A DNA stretch of 64,000 nucleotides from Candidatus Calditenuaceae archaeon HR02 (GCA_002898395.1 BEHE01000011.1:14276-78275); one strand, 5' to 3'; positions 1 through 64,000 are shown, counted from the stretch's first letter. Numbers and translations are program-made. Notes: generated from the sequence alone by a model not told the origin.

Positions 1-209
1 AGTACCGAGGATTCGCGACTGGCCTTGCTTGCCTCCTCGAAGCTCTCGGGCCCAACCCGCCCCGCGTTGACCGCCACCTGTATAACCCCCGTCGAGTCTC
101 TAAGGTCGATGAAGAGCAGCCGCCCGTGCGACCTCTTCCTCCAGACCCAGCCTCTAAGCTCAACCTCGACGCCTTCACCCGCGTCGAAGACCTCACTCAC
201 ATTCCTCAA
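1..209 (-). CDS. asnS: Asparaginyl- (or aspartyl-) tRNA synthetase, N-terminal OB-fold; runs off the window edge
   Basis: Manual minus-strand translation [32 protein letters not shown]...ASRESSV, typical class IIb anticodon-binding domain; TTG start assumed. Confidence 0.75.
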
Positions 210-249
210 GCTAGACCAACATAGCGTCTGTGAGACCAATTATACATAG

Positions 250-900
250 TTATGTCTGGGCCAGTGTTTTAGCCTCTGAGCCGGCCTCGTATGTGCCGAT
301 GAGTATCATGGTTAGGGCGACGAGCTGGGCTGCGTGCCCGAGAATATAGTATAGCAGGTTTAGGGGGGTTAGGAAGAAGAGTATGTGGCTTAGAAGAAGT
401 GCTAGGAATCCAGCGAATATGCTTCCAGACCCTCTCGGCCTCCCGCTTACCCAGTTGTGGGCTGTCTCCACGACTAGGTAGACAAGTAGCCCCGCGGAGA
501 TGATCTCGAAGAGGGGGTTATAGATGGTGAGGAGGAGCGGGTAGAGGAGCTGCACAGCCTGGGGGGTCCTGAGCCTAGGCAGAGCGTAGGCTGCTATGAA
601 GATGACGTATGCGACGACCCTGATAACGGAGTAGACGACCTCGACGGTGACTAGACCTAGGAGGGGTTGAAGGGGGGGTCGGCTTATAGGCCCGGCCACG
701 GTTACTATGAATCCGATTACTGCGACTCTGAATAGCATAGCTACCGACATGAAGGCAAACCCTACCCCGAGGAGGAAGAAGCCCCAAGAGCCGAGAACCC
801 TATAGGCCCTGAATGACTGGACTGCTATGAAGAGGCCTATCACTAGGCTGACGGCCTCAAAGACCACGTCAATTCTCAGGAGCGAGAATATTCCTAACAA
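250..900 (-). CDS. Hypothetical multi-pass membrane protein
   Basis: 216 aa with about 6-7 hydrophobic segments. Confidence 0.7.
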   Translation of the reverse strand: MLGIFSLLRIDVVFEAVSLVIGLFIAVQSFRAYRVLGSWGFFLLGVGFAFMSVAMLFRVAVIGFIVTVAGPISRPPLQPLLGLVTVEVVYSVIRVVAYVIFIAAYALPRLRTPQAVQLLYPLLLTIYNPLFEIISAGLLVYLVVETAHNWVSGRPRGSGSIFAGFLALLLSHILFFLTPLNLLYYILGHAAQLVALTMILIGTYEAGSEAKTLAQT

Positions 901-951
901 CCGCTAAACCTAGCTGAGGCGGGAGAAAAAATACGTATAGTTTTCGGCATC

Positions 952-1524
952 TTAAGCGTTTCCTGTGTAGGAAGTCTCACAAAATGTGCCGCCCTGGCGG
1001 AGATGGAGCCGCGTCGCTTGCAGCCCAGTGGTCAGGTCTATGAGCTCCTTGAAGATGTAGAAGCTACTCTGTGTGCCATCTTGCCTCGCTACTGTCACTC
1101 TATAGACGACCAACTGTACTTCGTCACCAATATTGAGCTTGTTCTCAAAGGCGAGCCTGACGAGGCTTACCGACTCGTTATCAACCAGCAGCCACATGGG
1201 GGTCTTGACCACTACTCTACCCGTCAACGTCTCGACGACCATGTAGCCCCTGTCAAGCTCGACGAGCCTCCCCGATAGCTGGAGCTCCTCTGTGGATACT
1301 GTGAAGTTGAGGAGTGGCACCCGCCTCCACCCCCCGTGATGCATCCGATACATGCCAACACCACCGCGGGAGTCACTACCCAGCTGCATGGGCCACTGAT
1401 AACCCGCGACTCCCGCCGCTACCCGGGCATAGACATAGGGCGGCTGGTGAAGCAGGATCGCCACGACCAGCAGACCCGCGACGCCCGCCGCGACAATGGC
1501 CGAGATCTTAAACCCACGGTGCAT
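952..1524 (-). CDS. Hypothetical membrane-anchored protein, possible OB-like beta domain
   Basis: N-terminal TM helix, G/M/H-rich linker, beta-rich C-terminus. Confidence 0.65.
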   Translation of the reverse strand: MHRGFKISAIVAAGVAGLLVVAILLHQPPYVYARVAAGVAGYQWPMQLGSDSRGGVGMYRMHHGGWRRVPLLNFTVSTEELQLSGRLVELDRGYMVVETLTGRVVVKTPMWLLVDNESVSLVRLAFENKLNIGDEVQLVVYRVTVARQDGTQSSFYIFKELIDLTTGLQATRLHLRQGGTFCETSYTGNA

Positions 1525-2082
1525 ACAGCTTCAACATATCCTCAGTGAATGCATAATAAAAGCCGCGTGTACGAATCGTCTAGCGCGGCCTCCTAGCCCC
1601 TCTGCCAGACTCAGCGAACCTCAGCAGGTTTACAAGAACTGGGGTATCGGTCCGGGGAATCCTAGGTCTCTGAAGCCCTCAGCCTCCTTCTGTACCACCC
1701 GTCGGTCGCCAGCGCAACTCTCCTCACACGCAACGTTAGCGATGGTCTTCAGCAGCCCCTTCCTTGCCATGAACCTGTGGACGGCTGGCGTCTCGCCCGG
1801 GTAGTAGAGGGAGGTAGGGACGCCGAGAGGAGCGGGGCCTCTTGGGCCATAGCGCCACCGCCGCAGAAGACTGCAAGGGCGTTGGAGATCAGCGGATAGC
1901 GCCAGCCTGGGCTCAGACAACGTCAAGCCGGTTCAAGCGTGGCACATAGAGAATCTCGCAAAGAGGCTTGAAAGGCCCCGCCCGATATGGGTGTTCATAT
2001 CTCCCTACAATTTAAAAACTATGGATGCTTCGGCGTGTAAGCGAATGTTTAAATACAACCCCAATATGAGGAAGACGAAAAA

Positions 2083-3327
2083 GTGTCGCATAAAATTTGT
2101 GGAGTTCACAAAAGTATACTCATAATTTACGGAATAAACTACAAGAACACACCCATATCTTGGAGGGAAATCGTCTACAGGGAACTCGAGCGACTCCGGC
2201 TTAGCAACGCCCTGAACGGGTTGAGGTTCGGGAGGGCTCGGGCTTTCATCACGACCTGCCATAGGATAGAGGTTGTGTCCCTGATGCCCCCCGACGACAA
2301 GGGCGCCGCAGTAGAAGGAACGCGCGCCAACTTCCTTGGCCCCGACCACTATATCAGGATGGGTAGGGACGCAGTAGCCCACATCCTGAGGCTCGCAGCG
2401 GGTCTCGAATCCGCTGTGCCGTTTGAGAACCAAATAGCCAAGCAGGTCTCGGAGGCAGAGGTTTCGGGCGAGGGGCGATGCTCGTCGATTTTGAGAGGGA
2501 TGTTGATCTCTGCGGCGGATCTCGCTAGGCGTATCCGTTCGCTCATCGGAGCCCCGTACAGGTCTCTCGGCATGTTAGCGGGGGAGCTGGCGCTGGACCG
2601 CCTTGGAGACGGCTCTCGGGTCCTCCTGATAGGTTCCGGAACTATGGTCCGAGACGTAGGATCCGTTTTGCGCAGCTCGGGCAGGAACCTCAGGGTATAC
2701 GTTCTAACAGATAGGAAAGCGCTGGACGGCCCCCTCAGTGACGCCTCAAGGCTCTCCTACGAGGAGATATGTCGCTCAGAGAGAGAGGTCCAAGGATTTG
2801 AAGCTGTGATATCAGCCACCAAGAGGAGTCTGAACAATGAATACCTGGAGAAGATATTCGCCGGACGCTACCCCCAGCTAGTGATTGATCTCTCGTTTCC
2901 GCGCTCCCTCGATCCATTATACGTCTCCGAAAGGAGCGAGGAGTACCTTGACGTGGACACGCTGGGAATGATCGCAGAGAAGAAGTACTCATTGACGGAG
3001 GAGGAGCTGATTACGGCGAATTCCATCGTAAACGCTTCAGTCGAAGTGATCTACAGACACGTTGCGAGTGAAGTACTGGCCGAGGAGGTCGTCCGAGAGA
3101 TCAGGTTGAATGCCGGAAGGATTGTCGAAGAAGAGGCGCGGAACGCCCTCAACTACTTAGACAGTGGGGTCGATCCTGCGTTTGTCGTCCGAAAGTCACT
3201 AGAACGCCTTGTAAACAGGATGCTTCACGCAACCTGTGAGAGTACAAGAAGTATGGCCGAGGGAGGCGTCGACGAGCGACTCTTGATGTTCCTCAAGGAC
3301 GCGTTCGTCGGAGGTGACTCTCGGTGA
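2083..3327 (+). CDS. hemA: Glutamyl-tRNA reductase (divergent)
   Basis: TCHRIEV catalytic motif, GLESAV..ENQI..QV, Rossmann LIGSG, IDLSFPR; first gene of hem operon. Confidence 0.85.
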   Translation: MSHKICGVHKSILIIYGINYKNTPISWREIVYRELERLRLSNALNGLRFGRARAFITTCHRIEVVSLMPPDDKGAAVEGTRANFLGPDHYIRMGRDAVAHILRLAAGLESAVPFENQIAKQVSEAEVSGEGRCSSILRGMLISAADLARRIRSLIGAPYRSLGMLAGELALDRLGDGSRVLLIGSGTMVRDVGSVLRSSGRNLRVYVLTDRKALDGPLSDASRLSYEEICRSEREVQGFEAVISATKRSLNNEYLEKIFAGRYPQLVIDLSFPRSLDPLYVSERSEEYLDVDTLGMIAEKKYSLTEEELITANSIVNASVEVIYRHVASEVLAEEVVREIRLNAGRIVEEEARNALNYLDSGVDPAFVVRKSLERLVNRMLHATCESTRSMAEGGVDERLLMFLKDAFVGGDSR

Positions 3328-4211
3328 GGATCAGGTTGGGGACGCGAAGGAGCAGGCTGGCGGTGATCCAAGCGGAGACAGTAGCTGCGCTGCTGAAGAG
3401 AAGCCGCTCGGATATCGAGGTTGAGATAGTGAAGGTCGCCGCTGAGGGTGACGAGGATCAAAATACAACACGAGACGTCTGGGGAAAGGGAGCCTTTGTG
3501 GGATCACTCCAGAGGAAGTGCGTCGAGGGAGAGATCGATGCGGCAGTCCACAGCCTGAAGGACTTGCCCTTGGAAGAGCCCGGCGGACTAGTGCTCGCCT
3601 CCGTGCCGTTGAGGGACGATCCGAGGGATGCCCTCATCACTAGGGACGGCAGGAAGTTGGGTGAGCTGAGAGTAGGTGCCGTAATAGGGACCAGCAGCGA
3701 GAGGAGGGCGCTCCAGCTGAAGGATCTGAGGAGGGACCTGAAGATCATGGAACTTAGAGGCAACGTGGACACGCGGGTTAGGAAGGTTCTGGAGTTCTCC
3801 GTTTGCGATGGCGCTGTGGTTTCCTACGCTGCTCTCAAGAGGCTTGGTCTGGGATCCCTCCCCTCCGAGGTCTTCGACGTCGAAAGATTGGTCCCTGCCC
3901 CAGGTCAGGGAGCGATAGCTGTGGAGTGCCGCCGCGATGATGAGGAGCTCGTCGACCTGTTGAGGTCGATAGACGACCCTGAAGCTAGGTTCGAGGTGAA
4001 TATCGAGAGGAGGATTTCGAAGACGCTCAGCGGTGGTTGTAGGGTTCCTGTAGGGGTCAACGCTAGGGTGGACGGGTCGAGGGTGAAGGTGGTCGCGACG
4101 ATCACTAAAAACGGGGGAGTGGTGAGGGCCTCAATTGAAGGGCCTGGGATGACCATCGAGACGCTGATAGGTGATTTAGTATCTAGGCTGAGGGGTGTAG
4201 AGGTTGCCTGA
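3324..4211 (+). CDS. hemC: Hydroxymethylbilane synthase
   Basis: GTRRSRLA, AVHSLKDLP, GTSSERR, LRGNVDTR, PAPGQG, GGCRVP. Confidence 0.96.
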   Translation: MRIRLGTRRSRLAVIQAETVAALLKRSRSDIEVEIVKVAAEGDEDQNTTRDVWGKGAFVGSLQRKCVEGEIDAAVHSLKDLPLEEPGGLVLASVPLRDDPRDALITRDGRKLGELRVGAVIGTSSERRALQLKDLRRDLKIMELRGNVDTRVRKVLEFSVCDGAVVSYAALKRLGLGSLPSEVFDVERLVPAPGQGAIAVECRRDDEELVDLLRSIDDPEARFEVNIERRISKTLSGGCRVPVGVNARVDGSRVKVVATITKNGGVVRASIEGPGMTIETLIGDLVSRLRGVEVA

Positions 4212-4932
4212 TGGGGCTCTGCTGGTTGTTGGGACGAAGTCCTTCTGCAGAAGGGCACGTGACCTCTTCTCAAAGATAGGGATACCAGTCGCGACGCTCG
4301 AGGCTCTAGAGGAGGACATTGACTACGAAGACGTAACGGATGCGCTCCTCCAGATGGACGGGTTCGATTGGGGAGTCTTCACAAGTGTGAACGCTGTCAG
4401 GGTCTTATCGGAGACTGCACAACGCCTCGGCCTTGAGAGACCATTGGACCGCCTCAAGTGGGCCGCGGCCGTCGGACCATCGACCGCCAAGGCGCTGGCC
4501 GAGCTGTGGAAAGGGGAGGTCTTCATCCCATCTAGTTACACCACCGAGGTTCTCGCTGAGCAGCTTCCCAACGTTGAGGGCTCGTCCATAATAGCCTTCA
4601 GGTCGGGGCAAGCAGACGAGAGACTCGATACGATCCTTCTCAGACGCGGCGCGCGGAGGGTAGTTCGCGTGAGTGCCTACTCGGTCAGGATCAGGGTGGA
4701 CGCAGACGTCCCATCGGAGCACTCACTCGTGGTGCTTGGGGCGCCGAGCTCCGCACGGGCGTATCACCTCCTCTGCAGGTCTCGAGGTCTTGAGACCAGA
4801 CCTGCGATCTGCATAGGGCCGGTGACGGGGAACGTCGCTACGAAGCTCAGAATAGCAGTGGTGGGTGTAGCTGAGGAGCATTCCCTAGAGGGTGTGGTGA
4901 GGAAGGCGTTGGAGGTGATTGGAAACGCCTAG
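4204..4932 (+). CDS. hemD: Uroporphyrinogen-III synthase
   Basis: FTSVNAV, AVGPSTA, CIGPVT motifs; operon position. Confidence 0.9.
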   Translation: MPDGALLVVGTKSFCRRARDLFSKIGIPVATLEALEEDIDYEDVTDALLQMDGFDWGVFTSVNAVRVLSETAQRLGLERPLDRLKWAAAVGPSTAKALAELWKGEVFIPSSYTTEVLAEQLPNVEGSSIIAFRSGQADERLDTILLRRGARRVVRVSAYSVRIRVDADVPSEHSLVVLGAPSSARAYHLLCRSRGLETRPAICIGPVTGNVATKLRIAVVGVAEEHSLEGVVRKALEVIGNA

Positions 4933-5908
4933 TCCTATAAGGCTTAGGAGACTCAGGAGCTCACCGAAGATCAGAGCGATCGTAAGGGAGACGACCTTGG
5001 ACCCGTCGAGGTTCCTCTATCCTGTATTCGTGAGGGACGGTGAGCGGGTCAAGGAACCTATACCATCGCTGCCCCGCGTCGAGAGGATCTCGATTGACGT
5101 CTTGGTTGGTGAGATCGCATCCATGGCGGAGGAACTGGGCATTGCAGGACTCCTCCTCTTCGGCATACCATCGAAGAAGGACGAGCTTGGCTCGGAGGCC
5201 TACAGTAGGGACGGAACAGTTCAGAGGGCCGTCAGGGCCCTTCACGAGAATGGCTACAAGGGCGTGATAGCGACGGACGTCTGCCTCTGCCAGTACACGT
5301 CGCATGGACACTGCGGCGTAGTGAGGGATGGAAGGGTGCTTAACGATGAGACTCTCGACCACCTCTCAAGAATAGCGTTGAGCCATGCAGAGGCGGGTGC
5401 CGACGTTGTCGCGCCGAGCGCGATGATGGACCATCAGGTCTCAGCCATAAGGCGGGCCCTCGATGAAGAGGGCTTCGAGGAGACCGTCATAATGTCCTAC
5501 AGCGCGAAGTTCGCATCATCACTCTACGGACCCTTCAGGAACGCGGCCCATTCGGCACCATCCTTCGGCGACAGGACCTCTTACCAGATTGATCCGGCGA
5601 ACGGTAGGGAGGCGATGAGGGAGATTGAGCTCGACATAGAGGAGGGTGCGGATATAGTGATGGTCAAGCCCGCCCTCTTATATCTTGATGTGATAAAAGA
5701 GGCGAGGATGAGATTCGGGGTTCCGATAGCGGCGTACCACGTCAGCGGCGAGTATGCCATGATCAAGGCCGCCGGAAGGTTAGGATGGCTGGACGACTTG
5801 TGGGTCGAGATAGAGGCTCTGACAGCCATGAGGAGGGCTGGAGCAGACATCATCATCACATACTCTGCCCTAGAGGTCGCAGAGGTCCTTGGGGGGCGCA
5901 GAAGATGA
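4919..5908 (+). CDS. hemB: Porphobilinogen synthase (Zn-type)
   Basis: DVCLCQYTSHGHCG, SYSAKFASSLYGPFR, MVKPAL, YHVSGEY. Confidence 0.97.
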   Translation: METPSPIRLRRLRSSPKIRAIVRETTLDPSRFLYPVFVRDGERVKEPIPSLPRVERISIDVLVGEIASMAEELGIAGLLLFGIPSKKDELGSEAYSRDGTVQRAVRALHENGYKGVIATDVCLCQYTSHGHCGVVRDGRVLNDETLDHLSRIALSHAEAGADVVAPSAMMDHQVSAIRRALDEEGFEETVIMSYSAKFASSLYGPFRNAAHSAPSFGDRTSYQIDPANGREAMREIELDIEEGADIVMVKPALLYLDVIKEARMRFGVPIAAYHVSGEYAMIKAAGRLGWLDDLWVEIEALTAMRRAGADIIITYSALEVAEVLGGRRR

Positions 5909-7176
5909 GCTCGCACCTCCTCGAGAGGGCCAGGAAGGTGTTGGTCGGGGGGGTGAACAGTCCAGTCAGGTCCTTCAGATCGGTCAGAACGGATCCGATA
6001 TTCCTCACCAAGGCTGAGGGCCCATTCGTCTACGATGCATTAGGGAGGAGATACATTGACCTGATATGCGGGTGGGGCTCGATAATACTAGGACATGCGA
6101 AGAGTGAAATCGTTGAGGCCGCAATCGAGAGGGTAAGGAACGGGCACGCCCTGGGCCTGACATCGGAGCTGGAGGTCGAGCTGGCGGAGGAGGTCGCGAG
6201 ATCCTTCAGATCCGTAGAGCTCATGAGGTTCGCGAACTCAGGGACGGAGTGTGTCATGACTGCCGTGAGGCTCGCGAGGGCCTACACCGGAAGGAAGAGG
6301 GTGTTGGTCTTCGAGGGGTCCTATCACGGTCACTCTGATTTCCTGCTCACAAAGGAGGCTAGGGATCCTGAATCGATGCTGGGGAAGCCTTCTTCCGCAG
6401 GCGTCCTTCCAGAGTTCCTCGACAACACGATCGTTGCGAGGTTCAATGACATCGAATCGGTTAGAAGATGTCTGAGGAGATACAGGGGGGAGGTGGCCGC
6501 AATACTCCTCGAGCCGGTGCCGGCGAACATGGGGGTTGTTCCTCCGATAGACGGGTTCCTGGAGGAGCTCAGGGACGAGGCGGATAGGGAGGATTGTCTC
6601 CTCGTCTTCGATGAGGTCGTGACGGGTTTCAGGATTGCTCGGGGAGGGGCACAGGAGAGGTACGGCGTAGAGGCAGACCTGACATGTCTCGGAAAGGTTC
6701 TCGGCGGAGGTCTTCCAATAGGATGCGTCGGTGGGAGGAGCGAGGTAATGAAATTACTAGCTCCCGAGGGGCCTGTATACCACGCCGGGACCTTTGCTGG
6801 AAACCCACTAGTGATGGTGGTGGGTCTCCAGACCTTAAGGTGCCTAGGCGAACGGGCCTACGAGACCCTCGAGCACGTGAGCGACAGGGTCTGCAACGCG
6901 CTCCTGAGATTGGCCGAGAAGATCGACAGCAGGGTCGTACTCCAGAGAGTAGGGTCGATGTTCACTGTCTTCTTCACAAAGAATGGAGCGGTGAGGGACT
7001 ACAGGGGAGCGAAGTCCTCAGACCTCAGGGCCTTCACATCATTCTTTTCGAAAGCCTTAGGTGTAGGGATCCTAATGCCTCCGTCTCAATTCGAGGCCCT
7101 TTTCGTTACAGTTGCGCACTCTGAAGTCATCTCCGACATGGAGCGAATAGTCGAGGGGGTCGATCAACTTGAATGA
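5905..7176 (+). CDS. hemL: Glutamate-1-semialdehyde 2,1-aminomutase
   Basis: GGVNSPVR, NSGTE, FDEVVTGFR, GKVLGGGLP, GTFAGNP; ATG at 5905 overlaps the hemB stop. Confidence 0.96.
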   Translation: MSSHLLERARKVLVGGVNSPVRSFRSVRTDPIFLTKAEGPFVYDALGRRYIDLICGWGSIILGHAKSEIVEAAIERVRNGHALGLTSELEVELAEEVARSFRSVELMRFANSGTECVMTAVRLARAYTGRKRVLVFEGSYHGHSDFLLTKEARDPESMLGKPSSAGVLPEFLDNTIVARFNDIESVRRCLRRYRGEVAAILLEPVPANMGVVPPIDGFLEELRDEADREDCLLVFDEVVTGFRIARGGAQERYGVEADLTCLGKVLGGGLPIGCVGGRSEVMKLLAPEGPVYHAGTFAGNPLVMVVGLQTLRCLGERAYETLEHVSDRVCNALLRLAEKIDSRVVLQRVGSMFTVFFTKNGAVRDYRGAKSSDLRAFTSFFSKALGVGILMPPSQFEALFVTVAHSEVISDMERIVEGVDQLE

Positions 7177-8182
7177 CATCCTCTTGAGGGCCTGCAGGTT
7201 GGAGGACGTTGAGAGGAGGCCAATCTGGTTCATGCGTCAAGCTGGCAGGTACCTGCCGCAGTACGAGGAGATAAGGCGGGGAAGGAACTTGGAGGAGCTC
7301 TTCATGGACGTTGAGTCCTCAGCCGAGCTTACGGCCATCCCTGTCTGGGAGCTGGGTGTCGACGCGGCCATCGTCTTCGCGGACCTCCTCACACCTCTCA
7401 CGGGCTCAGGCATCAGGGTCGTCTACTACGCCTCAGGCCCCTACGTACCTGAGGCCAAAGACGTCGGCGAGCTTGTCAGGAGGCTGAGGAGGTTCGAGCC
7501 CAACTCGGTACATTACGTCTACGAGACGATTTCGCTGTCGAGGAGATATCTTTCGGACTCGGTTCCCGTTATAGGCTTCGCCGGCGCACCCTACACGCTT
7601 GCCGTTTACCTGGTTGGCGGAATGGAGAAGGACGCAGGGAGGGTGAGGGCTCTGATGAGAATGGGCGATGTGTGGGGCGATTTAATGGACTCGATATCCG
7701 AGATGACCAGACTATACGTCGAGAACCAGGTAGAGTCAGGGGCCCGAGCCATAGCCCTCTTCGACACGCTCTCTTTCACCCTGAACGCAGAACAGTTCGA
7801 AAGACACGTTGTTCGAGAGACGCGAAATCTCGTCTCCGCGATAAGGAGGTTGGGCGTGCCCGTTATCTACTGTGTCAGAAACCCCTTACACCTCCTCGGG
7901 TCAATAGGACCGTTGGGTGTCAACGTTGTCGCGGTAGACTGGACAGTAGACATAGCAGCAGCGTGGAGGGAGGTCGGATACTCCATAGCTATTCAGGGGA
8001 ACCTAGACCCGTCCGTACTCCTTTCAGACAAGAGGAGCATAATCGAGGAGACTGCTAAGATACTGGTTTCGACGAGCAGTAGGAGAGGACACATATTCAG
8101 CCTAGGTCACGGAGTCCATCGTGAGACTCCCATCAGCGCCCTGAAGTTCTTGGTCGATTTCGTGAAGAGGTGGGGGGCATGA
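7169..8182 (+). CDS. hemE: Uroporphyrinogen decarboxylase
   Basis: PIWFMRQAGRYLPQY, IGFAGAPYTLAVY, QGNLDP, LGHGV. Confidence 0.95.
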   Translation: MNDILLRACRLEDVERRPIWFMRQAGRYLPQYEEIRRGRNLEELFMDVESSAELTAIPVWELGVDAAIVFADLLTPLTGSGIRVVYYASGPYVPEAKDVGELVRRLRRFEPNSVHYVYETISLSRRYLSDSVPVIGFAGAPYTLAVYLVGGMEKDAGRVRALMRMGDVWGDLMDSISEMTRLYVENQVESGARAIALFDTLSFTLNAEQFERHVVRETRNLVSAIRRLGVPVIYCVRNPLHLLGSIGPLGVNVVAVDWTVDIAAAWREVGYSIAIQGNLDPSVLLSDKRSIIEETAKILVSTSSRRGHIFSLGHGVHRETPISALKFLVDFVKRWGA

Positions 8183-8661
8183 TACCTGATCCGTTTACGG
8201 CGCTGATAATTCTGAAAGTCGTACACGTCATATCAGCTGCCCTCTGGATAGGATCCATCGTCTCGCTATCGCTGGCCGTGAGGTTCTTGAGGAACATATT
8301 GGGGAGTAACTCCGTCAAGGTCTCAGCGGAGCTTGGGCGAAGGCTGAGACCGCTCACCAGGGCATCTCTTTACTCGACCCTCGCATCGGGGCTCCTCCTC
8401 GCCACCCAGAGGGGTTTCCTCACGGATCTCTCCGCATTGCTCCAGCAGGGTTCCGCAACTATCGCTTTGGCGAAAGCCCTCTTAGGATTGACGTTGCTTC
8501 TAATGGTGAACTACCATTCGGCCCTGGGCGAGAAGGTGGCGAGGGCCTTGGGACCTGAAAGCGCTACGGCCACCAGGAGGAGGCTGATTTACGTAGGGTG
8601 GTCGACTGTAGGGGTCTCAGTAGCGCTAGCGGTTCTAGGGACCATGCTTAGGTTTAGGTGA
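8179..8661 (+). CDS. Four-TM CopD/HemJ-like membrane protein
   Basis: LKVVHVISAALWIG first helix with conserved His; translationally coupled (ATGA) to hemE. Confidence 0.6.
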   Translation: MIPDPFTALIILKVVHVISAALWIGSIVSLSLAVRFLRNILGSNSVKVSAELGRRLRPLTRASLYSTLASGLLLATQRGFLTDLSALLQQGSATIALAKALLGLTLLLMVNYHSALGEKVARALGPESATATRRRLIYVGWSTVGVSVALAVLGTMLRFR

Positions 8662-9845
8662 GGGGGTTGGGATCCGATTCGGAGCTCCTCTCGACCCCTA
8701 GAACGCCTCTCCTGAACGAAAGGGTCCGAGGATGGCTCGAGAGGTTCAGGAGCTCACCGCTTCTGGTCTTCTGGGAGACGACGAAGGCGTGCCCCCTTTC
8801 ATGCAGGCACTGCAGGGCAATGGCCATCCCCAAACCACTTCCAGGAGAATTGACGACGGAAGAGGGTTACAAGTTGATTGAGGATGTCGCGTCTTTCGGC
8901 GATCCGAAGCCGCTGCTCGTGCTGACGGGGGGCGACCCCCTCCAGAGACCGGACCTCTTTGAGCTGATCTCTAAGGCCAATGAGCTGGGCGTACCAACGG
9001 CTATCTCGCCAGCCGTCTCGCAAAACCTTACACCGGATGTCATGATGCGGCTCAAGAAATTAGATATCAGGATGATCTCCGTCAGTCTGGACGGTGCTGG
9101 ATCGTGGACGCACGATCACATGAGGCAGGTAGCGGGGTCCTTCGAGGCCACCGTAAAGGCGATCCGCGAAGCCCTGAGCGTTGGACTTCGGGTCCAGGTC
9201 AACACTGTCGTCTGGAGGAAGAACCTTCTGGAGCTCCCTAAGATAGCCGCGTTGTTGAAGGGGCTTGGCGTGACAGTATGGGAGGTCTTCTTCCTGATAG
9301 TAACAGGGAGAGCTGTCGCAGACTTGGACATAAGTCCCTGGGAGTACGAGGTAGTCATGAGATTCCTCCTAGAGGTCTCGAGGAGGGGGCTTCAGGTCAG
9401 GACCATTGAGGCTCCGTTCTTCAGGAGGGTAAAGGACGGCGTTTGGGCTCCACCAAACGGAGAAGCCCAGAATCTCTACGGAGAGCTCGTCAGGGATCTT
9501 GACGAGCTCATGGGGCCGCCTACCGGCGATCCCGACAGATCCTTCATCCCGACCAGGGACGGGAACGGTGTGATATTCGTGGCCTACAACGGTGACGTCT
9601 ACCCATCAGGATTCCTACCCATCACGCTGGGGAACGTGAGGCGGAGGTCACTGGTGGAGATCTACACCGAGAACCCTTTGCTGATTGCGATGAGGAACGG
9701 CGAGTTCAAGGGAAGGTGCGGCGTCTGCGAATACAGGCTGATCTGTGGTGGATCTAGGGCGAGGGCGTTCGCTGCGACCGGCGACCCCCTAGAGACAGAT
9801 CCGGCATGCCCCTACATTCCCGGAAGAAGGGGAGGCATTAGCTGA
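8658..9845 (+). CDS. Radical SAM/SPASM protein, NirJ/AhbC/AhbD-like (resembles TIGR04053 family)
   Basis: WETTKACPLSCRHCRA (CxxxCxxC), LTGGDP, C-terminal CGVCEYRLICGGSRARA..DPAC. Confidence 0.85.
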   Translation: MRGLGSDSELLSTPRTPLLNERVRGWLERFRSSPLLVFWETTKACPLSCRHCRAMAIPKPLPGELTTEEGYKLIEDVASFGDPKPLLVLTGGDPLQRPDLFELISKANELGVPTAISPAVSQNLTPDVMMRLKKLDIRMISVSLDGAGSWTHDHMRQVAGSFEATVKAIREALSVGLRVQVNTVVWRKNLLELPKIAALLKGLGVTVWEVFFLIVTGRAVADLDISPWEYEVVMRFLLEVSRRGLQVRTIEAPFFRRVKDGVWAPPNGEAQNLYGELVRDLDELMGPPTGDPDRSFIPTRDGNGVIFVAYNGDVYPSGFLPITLGNVRRRSLVEIYTENPLLIAMRNGEFKGRCGVCEYRLICGGSRARAFAATGDPLETDPACPYIPGRRGGIS

Positions 9846-10189
9846 AGCAGACCTAGAGGAAAAAGAAAAGAATTCTGTGAAGTAGGTGACGACGGGCTTG
9901 ACCTTCCCATTCCGAGGCCGATGGCCTACAGGGTCGAAGGAGTTGAGGCGGGCTAATAGACTCCCTTGCGAGCGAGCTGTCCGAGGCCCTTCGCAGGCCC
10001 GGCAGATACGTGTAAATGCCATGGTCGCTATCCTAGCCTACTCAAGCTCTTCAGGAAGGTAAGATGGTGCCGAGACGTCGCGTTATACTGGTTACGGGCT
10101 ATGACCCCGCGGGATAAGAGTCGGGAAGTTTCGCGAAGAGGGTTAGGAGGAGAGGAAAAAATAAATACCTTAAAAGTGTCTTCCAAACC

Positions 10190-11317
10190 ATGTCTCAGAC
10201 AAGGGCCTATTATGTTGTGCTCGCAGCGTTTCTAATAGCCATACTGGTTTTGGGACTCATTATGGAAGATGCTGAAGCCTTTAGGATATCCCGCAGAACA
10301 AGAACCAGAACAATAACGAGAACAACCACTTCAACGTCTACAACATCATCAACAACCACTTCACAGTACTCTGACACTTTTCCTGCGGTGAATCCGCTCA
10401 TTCTCGGAACCTGCCCCCCAGAGGTTCATGACAGATACTATGTGATAGGGCCCGATGGACGCAAGTATAGGACATGGCATCCCGTAACCGTGCCTATAGA
10501 CCCCAAAGACCCATCTAAGGGGACATGCACTTTTGCACACGAACACGGTGATAATCCTCGGCAGGGCCAGTTCAGAGACTTGCCACCCTTCGGGTATGCT
10601 GCGAAGGTTGCGGGAATGGTTGAGGAGATAGCTGCCCACGCGGGTTTCAAGGTCTTCTACAAACGTATGTCTGGGAACGGGCTGGGGAACTACGCCGAGT
10701 GGCGTATCGTGGTTCATCAGGGAACAGCTGGAGCTAGAAGGCTTGTCCAGTCATTTCACAGTATCCAGATTGACGTGGTGGACTCGGCTGGAAGAGTGAC
10801 CAAGGTTAGTTTGATGGCCCCGACTGGAGAGCTAAACCCCAAGTGCGGCCCACGTGTAGGCGATAGAATTATTCCCGATGAAGAGTGTGTGAGGAGAGGG
10901 TTGTTCTACGAGGTGTGGTACTTTACTGTACGTGTGGGAGAGGGCACGGTCAACGGGGCCAAGTTCTTCGCAGCCCCAGGCATAGCTGTCTACAACCCGA
11001 TGACTTACATGAAGATAGGAGATTTGTCTAAAGTTTACCCGATATGCAGTGTAGTTGAGGGCCTACCCTTCGGCGACCCGCGGAGCTTCTTCCTCGGCAA
11101 CATGAGGGCTGTCGAGCATCCCGACTTCGGGTGGGGCAACCCAGGGTCCGCTGAATTCTGGACAGATGCATTTGGCAGAGAAACTACGGGTAGCTGCGAC
11201 CATACAAGATGTATAAGACAGAGGGTTCCCACCGGGTATTATGCATGGTTTGACGACGACTCTGTCTTCGACTGGCCATGGATAGATCTTCCGCTGGGCG
11301 CGCCGGGCGGAAACTAG
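10190..11317 (+). CDS. Secreted/membrane-anchored hypothetical protein with Thr-rich linker and His/Cys-rich domain
   Basis: Signal-like N-terminus, R/T/S-rich stretch, TWHP..CTFAHEHGDNP..HAGFK..HQGT..FHS. Confidence 0.75.
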   Translation: MSQTRAYYVVLAAFLIAILVLGLIMEDAEAFRISRRTRTRTITRTTTSTSTTSSTTTSQYSDTFPAVNPLILGTCPPEVHDRYYVIGPDGRKYRTWHPVTVPIDPKDPSKGTCTFAHEHGDNPRQGQFRDLPPFGYAAKVAGMVEEIAAHAGFKVFYKRMSGNGLGNYAEWRIVVHQGTAGARRLVQSFHSIQIDVVDSAGRVTKVSLMAPTGELNPKCGPRVGDRIIPDEECVRRGLFYEVWYFTVRVGEGTVNGAKFFAAPGIAVYNPMTYMKIGDLSKVYPICSVVEGLPFGDPRSFFLGNMRAVEHPDFGWGNPGSAEFWTDAFGRETTGSCDHTRCIRQRVPTGYYAWFDDDSVFDWPWIDLPLGAPGGN

Positions 11318-11429
11318 CGAGCAGCCGCTGAACAACAAAAGCTATTCTGTCGGTGAAGCACTGGCCTGTCTAAGGAAAAATCGTAAAGTGAATTGTGGCG
11401 ATAGTCTTTTATAAACGTCTGTAAACTAC

Positions 11430-12000
11430 ATGGGCTAAAGAAATACAGTTACCGCCTCTCCCATATGCGTACAACGCTCTTGAGCCCGTGATATCTGCTG
11501 AAAATCATGAACCTTCACCACATCAAGCATCATTAAGCATATGACAACGGCGCAGATGCAGCACTCGAGCGGCTTGAGAAAAATCGTAAAGACGAGAACC
11601 CAGAGAACATATGAGACATTCTACGAGACCCCAGCGAACACAAGCTCCACTTAGTAAGGGTGGGGGACCCTGGTAGGTGCAATAGCCGACCAGATTAACA
11701 AAGACTTAGACAGCGTCGAAAACTTCAAAAAAACAGTTCAGCGATGCGGAGAATAACGTCGAGGCTGTGAGATGGGCTATTCTCACCTACGACCAAGAGT
11801 CAGAGGCACACATCACCTACCAAGTGGAAAAGTAAAACTTCATGCATCCACCAAACCTCACCATGCTGCTCACCCTCGACTTATGGGAACACACCGACTA
11901 TCTCCGATACAAAAATGACCCCGCCACGTACATAGACAAATGGTTGGAGGCAGCCAACTGGGACGACTTAGAGAAAAGGTTCTCCAAAGTGAAAGTCTAA
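11430..12000 (+). pseudogene. sod: Fe/Mn superoxide dismutase pseudogene
   Basis: Pieces LPPLPYAYNALEPVISAE, MNLHHIKHH*AY, LDLWEHTDYLRYKND, NWDDLEKRFSKVKV* separated by frameshifts, stops and a deletion. Confidence 0.9.
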
Positions 12001-12038
12001 AACTTTTTTGCAGCGGGTCGTTGACGCGAGGATTATCG

Positions 12039-12385
12039 TTAGTGTTGCGCTGCGAGGCCCAGCGCGGTAGCGCCATAGTATTCGAAGATAGCTGATAGGA
12101 TTATCGGGGCTGTGAGTGATGTGAGGGCTGTGGCTGTGTCGTTGAGACCCATGACTTTCCTTTTTCGGCCGCATATGTCTCGCCGGAGCTGAGGGCTATC
12201 GAGCCCACGGTTGCCGCGCTCCACCCCACGCTGACAAGAAAAATCCCCCAAGTAACCATGTCGAGGCTTTTGCTGACCGCTATTATGCAGGAGCCGAGGC
12301 AGCCGACAACCACGCCGGTAGCCGTGACAGGCACTCTTCCAAAACCGTCGGCTTCCCTTCCCAATGGTATAGAGAAGACGTACAT
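12039..12385 (-). pseudogene. MFS transporter fragment, frameshifted
   Basis: GREADGFGRVPV (motif A-like) in 12101-12385 continuing in another frame as KVMGLNDTATALTSLTAPII. Confidence 0.65.
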
Positions 12386-12994
12386 TCTTATGACGTGGAA
12401 GATGGGTGCTGGGGATGCTGGAGAAGACCTCCCTAAGGTAGGGTGGGAGCTCTACAGGGATGTGTAACTCTCATCCGAGTCTAGGACGGCGATCGAGATT
12501 GGGGACAGGAGCAAGAGAACGGCATCACCTAATTGGCCAAGGGTCTTCGACTGTAGCGATAGCTATAGACACACTGGGCTCGGCCAGGCCCTCCATGAGG
12601 CTTTGGCTAGGAGGGTCTCCTGCATAGGGGGCGTGACCTGATAGCGATCCTGCACAGCCTGATGGGAGCCGGAGGATAATCATCCCCATAGAGGTCCGCG
12701 AACTTGTTAATCAGCTCAGGGCCTTCCATAGGTTTGAGACCCAGACAGGCGGCGTGAATTATAAGGCCCCGCGAGGGCAGCATGACGACTATGTCACGGG
12801 CTTTGCCCGAGCTGTCGGAGCGGCTGTAAAAGGGGCTGGCACCTAGTGCGTTGATTTAGAGGATCTGGGATTGGCCAACAGGTTCACGCAGCCTCCTCTA
12901 GAACGTCCGCAACCTTTACGGAGAGCATGCCCTAGTATGATCAGGACCCCTCCACAGGAAGTCCAAGAGCCAAAACAGATATAATGTTTGGGGC

Positions 12995-13417
12995 TTGAGG
13001 CCGGCCCTAGGGGTATTGCCTGCGAGGAGGAGAGTTAGGTTAGAGGTTGTGGGCGACGATGGAGACAGGCTGACGGTCATACTTGAGGGAAGGGTTACGA
13101 GGGAGAAGATCATGCAGCTCGCAGACCTCGTAGATCTCTATGGCGGAGGCTCCTCCCCCCAGCAGCCGGTGGAAAATAAGCTGACTAGGCTTGCGAGGAT
13201 GATTGAGAAGAGATTTCCTTATGCCGAGTTCACCTCGAGGGATGTGGTTGAGGCATATGAGGCGGAGTATGGCGAGAAGCTGACCCTGAGCACAGCCTCC
13301 ACCTACCTCTCGAGGCTGGCTGAGAGGGGGTTCCTCGAGAGGGCCGGCGGCATGCTGAATAATATCAGGTACCGGCTCCTGAGGGGCAAGGTCGAGGAGG
13401 TTGAGGGCGACCAGTAG
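12995..13417 (+). CDS. Winged-helix DNA-binding protein, conserved archaeal hypothetical
   Basis: FTSRDVVEAYEAEYGEKLTLSTASTYLSRLAERGFLER wHTH pattern. Confidence 0.75.
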   Translation: MRPALGVLPARRRVRLEVVGDDGDRLTVILEGRVTREKIMQLADLVDLYGGGSSPQQPVENKLTRLARMIEKRFPYAEFTSRDVVEAYEAEYGEKLTLSTASTYLSRLAERGFLERAGGMLNNIRYRLLRGKVEEVEGDQ

Positions 13418-13802
13418 CTCTTCCAGCCATCCTCTCCAATATCTCAAGTGCATCCTCCATCTCTCCGCTTTCCAGGGCCTGACTGAGCTCAAGGAGCCAG
13501 GCGAAGCGTCTCTCGCCTAAGAGGCCCAAGTATCCTAGGAGTAGGAAGGTGTGGATAGATTGGGAGATGTTACGCAGGGCGTGTCGGAGTATTTTGGCGT
13601 AGGTTCCACGCGAGACGCCCAGGAGCCGGGCCTTCTCCTCAAAGGTCCTTCTCATCCCTGTCGCATAGTCCTCGGCCTCCAGCCTGAGCGCCTCAAACTG
13701 CCTCCTCGTCAGGGATGAGCCGCTAAGGAGGGCCCTGAGAACCGGGTCTTCCCCGGGAATAGAGCCCCTCTCCTCCAAGAGGAGCTCGAGCGGATAAGTC
13801 AA
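13365..13802 (-). CDS. HTH-containing hypothetical protein
   Basis: LTRRQFEAL...TFEEKARLLGVSRGTYAKILRHA, sigma-70 region 4-like HTH. Confidence 0.7.
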   Translation of the reverse strand: MTYPLELLLEERGSIPGEDPVLRALLSGSSLTRRQFEALRLEAEDYATGMRRTFEEKARLLGVSRGTYAKILRHALRNISQSIHTFLLLGYLGLLGERRFAWLLELSQALESGEMEDALEILERMAGRATGRPQPPRPCPSGAGT

Positions 13803-13847
13803 GCATCGCCCACCTCCCTGCTAGCCATTTTTGTCAACACTCTCTGA

Positions 13848-14687
13848 TTAGTGCTCGCCACCATCCAGGCCCACCCCACTCTCGAGGGACTCTCCACGTA
13901 TTACCTCGCCCCTAAGCCTTGAGAGCACCTCCCCGGCAAGGGCCTCGTAAGCCCTCGCCGCCTCCGTGTCGGGGGCGTAGACTATTAGGGGGATCCTGTG
14001 GAAGTGCCCCTCCTCGGCCTTGACGCTCATGGGGATCTCGGTTTTGAGTAATCCCTCTCCAAGCCTGGCCCTGAGGTCGCTTCTAACCTCCCTTGTGACC
14101 CTATACCTGTTGTCAACCATTGTCAAAAAGTGGCCTAGAATCTCAACTTTCCTGCCGAGCCTCTTACTCATCAGGTGTATTATCTGGTATAGCCGCCTAA
14201 GCCCCTCTATGCTATAGAGTCGGGGCTGGACAGGGACAAGGATATGGGTCGAGGCGTATAGGGCATTAAATGTCAATACGCCGAGGCTTGGCGGAGTATC
14301 CACCAATACGACATCATATTTGGGTAGCTCCGGCTCCAAGACTGTGGCCAGGACTGCTTCTCTGCCAGGCTGACGGGCAATTCTATCCTCGGCGGCGGCT
14401 AGGGACTCGTTGCTAGGCGCGACATATAGACCCCGTATAAGCCCCACCTCTCTCACAACCTGTCCTAGGTCGTGGACCCCAAGGAGGGCGGCTGTAATGG
14501 TTCTAGAGGGTTCGCCGGCGTCTATGCCGAGGGAGAGGGCGAGGTGTCCTTGGGGGTCCATGTCCACCGCCAACACCCTGAGGCCGTGCCTTAGGGCTAG
14601 AGCCGATGCGAGGTTAACGACGCTTGTCGTCTTCCCAACTCCGCCCTTCTGGTTGCTAACAGCTATCACCCACGTCACACACGTCAC
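13848..14687 (-). CDS. parA: ParA/Soj/SegA-family ATPase
   Basis: Deviant Walker A NQKGGVGKTT, DMDPQG, VDTPPSLG. Confidence 0.92.
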   Translation of the reverse strand: MTCVTWVIAVSNQKGGVGKTTSVVNLASALALRHGLRVLAVDMDPQGHLALSLGIDAGEPSRTITAALLGVHDLGQVVREVGLIRGLYVAPSNESLAAAEDRIARQPGREAVLATVLEPELPKYDVVLVDTPPSLGVLTFNALYASTHILVPVQPRLYSIEGLRRLYQIIHLMSKRLGRKVEILGHFLTMVDNRYRVTREVRSDLRARLGEGLLKTEIPMSVKAEEGHFHRIPLIVYAPDTEAARAYEALAGEVLSRLRGEVIRGESLESGVGLDGGEH

Positions 14688-14689
14688 CC

Positions 14690-15031
14690 CTATCCCCCAC
14701 GCCCTACACGGGCGACAAGTTCCCTAATCCCGATTTTCACCGACATCCTAAGCACCTTCGAGTATAGCCCCCGCGGATCGCCGAGCGGCCCCTGCATCTC
14801 GGCCAGCCTCAAGACGACACTCTCTAGTAGGTCATAGTCCTCCGGGTCTATGTAGAAGTGGACCTTCCTCCGCCTCTGCCTTGCTCGGTCTGCAGGCTTA
14901 TTAGTGGGCTGCACCGCCGGTGCCTCGGGTGCGAGTAGGTCCTCGATGGTTGGTAGGAGCCGGTCGAGATAGTCGGCTGGTATGCGCCTAGACGATGGGT
15001 CAGGCATGGTGAAGTCATCCACATCGCCCAC
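14690..15031 (-). CDS. Small putative ribbon-helix-helix protein (ParG/SegB-like partner)
   Basis: Flexible Pro-rich N-terminus then RRRKVHFYIDPEDYDLLESVV...LYSKVLRMSV; directly upstream of parA. Confidence 0.55.
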   Translation of the reverse strand: MGDVDDFTMPDPSSRRIPADYLDRLLPTIEDLLAPEAPAVQPTNKPADRARQRRRKVHFYIDPEDYDLLESVVLRLAEMQGPLGDPRGLYSKVLRMSVKIGIRELVARVGRGG

Positions 15032-15182
15032 GTTTTATATATTGCACATGTCACCCACGGGAAACATATCCTCTGTAATATCGGCGTATTTATTGCCGGC
15101 CTAAACTGTTCACCTATTTCACCAAAATTCTTGGCTATTGTAAACAAAAACTTAAATATAAGTCATTTTCTAAATTTCATAA

Positions 15183-15217
15183 ATAGTCTATAGTCTTATA
15201 GTCTATAACTTATAACA
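15183..15217. repeat. Tandem ATAGTCT x3 followed by ATAAC x2 in an AT-rich tract
   Basis: atagtct atagtct t atagtct ataact t ataaca, upstream of the RHH-parA operon. Confidence 0.7.
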
Positions 15218-15425
15218 TCAATCACCGCGGTGGTATGGATACGGGGCCCGCCCGCAGGTAGGGGGGTGAGGCCGGGAAGGTGGAGGAGGGAATGTAGGCT
15301 GGAGGCGCCGTACTGGAGTAGCCGTTGGGGGGCGGAGGATCGTTGCAGAGGCTGAGAAGATGCTGGAGGAGGTGCTAGATCCCTATTCAGACTTTCTGCT
15401 GGATACTGAGCGGCTCAAACAGCGG

Positions 15426-15914
15426 CTAGGAGAGAAGCTCTCTTAGCCTCTCCATCAGCCTCCACACCCTGTCTCCGGGATGGTGGATGTTTTCGGCGAC
15501 CCGCCCCCGACTCCTGGGCTGGATGGAGCCGCTGTCAACGAGTGCCCTGCATATGGCCAGGGCCCTGTCGTGCCTCTCATCCCTGACGACGACTAGGTTG
15601 CCCGCGCCGAAGTTCCCCCGGACCTTGACGACGCCAGGCCCCATGACGTCCGCCCCTCCAGCAATCTTAGCCACAGCTCCCATGTCGACGACGAGGCTCG
15701 GCATCGAGCGCAGCAGTGTCGCGTTTGCCTGCTCGTCTAGGGCTGGGAACCGGAGTCCGCCTTCCTGTGCGAGTATCAGACCGTCAAGCCAGTAGAGCCT
15801 GGCGCCCTCATCCTCCAGCACAGCACCCTCCTTCACGCGGCTCCCGACACCGAGGCCCGCAAACTCCTCACAGACCCTCCGCAAATCACTCTTACTCAGC
15901 CTGTGGAATTTCAA
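15426..15914 (-). CDS. PUA-domain RNA-binding protein (MCT-1/Tma20-like)
   Basis: VVDMGAVAKIAGGADVMGPGV, NIHHPGD. Confidence 0.85.
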   Translation of the reverse strand: MKFHRLSKSDLRRVCEEFAGLGVGSRVKEGAVLEDEGARLYWLDGLILAQEGGLRFPALDEQANATLLRSMPSLVVDMGAVAKIAGGADVMGPGVVKVRGNFGAGNLVVVRDERHDRALAICRALVDSGSIQPRSRGRVAENIHHPGDRVWRLMERLRELLS

Positions 15915-15960
15915 GCCAGCTACACGAAGTTTAGTCTACTGCCAAGCCATAAAAGCTACG

Positions 15961-16293
15961 GTGAGGCGGGGGAGCAGGATGCCCAAGCGTCTGAGCAAGG
16001 TGGAGGCCGCTAGGCTCGTGCCAACTATTAGGCCGTGGAGGCTCCGTGGAAGATATATCGTGAGGAGTTTGAGGACACGCGACTTCGCCGAGTCCCTCAG
16101 TCTCTTGAACAGGATTGCAAAGGCTGCGGAGAGGATGGGACACCACCCTGACGTGGAGCTAGGCTACGGCTACTTGAGGCTGAGGCTCACAACACACGAC
16201 GCCGGTGGGTTGACGGTCCGCGACTTCAGGCTCGCCGAGAGTATTGAGAAGATTATCGACGCGTGGAGGAGGGCTAGGCCTGCTCGGAGATGA
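15961..16293 (+). CDS. Pterin-4-alpha-carbinolamine dehydratase
   Basis: AERMGHHPD, LTTHDAGGLTVRDFRLA. Confidence 0.92.
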   Translation: MRRGSRMPKRLSKVEAARLVPTIRPWRLRGRYIVRSLRTRDFAESLSLLNRIAKAAERMGHHPDVELGYGYLRLRLTTHDAGGLTVRDFRLAESIEKIIDAWRRARPARR

Positions 16294-17323
16294 GCCTCAG
16301 GGCCTCCAGCGTCAGCTTATAGGCTGCCTCCAAGTCCCTCAGGTCCAAGACTAGGTGGGGTGAGTGGAGGTACCGACAGGGGACGCCGACCACGCCGGTA
16401 GCCACGCCCTTACCGTGCAGGTGAATCCTACCCGCATCAGTCGCGCTCCCCGAAACTATCTGGGGCTGATAGGACACGCCAGCCCTCTCGGCCGCCCGAA
16501 CCAGGAGGGAGTAGAACCTCCTATTAGTTATCATAGACGAGTCCATTATCCTAAGGGCGGCTCCGCGGCCGAGACGGGTTACGCGGCTCCGCTCTGGGAC
16601 TCCGGGAGTGTCAGCCGCCACCGTCCCCTCCAGGACAATAGCGTATTGGGGGTTGACGCTGTTCACGGCGGTTGCGGCGCCCCTCAGCCCAACCTCCTCC
16701 TGGACTGTGAAGACTGCGTGGAGCTCGACGCCTATCTCCTCAGCCGCGGCCGCCCTAACCACAAGGGCGGAGATGACGCATCCAACCCTATCGTCGAAGG
16801 CCTTGCCCATGACCCTCGCGCCTAGAAGTCTGACGAAGTGGGCGGGGAAGGTGGCATAGCACCCAACCTTGACGCCGGCCGCCTCAGCTTCCTCCCTACT
16901 CGAGGCGCCTATGTCTATGTGGAGCTCCCTCAGCTCCGGCGTCCTCTTAACCTCCTCCTGTGTCGTGATGTGGGGTGGCTGGGCTCCTATACAGCCCTCC
17001 AGCGGTCCCTTCTCGGAGTGGACGACGACCCTCTGGCCTACGAGGACCCGCGCGTCAAGCCCGCCCAGGTTTGTGAAGCTCAGGTATCCCTCATCATCTA
17101 TCCAGCTCACCATCATAGCCACCTCGTCCATGTGGGCGGCGAGCATCACCCTCGGTCCCCTACCACCAACCCTGACGATAAGGTTCCCCATCACATCCTT
17201 CTCCACCGAGACAGCATAGTCCGCTAGGAATCCCCTAATCTCCTCTGCCACCGCGTCCTCGCCCCCCGGCGGCGCATAGCTCGTGCTAAGCCTCTCCAAG
17301 AGCCTGAGAGCCTCCTCCATCAC
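16274..17323 (-). CDS. M42-family (TET) aminopeptidase
   Basis: AAHMDE, KAFDDRVG, QEEVGLRGA, RYLHSP. Confidence 0.93.
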   Translation of the reverse strand: MMEEALRLLERLSTSYAPPGGEDAVAEEIRGFLADYAVSVEKDVMGNLIVRVGGRGPRVMLAAHMDEVAMMVSWIDDEGYLSFTNLGGLDARVLVGQRVVVHSEKGPLEGCIGAQPPHITTQEEVKRTPELRELHIDIGASSREEAEAAGVKVGCYATFPAHFVRLLGARVMGKAFDDRVGCVISALVVRAAAAEEIGVELHAVFTVQEEVGLRGAATAVNSVNPQYAIVLEGTVAADTPGVPERSRVTRLGRGAALRIMDSSMITNRRFYSLLVRAAERAGVSYQPQIVSGSATDAGRIHLHGKGVATGVVGVPCRYLHSPHLVLDLRDLEAAYKLTLEALRLISEQA

Positions 17324-17413
17324 AGAGTAGGGGCGGCCTACTCAGCATAAAAATCGTTACCCAACCAACACCCTGGGCATGTCTTTATCACCAGCCGCCG
17401 CGCTGAGCATAGC

Positions 17414-18205
17414 TTGGAGGGTGGCGCGGCGCTGGCCAGGCTCCTCGTCCTAAAACTCGGAGGCTCCTTGGTCACTGAGAAGAGGATGGGCGGTGCTGTC
17501 AGGGTTGAGGCGCTTAGGAGGATTGGTGAGGCGCTCAAAGAAATCGCGGATAGGCCCTTGATAATTGTTCACGGTGGAGGGGGCAGGGTCCACGAGGTGG
17601 CTGGCGAGTACAGGGTCGCCCTGGGCACTGCCTCTCCTCGCGGAGTCGAGGGCTTCGTCAAGACCTCCATCGAGACTAGGAGGCTGAACCTCCAGGTAAC
17701 GGAGATACTCGCGCAGGTCGGGCTCAGATGCGTAGGGTTCTCCTCAACCGCGGTCTTCCAGACTAGAAGAGGAAAAATAGTCACCGCAGGCCTCGACCCG
17801 ATACTCGCCGCACTAGACAATGGTCTCGCTCCAATCCTCACTGGCGATGTGGTCTTCGACAGGGAGCTCGGCTTCACGGTCCTCTCAGGAGACACGATAG
17901 CGGTTGACCTCTCGCTAAGGCTAGGGGCGGAGAGGCTCGTCTTCGCAACAGATGTGGACGGAATATTTGAGCATCCCGGCGAGGGTGCCAGGCTTTTGAG
18001 AGAGCTTGACAGAAGGACTCTAGCCTCGGTGAGGTTTGGAGATGTGGGTGACGTGACTGGCGGAATGGCCTCGAAGGTTGAGGAGGCTTTGAGGGCCGCT
18101 GAGGCAGGTGTTGAGGTTTACGTCGTGAACGGCCTTAAGCCCTCCCGGGTTGTGGACGCGCTGCTGGGGAGGGAGACGATAGGGACGAGGATTCTAGGAC
18201 AATAG
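17414..18205 (+). CDS. Isopentenyl phosphate kinase
   Basis: LKLGGSLVTEK, VHGGG...H, GDVV, LSGD, DVTGGMASKV. Confidence 0.85.
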   Translation: MEGGAALARLLVLKLGGSLVTEKRMGGAVRVEALRRIGEALKEIADRPLIIVHGGGGRVHEVAGEYRVALGTASPRGVEGFVKTSIETRRLNLQVTEILAQVGLRCVGFSSTAVFQTRRGKIVTAGLDPILAALDNGLAPILTGDVVFDRELGFTVLSGDTIAVDLSLRLGAERLVFATDVDGIFEHPGEGARLLRELDRRTLASVRFGDVGDVTGGMASKVEEALRAAEAGVEVYVVNGLKPSRVVDALLGRETIGTRILGQ

Positions 18206-19195
18206 CTTTACTGGCGCCCCGCTCGCCGCAGACCTGTAGCACGCCTCCTTGAAGGCCGCCACCTTCAAGCCGTCTTCCGCACTAGCGGCAGGCTTCTCCA
18301 ACCCCCTAATAGCCCTAACAAAGTTGGTGAGCGGGCTTGAGGAGGGCGGAACCTCTCCCATAGGCCGCCTCACACTCTGCGCCTCACTATCCATAACCCA
18401 GACATTCCTAGAGCCGAGCTCGTCGAGATAGGAGAGGAGGCCGCCTGGACAGTATATCCTCAGCCTCTCTGACCAGAGAGGTGCATCGCCCATCAGGGAT
18501 ATACTTGCCACACATCCGTCAAACCAGGCAGTGATCGCTGCCACGAGCTCGGCGCCCCAGCCCTCCTTTGAAGATAAGGCTGCGTATACCGCGCGGGGCA
18601 GCCCACCCATAATCCAGAGCACCATGTCGACGATGTGGCTCCCAGAGTCCATCAGGAAGCCCCCGCCTGCGAGCCTCGGGTCTGCCCTCCAAGTCCCCCT
18701 CGAGAGCCTCGTCCAGTCCTGAGAGAGCTGGTGCTCTATGTATACAGGTCTGCCAAGACCTCTAGGCGAAGCCATCTGCTTAATGTATCTGAATAGGCCG
18801 TCGGTCCTCCTCTGATACCCGACAGCGACTACGCGGCCGGACTCCTCAGCGGCTTTCACGACCTCCCGCGCCTCCTCAACACTAATAACCATGGGCTTCT
18901 CGACTAGGACATGGAGGCCTCTCTTCAGAGCCTCGAGTATCTGCCCCGTGTGGTAGGCGTGGGGCGTGAGTACTAGGACGCCGTCGAGGTTCTCGCGGTC
19001 AAGCATCTCAATGTAGTCTGAGTATTCCTTCGCGCCGCCGAGGTGGGGTGCGGCCGCCTTCAGCCTGGCAACCGCTTCCCTGTTCGGGTCGCAGAGGGCG
19101 ACGACCTCAGCGCCCAGCTCCCCAGTGAGGGACTTAGCGTGGAAGCCGGCTATTCCTCCGCAGCCTATGAAGGCGAGCCTCAGCCTATCACTCAT
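18194..19195 (-). CDS. Gfo/Idh/MocA oxidoreductase
   Basis: IGCGGIA, HVLVEKPM, GGGFLMDSGSH. Confidence 0.9.
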   Translation of the reverse strand: MSDRLRLAFIGCGGIAGFHAKSLTGELGAEVVALCDPNREAVARLKAAAPHLGGAKEYSDYIEMLDRENLDGVLVLTPHAYHTGQILEALKRGLHVLVEKPMVISVEEAREVVKAAEESGRVVAVGYQRRTDGLFRYIKQMASPRGLGRPVYIEHQLSQDWTRLSRGTWRADPRLAGGGFLMDSGSHIVDMVLWIMGGLPRAVYAALSSKEGWGAELVAAITAWFDGCVASISLMGDAPLWSERLRIYCPGGLLSYLDELGSRNVWVMDSEAQSVRRPMGEVPPSSSPLTNFVRAIRGLEKPAASAEDGLKVAAFKEACYRSAASGAPVKLLS

Positions 19196-19329
19196 TGAAC
19201 CTTCCCCTGACACTTGTCGCAAACCCTCTTACCCTTAACCATCACCAGCTTCTCAGTCTTCCTACCGCAGAGCTGGCACCTGGGCATCCCACCCCAACAC
19301 CCCTAAACCCCACACGTATCTAGCAGGGC

Positions 19330-20157
19330 TTAACCCTTTCCCCAGCCCTTGCGAGTGGCTAGAGCCAGCCTCTCCAGCTGCGTGGTCGAGAGTTTAGCCG
19401 GGAACCCTATGAGAAGCCTTACACCGCTCGAGACCAGGCAGGCCACCCTCTCAGCCGCCTCACCGACGCTCCCGACTATCGAGACCCTTAAAGCCTCCCG
19501 CAAGCCCAGAGAGCCTCCCCCCAGAGCCTCGACAAGCCTCTTCCTCCGCCGGGCATAAGAGACCAAGACCCTCTCAGCCTCCCCAACCACCCCATCGCCT
19601 ATGTAGAACGGCGCATAGACCGCCACACCCCTCTTCGGCGAGTCAGCGAATCTCCTCACCTCCTCCACGCCCTCGTCTAGTAGGAGGAAGGGTATGCAGC
19701 TTATGCTGCCACAGATTTGCCTCGAGACTTTCTCGACGTTCTCGGTCCCCAGAAGCATAAGCCTCCCGTTCAGAACCTTCTCTGCAGCCATGCACGCAGA
19801 CCAGAGGAGCCTGCCGGGCCTGACTGAGGCCTCATCGGCGCTTAGGTAGGCCGGGTTCCCCGCGACAATACACAGCCCCATCGAGTCGCGCCTAGACAGT
19901 ATCTCGAGGTAGCCTGGCAAGAGGCTGTTGAAGTCACCACGTCTCACAGGGACTGTTGGGACAATAGCGGGCCCACCTATCTCCTCGGAGAACTTGGCTA
20001 CGGCCTCGACGTCCACGGGCTGGAGGTCGTCAACTGCCCTCTCAGAATCTAAGACTATAACATCGAAGCCGATACTAGACGCCGACTCTACTATGCGGAT
20101 AAGCTCCCTCCTCTTAGCCTTGCGGCTTAGGCCAAGCATGCTAGGCTTCAGAGCCAA
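19330..20157 (-). CDS. Hypothetical TIM-barrel/luciferase-like protein resembling a haloarchaeal uncharacterised family
   Basis: ALKP start, VPVRRGDF, VAGNPAYL, GTE.VE, VAVYAP, GFPA pattern. Confidence 0.55.
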   Translation of the reverse strand: MALKPSMLGLSRKAKRRELIRIVESASSIGFDVIVLDSERAVDDLQPVDVEAVAKFSEEIGGPAIVPTVPVRRGDFNSLLPGYLEILSRRDSMGLCIVAGNPAYLSADEASVRPGRLLWSACMAAEKVLNGRLMLLGTENVEKVSRQICGSISCIPFLLLDEGVEEVRRFADSPKRGVAVYAPFYIGDGVVGEAERVLVSYARRRKRLVEALGGGSLGLREALRVSIVGSVGEAAERVACLVSSGVRLLIGFPAKLSTTQLERLALATRKGWGKG

Positions 20158-20243
20158 GCCCAGCTGGAACTAGACCACCGCTCATGCCTTACCGATATGT
20201 GGCTCTCCCCGAGCTTTTAAGGATTACTGACCAGCCTAACCCA

Positions 20244-20810
20244 TCAGCCGAGCCCCACTTCCTGCTGCATGTCGCGGTGTTGGCGGAGGAGTAGTTTTAG
20301 ATCATCCACCAGCCTGTCAAACCCGTCGTCTATTCTGTAAGTCTTAACGTTTTTCGAGAGGTCTGGGTCGACAACATCTGAAGCGATAACACACCCCAGT
20401 ATGGGATCCTCACACCCTGCCAGGAGACTGGAAACCTCACCGCTGTCTCTACCCACAACCAACTTTACCACCCTCCTACTCTTCGATAGAGCATCATAGA
20501 ACCCCTCCATGAACAAGACGTCGACGTCTGTGGCGCTGAGCAGTTTTAGGAGCCCGGCCTCGCTGTAGTCGGTCGGGGCCTTATGTATGACGGCCCACTC
20601 GTTGGGCGATATTATGTAGACGGCCTGCGCCCCCGCCTCTGTGAAGCGCCAGCTGTCCTTGCCCCTAGTGTCGATGGTAAAGTCGGGGTGGTGGACGTGC
20701 TTAGCGACCCCAACCCTTACACCCTCTCTCCGCAGCGAGTGGACAAGCATCTCTATCGTCCTGGTTTTCCCAGCCTTCTTCCTGCCGAAAACCGCGACTA
20801 ATAACGTCAA
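20244..20810 (-). CDS. mobB: Molybdopterin-guanine dinucleotide biosynthesis protein B
   Basis: GRKKAGKT, KHVHH, GKDSWRF..AGA, MEGF. Confidence 0.9.
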   Translation of the reverse strand: MTLLVAVFGRKKAGKTRTIEMLVHSLRREGVRVGVAKHVHHPDFTIDTRGKDSWRFTEAGAQAVYIISPNEWAVIHKAPTDYSEAGLLKLLSATDVDVLFMEGFYDALSKSRRVVKLVVGRDSGEVSSLLAGCEDPILGCVIASDVVDPDLSKNVKTYRIDDGFDRLVDDLKLLLRQHRDMQQEVGLG

Positions 20811-20823
20811 GGGCCCACCTTCT

Positions 20824-22053
20824 TCATCGGATCAGATGGACTGGGACTACTTGACCCCTCTCAACCCCTCTCCCCTCTTCCAACATAATGAAGCCATCAG
20901 TCCAGGCGATACTTCTCAGAGAGTTTGTACCCCAGCCAAACGGGTGTGCCACATAACCGTTACCAGCCTTCTCAATTCTTACAAACACGAGCTGCCCCAT
21001 ACCCGGCCTAGCCGCCACACTATCCCCACAGGAGGCGAAGACTACAACATCCTCAGGCTCTACGAGGCCTTGAAGAATGTTAAGCAGAGGACGGCCCAAG
21101 AGGTAGAGGGCAGCCGTCATAGACACGACATGCCCTGGAAGCATCAGGATAGGCCTCGCGCCAAGCATGGCGAACCCTGACGGCTTCGCGGGCATGCACC
21201 TGATTCCGTGGAAGAGAATAGAGGCGCCAGGCATAGACACTACAACCTTTGGAACTATGTCGTTTTCCCCGACCGAGCATCCGCCGAGAGTGAACACCGC
21301 CTCACACTTCTGAGCCGCATCCCCCAGCTTCTCCTCTAAAGTGACGGGGTCGTCCGGCGAGACATCGATCATAGATACCTCGCCGCCCATGGCTTCGATC
21401 TTCCTGGCCGCTATGTAGGCGTAGTTTATCGCCCTGACTCCTCTTTCCTGGTATCCTTCATAGAGCTCGTCGCCAACAGCTATCAGGGCCACCCGGCATC
21501 TCCTATAGACGGCCACCCTCTCGATACCCACCTCCATCAGCATGGCGACTTCCTCAGGCCTTATCCTTCTCCCTTTGCCCACTATTTTGTCACCAACTCT
21601 GACCACCTCGCCCGCAGGCATTATGTTCTTACCCCTCGGAACTCTGCGGACAATCTCCACGTAGCCTCCAACCCTCCGCGCGTTTTCACGCTTAACTACG
21701 GCGTCAGCTCCATCCGGAATCCACGAGCCCGTATTGACGTATACAGCCTCGCCCCTGGACAGCCTACCCAAACCTCCACCCACCTCGCGCAACCTCACAG
21801 GATGAGCTACCGACGCGGCCTCAAGGTCTACACTCGCGACAGAGTAGCCGTCAACCGCAGCAACCGGATAAGCCGGAACATTCACGGCAGAGTAAACGTC
21901 ATCCGCGGATACGCGGCCCGCCGCATCCTCTACCTTGACCTCCTCAACACGCGGGAAGTATTCAGAGAAGGCTCCTCTAATCAGCTCCAAAGCATCTTTA
22001 AGGGAAATGAGCTTGAGAACAGTCTTCTCTTCTCCATCATCTTTTGAGATCAT
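20824..22053 (-). CDS. moeA: Molybdopterin molybdotransferase
   Basis: AAVDGYSV, TGSWIPDGADAVV, GDEL, GGCSVG, LPGH. Confidence 0.9.
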   Translation of the reverse strand: MISKDDGEEKTVLKLISLKDALELIRGAFSEYFPRVEEVKVEDAAGRVSADDVYSAVNVPAYPVAAVDGYSVASVDLEAASVAHPVRLREVGGGLGRLSRGEAVYVNTGSWIPDGADAVVKRENARRVGGYVEIVRRVPRGKNIMPAGEVVRVGDKIVGKGRRIRPEEVAMLMEVGIERVAVYRRCRVALIAVGDELYEGYQERGVRAINYAYIAARKIEAMGGEVSMIDVSPDDPVTLEEKLGDAAQKCEAVFTLGGCSVGENDIVPKVVVSMPGASILFHGIRCMPAKPSGFAMLGARPILMLPGHVVSMTAALYLLGRPLLNILQGLVEPEDVVVFASCGDSVAARPGMGQLVFVRIEKAGNGYVAHPFGWGTNSLRSIAWTDGFIMLEEGRGVERGQVVPVHLIR

Positions 22054-22176
22054 AAGCTCATTATCGTAGGCACACCTGCTTTTTTAAACCTATTCCACCC
22101 CTTAGGGGCCTTCGACTAAAAAAGGATGGGCTGAAGGGAGTTTGCAGCCTAGTAATTGGGCTGGCTGCTCCAGTAC

Positions 22177-22572
22177 CTAGCCCCTATATGCTATCGCGTC
22201 TATTTCTACGAGGAACTGGTCGGAGACCATCTTGACTGAGACTGTGGTCCTGGCTGGAGGCGCCTCGGGGAAGAACTCCCTGTAGACCTCGTTCATGGCA
22301 GCGAAGTCCTCCGGCCTCGCAAGATAGACATTAACCTTCACCACGTCCTTGAGACTCGCACCAGCGGCGGCGAGTATCTCCCTAATATTTTCCAACACCC
22401 TCCTCGTCTGCGTCCGCACATCCCCACCAACCACCTTCCCAGTCGCGGGGTCTATCGCCACCTGTCCTGCCACGAAGATCCATCCGCCCGCCTTAATCGC
22501 CTGTGAGTAGGGCCCGGCCGGGCGGGGCCCCCTCTCAGTAAAGACAACCTCCCGAGTCATAGGACATCGCAC
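22177..22572 (-). CDS. ridA: RidA/YjgF enamine deaminase
   Basis: GPYSQA, AGQVA, FAAMNEVY, PART, VEIDAIA. Confidence 0.93.
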   Translation of the reverse strand: MRCPMTREVVFTERGPRPAGPYSQAIKAGGWIFVAGQVAIDPATGKVVGGDVRTQTRRVLENIREILAAAGASLKDVVKVNVYLARPEDFAAMNEVYREFFPEAPPARTTVSVKMVSDQFLVEIDAIAYRG

Positions 22573-22785
22573 TATAACTACTTCATGGTCGTTATAAACT
22601 AGCCGGCGACCCCTATCACCGCCTATCCTGCAGGACAGGGTGGGAGAACAGGCTGGACTAATCGTAAGCAGCGCAGATTAGGCTTGGCAACGCCGCGTAG
22701 TGTTTAATGTAGTGATACGCGGATGCTCTCGAAGCCATGAGCCTGATTTAACATTATATGTCAGTCGTCCCGCAGACTTGCCCGC

Positions 22786-24456
22786 ATGAGGACTGCTTGG
22801 CCGGTGCTGATCCTCGCAGCGTTGGTGATTGCGCAGATAGCCGTTGCTAACGCTGGACTGGCCACCACTCGGCTACTCTTCGGCGGTTCAGGTAGCGATG
22901 ACGCCTCAGGTATAGCGGTCGACCCAAACTACATCTACCTAGTAGGTACTACGACGAGTTTCGGGCCAAATCCACCCAACCTCCTCCTCTCAATATTCAG
23001 GCTCGATAACAGCCACAAGTGCAGCGTAGCGGTCGACCTAGGAGGCGGAGAGCAGGGATTTAAAGTGGTAGCCCGGGGCGGCTCCATCTACGCGCTGGGG
23101 CAAACTAGTCTCGGCACTGACCCCCCAAACATATTGCTAGTCAAGTTCGACACTAGCTGCAACGTCTTGGGATCGGCCGTCTACAATGTTGATGGGGTTG
23201 ATAATCCCTTCGGCCTGGCTATCAGCGACGACGGCAGCACCCTCTACATATCGGGATACTCAACCTCTGCGGCCCATCTACTCGCGGTAAGTGCCTCAAC
23301 ACTATCAGTATCCTGGGCGAGGCTGGTCAAAGTCTCTGGCGGAGGCGATGCCATATACTCGGTCACGTTCAGCGGCGACAAGCTATACCTCACGGGTAGG
23401 ACCGATACAAATGACCTCTTCATCTCAAGGTTCGACGCGACAACGGGGAACCACGATCTGACGAAGGTTTTCGCAACGCCTCAAGGAGAGGCGGGGCTCG
23501 ACATCGCAGTCTCAGCCGGTAAAGTATACGTTGCGGGATATGCCGACGACGATGACTTTCTCTTGATGAGGCTTGATGTGGCGAGCCTTAGCGTGGATTG
23601 GTCCAAGCTAGTAAGCACGCCCTCACCCGAGAAGCTTAATGCAGTCTCGATTCTTGGAGGATTGGTCTATGCGGTGGGTGACACTAGCGTTTTCGGCACC
23701 CCCGATGCTCCGGTAATAGCTGTCAGGGCTTCGGATGGTGAGCTCTCTCATGCCTTCCTCATCGTGGAGGGTGGCTCTGCCCAGGCGGCATATGATGCGG
23801 CAATCTCAGGGTCCTGTCTAATATTTACGGGGACCAGCGGTAATTGGCCAGTCTATTACTTTGTCTTCGATGGATTATCTGTAGGGTCTATTAGCTTCAC
23901 TATATCCTCGCCAACACCCTTAATTGCGAATCCCTCTCCCGCGCCGATTAGTCACGCGGTGACAACCACTCCGTTCACGCCAAGCATCAATACTCCCGCC
24001 TCGACCGATGCTTTCTACAGCTGGTTCTGCCCAGACACGCTAGTGGTATCCACCACTACTACCACAACCTCCCTCACCACGGCCACCCTCTCGACAACCC
24101 TAACCTCAACCATACAGACCACGGTGACGGCCTATGACATTAGGTCGACAACTATAACCCAGACCTCAGTCACGACTAGGACCGACGCCGTCACAGCAAC
24201 TCTGACCACAACGTCGACCCAGACCGAGACCCTACGCACAACCATGACCAGGACCGAGACCACCACACTATCAACAACATACACCACCGCAACCACATTC
24301 TCGACTACAGAAACCTACAAGACAACACTCACGTCAACCCAGTACTTTGCAGAGCCGCTGTCCACCTACGCACTCCCAGCACTCCTCGCAGTCATCGCAG
24401 TCCTTCTCGGAGTCTCCTTGATAAGTAGGCGGAGAAGGAAGCTGTTGTCCTACTGA
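22786..24456 (+). CDS. Cell-surface protein: beta-propeller-like repeats, Thr-rich stalk, C-terminal TM anchor
   Basis: Signal peptide, repeated Y.vG.T.sfG..d.ll.k units, long Thr/Ser tract, TM plus RRRRK. Confidence 0.8.
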   Translation: MRTAWPVLILAALVIAQIAVANAGLATTRLLFGGSGSDDASGIAVDPNYIYLVGTTTSFGPNPPNLLLSIFRLDNSHKCSVAVDLGGGEQGFKVVARGGSIYALGQTSLGTDPPNILLVKFDTSCNVLGSAVYNVDGVDNPFGLAISDDGSTLYISGYSTSAAHLLAVSASTLSVSWARLVKVSGGGDAIYSVTFSGDKLYLTGRTDTNDLFISRFDATTGNHDLTKVFATPQGEAGLDIAVSAGKVYVAGYADDDDFLLMRLDVASLSVDWSKLVSTPSPEKLNAVSILGGLVYAVGDTSVFGTPDAPVIAVRASDGELSHAFLIVEGGSAQAAYDAAISGSCLIFTGTSGNWPVYYFVFDGLSVGSISFTISSPTPLIANPSPAPISHAVTTTPFTPSINTPASTDAFYSWFCPDTLVVSTTTTTTSLTTATLSTTLTSTIQTTVTAYDIRSTTITQTSVTTRTDAVTATLTTTSTQTETLRTTMTRTETTTLSTTYTTATTFSTTETYKTTLTSTQYFAEPLSTYALPALLAVIAVLLGVSLISRRRRKLLSY

Positions 24457-24479
24457 TGCCAAACCACTATATCTCCATG

Positions 24480-25832
24480 TCACCCCACAATTTTATTTTT
24501 CATAACGAGGTTATAGACGAGCTCTGCTATTAGCGGTGCTGAGCCTATGTATTCGTCGGCGCTTTTCGGAAGTATCTCGGAGGCTTGGAGCCCACGCGTG
24601 GCTAAGACTTCTCTAACCCGGTTCAAGTAGTCTGCGCCACCCGCGCCGAGGGCTCTAAGCTCGTCAAGCAGGTCCACACCCCTCAGCCTGGATCTTATCT
24701 GGACGGCCTCGGCGAGGACTTCGGGGTGCCGCTCCAAGTCCCTCCTAGCCTCCCCCCTGTCAACCTCCATACGCTCGAGGTAGGTTGAGAGGTTTTTGAC
24801 GCCGATTAGCAGGTGGGCTAGAGCGACCCCATAGTTCCTCTTAATCGTTGAGTCTGAGAGGTCTCGCTGGAGTCTCGAGACCAGTAGCCTGGATGCGAGG
24901 AATGAGAGCATGTTTGAGGCTATCTCCAGGTTCCCCTCAGCGTTCTCGAGCTCGACTGGGTTGCTCTTCTGCGGCATGGTTGTGGAGCCCACACCGCGCG
25001 GCCTCGGATAGACTAGGCCGAGCATGGTTAGGAGCCAGAGGTCTCTGCAAAGATCCACGAGCACCATCGATGCCACTGAGAGCTCGTAGAGGAGGCGCGA
25101 GACGTCGTCATGAGGAATCACCTGCTTGGTCGCGAGCCAGTGGACGAGGCCTAGCGATTCGACAAGCCTCCTCGAGACATCCAGCGCATCACTCCCGAAG
25201 ACTTCCATCAAGCCTGCATAAGTGCCCACGGCCCCAGAGACCTTCCCAGGCAGCCGCACCTCACCAATATGCCTGAGACACGTCAAAAGCCTGTAGGCGT
25301 GTACTGCCAGCTCCTTCCCCAGAGTCGTAGGGACTGCCGGGCGCCCATGCGTCCGCGCAACGATCACCGTGAATCTCTCCCTATACGCAGTCTCAACTAG
25401 GTCTTGCAGGAGCTTCTCGAGGGCTGGTGTTATGACCGTTGAGATTGCATCCCTCAGCGCCAGGGAGTGGGCTAGATTATTCACGTCCTCCGAGGTGAGG
25501 CCGATGTGTACTAAATGCCCAACCTCTCCGAGGCCCTCCTCATCAAGCCTTTTCCTCAGAAATCTGACCACCGCCTCCACGTCATGCCTCGTCTCAGCCT
25601 CGATAGCCTTTACAGCCTCGACACCACTTTCGTTAAACCTAGAGACTATCTCGTCGAGCCTTGCTGAGAGCCTCTCGAGCAGGCGGGGTGCAAACCTCTC
25701 AGCGACCAGCTTCAGATACTCTGACTCGACCCGGAGCCTGTACCTAATCAGGGCCTCCTCAGAGAAGTATGACTGGAGCTCGGAGACAAGCGGCCCGTAG
25801 CGGCCGTCGACAGGAGATATCGCCCCTCTCAC
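24480..25832 (-). CDS. purB: Adenylosuccinate lyase
   Basis: ISPVDGRY, TRHDV, ARTHG, GSTTMPQKSNP, SRLQRDLSDS. Confidence 0.95.
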   Translation of the reverse strand: MRGAISPVDGRYGPLVSELQSYFSEEALIRYRLRVESEYLKLVAERFAPRLLERLSARLDEIVSRFNESGVEAVKAIEAETRHDVEAVVRFLRKRLDEEGLGEVGHLVHIGLTSEDVNNLAHSLALRDAISTVITPALEKLLQDLVETAYRERFTVIVARTHGRPAVPTTLGKELAVHAYRLLTCLRHIGEVRLPGKVSGAVGTYAGLMEVFGSDALDVSRRLVESLGLVHWLATKQVIPHDDVSRLLYELSVASMVLVDLCRDLWLLTMLGLVYPRPRGVGSTTMPQKSNPVELENAEGNLEIASNMLSFLASRLLVSRLQRDLSDSTIKRNYGVALAHLLIGVKNLSTYLERMEVDRGEARRDLERHPEVLAEAVQIRSRLRGVDLLDELRALGAGGADYLNRVREVLATRGLQASEILPKSADEYIGSAPLIAELVYNLVMKNKIVG

Positions 25833-25918
25833 ATAGCTTAGCTCTTGGTCGGAAGTTTAATCCCTTTTCCACATCTCTGCGGGAAGAGTAGATTAAGCCG
25901 ACTTAACCACTAATCACT

Positions 25919-26494
25919 GTGTTAACCCCCCTCGAGAAGGCCCTCCTAGAGGGCGAGCTTGGAGGACAGGCAAGGTGGAGGGTGGAGTATCTTTTCGTAG
26001 AGGATTCGGGGGAGGATGGATCGATAATTCTCACCCTTTCAGAAGGTGTTGGGGAGGGCTGTGAGAGGCTACACATGGTTAGTTGCTATCTTGGCAGGCT
26101 TCCCCTCAGGGCCGGATCTGTGGGCGGCGCCGTCGTCAGGCAGCACAGCGGCTCCGACACCCTCAGCCTGATACTGTTTGAGGTCAACAGGGCCCTGGTC
26201 GATGGGGGGGCACTAGTCCTCTCGGCCAAAGTCGACGACCCGTCACGGCTGCTGGTTAAGCACGGGTTCGCCCTCGTCTCAGAGCATAGGCCAGGGGGTG
26301 GGGAGGGCTTCTCCGTGACACTCTCGAGGAAGGCTTGGAGAAAATATCTGGGCGACGCATGTCCAAGGTGTGGCAGCACCCACATACTCCCATTAATTCC
26401 CCCCGACGCAAACGTCAGGAAGGTCTGGACACTATATTGCTCCTCTTGCTCCTACAACTGGAGCGTCGAGGAGCCGATAACCGAGTGGATTTAG
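25919..26494 (+). CDS. Hypothetical protein, methyltransferase-like remnant plus C-terminal Zn ribbon
   Basis: LPLRAGSVGGAV, EVNRALVDGG; CPRCGS...CSSC. Confidence 0.55.
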   Translation: MLTPLEKALLEGELGGQARWRVEYLFVEDSGEDGSIILTLSEGVGEGCERLHMVSCYLGRLPLRAGSVGGAVVRQHSGSDTLSLILFEVNRALVDGGALVLSAKVDDPSRLLVKHGFALVSEHRPGGGEGFSVTLSRKAWRKYLGDACPRCGSTHILPLIPPDANVRKVWTLYCSSCSYNWSVEEPITEWI

Positions 26495-27068
26495 CCGGAA
26501 GATATAGAAGCCCTTCCGATTGGTCCCCAAGGGCCAGGCACATTCCCTTGTAATGGAGTAGAGCGACGTAGGCGCAGGTAGCGGCGTCAACCATGTCTAG
26601 GCTTGGAGAGCGGGGGAGCCTAAGCCCAAGCCTCCTCAGTCCAGATGCGATGGGCGCCGCTTTTCTCTGCCCACTCCTCCAGATGCAGAGAATCCTCTGA
26701 GCACCGCTCGGAAAAGTCTCAATTACCTTGAACCCCATCTCTCTAAGGAGCGCTGCAAGCCTCATACCCCTCTCGGCCAACAGCCTCATAGACAGGAGGG
26801 AGACCGGGAAGATCCTAATCCCCAACCTCCTAACTTCCCTATCGCAGAGCCTGTAGCCGCGGCCCCAGGCCCCTGAAGGGTAGGATAGTGGTGCGTCGAT
26901 GGCCACGCAGAGAGGAGAGTAGGCCTGGGCCAGCCCAGCTATCTCCTCGTCGAGCCGCGCCTCATAGAAGCCCGTAGAACCTTCTGTCGATAGGATGCAG
27001 ATTGATGTGGGCCGCCGCGGAGTGGCCGTCAAGTCCACACCCATGAAACATTCACAGCCAGGGCGCAT
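26415..27068 (-). CDS. DUF429-family predicted RNase H-fold nuclease
   Basis: GVDLTA, AIDAPLS, RLCD, IETFP, DAATCA. Confidence 0.8.
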   Translation of the reverse strand: MRPGCECFMGVDLTATPRRPTSICILSTEGSTGFYEARLDEEIAGLAQAYSPLCVAIDAPLSYPSGAWGRGYRLCDREVRRLGIRIFPVSLLSMRLLAERGMRLAALLREMGFKVIETFPSGAQRILCIWRSGQRKAAPIASGLRRLGLRLPRSPSLDMVDAATCAYVALLHYKGMCLALGDQSEGLLYLPAKSTRLSAPRRSSCRSKRSNIVSRPS

Positions 27069-27247
27069 GAACAACCATCCACTCCTCGAGCACAACCCAG
27101 CCACGCAAGAACCAGCACCCAATCCGCTAAGAGCGGCCACGCCGCCTCTTTTATTCTCCCCGCCAACACGGCATAGACCAGTCAACACCAGTTTGTTGCG
27201 GCATCCACAACCCCCTAAAGCCTACACCCCCACGGGCTTAGGGCGGC

Positions 27248-27880
27248 GTGTTGAGAGCCTTGGAAACGGGTAGTAACGAAAGAATTATTAGCAGAATGGG
27301 CAGCAACGTAGCTGTGCCCCCGCTTTCCACTCTCTCAGCCTTCTTCTCCAGTAGGAGTGTGAGGGTAAACGCCCTCCTCGGTGGCCTATCCTTCACGATT
27401 CTATATGTTTTCGCTGTGGGAATTGTCTACTGGTCCCCCACGCCGCTGCCAAATTATATCAACACACCGGCCACCGAGATCGTAATCTCTCAAAACATTC
27501 TAGCATCAGGTGTTTTAATCTACCTTGACGGGGGCTTGGTCATCTCCCTCACCATCGAACCACTCCTAGTTACCTCCATCCTATCACTACTATTCTCTCT
27601 AAACATAGCTCTACTCACGCACTACTCTAAGGCAATAGGCCACAGATGTGCTGCGAGACGCTACACCCCCCTACTCTCCATATTCCCATCACTCTTCACA
27701 TCCTACAGCTGCTGCGGACCTGGACTCATCCCCCTGATCCTCAGCGCGGTGGGATTTGGTGCAGGCTTAGTGATCCTGCTGAGAGCCCTGACATATCTTA
27801 CAGCGGCCGTATCGGCGCTTCTATTAGCGGTGAGCGCACTATTGATGTATAGGCAGGCGAGGCATGCTGCGTCGACCTAA
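27248..27880 (+). CDS. Membrane protein with CC motif
   Basis: 4-5 TM helices, SYSCCGP. Confidence 0.65.
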   Translation: MLRALETGSNERIISRMGSNVAVPPLSTLSAFFSSRSVRVNALLGGLSFTILYVFAVGIVYWSPTPLPNYINTPATEIVISQNILASGVLIYLDGGLVISLTIEPLLVTSILSLLFSLNIALLTHYSKAIGHRCAARRYTPLLSIFPSLFTSYSCCGPGLIPLILSAVGFGAGLVILLRALTYLTAAVSALLLAVSALLMYRQARHAAST

Positions 27881-28544
27881 GATCAGGAAGAGGAGCTTAG
27901 CGGTTACGCTCTCGGTCATAACCCTTGTTACTGTTGCCGCGATGCTTCTCTATTTCGCGGCCCCGTGGAAGAGTGGGGTGTCAAGCGGTGGGTATGAGGG
28001 TTTGAGGCGGCCCTGGTACAATGGGGGTAAGCTCTCTCCCTACGTGGGGGACTTGGCGCCTGATTTTGAAGCCATGACCATAGATGGCTTATCTGTTAGG
28101 CTCTCAGAGCTACGGGGTAGGCCCGTCATTGTGTGGTTTATGGCTGCCTGGTGTCCGAGCTGCACCGTTGTGGGAGAGGCTATCAGGGATGTGGCCAGTG
28201 GTAAGGCAGAGGTAGTGGTGATCGATGTCTGGACACCCAAGTTTATCTCGAAGCTTGGGCTTATGGGAGGAGACCTAGTTCCACCCCCAGAGGGTGAGGT
28301 GGAGCTTAGAACATTCGTCCAGAGGCTAGGAGCTAGGGATTGGCTACTTATACTTGACAGCGACTCCTCGCTCAGCGGACAATACGCCCTGACACGCGTA
28401 GACACACTCTTCGTTATAAGCCGCGAAGGCATAATAGTATTGAGAAGCGACGGCCCTACCACCCGGTCGATACTTGAGGCCGCACTGAAGGAAGCTGAGG
28501 CTAGACAGTCAACCCAGAACTGTCCAATCTGCCCCGGATACTGA
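27864..28544 (+). CDS. Membrane-anchored TlpA/ResA-like thiol-disulfide oxidoreductase
   Basis: N-terminal TM, APDF, FMAAWCPSC, C-terminal CPIC. Confidence 0.85.
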   Translation: MLRRPKIRKRSLAVTLSVITLVTVAAMLLYFAAPWKSGVSSGGYEGLRRPWYNGGKLSPYVGDLAPDFEAMTIDGLSVRLSELRGRPVIVWFMAAWCPSCTVVGEAIRDVASGKAEVVVIDVWTPKFISKLGLMGGDLVPPPEGEVELRTFVQRLGARDWLLILDSDSSLSGQYALTRVDTLFVISREGIIVLRSDGPTTRSILEAALKEAEARQSTQNCPICPGY

Positions 28545-28576
28545 TTAGCGCTATACCACCTCCCCGATAGTTGAGC

Positions 28577-29350
28577 CTAGAGTTCACTCAAGACCCTCTT
28601 GATCCACTCTGCGGTAGCGGAGATTACCCTACCCTCGGTCTCGTATCCAGTGAAGGTGTGGTCAGCATCTTCTAAGACAATCTTCTCCCGCGGCTCACCC
28701 GCCGCGCCGTAAATAATGTCCGCGTGCTCAGGGGGGACGAGCGAGTCCTTGGCCCCGTGGACAACCAACAGTGGTCGCGGCGAGATCTTAGCCACCGCTT
28801 CAGCCAAGTCGTAATTCAGGAGCTCCTGAAACATCTTGACGCTCACGCGGAACCCAGACGGCAGGTCCAGATATTCTCCCACCAACCTGCCTGGCGCGAT
28901 TATCTCCTCTGCGTGTCGTGAGAGGAGCATGAAGTTGCCTGGCGCGGACCAAGTGCAGACAAACCTAATCCTGGGATCGCGGGAGGCCCTGACTATCGAG
29001 ACCGCACCACCCATACTCAAGCCCAGCACACCGATCCTTCCATGATCAACGTCAGGCCTCTCGGAGACGTAGTCCAGCATGCTGCCGAGGTCCTCAACCT
29101 CACTAGTAAAAGTCGCCTCGCTAAACTCACCCTCACTCTCGCCGGAACCATAGAAGTCGAAGCGCACCACGAGAAGCCCCCTTCTACAGAGCTCTCGGGC
29201 GGCTCGGACAAAGAGGCGATGAGCCTCAATCCTGTTGCCAGTGAATCCATGACACATAACGAGGACAGGCGCCGGAGACTGGCTGGGAACATGGACCATG
29301 CATGCGAGCCTACCTCGAGGCCCTGCCACCCAAACAAACTCTTCCCGCAC
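28577..29350 (-). CDS. Alpha/beta hydrolase
   Basis: CHGFTG, GLSMGG, HGAKD, ADHTF. Confidence 0.9.
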   Translation of the reverse strand: MREEFVWVAGPRGRLACMVHVPSQSPAPVLVMCHGFTGNRIEAHRLFVRAARELCRRGLLVVRFDFYGSGESEGEFSEATFTSEVEDLGSMLDYVSERPDVDHGRIGVLGLSMGGAVSIVRASRDPRIRFVCTWSAPGNFMLLSRHAEEIIAPGRLVGEYLDLPSGFRVSVKMFQELLNYDLAEAVAKISPRPLLVVHGAKDSLVPPEHADIIYGAAGEPREKIVLEDADHTFTGYETEGRVISATAEWIKRVLSEL

Positions 29351-29468
29351 AACCTAGAACGGCACACTTCAATACAAATAGTTTATACACATTAGGATAG
29401 CGACTCCATCCACCTGACACTTATCAGCACAGCCAAAGTGGTGTGCGCCCTCATTCCATATTATCTCC

Positions 29469-29759
29469 TAGAGTCTAAGAAGGGATGTTTTTGTGTTCTA
29501 TGTCCATCCCGAGGACTATAAAAGTTCTTGGAGAAGGTCAGAGCATCTATACCCAGGAAGAAGTGTCTCATCGAACTCACGATAAAGATGATACAGTATC
29601 ACATGGACGAGAAAGAGAAGGGAAGGCCTGTTAGAAGATTTGTAATATGTCGCAGAGAGATATCTGCAGGAGTGTGATGAAGCGCATACGAAAACCCGCC
29701 CCCCTCCCTCCTTTATACCTTCTTTCTCACAACATTGAAAAAGCTCCAATTATTAAAAT
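29469..29759 (+). mobile_element. 3' remnant of LAGLIDADG element abutting tRNA-Pro
   Basis: Aligns by eye with 52339-52633 (LAGLIDADG C-terminus and tail); frameshifted. Confidence 0.8.
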
Positions 29760-29835
29760 TGGGGCCGGCCGGATTTGAACCGGCGACCTCCCGGGCCCGA
29801 GCCGGGCATCTTAGACCATGCTCGACCACGGCCCC
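29760..29835 (-). tRNA. tRNA-Pro(CGG)
   Basis: GGGGCCG acceptor stem, anticodon arm CCCGG-CTCGGGC-CCGGG, GGTTCAAATCC T-loop; CCA not encoded. Confidence 0.95.
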
Positions 29836-29890
29836 CCTACGGCACTATGCAGACGCGCAAAAATAAACGTAATCCGGGCTGGAGGGATTG

Positions 29891-30121
29891 TTAGACGACT
29901 ATAGCGGTTTCGGTTCTCTCCACCCCGTCGATTGTGTGTATCTTGGACAGCACCGTGTCTGTCAGCTTCTTCAAGTCTTCAGCCTCAATCAGGACTAGTA
30001 CGTCATACCTGCCGGTAATCATGCATGCGAGTCTGCATCCCGAAATTTTCCCAACCTGCTCTGCTACGTCCTTAGCCTTGCCCGCCCTCGTCGTGATGAA
30101 GACATATGCCTGGACCGCCAC
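29891..30121 (-). CDS. Lrp/AsnC ligand-binding (RAM) domain protein
   Basis: AYVFI, ITGRYDVLV, IDGVERTET. Confidence 0.88.
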   Translation of the reverse strand: MAVQAYVFITTRAGKAKDVAEQVGKISGCRLACMITGRYDVLVLIEAEDLKKLTDTVLSKIHTIDGVERTETAIVV

Positions 30122-30169
30122 AACTACTCTACTGCCATATAACCGTATATCCTTTCCTCTTTAACCAGG

Positions 30170-30720
30170 ACTTCACAGACCCCTACCGCATTTGTGAAGT
30201 GTGGAGGGGTGGTGAGTGAACTGTGAAGTGTGAAATATGACCCGGGGATTCTGGAAAGTATATCTATGGATTATGTAGGTGTTACCTATATATGGATACT
30301 TGCAGTTTTCGGGTATCTCTCCGGGATGCGTGATTGCTGCAGAAAATGAGCATTATCAAACCATCAGAGTCGGGGTCCGAGGTCTTTGATACCCATAACT
30401 CTACCCGGTTAAGATGGTGGTGAAAGGGTGAACGCCAACATTCCACAGGCTCCATTGGAAATGGAGGGGTTCTAAAGACCTCAACCCCATTCACAGTGAA
30501 AAGCCGCGAAAAACAGCTCCTCGGACAGAAAGGGGAGAGTTAAGCCCTTAGGCCAAAGACCTATAATTGGCGGCTCAGATGAGTGGAGTAGCCAAACCAG
30601 CTTTAACGCCCCCACCCCACCCATTCGAGTGGAAATTAACTAGAATCAACACAAACAGAGAAGAGAAAATAAAATTAGATAAATAATTCTTCTCGTCCTA
30701 GAATTTTTTGACATAGCTAT
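30170..30720. other. Probable replication origin (oriC) with ORB elements
   Basis: CTCCATTGGAAATGGAGGGGT at 30450-30470, inverted ORB-like copies at about 30484-30502 and 30609-30635, AT-rich tract about 30655-30710, immediately upstream of cdc6. Confidence 0.8.
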
Positions 30721-30752
30721 CATTAACACTGCTAGCTATCTCTTGAATTGTT

Positions 30753-32024
30753 GTGGACGGCTTTCAGTTGAAGGAGAGGGGTGACCCTCTGGGCGACCTG
30801 CTGGCTAGGGTTTCTACAACGTCGCGCATATTCAAGGACAGAGAGGTTCTGCGAGCAGACTACATTCCTGGAAACCTTCCGCACAGGTGGGAGCATATCA
30901 AGAGGCTGGGTGAGATCGTCTCAACAGGTCTCAAGATGCATAGGCCGAGTAACGTCTTCATATACGGCAAAACAGGGACGGGAAAGACCGCTGTTGTCAA
31001 GCATGTCTTCAAGAGGTTCTCTGCGGAGGCCGAGAAGCTCGGCATACCGCTCCGCTTCGTCTACATCAACTGCAGGATCGCTGGGACAGAGTATAGAGTC
31101 TTGGCCGAGCTCTGCGAATCCCTCGGGATCCAAGTCCCATTCACAGGCCTCTCGAAGAGCGAAGTCTTCAACAGGTTCCGAAGAGCTCACGTGTCTTCGC
31201 AGAACCTCCTGATAGTCTGTTTGGATGAGATTGATATCTTGGTCAAAGGGTTTGGGGACGCCTTGCTATACGAGCTGACAAGGATTAATGAGGGTGTTGA
31301 GGGAGGCAAGCTCTCTCTCATTGGGGTGTCGAACGACCTCATGTTTAAGGAGATGCTAGACCCGAGGGTCTTAAGCAGTCTGAGCGAGGAGGAGATCGTC
31401 TTCCACCCATACACTGCCGTCGAGCTCGTCGACATTCTGAGCGAGAGGGCTAGACTCGCCTTTCACGAGGGCGCTGTCCCTCAATCGACTATAAACCTCT
31501 GTGCAGCGCTCGCTGCTGCTGAGCACGGCGATGCTAGGAGAGCGCTCGACCTCTTGAGGGTGGCTGGAGAGATCGCTGAGAGGAATATGGCTGAGAGTGT
31601 TGAGGAGCAGCATGTTCGTATGGCGATTGGCGTGATTGAACAGGGTCGCGTTTTCGAGGCCCTAACAACGCTCCCGCTCCACGGCAGGATTGTTCTACTT
31701 GCAGTCTACCAAGCGACACTCCGCTCACCAAGCAAAATAACCTCAGGTCTGGTCTACCAGTATTACCGCTCGCTCTGCAACCAGCTCGGCCTCGAACCAC
31801 TCACCGATAGGAGGGTCAGCACCCTAATCTCGGAGCTAGACATGCTCGGAGTCCTCTCGAGCAGCGTCATAAGCTATGGGAGGTACGGGCGGACCAGGAA
31901 GATATCCTTGAAGATCCCCGTGGACGAGGTCAGGCAGGCTCTGGAGCGCGACGAGTTTCTTTCCCACCTCATGGACCAGGAAGTGGCTCAGGCGGGTAGC
32001 GTGGAGAGTGAGCGAGGTAGCTAG
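30753..32024 (+). CDS. cdc6: Orc1/Cdc6 replication initiator
   Basis: YGKTGTGKT, YINC, LDEID, LDPRVLSSL, HGDARRALDLLR, wHTH GRYGRTR. Confidence 0.96.
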   Translation: MDGFQLKERGDPLGDLLARVSTTSRIFKDREVLRADYIPGNLPHRWEHIKRLGEIVSTGLKMHRPSNVFIYGKTGTGKTAVVKHVFKRFSAEAEKLGIPLRFVYINCRIAGTEYRVLAELCESLGIQVPFTGLSKSEVFNRFRRAHVSSQNLLIVCLDEIDILVKGFGDALLYELTRINEGVEGGKLSLIGVSNDLMFKEMLDPRVLSSLSEEEIVFHPYTAVELVDILSERARLAFHEGAVPQSTINLCAALAAAEHGDARRALDLLRVAGEIAERNMAESVEEQHVRMAIGVIEQGRVFEALTTLPLHGRIVLLAVYQATLRSPSKITSGLVYQYYRSLCNQLGLEPLTDRRVSTLISELDMLGVLSSSVISYGRYGRTRKISLKIPVDEVRQALERDEFLSHLMDQEVAQAGSVESERGS

Positions 32025-33444
32025 GAGGCTTGCAGTCAAGGCGATCGAGCATGGCTATCAGCTCTCAGCCGAGGCTCTAGACAGGCTCCTCAGGGATGAG
32101 AATCCCTTAGGCCTTCTTGACGAGCTCCTTGCCTGGCTTGAGGCTAGGGGCACCAGCCAAGTAATAATTGACAGGCCCACGCTCGAGGTTTTCCTAGCGA
32201 GCAGAGTGGCTCGGGCCGGAGCCCCTGAAGAGGAGCAGCCCTTAGAGATCGTCCTCGAGTCGCCTACCTACGAGGACTTGTCGATAGAGGGTGTGTCGGA
32301 GGAGCAGCGAATCTATCTACTCTCTAGATTCCAGTCCATTCGGCGGGTATTCGAGGAGCGGGGCCTAGGACTCAGGCCGGCCAAGGAGCTGATGAGGGAG
32401 GAGGGTGAGGGCTATGTTGTTGGAATGGTCTTGAGCATCGTGCGCCGAGATACGCATTTTCTAGTCGAGATGGAGGACCCTGTGGATACTTGGAGCCTAA
32501 TAGCTCCCACACGCGACAGGGCCCTGGCAGCGAAGATGGAGTATATTCTGCAGGACATGGTCGTCGTCTTCCGTGCAAGGTCGAGGAGGGGACTATTGGT
32601 GGCGAGCGACGTCTACCTACCAGACACAGCGGGGAAGAAGCAGACATGGAGAGGCCCTGATAAGAACATATGCATAGTTTCAGACATCCACATAGGGAGT
32701 GAGAGACACGCGTCAGAGAGGTTCAGAAGCTTTCTCGACTGGGTCAGCAGTCCTGAGAACGAGGCCGAGAAGATAACTCTCCTAATAGTCAATGGAGACC
32801 TGGTCGACGGCGTGTATGTGTATCCTGGTCAGGAGTCCGAGCTCAGCCTTAAGTCGTATGCCGAGCAGTTCGCCGCCGCGGCTAAAGCCCTCTCAAGAAT
32901 CCCGGCGCAGGTCAAGGTCGTCTATGTGCCAGGGAACCACGAGCCCTGTAGGAGGGCGCTCCCCCAGCCGCCAGTTCAGATCAGGTATCGGCAGCTTCTC
33001 GGAGGCGGTGGCAGGATAGTCTACGCAGGCAACCCAGCGTGGATTAGGGTCGGGGGCCTAAAGATACTTGCATTCCACGGCCAGACGCTCGACGACGTGA
33101 TACAGGCTGGGACGCTCTTCAGCTACTCGACACTCCGCGAGAGGTCCAGTGAGATGATGGAGCTGCTCCTTAAGGCCAGACACTTGGCACCCACATTGGG
33201 CCTCTCCACACCCATACTACCCACGAGGACCGACTACCTCGCGGTACCCGAGCAGCCCGACATCCTCTGCCTAGGCCACACCCACGTAGCAGCCTACACA
33301 ACCTATAAGGGAACACAGCTGGTAAACAGCGGCTCATGGCAGGAGCAAACAAAGCTCCAAGAAAGCATAGGTCTTGAACCAACGGTCGGAACAGCGGTCC
33401 TACTAAACCTCAAATCCCTGTCAATACGCTTCCTATCCTTCTAG
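32008..33444 (+). CDS. DNA polymerase D small (proofreading) subunit DP1
   Basis: SDIHIGS, GDLVDGVYVYPGQ, PGNHE, FHG, RHLAPT, GHTH, NSGSWQEQT. Confidence 0.92.
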   Translation: MSEVARRLAVKAIEHGYQLSAEALDRLLRDENPLGLLDELLAWLEARGTSQVIIDRPTLEVFLASRVARAGAPEEEQPLEIVLESPTYEDLSIEGVSEEQRIYLLSRFQSIRRVFEERGLGLRPAKELMREEGEGYVVGMVLSIVRRDTHFLVEMEDPVDTWSLIAPTRDRALAAKMEYILQDMVVVFRARSRRGLLVASDVYLPDTAGKKQTWRGPDKNICIVSDIHIGSERHASERFRSFLDWVSSPENEAEKITLLIVNGDLVDGVYVYPGQESELSLKSYAEQFAAAAKALSRIPAQVKVVYVPGNHEPCRRALPQPPVQIRYRQLLGGGGRIVYAGNPAWIRVGGLKILAFHGQTLDDVIQAGTLFSYSTLRERSSEMMELLLKARHLAPTLGLSTPILPTRTDYLAVPEQPDILCLGHTHVAAYTTYKGTQLVNSGSWQEQTKLQESIGLEPTVGTAVLLNLKSLSIRFLSF

Positions 33445-33464
33445 ACCGGCCGGGTGGTCTGGGG

Positions 33465-35447
33465 TTGGCGGATTCTTGCAGGCACTATATCAATCTTCCG
33501 CCATTAAAGCTGCATAGAATTATTATTAGAGTTAGAGTTCTGACTTGTCCTGAAGACGGTTTGAGGGGTTCTGATGAAGGGAGATTTAAACGGGAGGTAG
33601 GCTGGTTTAGCGCTTTTTCCATGGGCTTCGGCGACGTAGGTGCCGACGTATTCATAGCCCTGGGTGTCGCAATGCTCTACGCAGGCGGAGCAGCCTTCAT
33701 AGCCTTCGCAGTCACGGCCATAGCCTATGTAGCCATCAGCCTCTCATACGCCGAGCTGGCGCCAGCCTACCCCTACGCGGGAGGCGTACACATATACTCC
33801 CTCAGGGCTTGGAATACCCTTGGAAGCTTCATCGCCGGCTGGGCGATACTGCTCGACTACGTGTTGTGCCTCTCACTCTTCGCCACGGCCGCGGCCGGAT
33901 ACTTCAAGTTCTTAATCCCTCAGGTTAAGGATTTAGCCTTGCAGCTGGGACCCATCACAGTCGGAAGCCTAGGCGCCATAGCTGCTGCGATAGTCCTCCT
34001 CCTAGTCGCGATGAACTATTTTGGCATTAAGTATTCGGCAGGGGTGGTTGCCGGGATTGTTGCGTTCGGGCTTATCATCCAATCGCTCGTTATCATTTTG
34101 GGGTTCTTGACAGTCTTTGACCCGGCTAAATTCGCCTCCCAATTCCTCATGGTCGGCAACCCTGAGCCCCAGGAAGAGGTATTCTACCCCCCGGGCCTGG
34201 CCTTCTCTGAGAGCAACTTCTTATTCGGGCTGACGATAGCGATGGCGTCATACATAGGCGTAGAGTCGATAGCTCAGGCCGCTGAAGAGACGCGGAGGCC
34301 GCACCGCTGGATACCAAGGGCTACGCTGCTCTGCGCAGTCACAGTGCCGCTCTTCGTCCTGTTGTTCAGCTCGCTTGCACTGGGTGTTACAGACTGGTGG
34401 AGGATAGCCGCGGCTATCGAGAACCCCGTAGCAGCCCTAGTGAGCATGTACAAGATATTCGGCCCAGAGCTAGCCGTACTGGTCTCATTCACGGCAATAA
34501 TACTTACGACCGCCTCCTCGAATACCGGGCTTATAGGTGTCACGAGGCTGGCCGCCAGCATGGGGAGGCTCGGGCTGCTACCCCAATGGCTCTACACGAT
34601 TCACAGGCGGTACGGGACACCGACAAGGGCGATAATCTTTTTCGGCGTCATAGGGATTTTACTGACCCTCCCCGGCGACATACCTTTCCTAGCAAGTCTC
34701 TACAACTTCGGTGCCTCCCTAAGCTACATCATGCTCTTCCTTTCACTAATCATCCTCAGAAACAAGGAGCCACACGTCTATAGGCCTTGGAAGATGAAGC
34801 CAACCCTACATCTAAAGCGCAGAGACAGGGTCTACGAGATACCACTCGTCAGCCTCATAGGCCTGATAATAATCTCGGTGATATTCACGCTGTTCCTCCT
34901 CCTACACAGCCTAGGCCGTGTCTTAGGTCCTGTATGGATGGCCGCAGGGGTGGTTGGCTTCTACATCTACAGGAGGCATTTTTTGAAGCGGCCTGTGAAG
35001 AGTGTTGAGGAGCAGACCCTCGCAGTCCCCGCCGGTTACTTGATGCGCTTAACCGTCTTGGTGAGGCCGCGGGAGGACCCCAGAACAGTGGAAGAGGCGC
35101 TACGCCACTCACTCGATAAACGATTCTCACTAAAACTACTCTCGATAGTGGACCCGGAGATAGAGGATGACGTGGAAGAAGCGAGGCTAGAGGCCAAGAA
35201 GAATTTGGAGGAGGCGCGCAGGGTGCTTGCATCAAGAGGGTTTGAGGTCGAACACGAGGTGAGGGTGGGTAGCTATGACGAGGTGGTGGACTGGGAGGTT
35301 GAGAAAGGCGGCTCCGACTTCATAGTCCTGCTGGTCAGGAGGTTTGAGAAGGCCGTATTGGAGAAAGAGTCCATGCTGGACTCGAAGATACACTCGGTCT
35401 TCGCGAAGTATCCTGCAAGAGTAATGTTGCTGAGAAAGCCAACCTAG
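33465..35447 (+). CDS. APC-family amino acid permease with C-terminal USP-like domain
   Basis: SYAELA..YPYAGG, GVESIAQAAEET, about 12 TM, soluble USP-like tail; true start likely downstream. Confidence 0.85.
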   Translation: MADSCRHYINLPPLKLHRIIIRVRVLTCPEDGLRGSDEGRFKREVGWFSAFSMGFGDVGADVFIALGVAMLYAGGAAFIAFAVTAIAYVAISLSYAELAPAYPYAGGVHIYSLRAWNTLGSFIAGWAILLDYVLCLSLFATAAAGYFKFLIPQVKDLALQLGPITVGSLGAIAAAIVLLLVAMNYFGIKYSAGVVAGIVAFGLIIQSLVIILGFLTVFDPAKFASQFLMVGNPEPQEEVFYPPGLAFSESNFLFGLTIAMASYIGVESIAQAAEETRRPHRWIPRATLLCAVTVPLFVLLFSSLALGVTDWWRIAAAIENPVAALVSMYKIFGPELAVLVSFTAIILTTASSNTGLIGVTRLAASMGRLGLLPQWLYTIHRRYGTPTRAIIFFGVIGILLTLPGDIPFLASLYNFGASLSYIMLFLSLIILRNKEPHVYRPWKMKPTLHLKRRDRVYEIPLVSLIGLIIISVIFTLFLLLHSLGRVLGPVWMAAGVVGFYIYRRHFLKRPVKSVEEQTLAVPAGYLMRLTVLVRPREDPRTVEEALRHSLDKRFSLKLLSIVDPEIEDDVEEARLEAKKNLEEARRVLASRGFEVEHEVRVGSYDEVVDWEVEKGGSDFIVLLVRRFEKAVLEKESMLDSKIHSVFAKYPARVMLLRKPT

Positions 35448-35454
35448 CACATAA

Positions 35455-35751
35455 TTACTCCCACGTCTCTACGCCGTTCCTCTTATGCGTGTGAAGTATT
35501 ACGGATGTCACAGAACTCTTAACACCTTCCACGCTGGGTAGGACTTTGGAGGTGAACTTTCTCAACTCCTCAACACTCGACACGGCAATAATAGCTATGA
35601 TGTCATACTCGCCCGTCACCTCATAGACATCTAGGGTCTGAGGAAGCTTGGCAAGCCTCTCACAAACATCCTCAAGCTTCCCCGACTCGACGAAGAGGTG
35701 GAGCACCGCCTTAACACTACCAGACAACTCCATTAATTCGAGCCTTCTCAA
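35455..35751 (-). CDS. Lrp/AsnC ligand-binding domain protein
   Basis: VYEVTGEYDII, VEGVKSSVTSVIL. Confidence 0.85.
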   Translation of the reverse strand: MRRLELMELSGSVKAVLHLFVESGKLEDVCERLAKLPQTLDVYEVTGEYDIIAIIAVSSVEELRKFTSKVLPSVEGVKSSVTSVILHTHKRNGVETWE

Positions 35752-35760
35752 CCTTCCTAA

Positions 35761-36021
35761 TTAATCTGGATCCTTATATGAGATTCCTATCGACTCTACG
35801 AGCTTGCCGAGCATGTTTCCAGCACACCTCCCGAAGAAACCTCCTAAAACCTTGTCTCTAACGACTGCTGGAGGCGGAGGCTCAGCCCTCCTCCAACCCC
35901 TAGAGCGCGTCTCTATCTCGCTTAGCGATGTGGGCTCCTCGTATGGATAATCCCTCCTCATAGGCGCCGACCACAACTCTCTGAAGACAGCCTCAGCAAC
36001 TCTGAGACCCCCTTCCGCCAC
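35761..36021 (-). pseudogene. Truncated ADP-ribosylglycohydrolase-family fragment
   Basis: YPYEEPTSL..DKVLGGFFGRCAGNMLGKLVE then premature end. Confidence 0.6.
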
Positions 36022-36039
36022 CCTTCTTCTCTTCAGCCC

Positions 36040-36369
36040 TTATCTTCTTGACTTGTTTCTTTGTTTTGTGTTGCATCTAACCTGTTCTGTGTTTATGTAT
36101 TGTTGGCATTTTGAGCAGTATTTAAATCCCCGACTATATGCACCACTCCTAGCGGCTGGATATATCTTAGACTCACATTCTCAAACCTTACTCTGAGGGT
36201 GTCTGTGGAGTAGTCTTATCCTGATTGGCCTCTCCCTGTTTAATAATAGTTCTGAGGCCTCGGCAGGTCTCCTTACCTTAAGCCTGCCTGAGTCGATATC
36301 GTATTCTAGGCTCCCTGATATAGAGGCCTTCCTCGAGGGGAGTCTTGATGACAGCCCTATCACCCCCAT
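36040..36369 (-). pseudogene. Small zinc-finger protein with an in-frame TGA
   Basis: ORF 36181-36369 continues in frame past TGA as ECESKIYPAARSGAYSRGFKYCSKCQQYINTEQVRCNTKQRNKSRR*; second copy at 51998-52123. Confidence 0.6.
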
Positions 36370-36487
36370 TAATCATTCCTTCCAGTTCTGGCGCCTTAAT
36401 CTTGAGCCCCGGCCCTCCACTGTTGTATGAGGCTGAGGACTAGGCCTAGTCGTGAATGTAGGAAGAGGTGGCCTAAACGGTACATAA

Positions 36488-37078
36488 GTGTCGAGGTCGA
36501 GGGGTGGATGGGGGGGTTTGGAGAGGCACTACCTCTCGTATCCGGTTAGGGTGAGGATGTGTCGAAGGGTGCTGGAGCTCAGGGGAGAGGGTCTGAGTTA
36601 TGGGATGATTCTGGAGAGGCTTTACGAGGAGTTCAGGGTGTGGATAAACAAGAGCCTTATCAGCTATTGGTTTAGGGGAATTCATACACCCAGATGCAGG
36701 GTCAATGTAATCAAGAAGGAGGATTATTGGTTTGGGTATGTTGTCGGGAGTGTTTTATCGGATGGCAACAGAAATAGACATACTGGCAACATAGGCGTTG
36801 AAATATACACCAAGGATCGCGAGTTTACTGAGATGTGTACTAAGGCTCTGAGGAGGATAGGAGTGAGCCCATCGATAAGGTTCAAGGACGGTCGTTACAT
36901 AGTGCGCGCAAAGTCAACCGAGCTATACTATCTACTAGATAGTGGCTAGTGGCGGAAATACATAGACTCCGGCACCGAAGCTAGACTGGGATTCCTCAGG
37001 GGCTTCTTCGACGGTGATGGTGTCTATCGGGGCTACGTTGCTGGCAATATTAGCTGTTCTAGTGGTGTTGAGGCCTAG
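36488..37078 (+). pseudogene. LAGLIDADG homing endonuclease (copy A), frameshifted and truncated
   Basis: N-terminal HTH-like GLSYGMI..KSLISYW, motif 1 GYVVGSVLSDG, after frameshift motif 2 LGFLRGFFDGDG. Confidence 0.85.
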
Positions 37079-37167
37079 CATTGGATTGCTGACAGCGATT
37101 AAGGGCATGACGGCGATGAAATACTTGGCAGTATTGCTGATCCCCAAGTTAGTACAGGTGGCCTAGA

Positions 37168-38100
37168 ATGAGTGATAGGAGAGAAGAAATAATGGAGAAG
37201 AGGAGGAGGTGTCTTCCTAGAGATCTGAGGATAAAGATTTATGAGGATGTCCTGGAACTAGCAAAGAAAGGACTATCATACAGGGAGATAGTCAATGAGA
37301 TAGAGAGGAGATAGGGAGTTGTTCTCAATGAATCCCAATGTAGCTACTGGAATAGAAGAATACATTCACCATACAACGGTATAAGGACCCCGTCGATAGA
37401 GTTTCTAAAACCATCAGAGGACTTAGCATATGTTATAAGTGTGGTGGCTGGGGATGGATGTGCTTGGCGGAGAGGTAGGCCACGGCGCGGATACAGGAAA
37501 TACTGCATTGGATTAGAGGTTAAGGATAGGGAGTTTGACGAGAGTTCGGTAGGAGGATAGCTAAGGTGTTAGGAAGAGAACCGCCGAGACCAAGGCTAAA
37601 TAAATATGGTAGATGGGTCGTTGCAGTTCAGTCTAGGACTCTCTATGAATTGCTTAAGAAGCCCGTCGATATCGACAGAATAAGACCATTCGTTGAACAC
37701 TGTGAGCGATGTATCTCAATGTTTCTGAGAGGGTTCTTTGATAGCGAGGCATGCGTCTATAAAGACGGCACCATAACCGTGTATAACACCGACTATAAAC
37801 TACTAACATACGTCATATATCTCCTAGAGAAAATTAGTATAGAGACGACCCAGAAAGAGCCGAGGATTAATAAACGAGCTGGCGGACCGTTTAGAGAGCC
37901 AAAGACTGGCAAACTATACAAATCCAGAAGAGACGTCTACTACATCAGGATATGGAGGGGCTTTAATAAGAGGTTTTACGAGAAAGTTGGCTTTAACCAT
38001 TGAAAGAAAAAGGATAAGGCTAGAAGAATATCTCAGGAGAAGAGGACTAATACCAACCACCTCCCCCCTTCCTCCTACTCCATTTCCCACTTACCCATAA
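37168..38100 (+). pseudogene. LAGLIDADG homing endonuclease (copy B), with a stop and frameshifts
   Basis: GLSYREIV..*..SYW, LAYVISVVAGDG, VKDREF, MFLRGFFDSEA, YNTD, FYEKVGF; ends about 40 bp from the tRNA-Trp 3' end. Confidence 0.88.
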
Positions 38101-38138
38101 TCAAACCAACACACCCTCACTAACTAGAAACATAGCCA

Positions 38139-38245
38139 TGGGGCCGGTGGGACTTGAACCCACGGCTTCCGGGTCTCTTCTGTGCCAGCCACACGTGTTG
38201 ATGGGATCTGGAGCCCGGCGCCCTACCTTGCTAGGCCACGGCCCC
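38139..38245 (-). tRNA. tRNA-Trp(CCA) with 33-nt intron at 37/38 (38175-38207)
   Basis: GGGGCCG stem, CCGGG-CTCCAG^A-CCCGG anticodon arm, GGTTCAAGTCC. Confidence 0.9.
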
Positions 38246-38348
38246 GCCGCCTTCTTGAGAGTTGGGAAGCCACAATTAATCCTTTTTCCCGGCTGAGTGC
38301 CTTGCGGGAAACGTTAAAGCATGGTCTTGATGGTGTTTTGTCTGTCCG

Positions 38349-39245
38349 GTGTGGTGCTTCGTGAGGCTGGCTAGGTTTAGGGTTGGTGAGCTCACGACCT
38401 ACGGGTTTGTTGAGGGGGACTACATTGTTTCTAGGGAGGAGGTTGAGGAGGCAGCAGGTCTCGCGCTCCCACCCTATTTCTCGGACTTTGTTGAGAGGCT
38501 TATCGTTGAGCAGGATTTTCGAAAACTTGTGCTGGAGGCCTCGAGGAAGTCTCCGCGCGTCTTAAAGCTAAGCCAAGCCAAACTCCTCGCACCCACCGAT
38601 AATAAGCCGAAGATAATATGTATCGGGCTCAACTATAGGGACCATGCTGAGGAGTCAAGGGCTGAGGTTCCCGACGAGCCGATAATCTTCATGAAACCAC
38701 ACACGGCCCTGACTGGGCCATACGATCCCATCGAGTACCCCTCTATCGTCACACAGCTCGACTACGAGGCTGAGCTGGCCGTGGTTATTGGGAGGAAGTG
38801 CCGAGGGGTGGAACCAGGCGAGGCGCCCGACTTTATCTGTGGCTATGCCGCCTTCAACGACGTATCGGCCAGGAACCTCCAGTTCAAGGATAAGCAGTGG
38901 ACACGTGGAAAATCATTCGATACATTCGCACCCATGGGTCCGTGGATAGTCACGCGCGACGAGATACCTGACCCTCAGAACCTTAGGATAATGTCTCGCG
39001 TAAACGGGGAGACGAGACAGAACTCGAACACGAGGAACATGATCTTCGGAGTCTACTATCTGGTCTCTTTCATTAGTATGGTTATGACACTTGAGCCTGG
39101 CGACGTCATAGCGACGGGGACTCCTGCAGGGGTCGGGATATTTGCCAAGCCGGAGCCGAAGCTACTCAAGATTAATGACGTGGTCGAGGTGGAGGTTGAG
39201 AGCATAGGAGTGTTAAGGAACACTGTTGTTAAGGGTCGTGTATAA
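38349..39245 (+). CDS. Fumarylacetoacetate hydrolase-family protein
   Basis: KIICIGLNYRDHA, LDYEAEL, NDVSAR, GKSFDTF, TGTPAGVG. Confidence 0.93.
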   Translation: MWCFVRLARFRVGELTTYGFVEGDYIVSREEVEEAAGLALPPYFSDFVERLIVEQDFRKLVLEASRKSPRVLKLSQAKLLAPTDNKPKIICIGLNYRDHAEESRAEVPDEPIIFMKPHTALTGPYDPIEYPSIVTQLDYEAELAVVIGRKCRGVEPGEAPDFICGYAAFNDVSARNLQFKDKQWTRGKSFDTFAPMGPWIVTRDEIPDPQNLRIMSRVNGETRQNSNTRNMIFGVYYLVSFISMVMTLEPGDVIATGTPAGVGIFAKPEPKLLKINDVVEVEVESIGVLRNTVVKGRV

Positions 39246-39337
39246 GCCTAGTGCGGCGACAATTTTCCGCTTCATGCATCAATTTCTATACATTTGAAGA
39301 ATAAAAAATCATATTTGATGCAACAACACAAGAGTAA

Positions 39338-40726
39338 GTGGAAAACAGACATGAGAAACTCTTATTATCTCTCATGCACCATGTAGGGTGTGGTGAGTTA
39401 TTGGATCAGGTAAAGCTGGGGGAACTGGCTGTAAGATATTCGAGGCTTTATGGGGGTAAGATCGAGGTTCATCCAAAGGTCCCAGTCAGGGGGCTTCAGG
39501 ACTTCTCGATCTGGTATACGCCAGGCGTTGCTGAGGTCTGCAGGGCCATTGTGAAGGACAGGGACGAGGTCTTCAACCTGACCAATAGGTGGAACACGAT
39601 AGCCGTGTTGACCAATGGGACACGCGTTCTGGGGCTGGGGAACATTGGCCCAGAGGCAGGTCTACCGGTGATGGAGGGGAAGGCGCTGATCTTCAAGTAT
39701 CTCGGTGGTGTCGATGCGATCCCCCTTGCCGTGAGGACCGATTCGCCCGAACAGTTCATCCAAGTGGCAAAGATGTTGGAACCCTCCTTCGGGGGCCTAA
39801 ACCTCGAGGACATCCAGTCACCCGACTGCTTCTACATACTTGAGAGACTAATGTCGGATCTTGAGATTCCGGTCTGGCATGACGACCAGCTGGGAACTGC
39901 GGCCGCGACTCTTGCAGCCCTCATCAATGCGCTTAAGCTCACGGGCCGCTCGCCGAGGGAGTGCAGAGTAGTCCTACTTGGCGCTGGCGCAGCGAACATC
40001 GCCACCGCAGTCCTCCTCGAGAAGTACTGCTTCGACCCTGGGAAGATGATTCTCGTAGACAGGAATGGGATATTGCACTCTGAGAGGGAGGACATGGACT
40101 CGCTGATGCTGAAGAATCGCTGGAAGTATGAGATAGCTCTCAAGACGAATAGGGATAGGGTGAAGGGTGGGCTGAGGGAGGCCTTGGTGGGGGCGGACGT
40201 GCTCATAGCTGCGTCGACCCCTGGGCCGGGAATTGTTAAGCCCGAGGATGTGGAGTTGATGGAGAAGGACCCGATAGTCTTCGCCCTCGCAAACCCGGTA
40301 CCCGAGATATGGCCCTGGGAGGCCAAGCGGGCTGGAGCCGCCATAGTCGCGACCGGGAGGAGCGACCTCCCAAACCAAGTGAACAACAGCCTGATATTCC
40401 CCTCAGTCTTCCGAGGAGCCCTCGACTGCAGCGCCCGCCGAATCTCCTATGAGGCAATGATCCGAGGGGCGGAGGAGCTCGCGCGATGCGCAGAGGAAAA
40501 GGGCCTCTCACCCGACTACATTATCCCGACCATGGAGGAGTGGACGGTCTATCCAAGAGTGGCGGCCGCTGTTGCGCAAACCCTGTCTAGGCAGGGGCTT
40601 GCACGCCGAAAGATCAGCTATGAGGAGGAGCTTGAACGGGCTAGTAGGATAATCTCAAGGTCTAGGCGGATTCTCAGCGCACTCGTCGATTCGAGGATTG
40701 TGGAGGTTCCAGCCTCCGAGGTCTAG
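39338..40726 (+). CDS. mae: NAD(P)-dependent malic enzyme
   Basis: YTPGVAE, VMEGKA, NLEDI, HDDQLGT, GAGAA, ALANP, TGRSD.PNQVNN. Confidence 0.95.
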   Translation: MENRHEKLLLSLMHHVGCGELLDQVKLGELAVRYSRLYGGKIEVHPKVPVRGLQDFSIWYTPGVAEVCRAIVKDRDEVFNLTNRWNTIAVLTNGTRVLGLGNIGPEAGLPVMEGKALIFKYLGGVDAIPLAVRTDSPEQFIQVAKMLEPSFGGLNLEDIQSPDCFYILERLMSDLEIPVWHDDQLGTAAATLAALINALKLTGRSPRECRVVLLGAGAANIATAVLLEKYCFDPGKMILVDRNGILHSEREDMDSLMLKNRWKYEIALKTNRDRVKGGLREALVGADVLIAASTPGPGIVKPEDVELMEKDPIVFALANPVPEIWPWEAKRAGAAIVATGRSDLPNQVNNSLIFPSVFRGALDCSARRISYEAMIRGAEELARCAEEKGLSPDYIIPTMEEWTVYPRVAAAVAQTLSRQGLARRKISYEEELERASRIISRSRRILSALVDSRIVEVPASEV

Positions 40727-40751
40727 CGATAGGACCGGTTAAGGAGATATA

Positions 40752-41198
40752 TTGAGGCTCCGCGATGAATGGCTAGTGGTTAGGGTTAGTCTTAGCAGGC
40801 TTGAGGCAGTCTATCTCGTCGAGCTCCATAAAATGGCTGATGAAGCGCGGACGGGGACTAGCGCGCTCGCTGCCAGGTTTGGTGTGAAGGGGTCAAGCGT
40901 GGTAGATGTGGTTAAGAGGCTTGAGAAGAAGGGGCTAGTCGTTAGGGAGCCGTGGAGGTCGATATCCCTTACTAGGCGGGGGGAGGCGCTTGCCGAGCAG
41001 CTCATACACAACCACCGGGTCATAGAGACCTATTTCCACAGGGTTCTCAACCTCCCAGCCCAGCTCGCATGTAGTGAGGCCCAGAAACTCGACAGCCTCC
41101 TAAGCTGGAGAACCATAACCTCTATGTGCCGCGCCCTAAACTATCCTACAACATGTATACACGGCGAAAAGATAAAACATTATAGAAGGTGTAAGTAA
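40752..41198 (+). CDS. DtxR/MntR-family metal-dependent regulator
   Basis: HTH LAARFGVKGSSV, HNHRVIE, PTTCIHG. Confidence 0.88.
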   Translation: MRLRDEWLVVRVSLSRLEAVYLVELHKMADEARTGTSALAARFGVKGSSVVDVVKRLEKKGLVVREPWRSISLTRRGEALAEQLIHNHRVIETYFHRVLNLPAQLACSEAQKLDSLLSWRTITSMCRALNYPTTCIHGEKIKHYRRCK

Positions 41199-41204
41199 AA
41201 TCGG

Positions 41205-42275
41205 CTACTGCACAACCTTTCTGAGGCGCCGAGGCCTGTCCGGGTCAAGCCCCTTCTCCACCGCCGTATAATATGCGAGGAGCTGAAACGGGACAACCTC
41301 AACCGCGGTCGCCAACACGTGGGATATCCGCGGAAGAGTCACGTCGGCACCTAGCCCCCCGCCCTCGTGGGAGAGCATCATAATCTGCGAGCCTGATGAC
41401 AAAGCCTCAGTGGCCACCTTCTCGAAGACGTCTAAGTAGTCGCCGGGCTCCGGCGGCGTTATGAACATGCATGCCACATCACTATCCAATAGGGAGATAG
41501 GGCCGTGTCTGAACTCGCCTATCGAGTAGGCTTCCGCGTGTATTCCGCAGGTCTCCTTCAGCTTGAGTGATGCCTCGAGAGCCGCTATGTAGGAGGGGCC
41601 GTAGCCGAGGATAAACGCGTGCCTGACGCTTGCCAGCTTCTTGGCCTGCCTCTGCATAAGCTCCTCGGAGCGGTCTATTGTCTGTCCTAGGAGGCCGGGA
41701 AGCTTGGATAAGTCCTCTCTAAGCGAATCGGCTACAAGCCTAGCAGGGGCTAGGCCGAAGGCTAGGGAATAGACCGCTGCCAGCTGGGCCATGAAGCTCT
41801 TGGTGGCCGGAATAGCCCTCTCCACGCCACACTTAACCACGACCACGTAGCGGGCCAGAGACCCAAGCGTGCTGTCTGGAACGCTTGTCAAAGCTAGGAC
41901 GTCAACACCTTTCGCCGAAGCGAGCCGAGCTGCTCTAACCGTGTCCACGGATTCGCCCGACTGCGAGATGGCCACTAGGAGGTGGCCCCTTTGGAGAAAG
42001 TTGTGGACGTGCTCGGAGTACTCTGAAGCATGGACGGAGTAGGCCTCAATGCCTGCGATTCTCGAGGCAGCATAGCTTAGACAGAGGCCTGCATGGTGTG
42101 AGGAACCACTACTACATGTTATGATACGCCTATACCTTGCGCCTATCTCATCCGAAGGGACACCCATCACGCTAAGAGCCTCGAGCGTCTCACGGAACGC
42201 CGCAGGCCCCTCGCGAATCTCTCGTATCATGTAGTGGCTGGCCGTCAACTCCTCCACACTACCAGGGCCTGGCAC
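41205..42275 (-). CDS. Double SIS-domain protein (GlmS isomerase-like / glucosamine-6-P deaminase-like)
   Basis: SGSSHHA, ISQSGES.D, ATKSF, LKLKET, EFRHGP, DRPRRLRKVV; no glutaminase domain. Confidence 0.88.
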   Translation of the reverse strand: MPGPGSVEELTASHYMIREIREGPAAFRETLEALSVMGVPSDEIGARYRRIITCSSGSSHHAGLCLSYAASRIAGIEAYSVHASEYSEHVHNFLQRGHLLVAISQSGESVDTVRAARLASAKGVDVLALTSVPDSTLGSLARYVVVVKCGVERAIPATKSFMAQLAAVYSLAFGLAPARLVADSLREDLSKLPGLLGQTIDRSEELMQRQAKKLASVRHAFILGYGPSYIAALEASLKLKETCGIHAEAYSIGEFRHGPISLLDSDVACMFITPPEPGDYLDVFEKVATEALSSGSQIMMLSHEGGGLGADVTLPRISHVLATAVEVVPFQLLAYYTAVEKGLDPDRPRRLRKVVQ

Positions 42276-42295
42276 GGCCCTTAAATGACTGTTGC

Positions 42296-43462
42296 TCAGC
42301 GCCTCGTCTTCCGGAACTTCTCAACGTCCTCTTCTCTTATTGATATGCCCAGCCCTGGCTTTGTAGGCGGCTCAAACTCCCCGTTGGAGTGTTTGATCGC
42401 GTCCCCTGCTAATGCCTCCCTGAGCGGGTTAGGCCTGAGGTGGAACTCAATGATTGGCGAGTCGATTGTGAGGGCCGTGTGCAGGCTTGCGACGAATCCT
42501 ATCCCACCCGCCGAGTAGTGGGGTATCAGCGGGAGACCGTAGCTCCTCGCAAGTACACCTATCCTCAGCATCTCTGTTATCCCACCATTCCAGGCAGCGT
42601 CTGCCTGGACAATATCGACAGCGTATCTCGAGATAAGCTCCCTGAACTCGTGTACCGTGAAGGCGGTCTCATAGCCGGCTATCGGTACATCAAGCTGCGC
42701 CGCCAGCCTAGCACTTAGTTCGGGATAATCAGTGGATATCGGCTCTTCGAAGAAGATTATTCCCAGCTTCTCCAACTCCCTCCCCATTCTCAGGGCCTGG
42801 TTAAAATCGTAAACATTGTTGGCGTCCACGGCGATTTCGAGACCTCCACCGAACCTCTCATTCAAGGCTTTGAGACGCCTGATGTCCTCCTCAATGCTGA
42901 GGCCGCCGACCTTAATCTTGACAGTCTTGAAACCGCTCCTAACATATCCCTCAACCTCCTCAACCAGCCTTGGAATATCTTTGTCAGGCCTATAGTAGCC
43001 CCCCGTGATATACCCCTTCATCCTCCTAGAGTTTCCGCCGAGAAGCCTGTGGATCGGTGCCCCGAACTCCTTTCCAGCTAAGTCCCAGAGGGCGATGTCA
43101 ACCCCGCTCATCGCTGAGACCACTATCCCCCTCCTCCCAAGCCTGAAAGTGGCCTTGTACATCTTGTCCCATAGATGCCAAATGTTCGTCGACTCCTCAC
43201 CCCTAACTATCCGGCTCAAAACACTGTTGACGGTAACCGCCACGCTCTCAGGCGAACCATAGCCTATCGCCTCGCCAAACCCGACGCCTCCGTCAGAAGT
43301 CTCAACGCGGATGAGGCAAACCTCCATCGGATGCTCAGCCCCACCAACAACCGCCAGCGCGTCCCTCTCATAAAACTCCGTAAACTCCAAGACCTCACAG
43401 CCTACACTAGCAATCCTCAAGGCAAGGAGAGAAAAGCCCGGGGAAATTAAAACATTTTTCAC
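42296..43462 (-). CDS. Mandelate racemase/muconate lactonizing enzyme family protein
   Basis: SGVDIALWDL, KIKVG, VDAN, FEEP, GYE. Confidence 0.9.
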   Translation of the reverse strand: MKNVLISPGFSLLALRIASVGCEVLEFTEFYERDALAVVGGAEHPMEVCLIRVETSDGGVGFGEAIGYGSPESVAVTVNSVLSRIVRGEESTNIWHLWDKMYKATFRLGRRGIVVSAMSGVDIALWDLAGKEFGAPIHRLLGGNSRRMKGYITGGYYRPDKDIPRLVEEVEGYVRSGFKTVKIKVGGLSIEEDIRRLKALNERFGGGLEIAVDANNVYDFNQALRMGRELEKLGIIFFEEPISTDYPELSARLAAQLDVPIAGYETAFTVHEFRELISRYAVDIVQADAAWNGGITEMLRIGVLARSYGLPLIPHYSAGGIGFVASLHTALTIDSPIIEFHLRPNPLREALAGDAIKHSNGEFEPPTKPGLGISIREEDVEKFRKTRR

Positions 43463-43479
43463 GACTCTACGCTACAGGC

Positions 43480-44001
43480 TTGCGTGTGTTTAAATCCACG
43501 CCCTCATCAAGTCTACTTGTGGAGCTCAAGATCATCGGATACGTCAGGGTTGACGCTGATGATGAATATGTTAGGTCTCATGCAGGCACGGTGGTGGGTA
43601 GCATAGAGATCCTGCCCGAATACGAGGAGGCTCTAAACGGGCTGGAAGAGTACTCACACATATTCATAATATCGATTCTCCACAAGATACCGCCTGAGGG
43701 CAGGACTGTGTTGAAGGTGAGGCCGAGGAGGCTGCTGAGGATTGGGTTCAGGGAGAGGGAGGTGCCCCTTGTCGGCGTGTTTGCGTCAGACTCGCCTGCG
43801 AGGCCGAACCCGATAGGCCTAACACTCGTGAGGCTCCTCAAGCGCGAGGGGAGGGTCCTCAGGGTCGAGGGCCTAGACCTCTTCGACGGTACACCACTCG
43901 TCGACATAAAGCCCTACAAACCCGACTACAGGGTCGAGGAATACAACTGCCCAGACTGGGCAAAACTAGACTCCAACCCCCAACCCAACAAGAAAGACTA
44001 G
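43480..44001 (+). CDS. trmO: tRNA (N6-threonylcarbamoyladenosine37-N6)-methyltransferase TrmO/TsaA family
   Basis: GVFASDSPARPNPIGLT, GLDLFDGTPLVDIKPY. Confidence 0.88.
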   Translation: MRVFKSTPSSSLLVELKIIGYVRVDADDEYVRSHAGTVVGSIEILPEYEEALNGLEEYSHIFIISILHKIPPEGRTVLKVRPRRLLRIGFREREVPLVGVFASDSPARPNPIGLTLVRLLKREGRVLRVEGLDLFDGTPLVDIKPYKPDYRVEEYNCPDWAKLDSNPQPNKKD

Positions 44002-44076
44002 GACTCCCCCGCCAACCAGCCGCTCCGAGTTATCCAAAAATACCCCCAGCCCCACCACTCTACGCGGGGGCAGGAC

Positions 44077-44151
44077 GCTCCGGTAGTATAGCCCGGTCAA
44101 GTATGCGGGCCTCTCGAGCCCGAGACCCGGGTTCAAATCCCGGCCGGAGCA
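44077..44151 (+). tRNA. tRNA-Glu(CTC)
   Basis: GCTCCGG/CCGGAGC stem, CGGGC-CTCTCGA-GCCCG, GGTTCAAATCC. Confidence 0.95.
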
Positions 44152-44193
44152 TTAAAAGTTATTATTAATAAGCATGAGGAGATGAAGGAGTGA

Positions 44194-44326
44194 GTTTTCG
44201 TCTGTGCTTCATCATACTCCTGCCGATATCTCTCAGTAACATATTACAAATCTTCCAACAGTCCTTCCTTTCTCCTATCTCGTCCATATAATACCGTATA
44301 TTCTTTATCGAGAGTTCGATGAGACG
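44194..44326 (-). mobile_element. Short remnant of the same LAGLIDADG element, abutting tRNA-Glu
   Basis: Reverse complement aligns with about 29564-29695 (gtctcatcgaactc...gatgaagc.ca.acgaaaac). Confidence 0.8.
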
Positions 44327-44496
44327 CCGCTTTCGAGGTATCGACGTTCCGACGTAATCATGGAACTTCTGATGGGCTTTCTAAGTAGTGCTATTACAAA
44401 TGAAAATGGGGCAAAAATCTCAGAAGAACGGGAACCGTGTCGTCTTTTTGGTTTATTGGACAATATTTAATTAAGGGACTGCACGTTTGTTGGGAC

Positions 44497-45381
44497 ATGT
44501 GTAGGATGGTTGCGCTGAGTTTTCGCGGCGAGGCGTCTGAGACTGCGCGGGGGGTTCTCAAGCATCTTGTGGAGGCTTCGCGGAGTGATCCCTACCTTCG
44601 GGAGATTGCCGGTGATAGTAGGCACTGTCACGGCTACGGATACGTGGCGGCTCTTAGAAGAAAGGGTCTCTGGAGGGTCGTGTATGAGCGGTTTGACGCT
44701 GAGCCTACCTTAAGCGGCGAGGAGGCGTGTGAAGCTAACCTCGAAGCATTAGACTACTGTGTTAAGCGGCTCTCACAGACCGTTAAAGACGATGTGGAGG
44801 AGGCGATGATAGTTCTACACTCTAGGAGGACGCGCGGTGAGCCCCGTGGAGGTGTCGCAGCCCATCCTTTCCGGGAGGAGCTCATAATCACGGTCGAGGA
44901 CGGCCCCGAGCTAGCCGAGCTCTACCTCTCACACAATGGAGGGGTCAAGAAGGATATTTTGGCAGCACATCTAGGCATCGAAAACTACAAGCTCTACACA
45001 GACTCACACCTCTATCTAAAATACCTCGCAAAACACCTCGAGGGGGCCAGATACGAGGAAGCGCCTCAACTGGTCGCTCAGACAGTCTCAATTTCCAAGC
45101 CCCTCACAAAATCCGCATTAGACCTCTGCATACTACTTTACTCGCCGACCAAGGCCCCCATGCTTGCCGCAGCATCATATGTCGCAGAGAAGAATGACAG
45201 TGCACGCTGGAAATACTACGAACCCGTACTCATAGAGTCGAGAGGAATTACAGGATATATCTCAAGCACCATAAGAGACCTGGCTAGGAGCCAATGGCCC
45301 GAGATGAGGTTCATGGATGGCAGAGACGGCCTCGTCGTCCTGCTTAAACCAGATATGTTACAGATAATTGAAGTGCCTTAA
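44497..45381 (+). CDS. Class II (Ntn) glutamine amidotransferase-like protein
   Basis: MCRM N-terminal Cys, H.HGYG, LHSR, AHPF, SHNG, TDS. Confidence 0.8.
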   Translation: MCRMVALSFRGEASETARGVLKHLVEASRSDPYLREIAGDSRHCHGYGYVAALRRKGLWRVVYERFDAEPTLSGEEACEANLEALDYCVKRLSQTVKDDVEEAMIVLHSRRTRGEPRGGVAAHPFREELIITVEDGPELAELYLSHNGGVKKDILAAHLGIENYKLYTDSHLYLKYLAKHLEGARYEEAPQLVAQTVSISKPLTKSALDLCILLYSPTKAPMLAAASYVAEKNDSARWKYYEPVLIESRGITGYISSTIRDLARSQWPEMRFMDGRDGLVVLLKPDMLQIIEVP

Positions 45382-45459
45382 GCCCCCCGGTCAGAACTTA
45401 GGACTTTTGCAAGATCAATTAAGAAAAATTTATCTTACGCTGATTATCTGATAGAATTA

Positions 45460-46362
45460 ATGAAAATAGTTCCAAAGAATAAAGGGGTATTCACATTTAG
45501 CAGATTACATAGTCCTGTCTTAGAGGTTGACCTAGGGGAGACTCTCCTTCTTGAAACAGAAGACGCAGTTGGTGGGCAGGTCAAAGATGAGAGTACGCCA
45601 CTTGAAAAACTAGACTGGAGCAGGGTTAATAAAGCTACTGGGCCAATATACATTAGAGGGGTTAAGAGTGGGGATACACTCGTGGTGGACATTCTTGACA
45701 TCGAGGTCTCTTCGACTGGTGTTATACTCGTAGTTCCTGGGGCCGGGGCGCTGGGGAAGAAGGAATTCAAGCCAAGGGCAAAAATAGTTAGGATAAAGGA
45801 TGGCTTTGCCCATTTCGATGGAATAAGACTGAGGATAAGACCTATGGTGGGCACTATAGGTGTAGCTCCTGAGGGAGATGATTATCCCACGGGTGTGCCG
45901 TATAAGCACGGCGGGAACCTCGACTGTGTAGAAATATGTAGAGGTGCGAGACTATATCTACCCGTATTTATAGACGGTGCATTGTTTGCTGCAGGTGACT
46001 TACACGCAATCCAGGAGGATGGTGAGCTATGCGTCTCCTCAATCGAGGTGGAGGGGAAGATATTACTAAGATTTGAAGTGATAAAGGATGCGAGACCTGA
46101 GTGGCCGATAGTAGAGTATAATGATCACTTCTCAATCCTAGTAGCTGATGAGGACCTTGATAGAGCAGTAGAAATAGCGACGGAAGAGGCGGTGGGGGCG
46201 TTAATGAGGGCGAACAACTGGAGCTTTGAAGAGGCATACATGTTTAGCAGCATTGGGGTGAGGGTTGCGGTGAACCAGGTTGTAGATCCTAAAAAAGGTG
46301 TAAGAGTAATAATTCCGAAGGAGATAGTCTCTATTCAGCACTTACTCAAGAGAGAAGGGTAG
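45460..46362 (+). CDS. Acetamidase/formamidase family protein
   Basis: TGPIYI.G, PMVGTIGVAP, HGGNLD, GDLHA.Q.DGE. Confidence 0.9.
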   Translation: MKIVPKNKGVFTFSRLHSPVLEVDLGETLLLETEDAVGGQVKDESTPLEKLDWSRVNKATGPIYIRGVKSGDTLVVDILDIEVSSTGVILVVPGAGALGKKEFKPRAKIVRIKDGFAHFDGIRLRIRPMVGTIGVAPEGDDYPTGVPYKHGGNLDCVEICRGARLYLPVFIDGALFAAGDLHAIQEDGELCVSSIEVEGKILLRFEVIKDARPEWPIVEYNDHFSILVADEDLDRAVEIATEEAVGALMRANNWSFEEAYMFSSIGVRVAVNQVVDPKKGVRVIIPKEIVSIQHLLKREG

Positions 46363-46375
46363 GAGGCGCAGATAA

Positions 46376-47188
46376 TTGATAAACCAGATGTCGGACGAGG
46401 AAATAATCTCTGAAGCTATAAAGATTGTAAATGAGGGGGAAAAGCGTGGAGTCATACTCAGAATATTAGGTGCATTAGCTATACGGATACATTCAAACGG
46501 GCTTGAGGCCCTGCATAAAGGGCTTGGCCGGCTCGGGGAAAACACGAAAGGTTCTTTCACAGACATAGATTTGATAGGTTACTCCTCGCAGAGGGCCGGG
46601 GTGAGAGAACTAATGGAAAAGTATTTCTCATTTGTTATCTCTAGGCAGTTCCTCCTACTATATGGGAAGGAAAGACTTGTATATTATCACCCAGACAATC
46701 TATATCGTGTAGATATCTTCTTCGATAAGCTCTCATTCAGCCATGAAATTCAATTCAGAAAGAAGGGGAGTAGTAGGCTGGAGCTTGACAGTCCCACCAT
46801 AACGGTCTCGGACCTGCTCTTGGAAAAACTTCAGATACATCAAATAAATGAGAAAGACATTAAGGACATAATAGTGCTTTTAAGGGCGCATGATGTAGGC
46901 GAGGGAGAGGGGGATAGGATTAACCTGCAATATATCTCCAACATCTTGTGCGATGATTGGGGTTTCTGGATGGATGCGACAGAAAATCTGAGGAAGACCA
47001 TGAAATATGCAGAGAAATACTTTGAGCGGTCCTTAATTAGTCAGGAAGACTTAAGCGACGTAAATAATAAGTGCTTGAAGATTCTAGATTATTTAGAAGA
47101 ATGTCCAAAGACGAAGAACTGGGAGAAGCGGGCGAGGAAGGGTGTGAAAGAAAAGTATTGGAGGGAAGTAGAGGAACTCTACAGGTAG
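46376..47188 (+). CDS. Hypothetical nucleotidyltransferase-fold protein
   Basis: LRILGALA...TDIDL (G..DxD), VDIF, DLLLEKLQ..NEKDIKD. Confidence 0.6.
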   Translation: MINQMSDEEIISEAIKIVNEGEKRGVILRILGALAIRIHSNGLEALHKGLGRLGENTKGSFTDIDLIGYSSQRAGVRELMEKYFSFVISRQFLLLYGKERLVYYHPDNLYRVDIFFDKLSFSHEIQFRKKGSSRLELDSPTITVSDLLLEKLQIHQINEKDIKDIIVLLRAHDVGEGEGDRINLQYISNILCDDWGFWMDATENLRKTMKYAEKYFERSLISQEDLSDVNNKCLKILDYLEECPKTKNWEKRARKGVKEKYWREVEELYR

Positions 47189-47191
47189 ATC

Positions 47192-48157
47192 TTACCCCGC
47201 TGTGAAGATGTAGTCCTTGACTTTATTTTTCTCTAGTTGGATAAGCACCCCCCTCAGTATTCCTTCATGGTACTCGCTTCCAGGGTTAAAGCACATGGTT
47301 CTGCCGATCCTAGAGAACCCTCTCCCCTCATGGACATGTCCGTGGAGTCCAAGCAATGGCTGGTATGTTTCTATGTATTTCCTAACTGCCCGGCTCCCTA
47401 CTGGAGTCATTAATAACTGACCCCCCGGACCAACCCTTGGTCTTAGATCATCGTCTAGCTCGGGGGCGTAATCTATTCCAGAGTCAAATGGGGGTACGTG
47501 AATATTGTAAATGACTTCTGCCCCTGCATCGACCCTGCTCACCAGGCTAGCCATCTTAGATTCTATCTCTTCTTCAGGGATGTCTCTGGGGCACTTCCAC
47601 GGTGTGATGTTCGAGTATCCTAGACTAAGCACCTCCAGTCTATCTGATATCTGGATTACCTTCTCATTTGGGTTGATGATCACCTCGGATGAGTTTAGGA
47701 CCGGATCAATTACATAACTGTCATCGTTCCCAGGCATTACGAGGCATTTGACCCTTTTGCCTGCGAGCTTTCTCTCCGCAAACTCTACCCATCCTTGAAT
47801 AGACTCTATTATCAGGTCGTTAAAGATTTCATCCAGCTTCTCCTTCTCATTTATCAAGTTTTGCCACTCCTCTTTGCTTGTTATGAATGGATACGAGCCA
47901 GATGCCTTTATTCTATAGAGATGTTTCTCAAGCTCATCCTTACTATCCACAGAATAGGTCTCGTTGCCGGTCCTGAATTCATAGCTGCCTCCCCTATTAA
48001 ATATGGGTATGATGAATTTTCCTGTAATGTCTCCTCCCAATATAATTACATCACATTTATAGGCGTCTGCGGCGTTTATGAACTTCTTAAAACATAAATC
48101 GCTACCGTGAATGTCTGAGGCGAAAAATATTCTAATTCTGGTGTTGGACATTTTCAA
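47192..48157 (-). CDS. Icc-like metallophosphoesterase
   Basis: SDIHGS, GGDITGK, PGNDD, HVPP, LHGHVHE, NPGS. Confidence 0.88.
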   Translation of the reverse strand: MKMSNTRIRIFFASDIHGSDLCFKKFINAADAYKCDVIILGGDITGKFIIPIFNRGGSYEFRTGNETYSVDSKDELEKHLYRIKASGSYPFITSKEEWQNLINEKEKLDEIFNDLIIESIQGWVEFAERKLAGKRVKCLVMPGNDDSYVIDPVLNSSEVIINPNEKVIQISDRLEVLSLGYSNITPWKCPRDIPEEEIESKMASLVSRVDAGAEVIYNIHVPPFDSGIDYAPELDDDLRPRVGPGGQLLMTPVGSRAVRKYIETYQPLLGLHGHVHEGRGFSRIGRTMCFNPGSEYHEGILRGVLIQLEKNKVKDYIFTAG

Positions 48158-48159
48158 GC

Positions 48160-49716
48160 CTACTCGGGTGGTAGTTCTTTAAACGAGAGCTCTAGTGGTA
48201 ATCCCTTCTTGCGATGATACAGCGATGAGATGAAGTAGATAGCTATCCCTATTAAGAATAACCCTATGGTGAATGCGAGTATTGCTGGGTCTAGCTCGCC
48301 CACGAATGCCGGGGAAACACTTGCATATCCCAAGTAGATTGACAAAATTATTGATATTACCGCTAATATGTGTAGGATGGGCACTGGGCCTATCTTCGCC
48401 TTCACGATCGAGGGTGTTCTTTCCCATATGTCCCTCCTTCTGACGGGGAAGAGTAGAGCTGCTATTGAGGTGATTATCTGCATTATCATCCATCCAAAGA
48501 CTATGTAGGCAAAATACTGCAGGAGCGGAGTCCATAGCCACAGGGCTTGGAATATTATGGCGACGATTGTTACGAAGATTAAAGCAGCATAGGGTGTATG
48601 ATACTTCATGTCTACATTTGATAGGGCTGTGGGTACAACCCTGTCGAATGCCCACGCAAACACGAATCTTACCCCCGAAGCAACATATGTTAATATGGCG
48701 GCTAAAACCATCGCTCCCCAACCTATCATCATAATAGTGAATATGCGTGGGTCAACTGAGTATTGGAATAACCACATGAAGAATGGTTCTCTGGCCAGTG
48801 GGTATTTGTCGCTCCCAATCGCATACAGGTATGACAAGGCGCCGAGGAATTCCCCACCCATCCCTGCGTAAGAGACTTCATATGCCAGCCAGTCAATGAA
48901 TCCGAAGAGTAGGACAGCACCTACGATTGCAATTATTTGTGACTTGTGAACTTCTTTAATCTCGCCGGCGAGGTAGATTGAGAAGTTGAAGCCTAGGAAG
49001 TTGATGTAGGTGAATGTTAGTCCGAGGAGGGTGGCGATAGTTAAGAATGTGCCGGGGTACCCCTCCTTGACTGCCTCACTTATTATTGTGTCATATGAGA
49101 CGCCAGTAGCTTTCGCGAAGTTTGCAGCAAACCCGCTTTTGCCGGTAACAAGTAGTCCGCCCGCATAAATAACCAGGCCTATTAATACTAGTATGAAGAA
49201 GACCAATAGGACTCTCATTGTCGCCTTTGCTCCTCTCGATATTATTAGGGCGCAGATTAGATAGAATATTATTGCGAAGATGAATGTGAATTCATTTGAT
49301 GATACTGTTGATGCTAATTCGGGCATACCATTAACCTCGAATATGGGGGCCAATGTATATTGAGTGAACCATGGAATATACGCGCCGGCAACGCTCAGAA
49401 TCACCATGAATAAGAAAAAGTTGATGGCGTATCCTACTGAGGGGTGCAGTATTCTGCTTACCCAGATGTAGTCTCCGCCAGCTCTAGGCATGGCTATCGA
49501 GAACAGGGCGTAAAAGAGACCTATTACTATGCTTATTGGTATTGCAAGCAGTGCTGTAGCGGGGAGATGGGCCCCCGGATAAATTATTGATGCCCAGACA
49601 CCATAGACTAGTATTGCCATAGGAGCCATTACCATGATGTTGAAGATCATTGCGTCGAATGCTGAGATATTCCTTATGAGTCCTGAAGCCCTTCTTACGT
49701 AGACATCCCCGCTCAT
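48160..49716 (-). CDS. APC-family amino acid/polyamine permease
   Basis: YVRRASGLIR, MPRAGGDY.WVSR, R..FAWAFDR; about 12 TM. Confidence 0.88.
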   Translation of the reverse strand: MSGDVYVRRASGLIRNISAFDAMIFNIMVMAPMAILVYGVWASIIYPGAHLPATALLAIPISIVIGLFYALFSIAMPRAGGDYIWVSRILHPSVGYAINFFLFMVILSVAGAYIPWFTQYTLAPIFEVNGMPELASTVSSNEFTFIFAIIFYLICALIISRGAKATMRVLLVFFILVLIGLVIYAGGLLVTGKSGFAANFAKATGVSYDTIISEAVKEGYPGTFLTIATLLGLTFTYINFLGFNFSIYLAGEIKEVHKSQIIAIVGAVLLFGFIDWLAYEVSYAGMGGEFLGALSYLYAIGSDKYPLAREPFFMWLFQYSVDPRIFTIMMIGWGAMVLAAILTYVASGVRFVFAWAFDRVVPTALSNVDMKYHTPYAALIFVTIVAIIFQALWLWTPLLQYFAYIVFGWMIMQIITSIAALLFPVRRRDIWERTPSIVKAKIGPVPILHILAVISIILSIYLGYASVSPAFVGELDPAILAFTIGLFLIGIAIYFISSLYHRKKGLPLELSFKELPPE

Positions 49717-49798
49717 TATTCCACCTCTTCTAGTCTTGCGACCTTATGACAGCAGTATAACAGTATAAATACTTTACAGAGTTTTTAAATCGCTCATC

Positions 49799-50733
49799 CG
49801 CTCATCTTAACTTCGCAAGGGATTTATATATTCTCCTCGGGATTCGTTGGCCGTGGATCCTGAGGCCGTGAGGCTGGTCTTTCTCCCCGACAGGGATTAG
49901 TGCCTAGAATATCTCTGGAGGATTAGGTTTAGGGGAGGGCTTATGTGCGTTCATTGCGGCTCTTCTGAGGTAAGGAGGGGGTGGTAGGGACAAGAACGGT
50001 TATCAGGTATACGAGTGCGCTTCTTGTAAGAGGAAGTTCAACGACTTGACTGGAACAATATTCTCTAGGCATAAGCTGCATGTAGAGGAGATGTTCTACA
50101 TAGTCTTCTCCATGGAGGGGAAGAGCATAGGTCAGATAGCTAAGGAGCTTGCCTGAGCTTCGATAGGAAAGATCTTAGGAATGAGTGCCTGTTCTCGCAT
50201 TTGTTCAGGTGTATATCTTCATCTGCGTATCTCTCGGAGTGGTTTATCCTCATGTGATTTATCCCAATGGAATCCAACCTATCGTATGCAGGGTAGTTGT
50301 CAGTTATGATTACGCAATCTTTAGATGCCCTATATCTAATCTCTTCTACTCCCTGACTCATGTCACTGAGCAGAACGAACTCGGTCATCCCGTCTCTCCT
50401 CCTTACCAGCGTTAGCACGGGTGGCCTATCTTTTTCGTAACTTCCCCTACCCTTTACCGATAGTCCCCTCCTCCTAGGATTACCCTCCTTAACTCCCTTA
50501 TTCCCGGAATTCACGTAGATCTCGTCGGCCTCGCATATACCCTCTAGGGACAGCTTCCCTGACCTCTCGGCAAGTCTATGGACCTTCCTTCACGAATCTG
50601 AGTACAGATACGTAGCTCCTGGGGAGTGAGCAAGAGATACTTCCAAGGATACCTATCATTCCTAGCTCTACTAATCAACAGACCATTTGATTGGTTCTTT
50701 AACCTGTTATCCCTTGCGATCTTAAGATGAGCG
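49799..50733 (+). mobile_element. IS1595-family (ISXO2-like) element, inactive, with internal inversion
   Basis: 24-bp TIRs cgctcatcttaa(ct/ga)tcgcaaggga at 49799-49822 and 50710-50733; Zn ribbon CVHCGS..CASCKRKFNDLTGTIF on +; EADEIY, TDNYPAY, INHS, ENRHSFLR on -; GVSKRYFQGY on +. Confidence 0.88.
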
Positions 50734-50849
50734 ATTAAAATATTGTAAAGGTGTTGGCGGTGTGGAGGCTGTCCAGTCCTGAAACGCGATTTTGGTTTTG
50801 TGGAGGGAATATTTAGATAGCGGCTATTTTGTTGGCTTTGTAAAGGCGG

Positions 50850-51980
50850 GTGGTGTTGTCGAAGGGCCTTCGCGTCGTCTTGGTGTTAGGTGTTGTAAGC
50901 CTTCTCGGGGATTTTGTCTACGAGGGTGGGAGGTCGGTTCTACCCGGTTATATGCGTCAGCTGGGGATGGGTGCATTCTTGGTTGGGAGTGTTTTGGGTT
51001 TCGCGGAGTTTGCGGGCTGGCTGGCGAGGCCTCTGGGCGGGCTGGTAGCGGATAAGACGGGTAAGTTCAGCTCCATAACCAAGGCAGGGTATGCGGGGTT
51101 GTTCGTTGTCCCTTTGATGGCTTTAGCCCGTGACTGGCTCGCGCTAGCGCTCCTAGTCTTCGCTGAGCGGATGCTTCGGGGGTTGAGAGTGCCTGCGAGG
51201 GATGCGATGCTGGCCAGGATGAGGGGGAGCGTGGGTCTTGGAACGGCTTTCGGGCTCCATGAACTCCTCGACCAGTTTGGCGCCACTGCGGGGCCGCTGC
51301 TCGCCGCAGCAGTCCTAGCATTATACAGGGACACGGGGCTCGCCCTCCTATCCCTGCTCATCCCATATCTCTTCTTGCTGATCGCTCTTCTAAGGGTCCC
51401 AGAGTATTCTGAGCCGCCGTCTCAGAGGCTTTCTCGCTCCGGGCCAACCAAACGTGTATACCTCTTCTCACTCGTCGTGGGGCTGAACGCCGCAGGCCTC
51501 CTACCCCTACCAATAATCCTATACCTCGTCTCGCTCAGTGTGAACTCGGGCTCCTGGCTGGTCCCAGCAACTTATACCCTCGCGATGATTGTGGATGCGG
51601 CCGCGGCAATAGTGCTCGGAAGGATCTTCGACAGGGCTGGGCCCCGGGTCCTAGCCTTAATGATGGTCTTGGCTACGACTCCATGCCTCTTTGTCGGTGA
51701 GAAGATAGACCTTTTACTGCTGGCAGCGGGGCTGGTTGGTGTTGTCGTCGGCGCGCAGGAGTCGGTCTTCAGGGCGATGGTGGCCCGTCTTGCGGTAGAG
51801 GGCGGTATAGGCGGCTCCTACGCGGTCTACGGCCTGGCAATAGGTGCGGGAAGCGCCGCGGCCGGCCTCGTCTATGGATTGATGGTAGACCTGGGCCTCA
51901 GCCTCCCCTACATCCTCACATACTCCATAGCCACTGAAGCCTCAGCCCTCATAATCTTCTCTAGGGCGATAAGCCCATAG
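50850..51980 (+). CDS. MFS transporter
   Basis: SLLGDFVYEG, GLVADKTG, R.P.RDAML, AFGLHELLDQFGA..GP. Confidence 0.9.
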   Translation: MVLSKGLRVVLVLGVVSLLGDFVYEGGRSVLPGYMRQLGMGAFLVGSVLGFAEFAGWLARPLGGLVADKTGKFSSITKAGYAGLFVVPLMALARDWLALALLVFAERMLRGLRVPARDAMLARMRGSVGLGTAFGLHELLDQFGATAGPLLAAAVLALYRDTGLALLSLLIPYLFLLIALLRVPEYSEPPSQRLSRSGPTKRVYLFSLVVGLNAAGLLPLPIILYLVSLSVNSGSWLVPATYTLAMIVDAAAAIVLGRIFDRAGPRVLALMMVLATTPCLFVGEKIDLLLLAAGLVGVVVGAQESVFRAMVARLAVEGGIGGSYAVYGLAIGAGSAAAGLVYGLMVDLGLSLPYILTYSIATEASALIIFSRAISP

Positions 51981-51984
51981 GGTC

Positions 51985-52633
51985 TCTCTTCAGCCTCCTA
52001 TCTTCTTGGCGTGTTTCTTAGTTTTGTGTTGCATCCTAGGGCATCTAATCTGCTCTGTGTTTATGTATTGTTGGCATTTTGAGGAGTATTTAAATCCCCT
52101 ACCATACGCATACCCCTAGCGGCGGGGGAGTCTCTCTAACCCCAGACGAGAGTGGGTTTCTCCGGGGGCTTCTTCGACGGTGATGGGGTGGGATTGATGC
52201 CAGCCTACGCGAACACCGCTGTCGAATTACTTGAATATATCAGGCAGCTTCCTACTGGGCTCGGGATAACGACGAGTCCACTGATACTAATGGCTAAGAA
52301 GGGTAGCAAATCATGGAGTCCAAAGGGACAAAAATGGGTAGAGTCTAAGAAGGATGTTTTTGTGGTCTACATCCATCCCGAGGACTATCAAAGGTTCTTA
52401 GGGAAGGTAGGAACATCGATACCCAGGAAGAAATACCCCAATTGAATTCTCGATAAAAAAGAGGATACAATATTGCAGGGATGAGATAAGAGAGGTAAAG
52501 GATTGGTGGGAATTTTGTGAGATTTTGAAGAAAAGTATCGGCAGCAGAATGATGAAGCGCAGACGAAAACCCGCCCCCTCCCTCCTTTATACCTTCTTTC
52601 TCACAACATTGAAAAAGCCCTAATTATTAAAAT
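51985..52633. mobile_element. Internally deleted Zn-finger plus LAGLIDADG element abutting tRNA-Val
   Basis: 51985-52123 matches 36028-36156; 52152-52445 encodes GFSGGFFDGDG..YANT..FLGKVG; 52339-52633 matches 29469-29759. Confidence 0.85.
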
Positions 52634-52706
52634 TGGGGCCGGCCGGATTTGAACCGGCGTCCTCCGCCGTGTAAGGGCGGCGTCATGGCCGCTAGACCAC
52701 GGCCCC
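52634..52706 (-). tRNA. tRNA-Val(TAC)
   Basis: GGGGCCG stem, CCGCC-CTTACAC-GGCGG, GGTTCAAATCC. Confidence 0.95.
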
Positions 52707-52732
52707 TATCAAAGCCACTCTCTCGCGGCGAA

Positions 52733-53296
52733 TTAATTAATCTCTTCTCGCGAATTTTTCTTTTTTCTCAGCTTTCCTAGTCTGCTCGGCTTTATGGTGA
52801 TTTTTGCGTCTGGATAGCTTATGGTTAGTTCCTTCCCCTGATGTATCCGGTCTAACGCTATTGCGAGTGCGGCTATCTCGCTGTGCGGCTGGTTTGTGAC
52901 CGCAACGTTGATGTCTGCGAGCTCGTATACCTCGATGGGCACCTTGGAGGAGCCGACGACCAGCACTATGCCGCGGGTGGCGTACGCCTCCCTAAGCTCC
53001 TCCTCCACATCTTGGATGCCGACGCCATACATTGTGAGATGTACTACGTATTCGCCCTGTGCCTTCCTCTCGGTCAAGAATCTCCTCCAGTCTTGTGTGT
53101 AGCTGGCCTTGAAGCCTCCTCCCCACTTCTCGACGACCTTGGATATGCTTTCTAGAAGGGCGGGGTCGTGGTCTCCTGCAAATACTATCTCGTCGGCCCC
53201 CAGCGCCCTCGCTGTGAGAGCGACGTGGCTTGAGACTCTCTGGTCCCTCACAACCCTATGCCCCAGCCTCAGGACGGTTATTTTTCGGCCCAACAC
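52733..53296 (-). CDS. trm56: tRNA (cytidine56-2'-O)-methyltransferase
   Basis: VLRLGHR..RDQRVSSHVALTARALGA, HLTMYG, NQPHSEIAALA. Confidence 0.95.
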   Translation of the reverse strand: MLGRKITVLRLGHRVVRDQRVSSHVALTARALGADEIVFAGDHDPALLESISKVVEKWGGGFKASYTQDWRRFLTERKAQGEYVVHLTMYGVGIQDVEEELREAYATRGIVLVVGSSKVPIEVYELADINVAVTNQPHSEIAALAIALDRIHQGKELTISYPDAKITIKPSRLGKLRKKKNSREEIN

Positions 53297-53297
53297 T

Positions 53298-53822
53298 TCA
53301 TTCTAGGAGCCTGTTTATCTCGGCTAGCGTTTCATCGACTGCTTTGAGGAGTTTGGTGTGGTCGTAGACCATTAGTTTTCCCCCGCAGCTCGGGCACTTA
53401 AAGAATTTGTCGAGGGCCTCGTCGAAGGTGTATTTTCTGCATCCCTCTCTCCCACACCAATAGAGCTGGTTGGACTCGTAGTGCCTTTTCAACATTTGTA
53501 ACCTCTCCGCGATCCTCTTCAGCTGTGTTTTGACAACCCCTTGGACCTGCTCCTGCTGAAGCCGCCAGCGGAAGACCCTCTTATTCAACTCCTTATCAAC
53601 AACTATGTCGTAGGCGACGAGTGAGAACTCGCTGAGCTGGTGGAGAAGCTTTCTAATCCTCTTCACATCCATCTGCAGTGCGTCTGCCAGCTCATCCTCC
53701 CTCATCCCAGGCCTCGCCAAGAGTAGCTTCGCCAGCTGCTCCGCCTCCACCCCACCTATAAGCCTGAAGACGGAGAGTAGCCCCTCCGTATCAATGTAAA
53801 ACATTCGGTACTCTCCATCCAT
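53298..53822 (-). CDS. tfe: Transcription factor E (TFE alpha)
   Basis: wHTH EDELADAL..IRKLL.QL, Zn ribbon C..C..TFDEA..FKCPSCG; next to trm56. Confidence 0.88.
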   Translation of the reverse strand: MDGEYRMFYIDTEGLLSVFRLIGGVEAEQLAKLLLARPGMREDELADALQMDVKRIRKLLHQLSEFSLVAYDIVVDKELNKRVFRWRLQQEQVQGVVKTQLKRIAERLQMLKRHYESNQLYWCGREGCRKYTFDEALDKFFKCPSCGGKLMVYDHTKLLKAVDETLAEINRLLE

Positions 53823-53889
53823 ACAGGAGGCGGCGGCCTCAATTATATCTATCTCTCACAGCCTAGTCCAACCTAGGTGTTGTAGAGAG

Positions 53890-54828
53890 TTGGCTGGGAT
53901 ATTGGCGGCGGAGGCGAGGAGTGTGAGATACTCTGCGGGCGGCGTGGATATTCTCAGAGACGTTAGCCTAATGGTGTTTAAGGGAGAGGTTACGGCGCTC
54001 CTCGGGAGTCCCGAGGGGGAGGCGTTAATAGGCCTGTGGGCTGGGGTTAGGCGGCCGGTTGATGGGGTAGTCTCGGTGCTGGGCCTCGACCCGCATCTGG
54101 CTGTGGAAGAGGTTGCTAGGAGGATAGGCTATCTGCCCTCCCAGCCGTGGCTGCCGCCTGAGCTGAAGCCTGAGGCGGTGGCCGCGTTGGTTGGAAGAGG
54201 CCGTGGACTCGTCCCCCATGGGGCTGTAGAGCGTCTGAGGACTATTCTAAAGCGTCTGGGCAAGGAGGGTGTGATGGGACGTAGGATAGGGAAGCTCTCA
54301 GCCGAAGAAGGGCAGGCCGTAGCGGTGGCTCTAAGTATGCTCCACGACCCCGACCTGCTGCTTCTCTCGAATCCGTTGAGGCTGCTGGGGCCCCTTATGA
54401 GGCTTGAACTCGCATCACTTTTGAAAGAGTATGTCACTCAGGGGCGGGCGGCTGTCTTGACGGTGGATTCCCTGGAAGAGGCCGGCTTCGCGGATAGGAT
54501 TGTTGTTTTCCGGGATGGGAGGATAGCTGCTGCCGGGCCTCTCGACGAGCTCTCCAAGGCGATTGGGGCTGAGAACTACTTGGTTATCCAGGCCATAGAT
54601 ACTCAGCGGACTGTCGATTATCTCGGTAAGATGCCTCAGGTTAAGAGGTTCTCCGTAGCTAGGGATGGCTCTGTAAAAGTGTGGCTGAAGGAGTTTGAAT
54701 CCGACCTGCCCGTGGTCCTGGACCTCCTACTCTCGCTGGGGTTGGGCGTGAAGCTAGTAGATGTGAGGAGGGTTGACTATCACGTGGCCCTCCTCAACTA
54801 TCTCCGGAAGGAGGCTGGGGACAGGTGA
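53890..54828 (+). CDS. ABC-2-type ATP-binding subunit, degenerate motifs
   Basis: ABC fold (RIGYLP, LS...VAVALSMLHDPDLLLL, ADRIVVFRDGRI) but no GxxGxGKT or DE. Confidence 0.75.
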   Translation: MAGILAAEARSVRYSAGGVDILRDVSLMVFKGEVTALLGSPEGEALIGLWAGVRRPVDGVVSVLGLDPHLAVEEVARRIGYLPSQPWLPPELKPEAVAALVGRGRGLVPHGAVERLRTILKRLGKEGVMGRRIGKLSAEEGQAVAVALSMLHDPDLLLLSNPLRLLGPLMRLELASLLKEYVTQGRAAVLTVDSLEEAGFADRIVVFRDGRIAAAGPLDELSKAIGAENYLVIQAIDTQRTVDYLGKMPQVKRFSVARDGSVKVWLKEFESDLPVVLDLLLSLGLGVKLVDVRRVDYHVALLNYLRKEAGDR

Positions 54829-55511
54829 GCCGGCACCTATTGTTTGAGCTTAGACTCCTCCTAGCCTCACCCCTCAGAATAGCTGTGCCCCTCATCGCAC
54901 CCCTAGCACCGCTCCTGCTCAGATATGCGGGGTTGCTGGGTCAAGATCTTGTCGCACCGCTCTTCCTCTTGATATACCAGTTTTTGGCGATGACTTATCT
55001 TCCTTGGATGTTGGGGCTTCTTAGAGGGGGCTGGAAGCTGGTCTGGCTGCTAAGGCCACCTGGCTCCACCCTATCCCTCGCCACCTCGTACTTAGGGTTC
55101 TTCGCGCTGACATCAGTTCTGCCACTGGCGGCCTATAGGCTCTTACTTCACCTCTCTGCCTCCACACCATTTGATAGCATTGCGGCATCGCTAATCATCT
55201 TCACACTGTCCATAGGCATGCTTCATCAATCCCTCGCAGCCCTTCTCCTCTCTAGGTCTCGAGACATGACGGTCGGATGGGCGGTCGTGCTCACATATCA
55301 ATCCATCCTCCTAATCCTCGCAGCATCCCTACTCTCCCAGGGATGGTCTGACACCCACACAGCCGCGGCTCTTCTCTTCCCAGCCCTCCTAGCCATGAGC
55401 CCTCAACCCCCATTGGAGACACCCCTCCTAGCCGCCGGCCCCTGCCTAATCTCCTCAATAGCATTCACATACTTGACTATTCGCGGAGCGGTAAGACCAA
55501 CCCCATCTTGA
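54825..55511 (+). CDS. ABC-2-type permease-like membrane protein
   Basis: About 6 TM, coupled to the ATPase gene. Confidence 0.6.
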   Translation: MSRHLLFELRLLLASPLRIAVPLIAPLAPLLLRYAGLLGQDLVAPLFLLIYQFLAMTYLPWMLGLLRGGWKLVWLLRPPGSTLSLATSYLGFFALTSVLPLAAYRLLLHLSASTPFDSIAASLIIFTLSIGMLHQSLAALLLSRSRDMTVGWAVVLTYQSILLILAASLLSQGWSDTHTAAALLFPALLAMSPQPPLETPLLAAGPCLISSIAFTYLTIRGAVRPTPS

Positions 55512-55536
55512 AAAGAGACCCAATTTAATAACAGGA

Positions 55537-56445
55537 TTGTCTGCGGGGTATAGCGGGTTGGCGATACTCGTCGACCGCGACACGCGGGTACTGGTCCAAG
55601 GGATAACTGGAAGGCAGGGTAGCTTCCACACTGCCGAGATGTTGAAGTATGGGACTAGGGTTGTTGCAGGCGTCACGCCTGGGAAGGGTGGGACGGAGGT
55701 GCACGGTGTACCGGTCTACGACTCGGTGGAAGAAGCGGTCAGGGAGCACCCGGAGATCGACGCATCAGTCGTGTTTGTCCCCGCGGCGGCTGCCGTTGAC
55801 GCGTGCTACGAGGCTATCGAGTCTGGGATAAGGCTTATTGTCCTGATTACCGAAGGGATACCGACCCACTGGACGATGCAGCTTGTCAGATACGCCTCTC
55901 TGAGGGGTGTTAGGATAATCGGGCCGAACACGCCTGGAGTAATCACGCCGGGGGAGTGTAAGCTGGGGATAATGCCCGGGAGCGTCTTCACCCGCGGCCC
56001 TGTGGGGATAGTCTCGAGGAGCGGGACTTTGACCTACGAGATAGCCCAGAGCCTCACGGAGAAGCGGATAGGTCAGAGCACATGTGTGGGGATAGGCGGG
56101 GACGCAGTTGTGGGGACAGGCTTCATAGAGATACTCGACTTGATGGGCAGAGACCCCCAGACCCGGTGCGTGGTCTTGGTTGGCGAGATAGGTGGAGATG
56201 CTGAGGAAAGGGTTGCGGAATACATTGTGAGGGAGAACTATCCTAAGCCGCTGGTGGCATATGTCGCGGGTAGGACTGCTCCATCAGGGAAGAGGATGGG
56301 GCACGCCGGCGCCATCATCTCGCTGGGGATGGGTGATGCCTTGACCAAGATGAGGAGGCTTAGAGATGCGGGTGCGAGGGTTGCCGAGACGCCGAGCGCG
56401 GTCGCGAGCCTAGTTGAAGAAACCCTAAAAGCCTATCGGAAATAA
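55537..56445 (+). CDS. sucD: Succinyl-CoA synthetase alpha subunit
   Basis: QGITGRQG, GVTPGKGG, IGPNTPG, SRSGTLTYE, RMGHAGA. Confidence 0.96.
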   Translation: MSAGYSGLAILVDRDTRVLVQGITGRQGSFHTAEMLKYGTRVVAGVTPGKGGTEVHGVPVYDSVEEAVREHPEIDASVVFVPAAAAVDACYEAIESGIRLIVLITEGIPTHWTMQLVRYASLRGVRIIGPNTPGVITPGECKLGIMPGSVFTRGPVGIVSRSGTLTYEIAQSLTEKRIGQSTCVGIGGDAVVGTGFIEILDLMGRDPQTRCVVLVGEIGGDAEERVAEYIVRENYPKPLVAYVAGRTAPSGKRMGHAGAIISLGMGDALTKMRRLRDAGARVAETPSAVASLVEETLKAYRK

Positions 56446-56446
56446 G

Positions 56447-57604
56447 CTATCTCGAGAAGCTCTCCTCAACTATGCCCTCAACGCTTTCATAGTCGAGCCT
56501 CATCCCATACTCGTTAAGCGCTCCGCACAGCGCCTTGAGTGTTGCTTTAACCCTCTCAGCAGTCACCTGCCCCATGCTCCCAACCCTGATCATCCTGCCC
56601 TTCTCCTTGGAGACGCCCACACCCACGTGAACCCCATACTTCTCAGCCATGATTTTTGCGACGTCAGTGTCTTGGATGTGTTTGGGTAGGTGGATGGCTA
56701 TGAGTGTCGGAGACCTGAACCGTGGTTGGGGGTATATCTCGAGCCCCAGCTCTCCTATGGATCTGTAGAAGGCCTGGGCCCCTCTCCTGTGCCTATCAAT
56801 CCACTCGTCTAGGCCGATCTCAAAGATCTTATCCAGCGAGGCGTCTAGCCCGTAGAAGAGTGTTATTGCTGGCGTGTAAGGTGTCTCCCGGCGGGACATA
56901 AACTCCCTGTGAAGGACCAAGTCGAAATAGGCTGGCCTCCTCTTGAGCGACTCAACCTTCTCCCAAGCCCTCTGGGAGACAACGACTATGGCTAGGCCGG
57001 GCGGCCCTGCGAGACACTTCTGGGTCCCCGCAACTAGAACATCTATTCCCGCGTCGTCAAAGCTGAACGGTACCCCGCCCAGAGAGGTGACCGCATCCAC
57101 TATGAGCAACGCTCCAGCACGCCTGCAGACCCCCGCAATCTCATCAATATTGGGGGTTAAGGTTCCCGTGGAGGTCTCGTTATGGACCAGCAGGACCACA
57201 TCCGCATCCCCATTCTCCTCGAGCCCTCTCTCTACGTCCTCCACGGTCGGTGCCCTATTCCACGGCACCTCCACAATGGTTGTATTCTCCGAGTAGTATC
57301 TCGCCGCCGCGGCCATCCGCTCACCGAACTGGCCGCCCACAAAGGCCAAGACCTTGTCGCCGCTCTCTATTGTGTTGGAGACCGCGGCCTCTACTCCGCC
57401 CGTTGCGGAGCAGGTAAGCAGGAAGACATCCTGCTTCGTCCCAATAACCTTCTTGAGCTTCTCTATAAGCTGGGTGTGAAACTCTCTAAACTCGTCTCCC
57501 CTATGGTTTATCAGCCGTCCACCCATGGCCCTGTAGGACTCCTCAGGAATATCAGTTGGGCCTGGAAGCATCAGGATGTCGCGCCAGCCTCTACGCAGCT
57601 CCAC
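56447..57604 (-). CDS. Class V PLP aminotransferase (serine/alanine-glyoxylate; possibly archaeal phosphoserine aminotransferase)
   Basis: MLPGPT, HNETSTG, DAVTSLGG, GTQKCLAGPPG; divergent from serA-like gene. Confidence 0.88.
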   Translation of the reverse strand: MELRRGWRDILMLPGPTDIPEESYRAMGGRLINHRGDEFREFHTQLIEKLKKVIGTKQDVFLLTCSATGGVEAAVSNTIESGDKVLAFVGGQFGERMAAAARYYSENTTIVEVPWNRAPTVEDVERGLEENGDADVVLLVHNETSTGTLTPNIDEIAGVCRRAGALLIVDAVTSLGGVPFSFDDAGIDVLVAGTQKCLAGPPGLAIVVVSQRAWEKVESLKRRPAYFDLVLHREFMSRRETPYTPAITLFYGLDASLDKIFEIGLDEWIDRHRRGAQAFYRSIGELGLEIYPQPRFRSPTLIAIHLPKHIQDTDVAKIMAEKYGVHVGVGVSKEKGRMIRVGSMGQVTAERVKATLKALCGALNEYGMRLDYESVEGIVEESFSR

Positions 57605-57630
57605 TTCCCCACTCGTGCAACAAATCCATT

Positions 57631-57664
57631 AATAAACCATCATCAAGAATAAACCATCATCAAG
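57631..57664. repeat. Perfect 17-bp tandem duplication AATAAACCATCATCAAG x2
   Basis: Seen directly in the divergent promoter region. Confidence 0.9.
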
Positions 57665-57715
57665 TCCGGGTTAATAATAAAAGCAGGGGCTACTCGGCTC
57701 GATAGTGGTCGGAGA

Positions 57716-58645
57716 GTGGTGGAGAGGGTACTCATTGCGTGCCCCTTCAGCGAGAGGCTTCTAGACGTGTTGCACGAGGCGGGGGTTGAGGTTGACTACA
57801 GGCCCAAGGCTTCGCAGGGCGAGTTCGACGAGCTGTATACGGGGTATGATGGCCTGGTGGTTAGGGGGAATATCCAGGTTAGGCCTGTCAAGGGTAGGGG
57901 GCGGCTTAAAGTCATCGTCAGGGCGGGCGCGGGTGTCGATAACATAGCCGTGGAGGAGTTTGCAGGGCTGGGCGTCAAGGTCTTCAACACCCCTGACGCG
58001 GTTGCCGAGTCTGTCGGGGAGCTGGTCATAGGCCTCATGATAAGCCTCTCCCGCGGAATAGTGAGGGCCGCAGCAGCGCTTTCTAGGGGTGAGTGGTTAA
58101 AGCAGGGCCTCATTGGCCAGGAGCTCGCCGGCAAGACCCTCGGCATCATAGGACTGGGTAGGATAGGGCGCGTAGTGGCTAGGATAGCCCACGCCATGGG
58201 GATGAGAATACTAGTCTACGACGTGGTAAAGTTTGGGGTAGAGCTCCTCGCACAGTACAAAGCCGAGCAAGTAGATCTTGAGAAGCTGTTGTCGGAGGCA
58301 GACTATATCACAATACATGTGCCACTCACAGAGGTGACTAGAGGCATGATAGGTGAGAGGGAGCTCAGGATGATGAAGAAGACCGCATATCTAATCAACA
58401 CGGCTAGGGGGCAGATCATTGACCAGGAGGCCCTGAAGCGTGCCCTGAAGGAGGAGTGGATTGCGGGTGCCGCCCTAGACGTCTTTGCCGAGGAGCCGCC
58501 GCGAGACTTGGAGCTGCTGAGCCTCCCAAATCTAATCCCCACACCACATATAGGGGCCCAGACAAAAGAGGCGCAGGAGAAGGCCGCACTCGAGGCAGTC
58601 CAAATACTGCTGAGAGAGCTTAAAGGAGTGCGGGCCTGTCCCTAG
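57716..58645 (+). CDS. serA: D-3-phosphoglycerate dehydrogenase / D-2-hydroxyacid dehydrogenase
   Basis: RAGAGVDNI, GLGRIG, INTARG, ALDVF, TPHIGAQT. Confidence 0.8.
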   Translation: MVERVLIACPFSERLLDVLHEAGVEVDYRPKASQGEFDELYTGYDGLVVRGNIQVRPVKGRGRLKVIVRAGAGVDNIAVEEFAGLGVKVFNTPDAVAESVGELVIGLMISLSRGIVRAAAALSRGEWLKQGLIGQELAGKTLGIIGLGRIGRVVARIAHAMGMRILVYDVVKFGVELLAQYKAEQVDLEKLLSEADYITIHVPLTEVTRGMIGERELRMMKKTAYLINTARGQIIDQEALKRALKEEWIAGAALDVFAEEPPRDLELLSLPNLIPTPHIGAQTKEAQEKAALEAVQILLRELKGVRACP

Positions 58646-58674
58646 GCTCCTCTCCCGCCGACTCTGGGGCGGAA

Positions 58675-60225
58675 ATGTATCGGATACTCGGCTATTGGCT
58701 TAAATACGATACGCGCTCCAGTAGAAGCGTGCCAGGTGCCAGTAAAACCCCCCTCATCGGGGCTCTAGGAGCAGTGCTGCTAGTAGTCGCGATGGCTTTA
58801 CCCGCCGCCTATGCCCAGGCCTACAACATCACGGTCGAAGATACTAGAATAAAGGTCAGGCTCACATACCCACCCGAAGTCGAGATAGGCTCCTGCTTCA
58901 ACATACAGATCGAGGTCACAGCCCTCTCAGCACTAGACGACCTCAACCTCACCCTCAAAATAATCTACTTCTACGACAGCCAGAGCCAGACCCTCTACAA
59001 CCAGGTATTGATAGACGATGTGAACGTCTTATCGCCCAGCGTCGTACTGTTCAAGAACATAGGCCTCTGTATACCCGCGCAGGTGGCTGCAGACCCCTGG
59101 CTCGAGGCGAGGCTAGCACTCAACTATCACACGGTCCCAGATGGTCTGAGGATAGATCTGGCCAATACATTCTACCTGAGCACCGTGAGGCAGGTATCGT
59201 ATAACCGGCTATCAGCCAGGCTTGCAGAAGCGAACCAAGAGATCTCGAGGCTTAGAGCCGAGGTCTCGGCCCTGAAGGCTAAGCTGGAGGAGGCTGCTGA
59301 GAGGGAGGAGGTCTTAAAGGCTAGGATAGAGGAGTTGACCCGTATCAAGGAAGACCTCGAGAAGAAGCTGGCCGAGCTTCAGACACTTAAAGACGGGCTG
59401 GAGAAACAGCTGTCAGACCTCTCAACCAAATATAGCCAGCTGCTTGTGGATAACTCCGCGCTGCAGGAGAGGTATAAGACCCTAATGGATAACTACGCCG
59501 TCCTCCAGAAGAGCTATGAGGAGCTAAGGAGGGACTATGACGCGGTCTCAAGAGACCTTGCATCGACCAGAGGCCTTTACAACGACCTCCAGTCTAGGCA
59601 CGAGGCCCTGAGGACCTCCTACGAGAGCTCTGTCAAGACTTTGGGTCAGTTGGAGGGGTCTTTGAGGGAGCTTGAGAGGCAGCGCGAAGTCATGGAGGCG
59701 ATGCTGGCCCAGGCCACGGGTGAGAGCGGCTTCTTCAAGAACGTGGCAGTAGGACAGGGGGTAGGATTGGTAGCCCTAGGTGGCGGGGTTGCCGCCTGGC
59801 TACTTATGAAGAGGAGGGGTAAGACCGCTGAAGCAGGAGGCCAATCCACCACCGCGCCCCCTTCACCTACGCCACCGCCCTCAAACCCACCCGCCCCAAC
59901 AGCAGCCAACCCAGAACAGCCAAGTGCAGCTGAGCGCGCGGCAAAGGAGCCTATCCAACCGGAAGAGGCGCCAGAGAGCGAAGTGGTCCAGAAGGTAATC
60001 TCGGGCAGGAGGGTCACTATCCCCTCCCGCCTAGCTGAGAGGCTCGGCATAGGGATAGGAGACAGCATAAAGATAGGGTTGCTCGGAGACAGGCTGGTTC
60101 TCGTCCCGATAAGGGCTAATGGAGCAGCTTATCAGCAGCCTCCTGAGCCTGCCTCACGACCTCGACACTCTTCAGAAATTCGCGACGCTCATAGTCATCA
60201 AGATCGAGCTCGATTACTCGCTTAA
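58675..60225 (+). CDS. Membrane protein: extracellular beta domain, long coiled coil, TM, Pro-rich linker, AbrB/MazE-like domain
   Basis: Heptad repeats in the central third; VQKVISGRRVTIPSRLAERLGIGIGDSIKI..LVLVP. Confidence 0.75.
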   Translation: MYRILGYWLKYDTRSSRSVPGASKTPLIGALGAVLLVVAMALPAAYAQAYNITVEDTRIKVRLTYPPEVEIGSCFNIQIEVTALSALDDLNLTLKIIYFYDSQSQTLYNQVLIDDVNVLSPSVVLFKNIGLCIPAQVAADPWLEARLALNYHTVPDGLRIDLANTFYLSTVRQVSYNRLSARLAEANQEISRLRAEVSALKAKLEEAAEREEVLKARIEELTRIKEDLEKKLAELQTLKDGLEKQLSDLSTKYSQLLVDNSALQERYKTLMDNYAVLQKSYEELRRDYDAVSRDLASTRGLYNDLQSRHEALRTSYESSVKTLGQLEGSLRELERQREVMEAMLAQATGESGFFKNVAVGQGVGLVALGGGVAAWLLMKRRGKTAEAGGQSTTAPPSPTPPPSNPPAPTAANPEQPSAAERAAKEPIQPEEAPESEVVQKVISGRRVTIPSRLAERLGIGIGDSIKIGLLGDRLVLVPIRANGAAYQQPPEPASRPRHSSEIRDAHSHQDRARLLA

Positions 60226-61045
60226 CCCCGCTGAGCCCCAAAACAGCCGGCACCACACTGCATACGCCCTCTACGCCATACTCGCCCCTCAGATAGACGC
60301 TAGATGGAATGACGGCGTCAGTATCCTTTAGGATAGCCTCTACCATAAGCGCCACGCCAGCACCCGGCGCATGGCTGGCTGACCATCCCTTAAGAGATAT
60401 CACCTCTGCGCCAGCCCTCCTAGTCCTCTCAACCAGCTCTCCGATCTTCTCCCGCGGGAGTAGCGAGGTTAGCGGCTTACCTAGTACATGGGTTAGGCGC
60501 GGCAGGAGGACCATGTTGTCGCCGTGCTCTCCGATTATCGGCCCGACGATAGATGAGCGTGAGACCCCCAGCTCCTTAGCAACCAAGTATCTGAACCTCC
60601 CAAAGTCCAGCAAGCCACTAAACCCTATAACCCTCTCCCTCTCAAACCCTGTCTTCCTCAAGGCGACGTAGGTCATTACGTCGAGGGGATTTGTGACGAC
60701 TATAACCTTGGAGTTTGGCGCATATTCCCTAACCTTCTCTGAGACGTCCGAGACTATCGCAGTATTCTTCTGGAGGAGGTCCATCCTGGTCATGTCGGCT
60801 TTCCGAACCACTCCTGCGGTAATCACCGCCAAATCGGCTCCTGAGATATCCCTATAGTCATTTGACCCAGTGATCTCCACGTCTATCCCGAGTATCGAGG
60901 CCATGTGCGAGAGGTCCAGCGCCTCACCCTGCGGCAGCCCCTGCACAATATCTACTAGGACGAGATCTCCCAGATCTTTCAAAGCAATCTGTATCGCCGC
61001 TGAAACTCCAACCCTTCCACACCCGATAACACCTATCAGAGGCAC
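60116..61045 (-). CDS. mdh: Malate dehydrogenase (LDH-like)
   Basis: IGCGRVG, GEALDL, RKADMTRMDLL, VTNPLD, GEHGD. Confidence 0.93.
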   Translation of the reverse strand: MPLIGVIGCGRVGVSAAIQIALKDLGDLVLVDIVQGLPQGEALDLSHMASILGIDVEITGSNDYRDISGADLAVITAGVVRKADMTRMDLLQKNTAIVSDVSEKVREYAPNSKVIVVTNPLDVMTYVALRKTGFERERVIGFSGLLDFGRFRYLVAKELGVSRSSIVGPIIGEHGDNMVLLPRLTHVLGKPLTSLLPREKIGELVERTRRAGAEVISLKGWSASHAPGAGVALMVEAILKDTDAVIPSSVYLRGEYGVEGVCSVVPAVLGLSGVKRVIELDLDDYERREFLKSVEVVRQAQEAADKLLH

Positions 61046-61108
61046 AGATAGCCATTTGTAACAGTTCTAAAAAAGGTATTCTATGAGGTCACCCCTTCTA
61101 TATCTTGG

Positions 61109-62008
61109 ATGACTGTGGCAGCGATTTCGAGGGGTGTATACATTGTGGACACTGGCGGCCTCGGTTTCAGGAACACGGTTGCAGCATACATAGTGAAGGG
61201 GGAAAGATATGCGGCGGTTGTGGATACGGGCTATGGCTCGTCCTCCAGACATGTAGCCAAGGCAATAGCGAAGGCTAACGCCACAGACAAGCTCAGATAC
61301 ATAATCCCCACACACGCCCACCTAGACCACTGCGGCGCATCAGGAGACTTGGCAAACATCTATAGGGGGTCAGAGGTCTACGCCCACGAGCGGGCGCTCC
61401 CCCACCTCATTAATCCCGCGAGACTGCTGGAGAGTGTGAAAGCACTCTACCCCGCCTACGCATTCGCAGCTATGGGGGGTATGAGACCGGTCGACGAAAA
61501 TAGGGCACAAGTCGTGGATGATGGTGAGGAGATAGACTTAGGAGGCCTCACTCTCCGCTCAATCTATACGCCAGGCCACGCCCCACACCACCTATCCATC
61601 CAGATCGTGGAGCTGGGCTATGTAGTGACCGGAGATGCAGTCCCATCAAAATACTCATTCGGCGACTACTACATTCCCAACATAGTCCCGCCGAGATACG
61701 ACCTAGACCAGGCGCTGCAGAGCCTTAGGAAGATCTTCGACCTAGAGCCCCGCCTACTCCTCACTCCCCATTTCGGGCCGATACTTCCATCCAAGAGCCT
61801 ATATGAGAAGTATGTGGCTGTGATTACGGGGGCGGTGGAGGCTGCGAAAGAGTTGATTAGGAGGAGTGAGGGGCTGGAGGTATTGAGGTCGAGGTTAGCC
61901 GCCATAATTGCGGGGGAAACCGATTTGTCGGGTCTTCACCCCTCCATACAGATTGGGGTGATATTCGCGGCGCTGGCACTCTACCAGACCTATAAGTCAT
62001 CCACGTAG
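61109..62008 (+). CDS. MBL-fold metallo-hydrolase
   Basis: THAHLDHCG, TPGHAPHH, TGDA, HFG. Confidence 0.9.
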   Translation: MTVAAISRGVYIVDTGGLGFRNTVAAYIVKGERYAAVVDTGYGSSSRHVAKAIAKANATDKLRYIIPTHAHLDHCGASGDLANIYRGSEVYAHERALPHLINPARLLESVKALYPAYAFAAMGGMRPVDENRAQVVDDGEEIDLGGLTLRSIYTPGHAPHHLSIQIVELGYVVTGDAVPSKYSFGDYYIPNIVPPRYDLDQALQSLRKIFDLEPRLLLTPHFGPILPSKSLYEKYVAVITGAVEAAKELIRRSEGLEVLRSRLAAIIAGETDLSGLHPSIQIGVIFAALALYQTYKSST

Positions 62009-62796
62009 CGGAAGCTGACGCCACCCGCGCCTATCTCCGCGACCGCGGGCATGATGCCATAGAACCTGCAGGAGAAAACCGTGTAGAGCTTTCCTCCAAA
62101 GAGGGCCTCATACCCGCTGGGAACAGGCTCATGGGCCCTAAACAGCCTCTCACACCCGCTCGCCTCCAAGAACCTCTCAAGCGCCCTACGACCAAAAACC
62201 CTCGCGCCACCTCCACGCGGGCTGGGTCCAAACTCCTCAACACCCTCCCTAGGGTCGTTCCAAAGAACCTGGAAAACCACCTCATCCTCTAGGTCCTCTC
62301 CCTGCTTCCCCCGCGAAGCGACATCTCGTATAGAGTCCGCGCCCTCAGGGACGCCTCCGTGCACCAATATCGACGAACGGTTGAGAACACAACCTACGGG
62401 AAGGGTGGAGTAGAGGTTGGCGAAGAGACCGTAGGCGCCGGGGCCAAGCCTCCTCGACACCACCCCGTAGAACCCGTAGTACATGTTCATCTCCCTGGTC
62501 TCATGGTTCCCCCGCAGGAGATAGATTCTTTTGGGCTCGTCCCGCTTAGCCTCGAGTAGTCTGACAATATTCTCCAACTGGTGGGGGCCCCGGTCCACAT
62601 AGTCGCCCAAGAAAATTATTACTCCTCTGCCGATCCTGTCGAGGACGCGTTCGGTTGTCTCGAGGTCGCCGTGAGTGTCACCGACTATCGTCGCACCCCC
62701 AGCCTCAACCTCGAGGACGGCACTCTCGGCTGAGAGGAGCGGAATAGCATCCTCTACAGCTCTCCGCACACTAGCTAAGCCTAGCGACAAGACCAA
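61990..62796 (-). CDS. PPP-family Ser/Thr protein phosphatase
   Basis: GDTHG, GDYVDRG, RGNHE, HGG, LWNDP, RAHE. Confidence 0.93.
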   Translation of the reverse strand: MVLSLGLASVRRAVEDAIPLLSAESAVLEVEAGGATIVGDTHGDLETTERVLDRIGRGVIIFLGDYVDRGPHQLENIVRLLEAKRDEPKRIYLLRGNHETREMNMYYGFYGVVSRRLGPGAYGLFANLYSTLPVGCVLNRSSILVHGGVPEGADSIRDVASRGKQGEDLEDEVVFQVLWNDPREGVEEFGPSPRGGGARVFGRRALERFLEASGCERLFRAHEPVPSGYEALFGGKLYTVFSCRFYGIMPAVAEIGAGGVSFRYVDDL

Positions 62797-62931
62797 AACA
62801 ACACCGTGTCCCCACTATTTCTAACTGCCATTCCCCCACACCCCCATGGAAATTAGGATGCACTCAAATCCTCTGGGGCAACGTATTTATCTCCTCGCAC
62901 CCACCCTGAGGAGATAGGAGAGACTTAAGGA

Positions 62932-63324
62932 TTGTCCAAGAGAAGGGAAGTAGATGTCCTGCTGACTAGGTCTAGGCAGTTCCTCGAAACAGCGGAGCAC
63001 CAGTATGGTAGGGGCTTCTACGACCTAGCCGCCTTCAGCCTGGAGCAATCCCTCCAGCTCTATCTAAAGGCGAAGCTAGTGGAGTATGGCGTAGACTACC
63101 CCCGAACCCACAGTGTAAGGAGGCTGCTAGAACTGCTCGGCGAAGTACTGCCAAGTGAGGCTGGGCGAAAAAATGTGAATGCTTTGGTGGAGGAGCTCCT
63201 TCTCGAACTCGGCATGCTCGAGGACGCCTACATCACCTCTCGATATTTTTTGAGAGAGTTTAGGAGGGAGGAGGTCGAGAAGATGATGACGACGGTAAGG
63301 AGGGTGATGGAGCTTGTCAGATAA
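62932..63324 (+). CDS. HEPN-domain protein
   Basis: AAFSLEQSLQLYLKA, PRTHS, YITSRY. Confidence 0.9.
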   Translation: MSKRREVDVLLTRSRQFLETAEHQYGRGFYDLAAFSLEQSLQLYLKAKLVEYGVDYPRTHSVRRLLELLGEVLPSEAGRKNVNALVEELLLELGMLEDAYITSRYFLREFRREEVEKMMTTVRRVMELVR

Positions 63325-63631
63325 AGTCTTGCTAGAGGAGGCAATGAGGCGAAGAGCAGTGTTCAACAACCTAGAGCGTTACCTAGAGAAGATTAAGCGG
63401 GTGGTGGAGAGTCTGGATAAGGACGGGGAGGTCTACCTCTTTGGCTCAGTCGTGGAGGGAGGGTATACACTGTCAAGCGATATTGACGTCTTGATAGTCA
63501 CCGAGAAGGACCCCTTCCAGGTGCGCGCGGAGCTTTGGCGGGCCGGAATCACCGACCCGTTCGAGCTCCACATATATACTCCGGAGCAGGCGGAACAGTT
63601 GAAGAGAAGGGGCAGGCTGAGAAAAATTTAG
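63314..63631 (+). CDS. Minimal nucleotidyltransferase (MNT)
   Basis: YLFGSVVEG..SDIDVL, PFELH. Confidence 0.9.
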   Translation: MSDKVLLEEAMRRRAVFNNLERYLEKIKRVVESLDKDGEVYLFGSVVEGGYTLSSDIDVLIVTEKDPFQVRAELWRAGITDPFELHIYTPEQAEQLKRRGRLRKI

Positions 63632-63717
63632 CAGGATTGTGGACTTTGAAGCATCTTGGGAGAGGGCTTGTGCCGGATGAATAAAGTAAATATCTGGATA
63701 GGGCGGAGTGGTTGTTT

Positions 63718-64000
63718 GTGAGACCTAGGAAGCTCGAGCTCGAGGAGCTCATAAACATGCTCGTTGAGGAGCATGGACAGGTTAAGTCTCTGCTCAACAA
63801 GCTCAACACCCTCCTACACGAGGAGAAATACGCGGAGGCAGCGGAAGAACTCAACGGCTTCAAGCCATATCTCGACCAGCACATCATAGACGAGGAGGCT
63901 ACAGTGCTCAAGGCGCTCATGGACGCTTATGGTAGAGAGGGCGCCGGGCGCGCGATAAAAGTCTTCCAAGAACACAGGGAGATACACCAGCTAATCTCAG
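63718..64000 (+). CDS. Hemerythrin-like domain protein (partial)
   Basis: Manual translation LVEEHGQV...DQHIIDEEATV...FQEHREIH; runs off the window edge. Confidence 0.75.
   Translation, partial: MRPRKLELEELINMLVEEHGQVKSLLNKLNTLLHEEKYAEAAEELNGFKPYLDQHIIDEEATVLKALMDAYGREGAGRAIKVFQEHREIHQLIS

What the first reader, a model, noticed from the sequence alone, without database searches (positions are those of the whole stretch)
29469..52706. All four tRNA genes are docked at their 3' end by an integrase-free LAGLIDADG element, always tail-to-tail
Seen: tRNA-Pro (29760), Trp (38139), Glu (44151) and Val (52634) each have LAGLIDADG-element sequence within about 0-45 bp of the discriminator base, on the opposite strand. 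The Pro, Glu and Val flanks are mutually homologous (29469-29759, reverse complement of 44194-44326, 52339-52633). The Val copy also shares its left end (51985-52123 vs 36028-36156) and motif-2 DNA (ggggcttcttcgacggtgatgg) with the locus at tRNA-Trp. No integrase, transposase, TIR, intein or intron context is visible. Established: LAGLIDADG genes normally sit in introns or inteins and home by cut-and-repair; tRNA-targeting islands normally use tyrosine integrases. Inference: a free-standing homing element that spreads between non-allelic tRNA loci using the conserved tRNA 3' half as target or homology arm.
Basis: partly seen in the sequence, partly recalled or inferred. Interest (0 to 1): 0.88.

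Follow-up and report, generated by a model that had tools for sequence, protein, structure and literature searches.

The report
Homing-endonuclease elements docked behind tRNA genes
In this hot-spring archaeon about three quarters of all tRNA genes have a selfish LAGLIDADG endonuclease element, usually decayed, inserted exactly at their 3' end, and relatives of the gene sit the same way in many other archaea, which points to a mobile element that uses tRNA genes as its landing site.

Summary
All four window tRNAs (Pro, Trp, Glu, Val) carry LAGLIDADG-element sequence starting at the discriminator base, with the gene running towards the tRNA.

Genome-wide:
- 33 of 47 tRNA 3' flanks are homologous to another tRNA's 3' flank, against 5 of 47 5' flanks.
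- 32 of 39 element right ends abut a tRNA 3' end.

All four window copies are insertions, because congeneric genomes have empty sites at all four loci. In 42 of 80 loci from other Nitrososphaeria and Bathyarchaeia, a homologous ORF ends roughly 70-380 bp before a convergent tRNA.

The protein is an I-DmoI-like double-motif LAGLIDADG enzyme with an added N-terminal helix-turn-helix domain and conserved catalytic acids. No tyrosine integrase was detected.

The best reading is a free-standing homing element that breaks tRNA genes and is copied in using tRNA 3'-half homology. This is supported indirectly but not proven.

The shared "left end" is the non-coding left end of an IS110-like (bridge-RNA-recombinase-fold) insertion sequence. 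A second LAGLIDADG type shares another leader with the same IS family, so mobilisation in trans remains a live rival.

The parts
29469..29759 (+). Remnant of a type-1 LAGLIDADG element: C-terminal coding remnant plus about 190 nt of 3' region. It ends at the discriminator base of tRNA-Pro.
   Evidence: The orthologous site in G007 and G004 has the flank 9-28 bp from the tRNA.
29760..29835 (-). tRNA-Pro(cgg). Its 3' 26 nt are identical to those of tRNA-Val(tac).
35781..38138 (+). Whole insertion at the 3' end of tRNA-Trp. It is absent in G002, G005 and G007, and G004 has only a 60-bp gap there. Its distal 247 bp carry an 86-aa ORF (35761..36021, minus strand) that lies elsewhere in relatives.
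36028..36532 (+). Leader LE-A. This is a non-coding repeat of about 490 nt with a TATA-like box. It is identical in kind to the left end of the IS110-like IS, and here it is fused to the type-1 LAGLIDADG ORF start.
36488..37075 (+). Type-1 LAGLIDADG pseudogene. It keeps the HTH-like N-terminus, motif 1 and motif 2, has an in-frame stop at 36947, and is truncated after motif 2.
37153..38138 (+). Type-2 LAGLIDADG element. The pseudogene has an in-frame stop at 37312, a frameshift near 37540 and a stop at 38001. An untranslated right end of about 80-135 nt abuts tRNA-Trp.
   Evidence: Copies 89-91% identical lie at tRNA-Phe and tRNA-Ile.
38139..38245 (-). tRNA-Trp(cca) with a 33-nt intron.
44077..44151 (+). 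tRNA-Glu(ctc).
44152..44449 (-). Type-1b element remnant at the 3' end of tRNA-Glu. G002 has 42 unrelated bp in its place.
51981..52633 (+). Internally deleted type-1 element between the stop codon of a membrane-protein gene and tRNA-Val. It comprises an LE-A fragment (51985-52123), a motif-2 to C-terminus remnant (52152-52445) and the 3' region (52446-52633). In G002 only about 5-10 nt separate the gene end from the tRNA.
52634..52706 (-). tRNA-Val(tac).

Best explanation
These are copies, mostly decayed, of free-standing LAGLIDADG homing-endonuclease elements whose niche is the 3' end of tRNA genes.

Proposed mechanism (inferred, not shown):
1. The enzyme is an I-DmoI-like monomer with an extra N-terminal HTH domain. 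It makes a double-strand break in or at the end of an unoccupied tRNA gene.
2. The broken tRNA side invades an element-bearing tRNA gene through the conserved T-arm/acceptor half.
3. Repair synthesis copies the element outward from the tRNA.
4. The far end is sealed without homology.

This gives a fixed junction at the discriminator base, a fixed convergent orientation and variable distal ends. It also allows occasional carry-over of donor flank, replacement of older elements, and now and then duplication or replacement of the tRNA 3' half. The element's T-rich first bases next to the tRNA could serve as a terminator for it, which would make insertion harmless (my inference). After fixation the gene decays, following the usual homing-endonuclease life cycle.
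For: Shown:
- LAGLIDADG_3 domain. D106 and D199 are invariant and E201 nearly invariant in 18 sequences of 34-56% identity. Equating D106/E201 with the catalytic acids of I-DmoI is recalled, not tested.
- The model (pLDDT 84.9) matches I-DmoI and PI-PfuI. By sequence, I-DmoI is also the closest PDB hit.
- 33 of 47 3' flanks are shared against 5 of 47 5' flanks. 32 of 39 right ends lie at tRNA 3' ends. Of the other 7, 2 abut tRNA-like sequence, 3 keep 7-17 nt of a tRNA end, and 2 have none.
- Empty sites in congeners exist for Val (G002), Trp (G002, G005, G007; G004 nearly), Glu (G002) and Pro (G007, G004).
- The empty sites share no downstream sequence, so the common target can only lie in the tRNA.
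- Flanks at different tRNAs are up to 93-99% identical: Leu/Leu 99%, Lys/undetermined tRNA 95%, His/Leu 94%, Phe/Trp 93%.
- Flank similarity correlates with the tRNA 3' 32 nt (r=0.24, p=0.0014) and not with the 5' 32 nt.
- The copy at C4:50721 carries about 45 nt of the 3' end of the single-copy gene that flanks the Val locus.
- At Trp, a type-2 element has replaced the tRNA-proximal half of a type-1 element.
- In G002, tRNA-Pro(cgg) has a new 3' half plus a 33-nt intron next to a LAGLIDADG element. The old 32-nt 3' half is displaced 2.1 kb away.
- Geometry is conserved across taxa. 5 of 6 genes in G002 and 42 of 80 loci in named MAGs of Caldarchaeales, Nitrososphaerales, Nitrosopumilales and Bathyarchaeota have a convergent tRNA within 600 bp. 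By my estimate chance would give about 1-2%.
- G002 elements lack the IS-like leaders yet are still docked at tRNAs.
Against: - No cleavage, target site or expression was shown.
- Only 2, perhaps 3, ORFs are intact in this genome, so current activity is uncertain.
- Both LAGLIDADG types share long 5' leaders with an IS110-like recombinase family, which offers another possible motor.
- A subfamily-specific site-specific system would also produce the correlation with the tRNA 3' half.
- Many copies have a defined left end, and about 290-bp derivatives with one shared deletion junction occur at 6 or more loci. A pure one-sided repair model does not predict this, although gene conversion between copies could explain it.
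- 30 of 80 loci in other genomes show no tRNA within 600 bp. ARAGORN may miss some tRNAs.
- The two internal tRNA breakpoints (about position 40-42; G002 Pro, C28 Gly-like) do not coincide with the usual junction at position 73, so the cut site is unclear.
- T-loop type does not distinguish occupied from free tRNAs (17 of 34 against 2 of 11, p=0.086).
Confidence: 0.5

Rival explanations
1. The docking is done in trans by the IS110-like (bridge-RNA-type) recombinase. On this view the LAGLIDADG-bearing units are non-autonomous derivatives that keep the IS left end, with its guide RNA, and an IS-like C-rich right end. The LAGLIDADG gene would be cargo that replaced the recombinase ORF.
For: - LE-A (33 copies) is the left end of a roughly 1.48-kb IS. 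Its 280-aa ORF folds like the IS621 and ISCro4 recombinases (TM 0.62, probability 1.0) and resembles IS110 clusters in the ESM Atlas.
- A second leader, LE-B (1.1 kb), is shared between type-2' LAGLIDADG copies and IS copies, with the ORFs exchanged at the start codon.
- Insertions are clean, with no obvious target duplication.
- Deletion derivatives keep both ends.
- A C-rich motif lies near the right ends of all element types.
Against: - The autonomous IS copies are not at tRNAs and have other conserved flanks.
- G002 elements at tRNAs have neither leader.
- The IS110-like ORF was found in 10 of 31 relatives, against 20 of 31 for LAGLIDADG. G005, G013, G019 and G025 hold 6-14 LAGLIDADG matches with none or one weak IS match.
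- tRNA docking extends to Bathyarchaeota and soil Nitrososphaerales.
- Precise recombination does not explain donor-flank carry-over or 3'-half replacement.
Confidence: 0.17
2. These are remnants of elements integrated by a tyrosine (SSV- or pNOB8-type) or other site-specific integrase acting on tRNA 3' halves. The integrase is now lost or encoded elsewhere.
For: - tRNA 3' halves are the classical archaeal attachment sites, as stated in the Discussion passages of PMC3293823.
- One locus (G002 tRNA-Pro) has a 32-nt direct repeat of the 3' half flanking the element.
Against: - PF00589 gave 0 matches in the own genome (93.65% complete), while all 14 control genomes gave a hit.
- No integrase ORF lies in any element read.
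- The G000 scan found no displaced 3' half carrying a T arm, apart from one cut by a contig end. One Gly-like 3' half was hidden under an ARAGORN call and seen only by eye.
- The junction lies at the discriminator base, not inside the tRNA, and the empty sites show no att-like repeat.
Confidence: 0.07
3. The elements are not, or no longer, mobile. On this view they are an ancient tRNA-linked module kept alike by gene conversion among tRNA flanks. The LAGLIDADG+HTH protein would be domesticated, for example as a DNA-binding factor like WhiA, or the flank would serve as tRNA terminator or processing signal.
For: - The geometry is conserved across classes.
- T-rich tracts lie directly after the tRNA.
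- WhiA, a LAGLIDADG+HTH regulator, is among the fold matches (ranks 39, 45, 49).
Against: - Congeners lack the module at all four window loci.
- Most copies are pseudogenes or fragments, while the acidic catalytic residues are conserved in intact ones.
- Copy number varies from 1 to 36 matches among 7 congeners.
- Contigs break in these repeats.
Confidence: 0.08

Closest known systems
I-DmoI and related archaeal intron-encoded LAGLIDADG enzymes (I-Tsp061I), and the PI-PfuI intein endonuclease
   Same: Monomeric enzyme with two LAGLIDADG motifs and the same fold. Acidic residues are conserved at the motif ends.
   Different: This one is not inside an rRNA intron or an intein. It is free-standing behind tRNA genes, has an extra N-terminal three-helix HTH-like domain (two such repeats in G002), and occupies many non-allelic sites instead of one.
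Phage T4 SegB and other free-standing phage homing endonucleases ('intronless homing')
   Same: A free-standing endonuclease gene sits among or next to tRNA genes. It transfers itself together with flanking sequence after cutting the recipient (abstract of PMC2330249, seen in the listing).
   Different: SegB is a GIY-YIG enzyme at a single phage locus and acts between co-infecting genomes. Here a LAGLIDADG enzyme occupies dozens of different chromosomal tRNA loci in a cellular genome.
The 'a+b' insertion sequence at tRNA-Thr in Caldiarchaeum subterraneum (Sugahara et al. 2012, PMC3293823; abstract, section 6 and found passages read)
   Same: A related lineage. A conserved non-coding region of about 545 bp precedes an 813-bp ORF. 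The element has several genomic copies, is linked to tRNA genes, and shows tRNA fragments and intron gain at the site.
   Different: [quoted passage not shown] Whether 'b' is the LAGLIDADG ORF or the IS110-like ORF could not be tested, because the main text gives no sequence and the supplements are closed.
Archaeal SSV-type and pNOB8-type integrative elements at tRNA genes
   Same: They occupy the tRNA 3' side and reconstitute the tRNA gene.
   Different: [quoted passage not shown] No integrase was found here, and such a repeat was seen in only one case, in a relative.
IS110-family elements with bridge RNA (IS621, ISCro4)
   Same: Sibling elements in this genome have an IS621-like recombinase fold and a long non-coding left end. 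That left end is shared with the LAGLIDADG elements.
   Different: The tRNA-docked units carry a LAGLIDADG ORF where the recombinase would be. Pfam and PDB sequence searches do not recognise the recombinase. No guide RNA was demonstrated.
tRNA-targeting retrotransposons of eukaryotes (Dictyostelium TRE, yeast Ty3), recalled and not checked in any call
   Same: They use the whole tRNA gene family as a multi-copy safe landing zone with fixed position and orientation.
   Different: They are retroelements that recognise the RNA polymerase III machinery. Here the element is DNA-based, has no reverse transcriptase, and has an exact junction at the discriminator base.

Membership tests
LAGLIDADG homing endonuclease (two-motif monomer) | Pfam LAGLIDADG domain above the curated cut-off | tested here: met
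   PF14528 scores 50-66 bits against a cut-off of 22.5 for the C29, C28 and C2 ORFs. The window copies also match.
LAGLIDADG homing endonuclease (two-motif monomer) | Two LAGLIDADG helices ending in conserved acidic residues | tested here: met
   D106 and D199 are invariant and E201 is conserved in at least 90% of 18 sequences. Their assignment as catalytic residues by analogy to I-DmoI is recalled.
LAGLIDADG homing endonuclease (two-motif monomer) | I-DmoI-like alpha-beta-beta-alpha-beta-beta-alpha double fold | tested here: met
   The model has pLDDT 84.9. Foldseek gives PI-PfuI E=2.6e-10 and I-DmoI E=4e-9, with TM by target 0.65-0.72.
LAGLIDADG homing endonuclease (two-motif monomer) | Site-specific double-strand cleavage of a long target | not testable with these tools
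   This needs an enzyme assay.
Intron- or intein-encoded homing element | The ORF lies inside a self-splicing or BHB intron, or in an intein | tested here: not met
   The ORFs lie between a tRNA 3' end and the next gene. The only intron here (33 nt, tRNA-Trp) is empty. Separate intein-type hits lie in four large ORFs elsewhere.
Free-standing homing endonuclease gene (intronless homing) | Presence/absence polymorphism at the same site in related genomes | tested here: met
   Empty sites exist for Val, Trp, Glu and Pro in congeners.
Free-standing homing endonuclease gene (intronless homing) | Co-conversion of the neighbouring gene with the endonuclease gene | tested here: inconclusive
   The 3'-half correlation and the replaced 3' half of tRNA-Pro in G002 fit co-conversion. 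tRNA-Trp is unchanged outside its intron between filled and empty alleles.
Free-standing homing endonuclease gene (intronless homing) | The endonuclease cuts the unoccupied allele in or near the neighbouring gene | not testable with these tools
   This needs an enzyme assay.
Integrase-mediated tRNA-targeting island | A tyrosine recombinase gene in the element | tested here: not met
   PF00589 gave 0 matches in the genome while 14 of 14 controls were positive. None was seen in the elements read.
Integrase-mediated tRNA-targeting island | [quoted passage not shown] | tested here: not met
   None occurs at the four window loci. The G000 scan found only a 3' half cut by a contig end. One case occurs in G002.
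IS110-family insertion sequence | A DEDD/Tnp recombinase ORF inside the unit | tested here: not met
   The tRNA-docked units carry LAGLIDADG instead. The recombinase-like ORF is found only in sibling units away from tRNAs.
IS110-family insertion sequence | A non-coding end encoding a bridge/guide RNA | not tested
   The leader is shared and has no conserved ORF. Rfam gave no family. Structure and complementarity were not analysed.

The most novel reading that the evidence does not exclude
A LAGLIDADG+HTH endonuclease lineage, spread through Nitrososphaeria and Bathyarchaeia, has specialised on the tRNA gene family as a multi-copy landing zone. It hops between non-allelic tRNA genes by repair primed from the tRNA 3' half. 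As by-products it replaces tRNA 3' halves, introduces introns at the break point and leaves tRNA halves behind. That would make it a concrete, testable source of the disrupted (intron-containing and split) tRNA genes of Archaea. In this genus it has also exchanged promoter/leader modules with bridge-RNA-type IS110-like elements.
Probability: 0.35. Interest if true: 0.9.

Novelty: new variant of a known kind. Interest (0 to 1): 0.8.

Why it matters
Homing endonucleases are thought of as single-site parasites of introns and inteins. An enzyme family that colonises most tRNA genes of a genome would be a new lifestyle for them. It would also be the first prokaryotic, DNA-based counterpart of tRNA-targeting retrotransposons.

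It bears on an old question: why archaeal tRNA genes carry odd introns and are sometimes split. One relative shows an element arriving together with a new 3' half and an intron at the break point.

The intact ORFs are candidates for thermostable enzymes that recognise tRNA-gene sequence.

The shared leaders with IS110-like recombinases are unexplained, and they point to exchange of modules between two classes of selfish DNA.

On the practical side, these repeats break assemblies at tRNA genes, which explains why tRNAs sit at contig ends in such MAGs.

Tried and rejected
- **Sequencing runs.** One DNA study holds part of the stretch (share 0.34), and no RNA holder is listed. The Logan contigs are short and shallow. 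No contig joins across an element, so nothing can be said on polymorphism within the population or on expression.
- **Rfam on the window and on three element loci at E<=1.** Only tRNAs were found. No family matched the leaders.
- **C/D-box reading.** By eye, the ATGATGA motif in the type-1 3' region could have marked a C/D-box sRNA. I dropped this because no D box lies at the right spacing. No tool test was run.
- **T-loop type as target signature.** 17 of 34 against 2 of 11, p=0.086, not significant. Two ARAGORN calls with 574-974-nt 'introns' and no Rfam support were dropped before the count.
- **Scan for displaced tRNA 3' halves in G000.** Of 27 motif hits outside tRNA calls, only one looks like a tRNA, and it lies at a contig end.
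- **Pfam and PDB sequence search on the IS110-like ORF.** No significant match. Its assignment rests on fold and the ESM Atlas.
- **NCBIfam on the LAGLIDADG ORFs.** Only weak matches to intein-bearing proteins.
- **Literature.** No paper in the held library describes LAGLIDADG genes docked at archaeal tRNA 3' ends. This covers those six term sets only. Supplements of PMC3293823 (figures S1, S2 with the a and b sequences) were closed and may bear on whether its ORF b is this family.

Full report
**The observation**

The window lies in a 1.73-Mb, 36-contig archaeal assembly. Database homologues of its LAGLIDADG protein are named Aigarchaeota/Caldarchaeales and Nitrososphaerota.

tRNA-Trp needs intron-aware detection. 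Printing the last 30 nt of every tRNA with its 3' flank shows that homology between loci starts at or within a few bases of the discriminator base. The ORF remnants are LAGLIDADG_3 and run towards the tRNA.

**The pattern is genome-wide**

- Of 47 ARAGORN tRNA calls, 33 have a 400-nt 3' flank homologous to another tRNA's 3' flank. Only 5 have such a 5' flank.
- With six 110-nt right-end probes I found 39 right-end copies. 32 abut an ARAGORN tRNA 3' end on the correct strand, with offsets from -3 to +25.
- Of the other 7, two abut tRNA-like sequence that ARAGORN missed, three keep only 7-17 nt of a tRNA 3' end, and two have none.
- There are at least three right-end subtypes (1a, 1b, 2) and two ORF types.
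- Intact ORFs are rare. C29:518-1402 (294 aa) lies 93 bp from tRNA-Ala. C28:8963-9835 is 290 aa. C2:60649-61530 has an open frame of 294 codons, but its first start codon leaves 209.
- Several contigs begin or end inside these repeats next to a tRNA.

**The window copies are insertions**

- Val. In congener G002 the gene left of tRNA-Val ends about 5-10 nt from the tRNA 3' end, against 653 bp here.
- Trp. G002, G005 and G007 are contiguous across the site, and G004 has a 60-bp gap. Window 35781-38137 is therefore extra.
- Glu. G002 has 42 bp where the window has 297 bp.
- Pro. In G007 and G004 the conserved flank lies 9-28 bp from a tRNA-Pro.

The empty sites share no sequence downstream of the tRNA.

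**The protein**

An 18-sequence alignment (34-56% identity to the query) keeps both LAGLIDADG motifs with their acidic residues, plus an N-terminal region rich in conserved basic and aromatic residues. The AlphaFold model (pLDDT 84.9) has three N-terminal helices followed by an I-DmoI-like core. Foldseek and phmmer both give I-DmoI and PI-PfuI as closest. G002 proteins have two HTH-like repeats in front.

**Beyond this genome**

- Homologues occur in 20 of 31 relatives searched, including 7 of 7 congeners, with 1 to 36 matches each.
- In G002, 5 of 6 genes end 70-110 bp before a convergent tRNA.
- In 80 loci from named MAGs (Caldarchaeales, Calditenuis, Nitrososphaerales, Nitrosopumilales, Bathyarchaeota and others), 42 have a convergent tRNA within 600 bp of the match end, many at 72-130 bp and the rest up to about 380 bp.
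- Of the remaining 38 loci, 3 have a tRNA upstream on the same strand, 1 has a co-directional tRNA downstream, 30 have none and 4 have no room.
- In a Caldarchaeum MAG the ORF follows tRNA-Gly in the same direction.

With about 46 tRNAs per 1.7 Mb, chance would give roughly 1-2% (my estimate).

**How it may move**

Several features fit repair-mediated copying primed from the tRNA side.

- Element flanks at different tRNAs are up to 93-99% identical.
- Flank identity correlates with identity of the tRNA 3' 32 nt (Mantel r=0.24, p=0.0014) and not with the 5' 32 nt (r=-0.02, p=0.60). This used 29 element-bearing tRNAs out of the 34 I count as bearing.
- The copy beside C4:51082 carries about 45 nt of the 3' end of the single-copy gene that flanks the Val locus.
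- At Trp, a type-2 element replaces the proximal half of a type-1 element.
- In G002, tRNA-Pro(cgg) has a new 3' half, of the T-stem type seen in tRNA-Pro(tgg), together with a 33-nt intron. The old 32-nt 3' half sits 2.1 kb away on the far side of the element.
- In G000:C28 the intact ORF is convergent with a Gly-like tRNA 5' fragment that ends near position 40. The matching 3' half lies 3.1 kb downstream.

No PF00589 integrase was detected.

**The complication**

The shared 'left end' is a non-coding unit of about 490 nt (LE-A) with 33 copies. In full copies such as C7:41310-42791, C4:235-1687 and C6:6010-7471, LE-A precedes a 280-aa ORF and a conserved right end. Deletion derivatives also exist.

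Pfam and PDB sequence search do not recognise that ORF. Its model (pLDDT 88.2) matches the IS621 and ISCro4 bridge-RNA recombinases (TM 0.62), and TasR (TM 0.60). The ESM Atlas places it near IS110 clusters.

A second leader, LE-B (1.1 kb), is shared in the same way between type-2' LAGLIDADG copies (C2, C29, C6, C1) and IS copies (C3, C18, C19, C24). The two ORF kinds are therefore interchangeable behind the same leaders.

This keeps mobilisation in trans alive as a rival. Against it:
- The IS copies are not at tRNAs.
- G002's docked elements lack both leaders.
- The IS-like ORF is found in only 10 of 31 relatives.

**Literature**

Six searches found no description of this arrangement. Sugahara et al. 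2012 (PMC3293823; abstract, section 6 and passages read) described a leader-plus-ORF 'a+b' element with tRNA fragments in Caldiarchaeum and read it as plasmid-derived. I could not test its relation to either ORF family.

**Verdict**

The homing interpretation is the best-supported reading (about 0.5) but remains unproven.

Noticed in passing
G000:C7:41310-42791, C4:235-1687, C6:6010-7471 (full copies). In the window only the leader is present: 36028-36532 and 51985-52123.: An IS family of about 1.48 kb with a 490-nt non-coding left end and a 280-aa ORF. Pfam does not recognise the ORF, but it folds like the bridge-RNA recombinases IS621 and ISCro4, and like TasR. A variant has a 1.1-kb leader. 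The ORF and the LAGLIDADG gene are swapped behind the same leaders at the start codon.
   Followed up: partly
L044 (G002:C1:883000-892000) 2841-2872 and 4986-5094: tRNA-Pro(cgg) of a congener has a replaced 3' half and a 33-nt intron at about position 41/42. The old 32-nt 3' half is displaced to the far end of a 2.1-kb LAGLIDADG element.
   Followed up: partly
L002 (G000:C28:7500-12334) 1291-1335 and 4441-4476: A Gly-like tRNA appears split. A 5' fragment ending near the anticodon loop is convergent with the intact LAGLIDADG ORF. The matching 3' half lies 3.1 kb downstream, followed by an element remnant. An intact tRNA-Gly(tcc) lies on the other strand in between. ARAGORN mis-calls the 3' half as 'tRNA-Asn(att)' with a 79-nt intron.
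   Followed up: partly
window 45372-50789: A 5.4-kb low-GC (45-50%) block is absent in G002, where the two flanking genes are 15 bp apart. It carries a formamidase-like gene, a metallophosphoesterase-like gene, an amino-acid permease and an IS1595-type transposase fragment (50143-50514).
   Followed up: partly
window 35761-36021 (-): An 86-aa ORF at the distal end of the Trp insertion lies at other places in G003, G004, G005 and G007. It may have been carried along with an element or moved by recombination between elements.
   Followed up: no
G000:C1:88873-89166, C1:149826-150071, C9:26986-27283, C29:11182-11465, C28:11976-12287, C4:71855-72163: Derivatives of about 290 bp (leader start plus type-1 3' end) that share the same internal deletion junction occur at six loci. 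Two of these loci have no tRNA.
   Followed up: partly
right ends of all element types, e.g. window 29690-29712, 38055-38075, 52570-52590: A C-rich motif (a run of C interrupted by T) lies 55-85 nt from the tRNA in every LAGLIDADG subtype, and about 10 nt from the right end of the IS110-like element. It is unexplained.
   Followed up: no
whole genome G000: PF00589 (tyrosine recombinase) gives no match at all, so not even a Xer-type recombinase is detected in the 93.65%-complete assembly.
   Followed up: no
G000:C4:94680-95189, C9:68720-68908, C3:76534-77016, C1:137978-138127: LAGLIDADG_3 hits lie inside four large ORFs (624-1042 aa), probably inteins. Two further free-standing hits (C1:96240, C7:31138) are not near tRNAs.
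   Followed up: no
orthologous tRNA-Pro locus: window 29760-29835, L037 1501-1578, L039 659-735: The tRNA at this syntenic position is Pro(cgg) in G000 and G002 but Pro(tgg) in G007 and G004, with a different T stem. This suggests exchange between isoacceptor genes.
   Followed up: no
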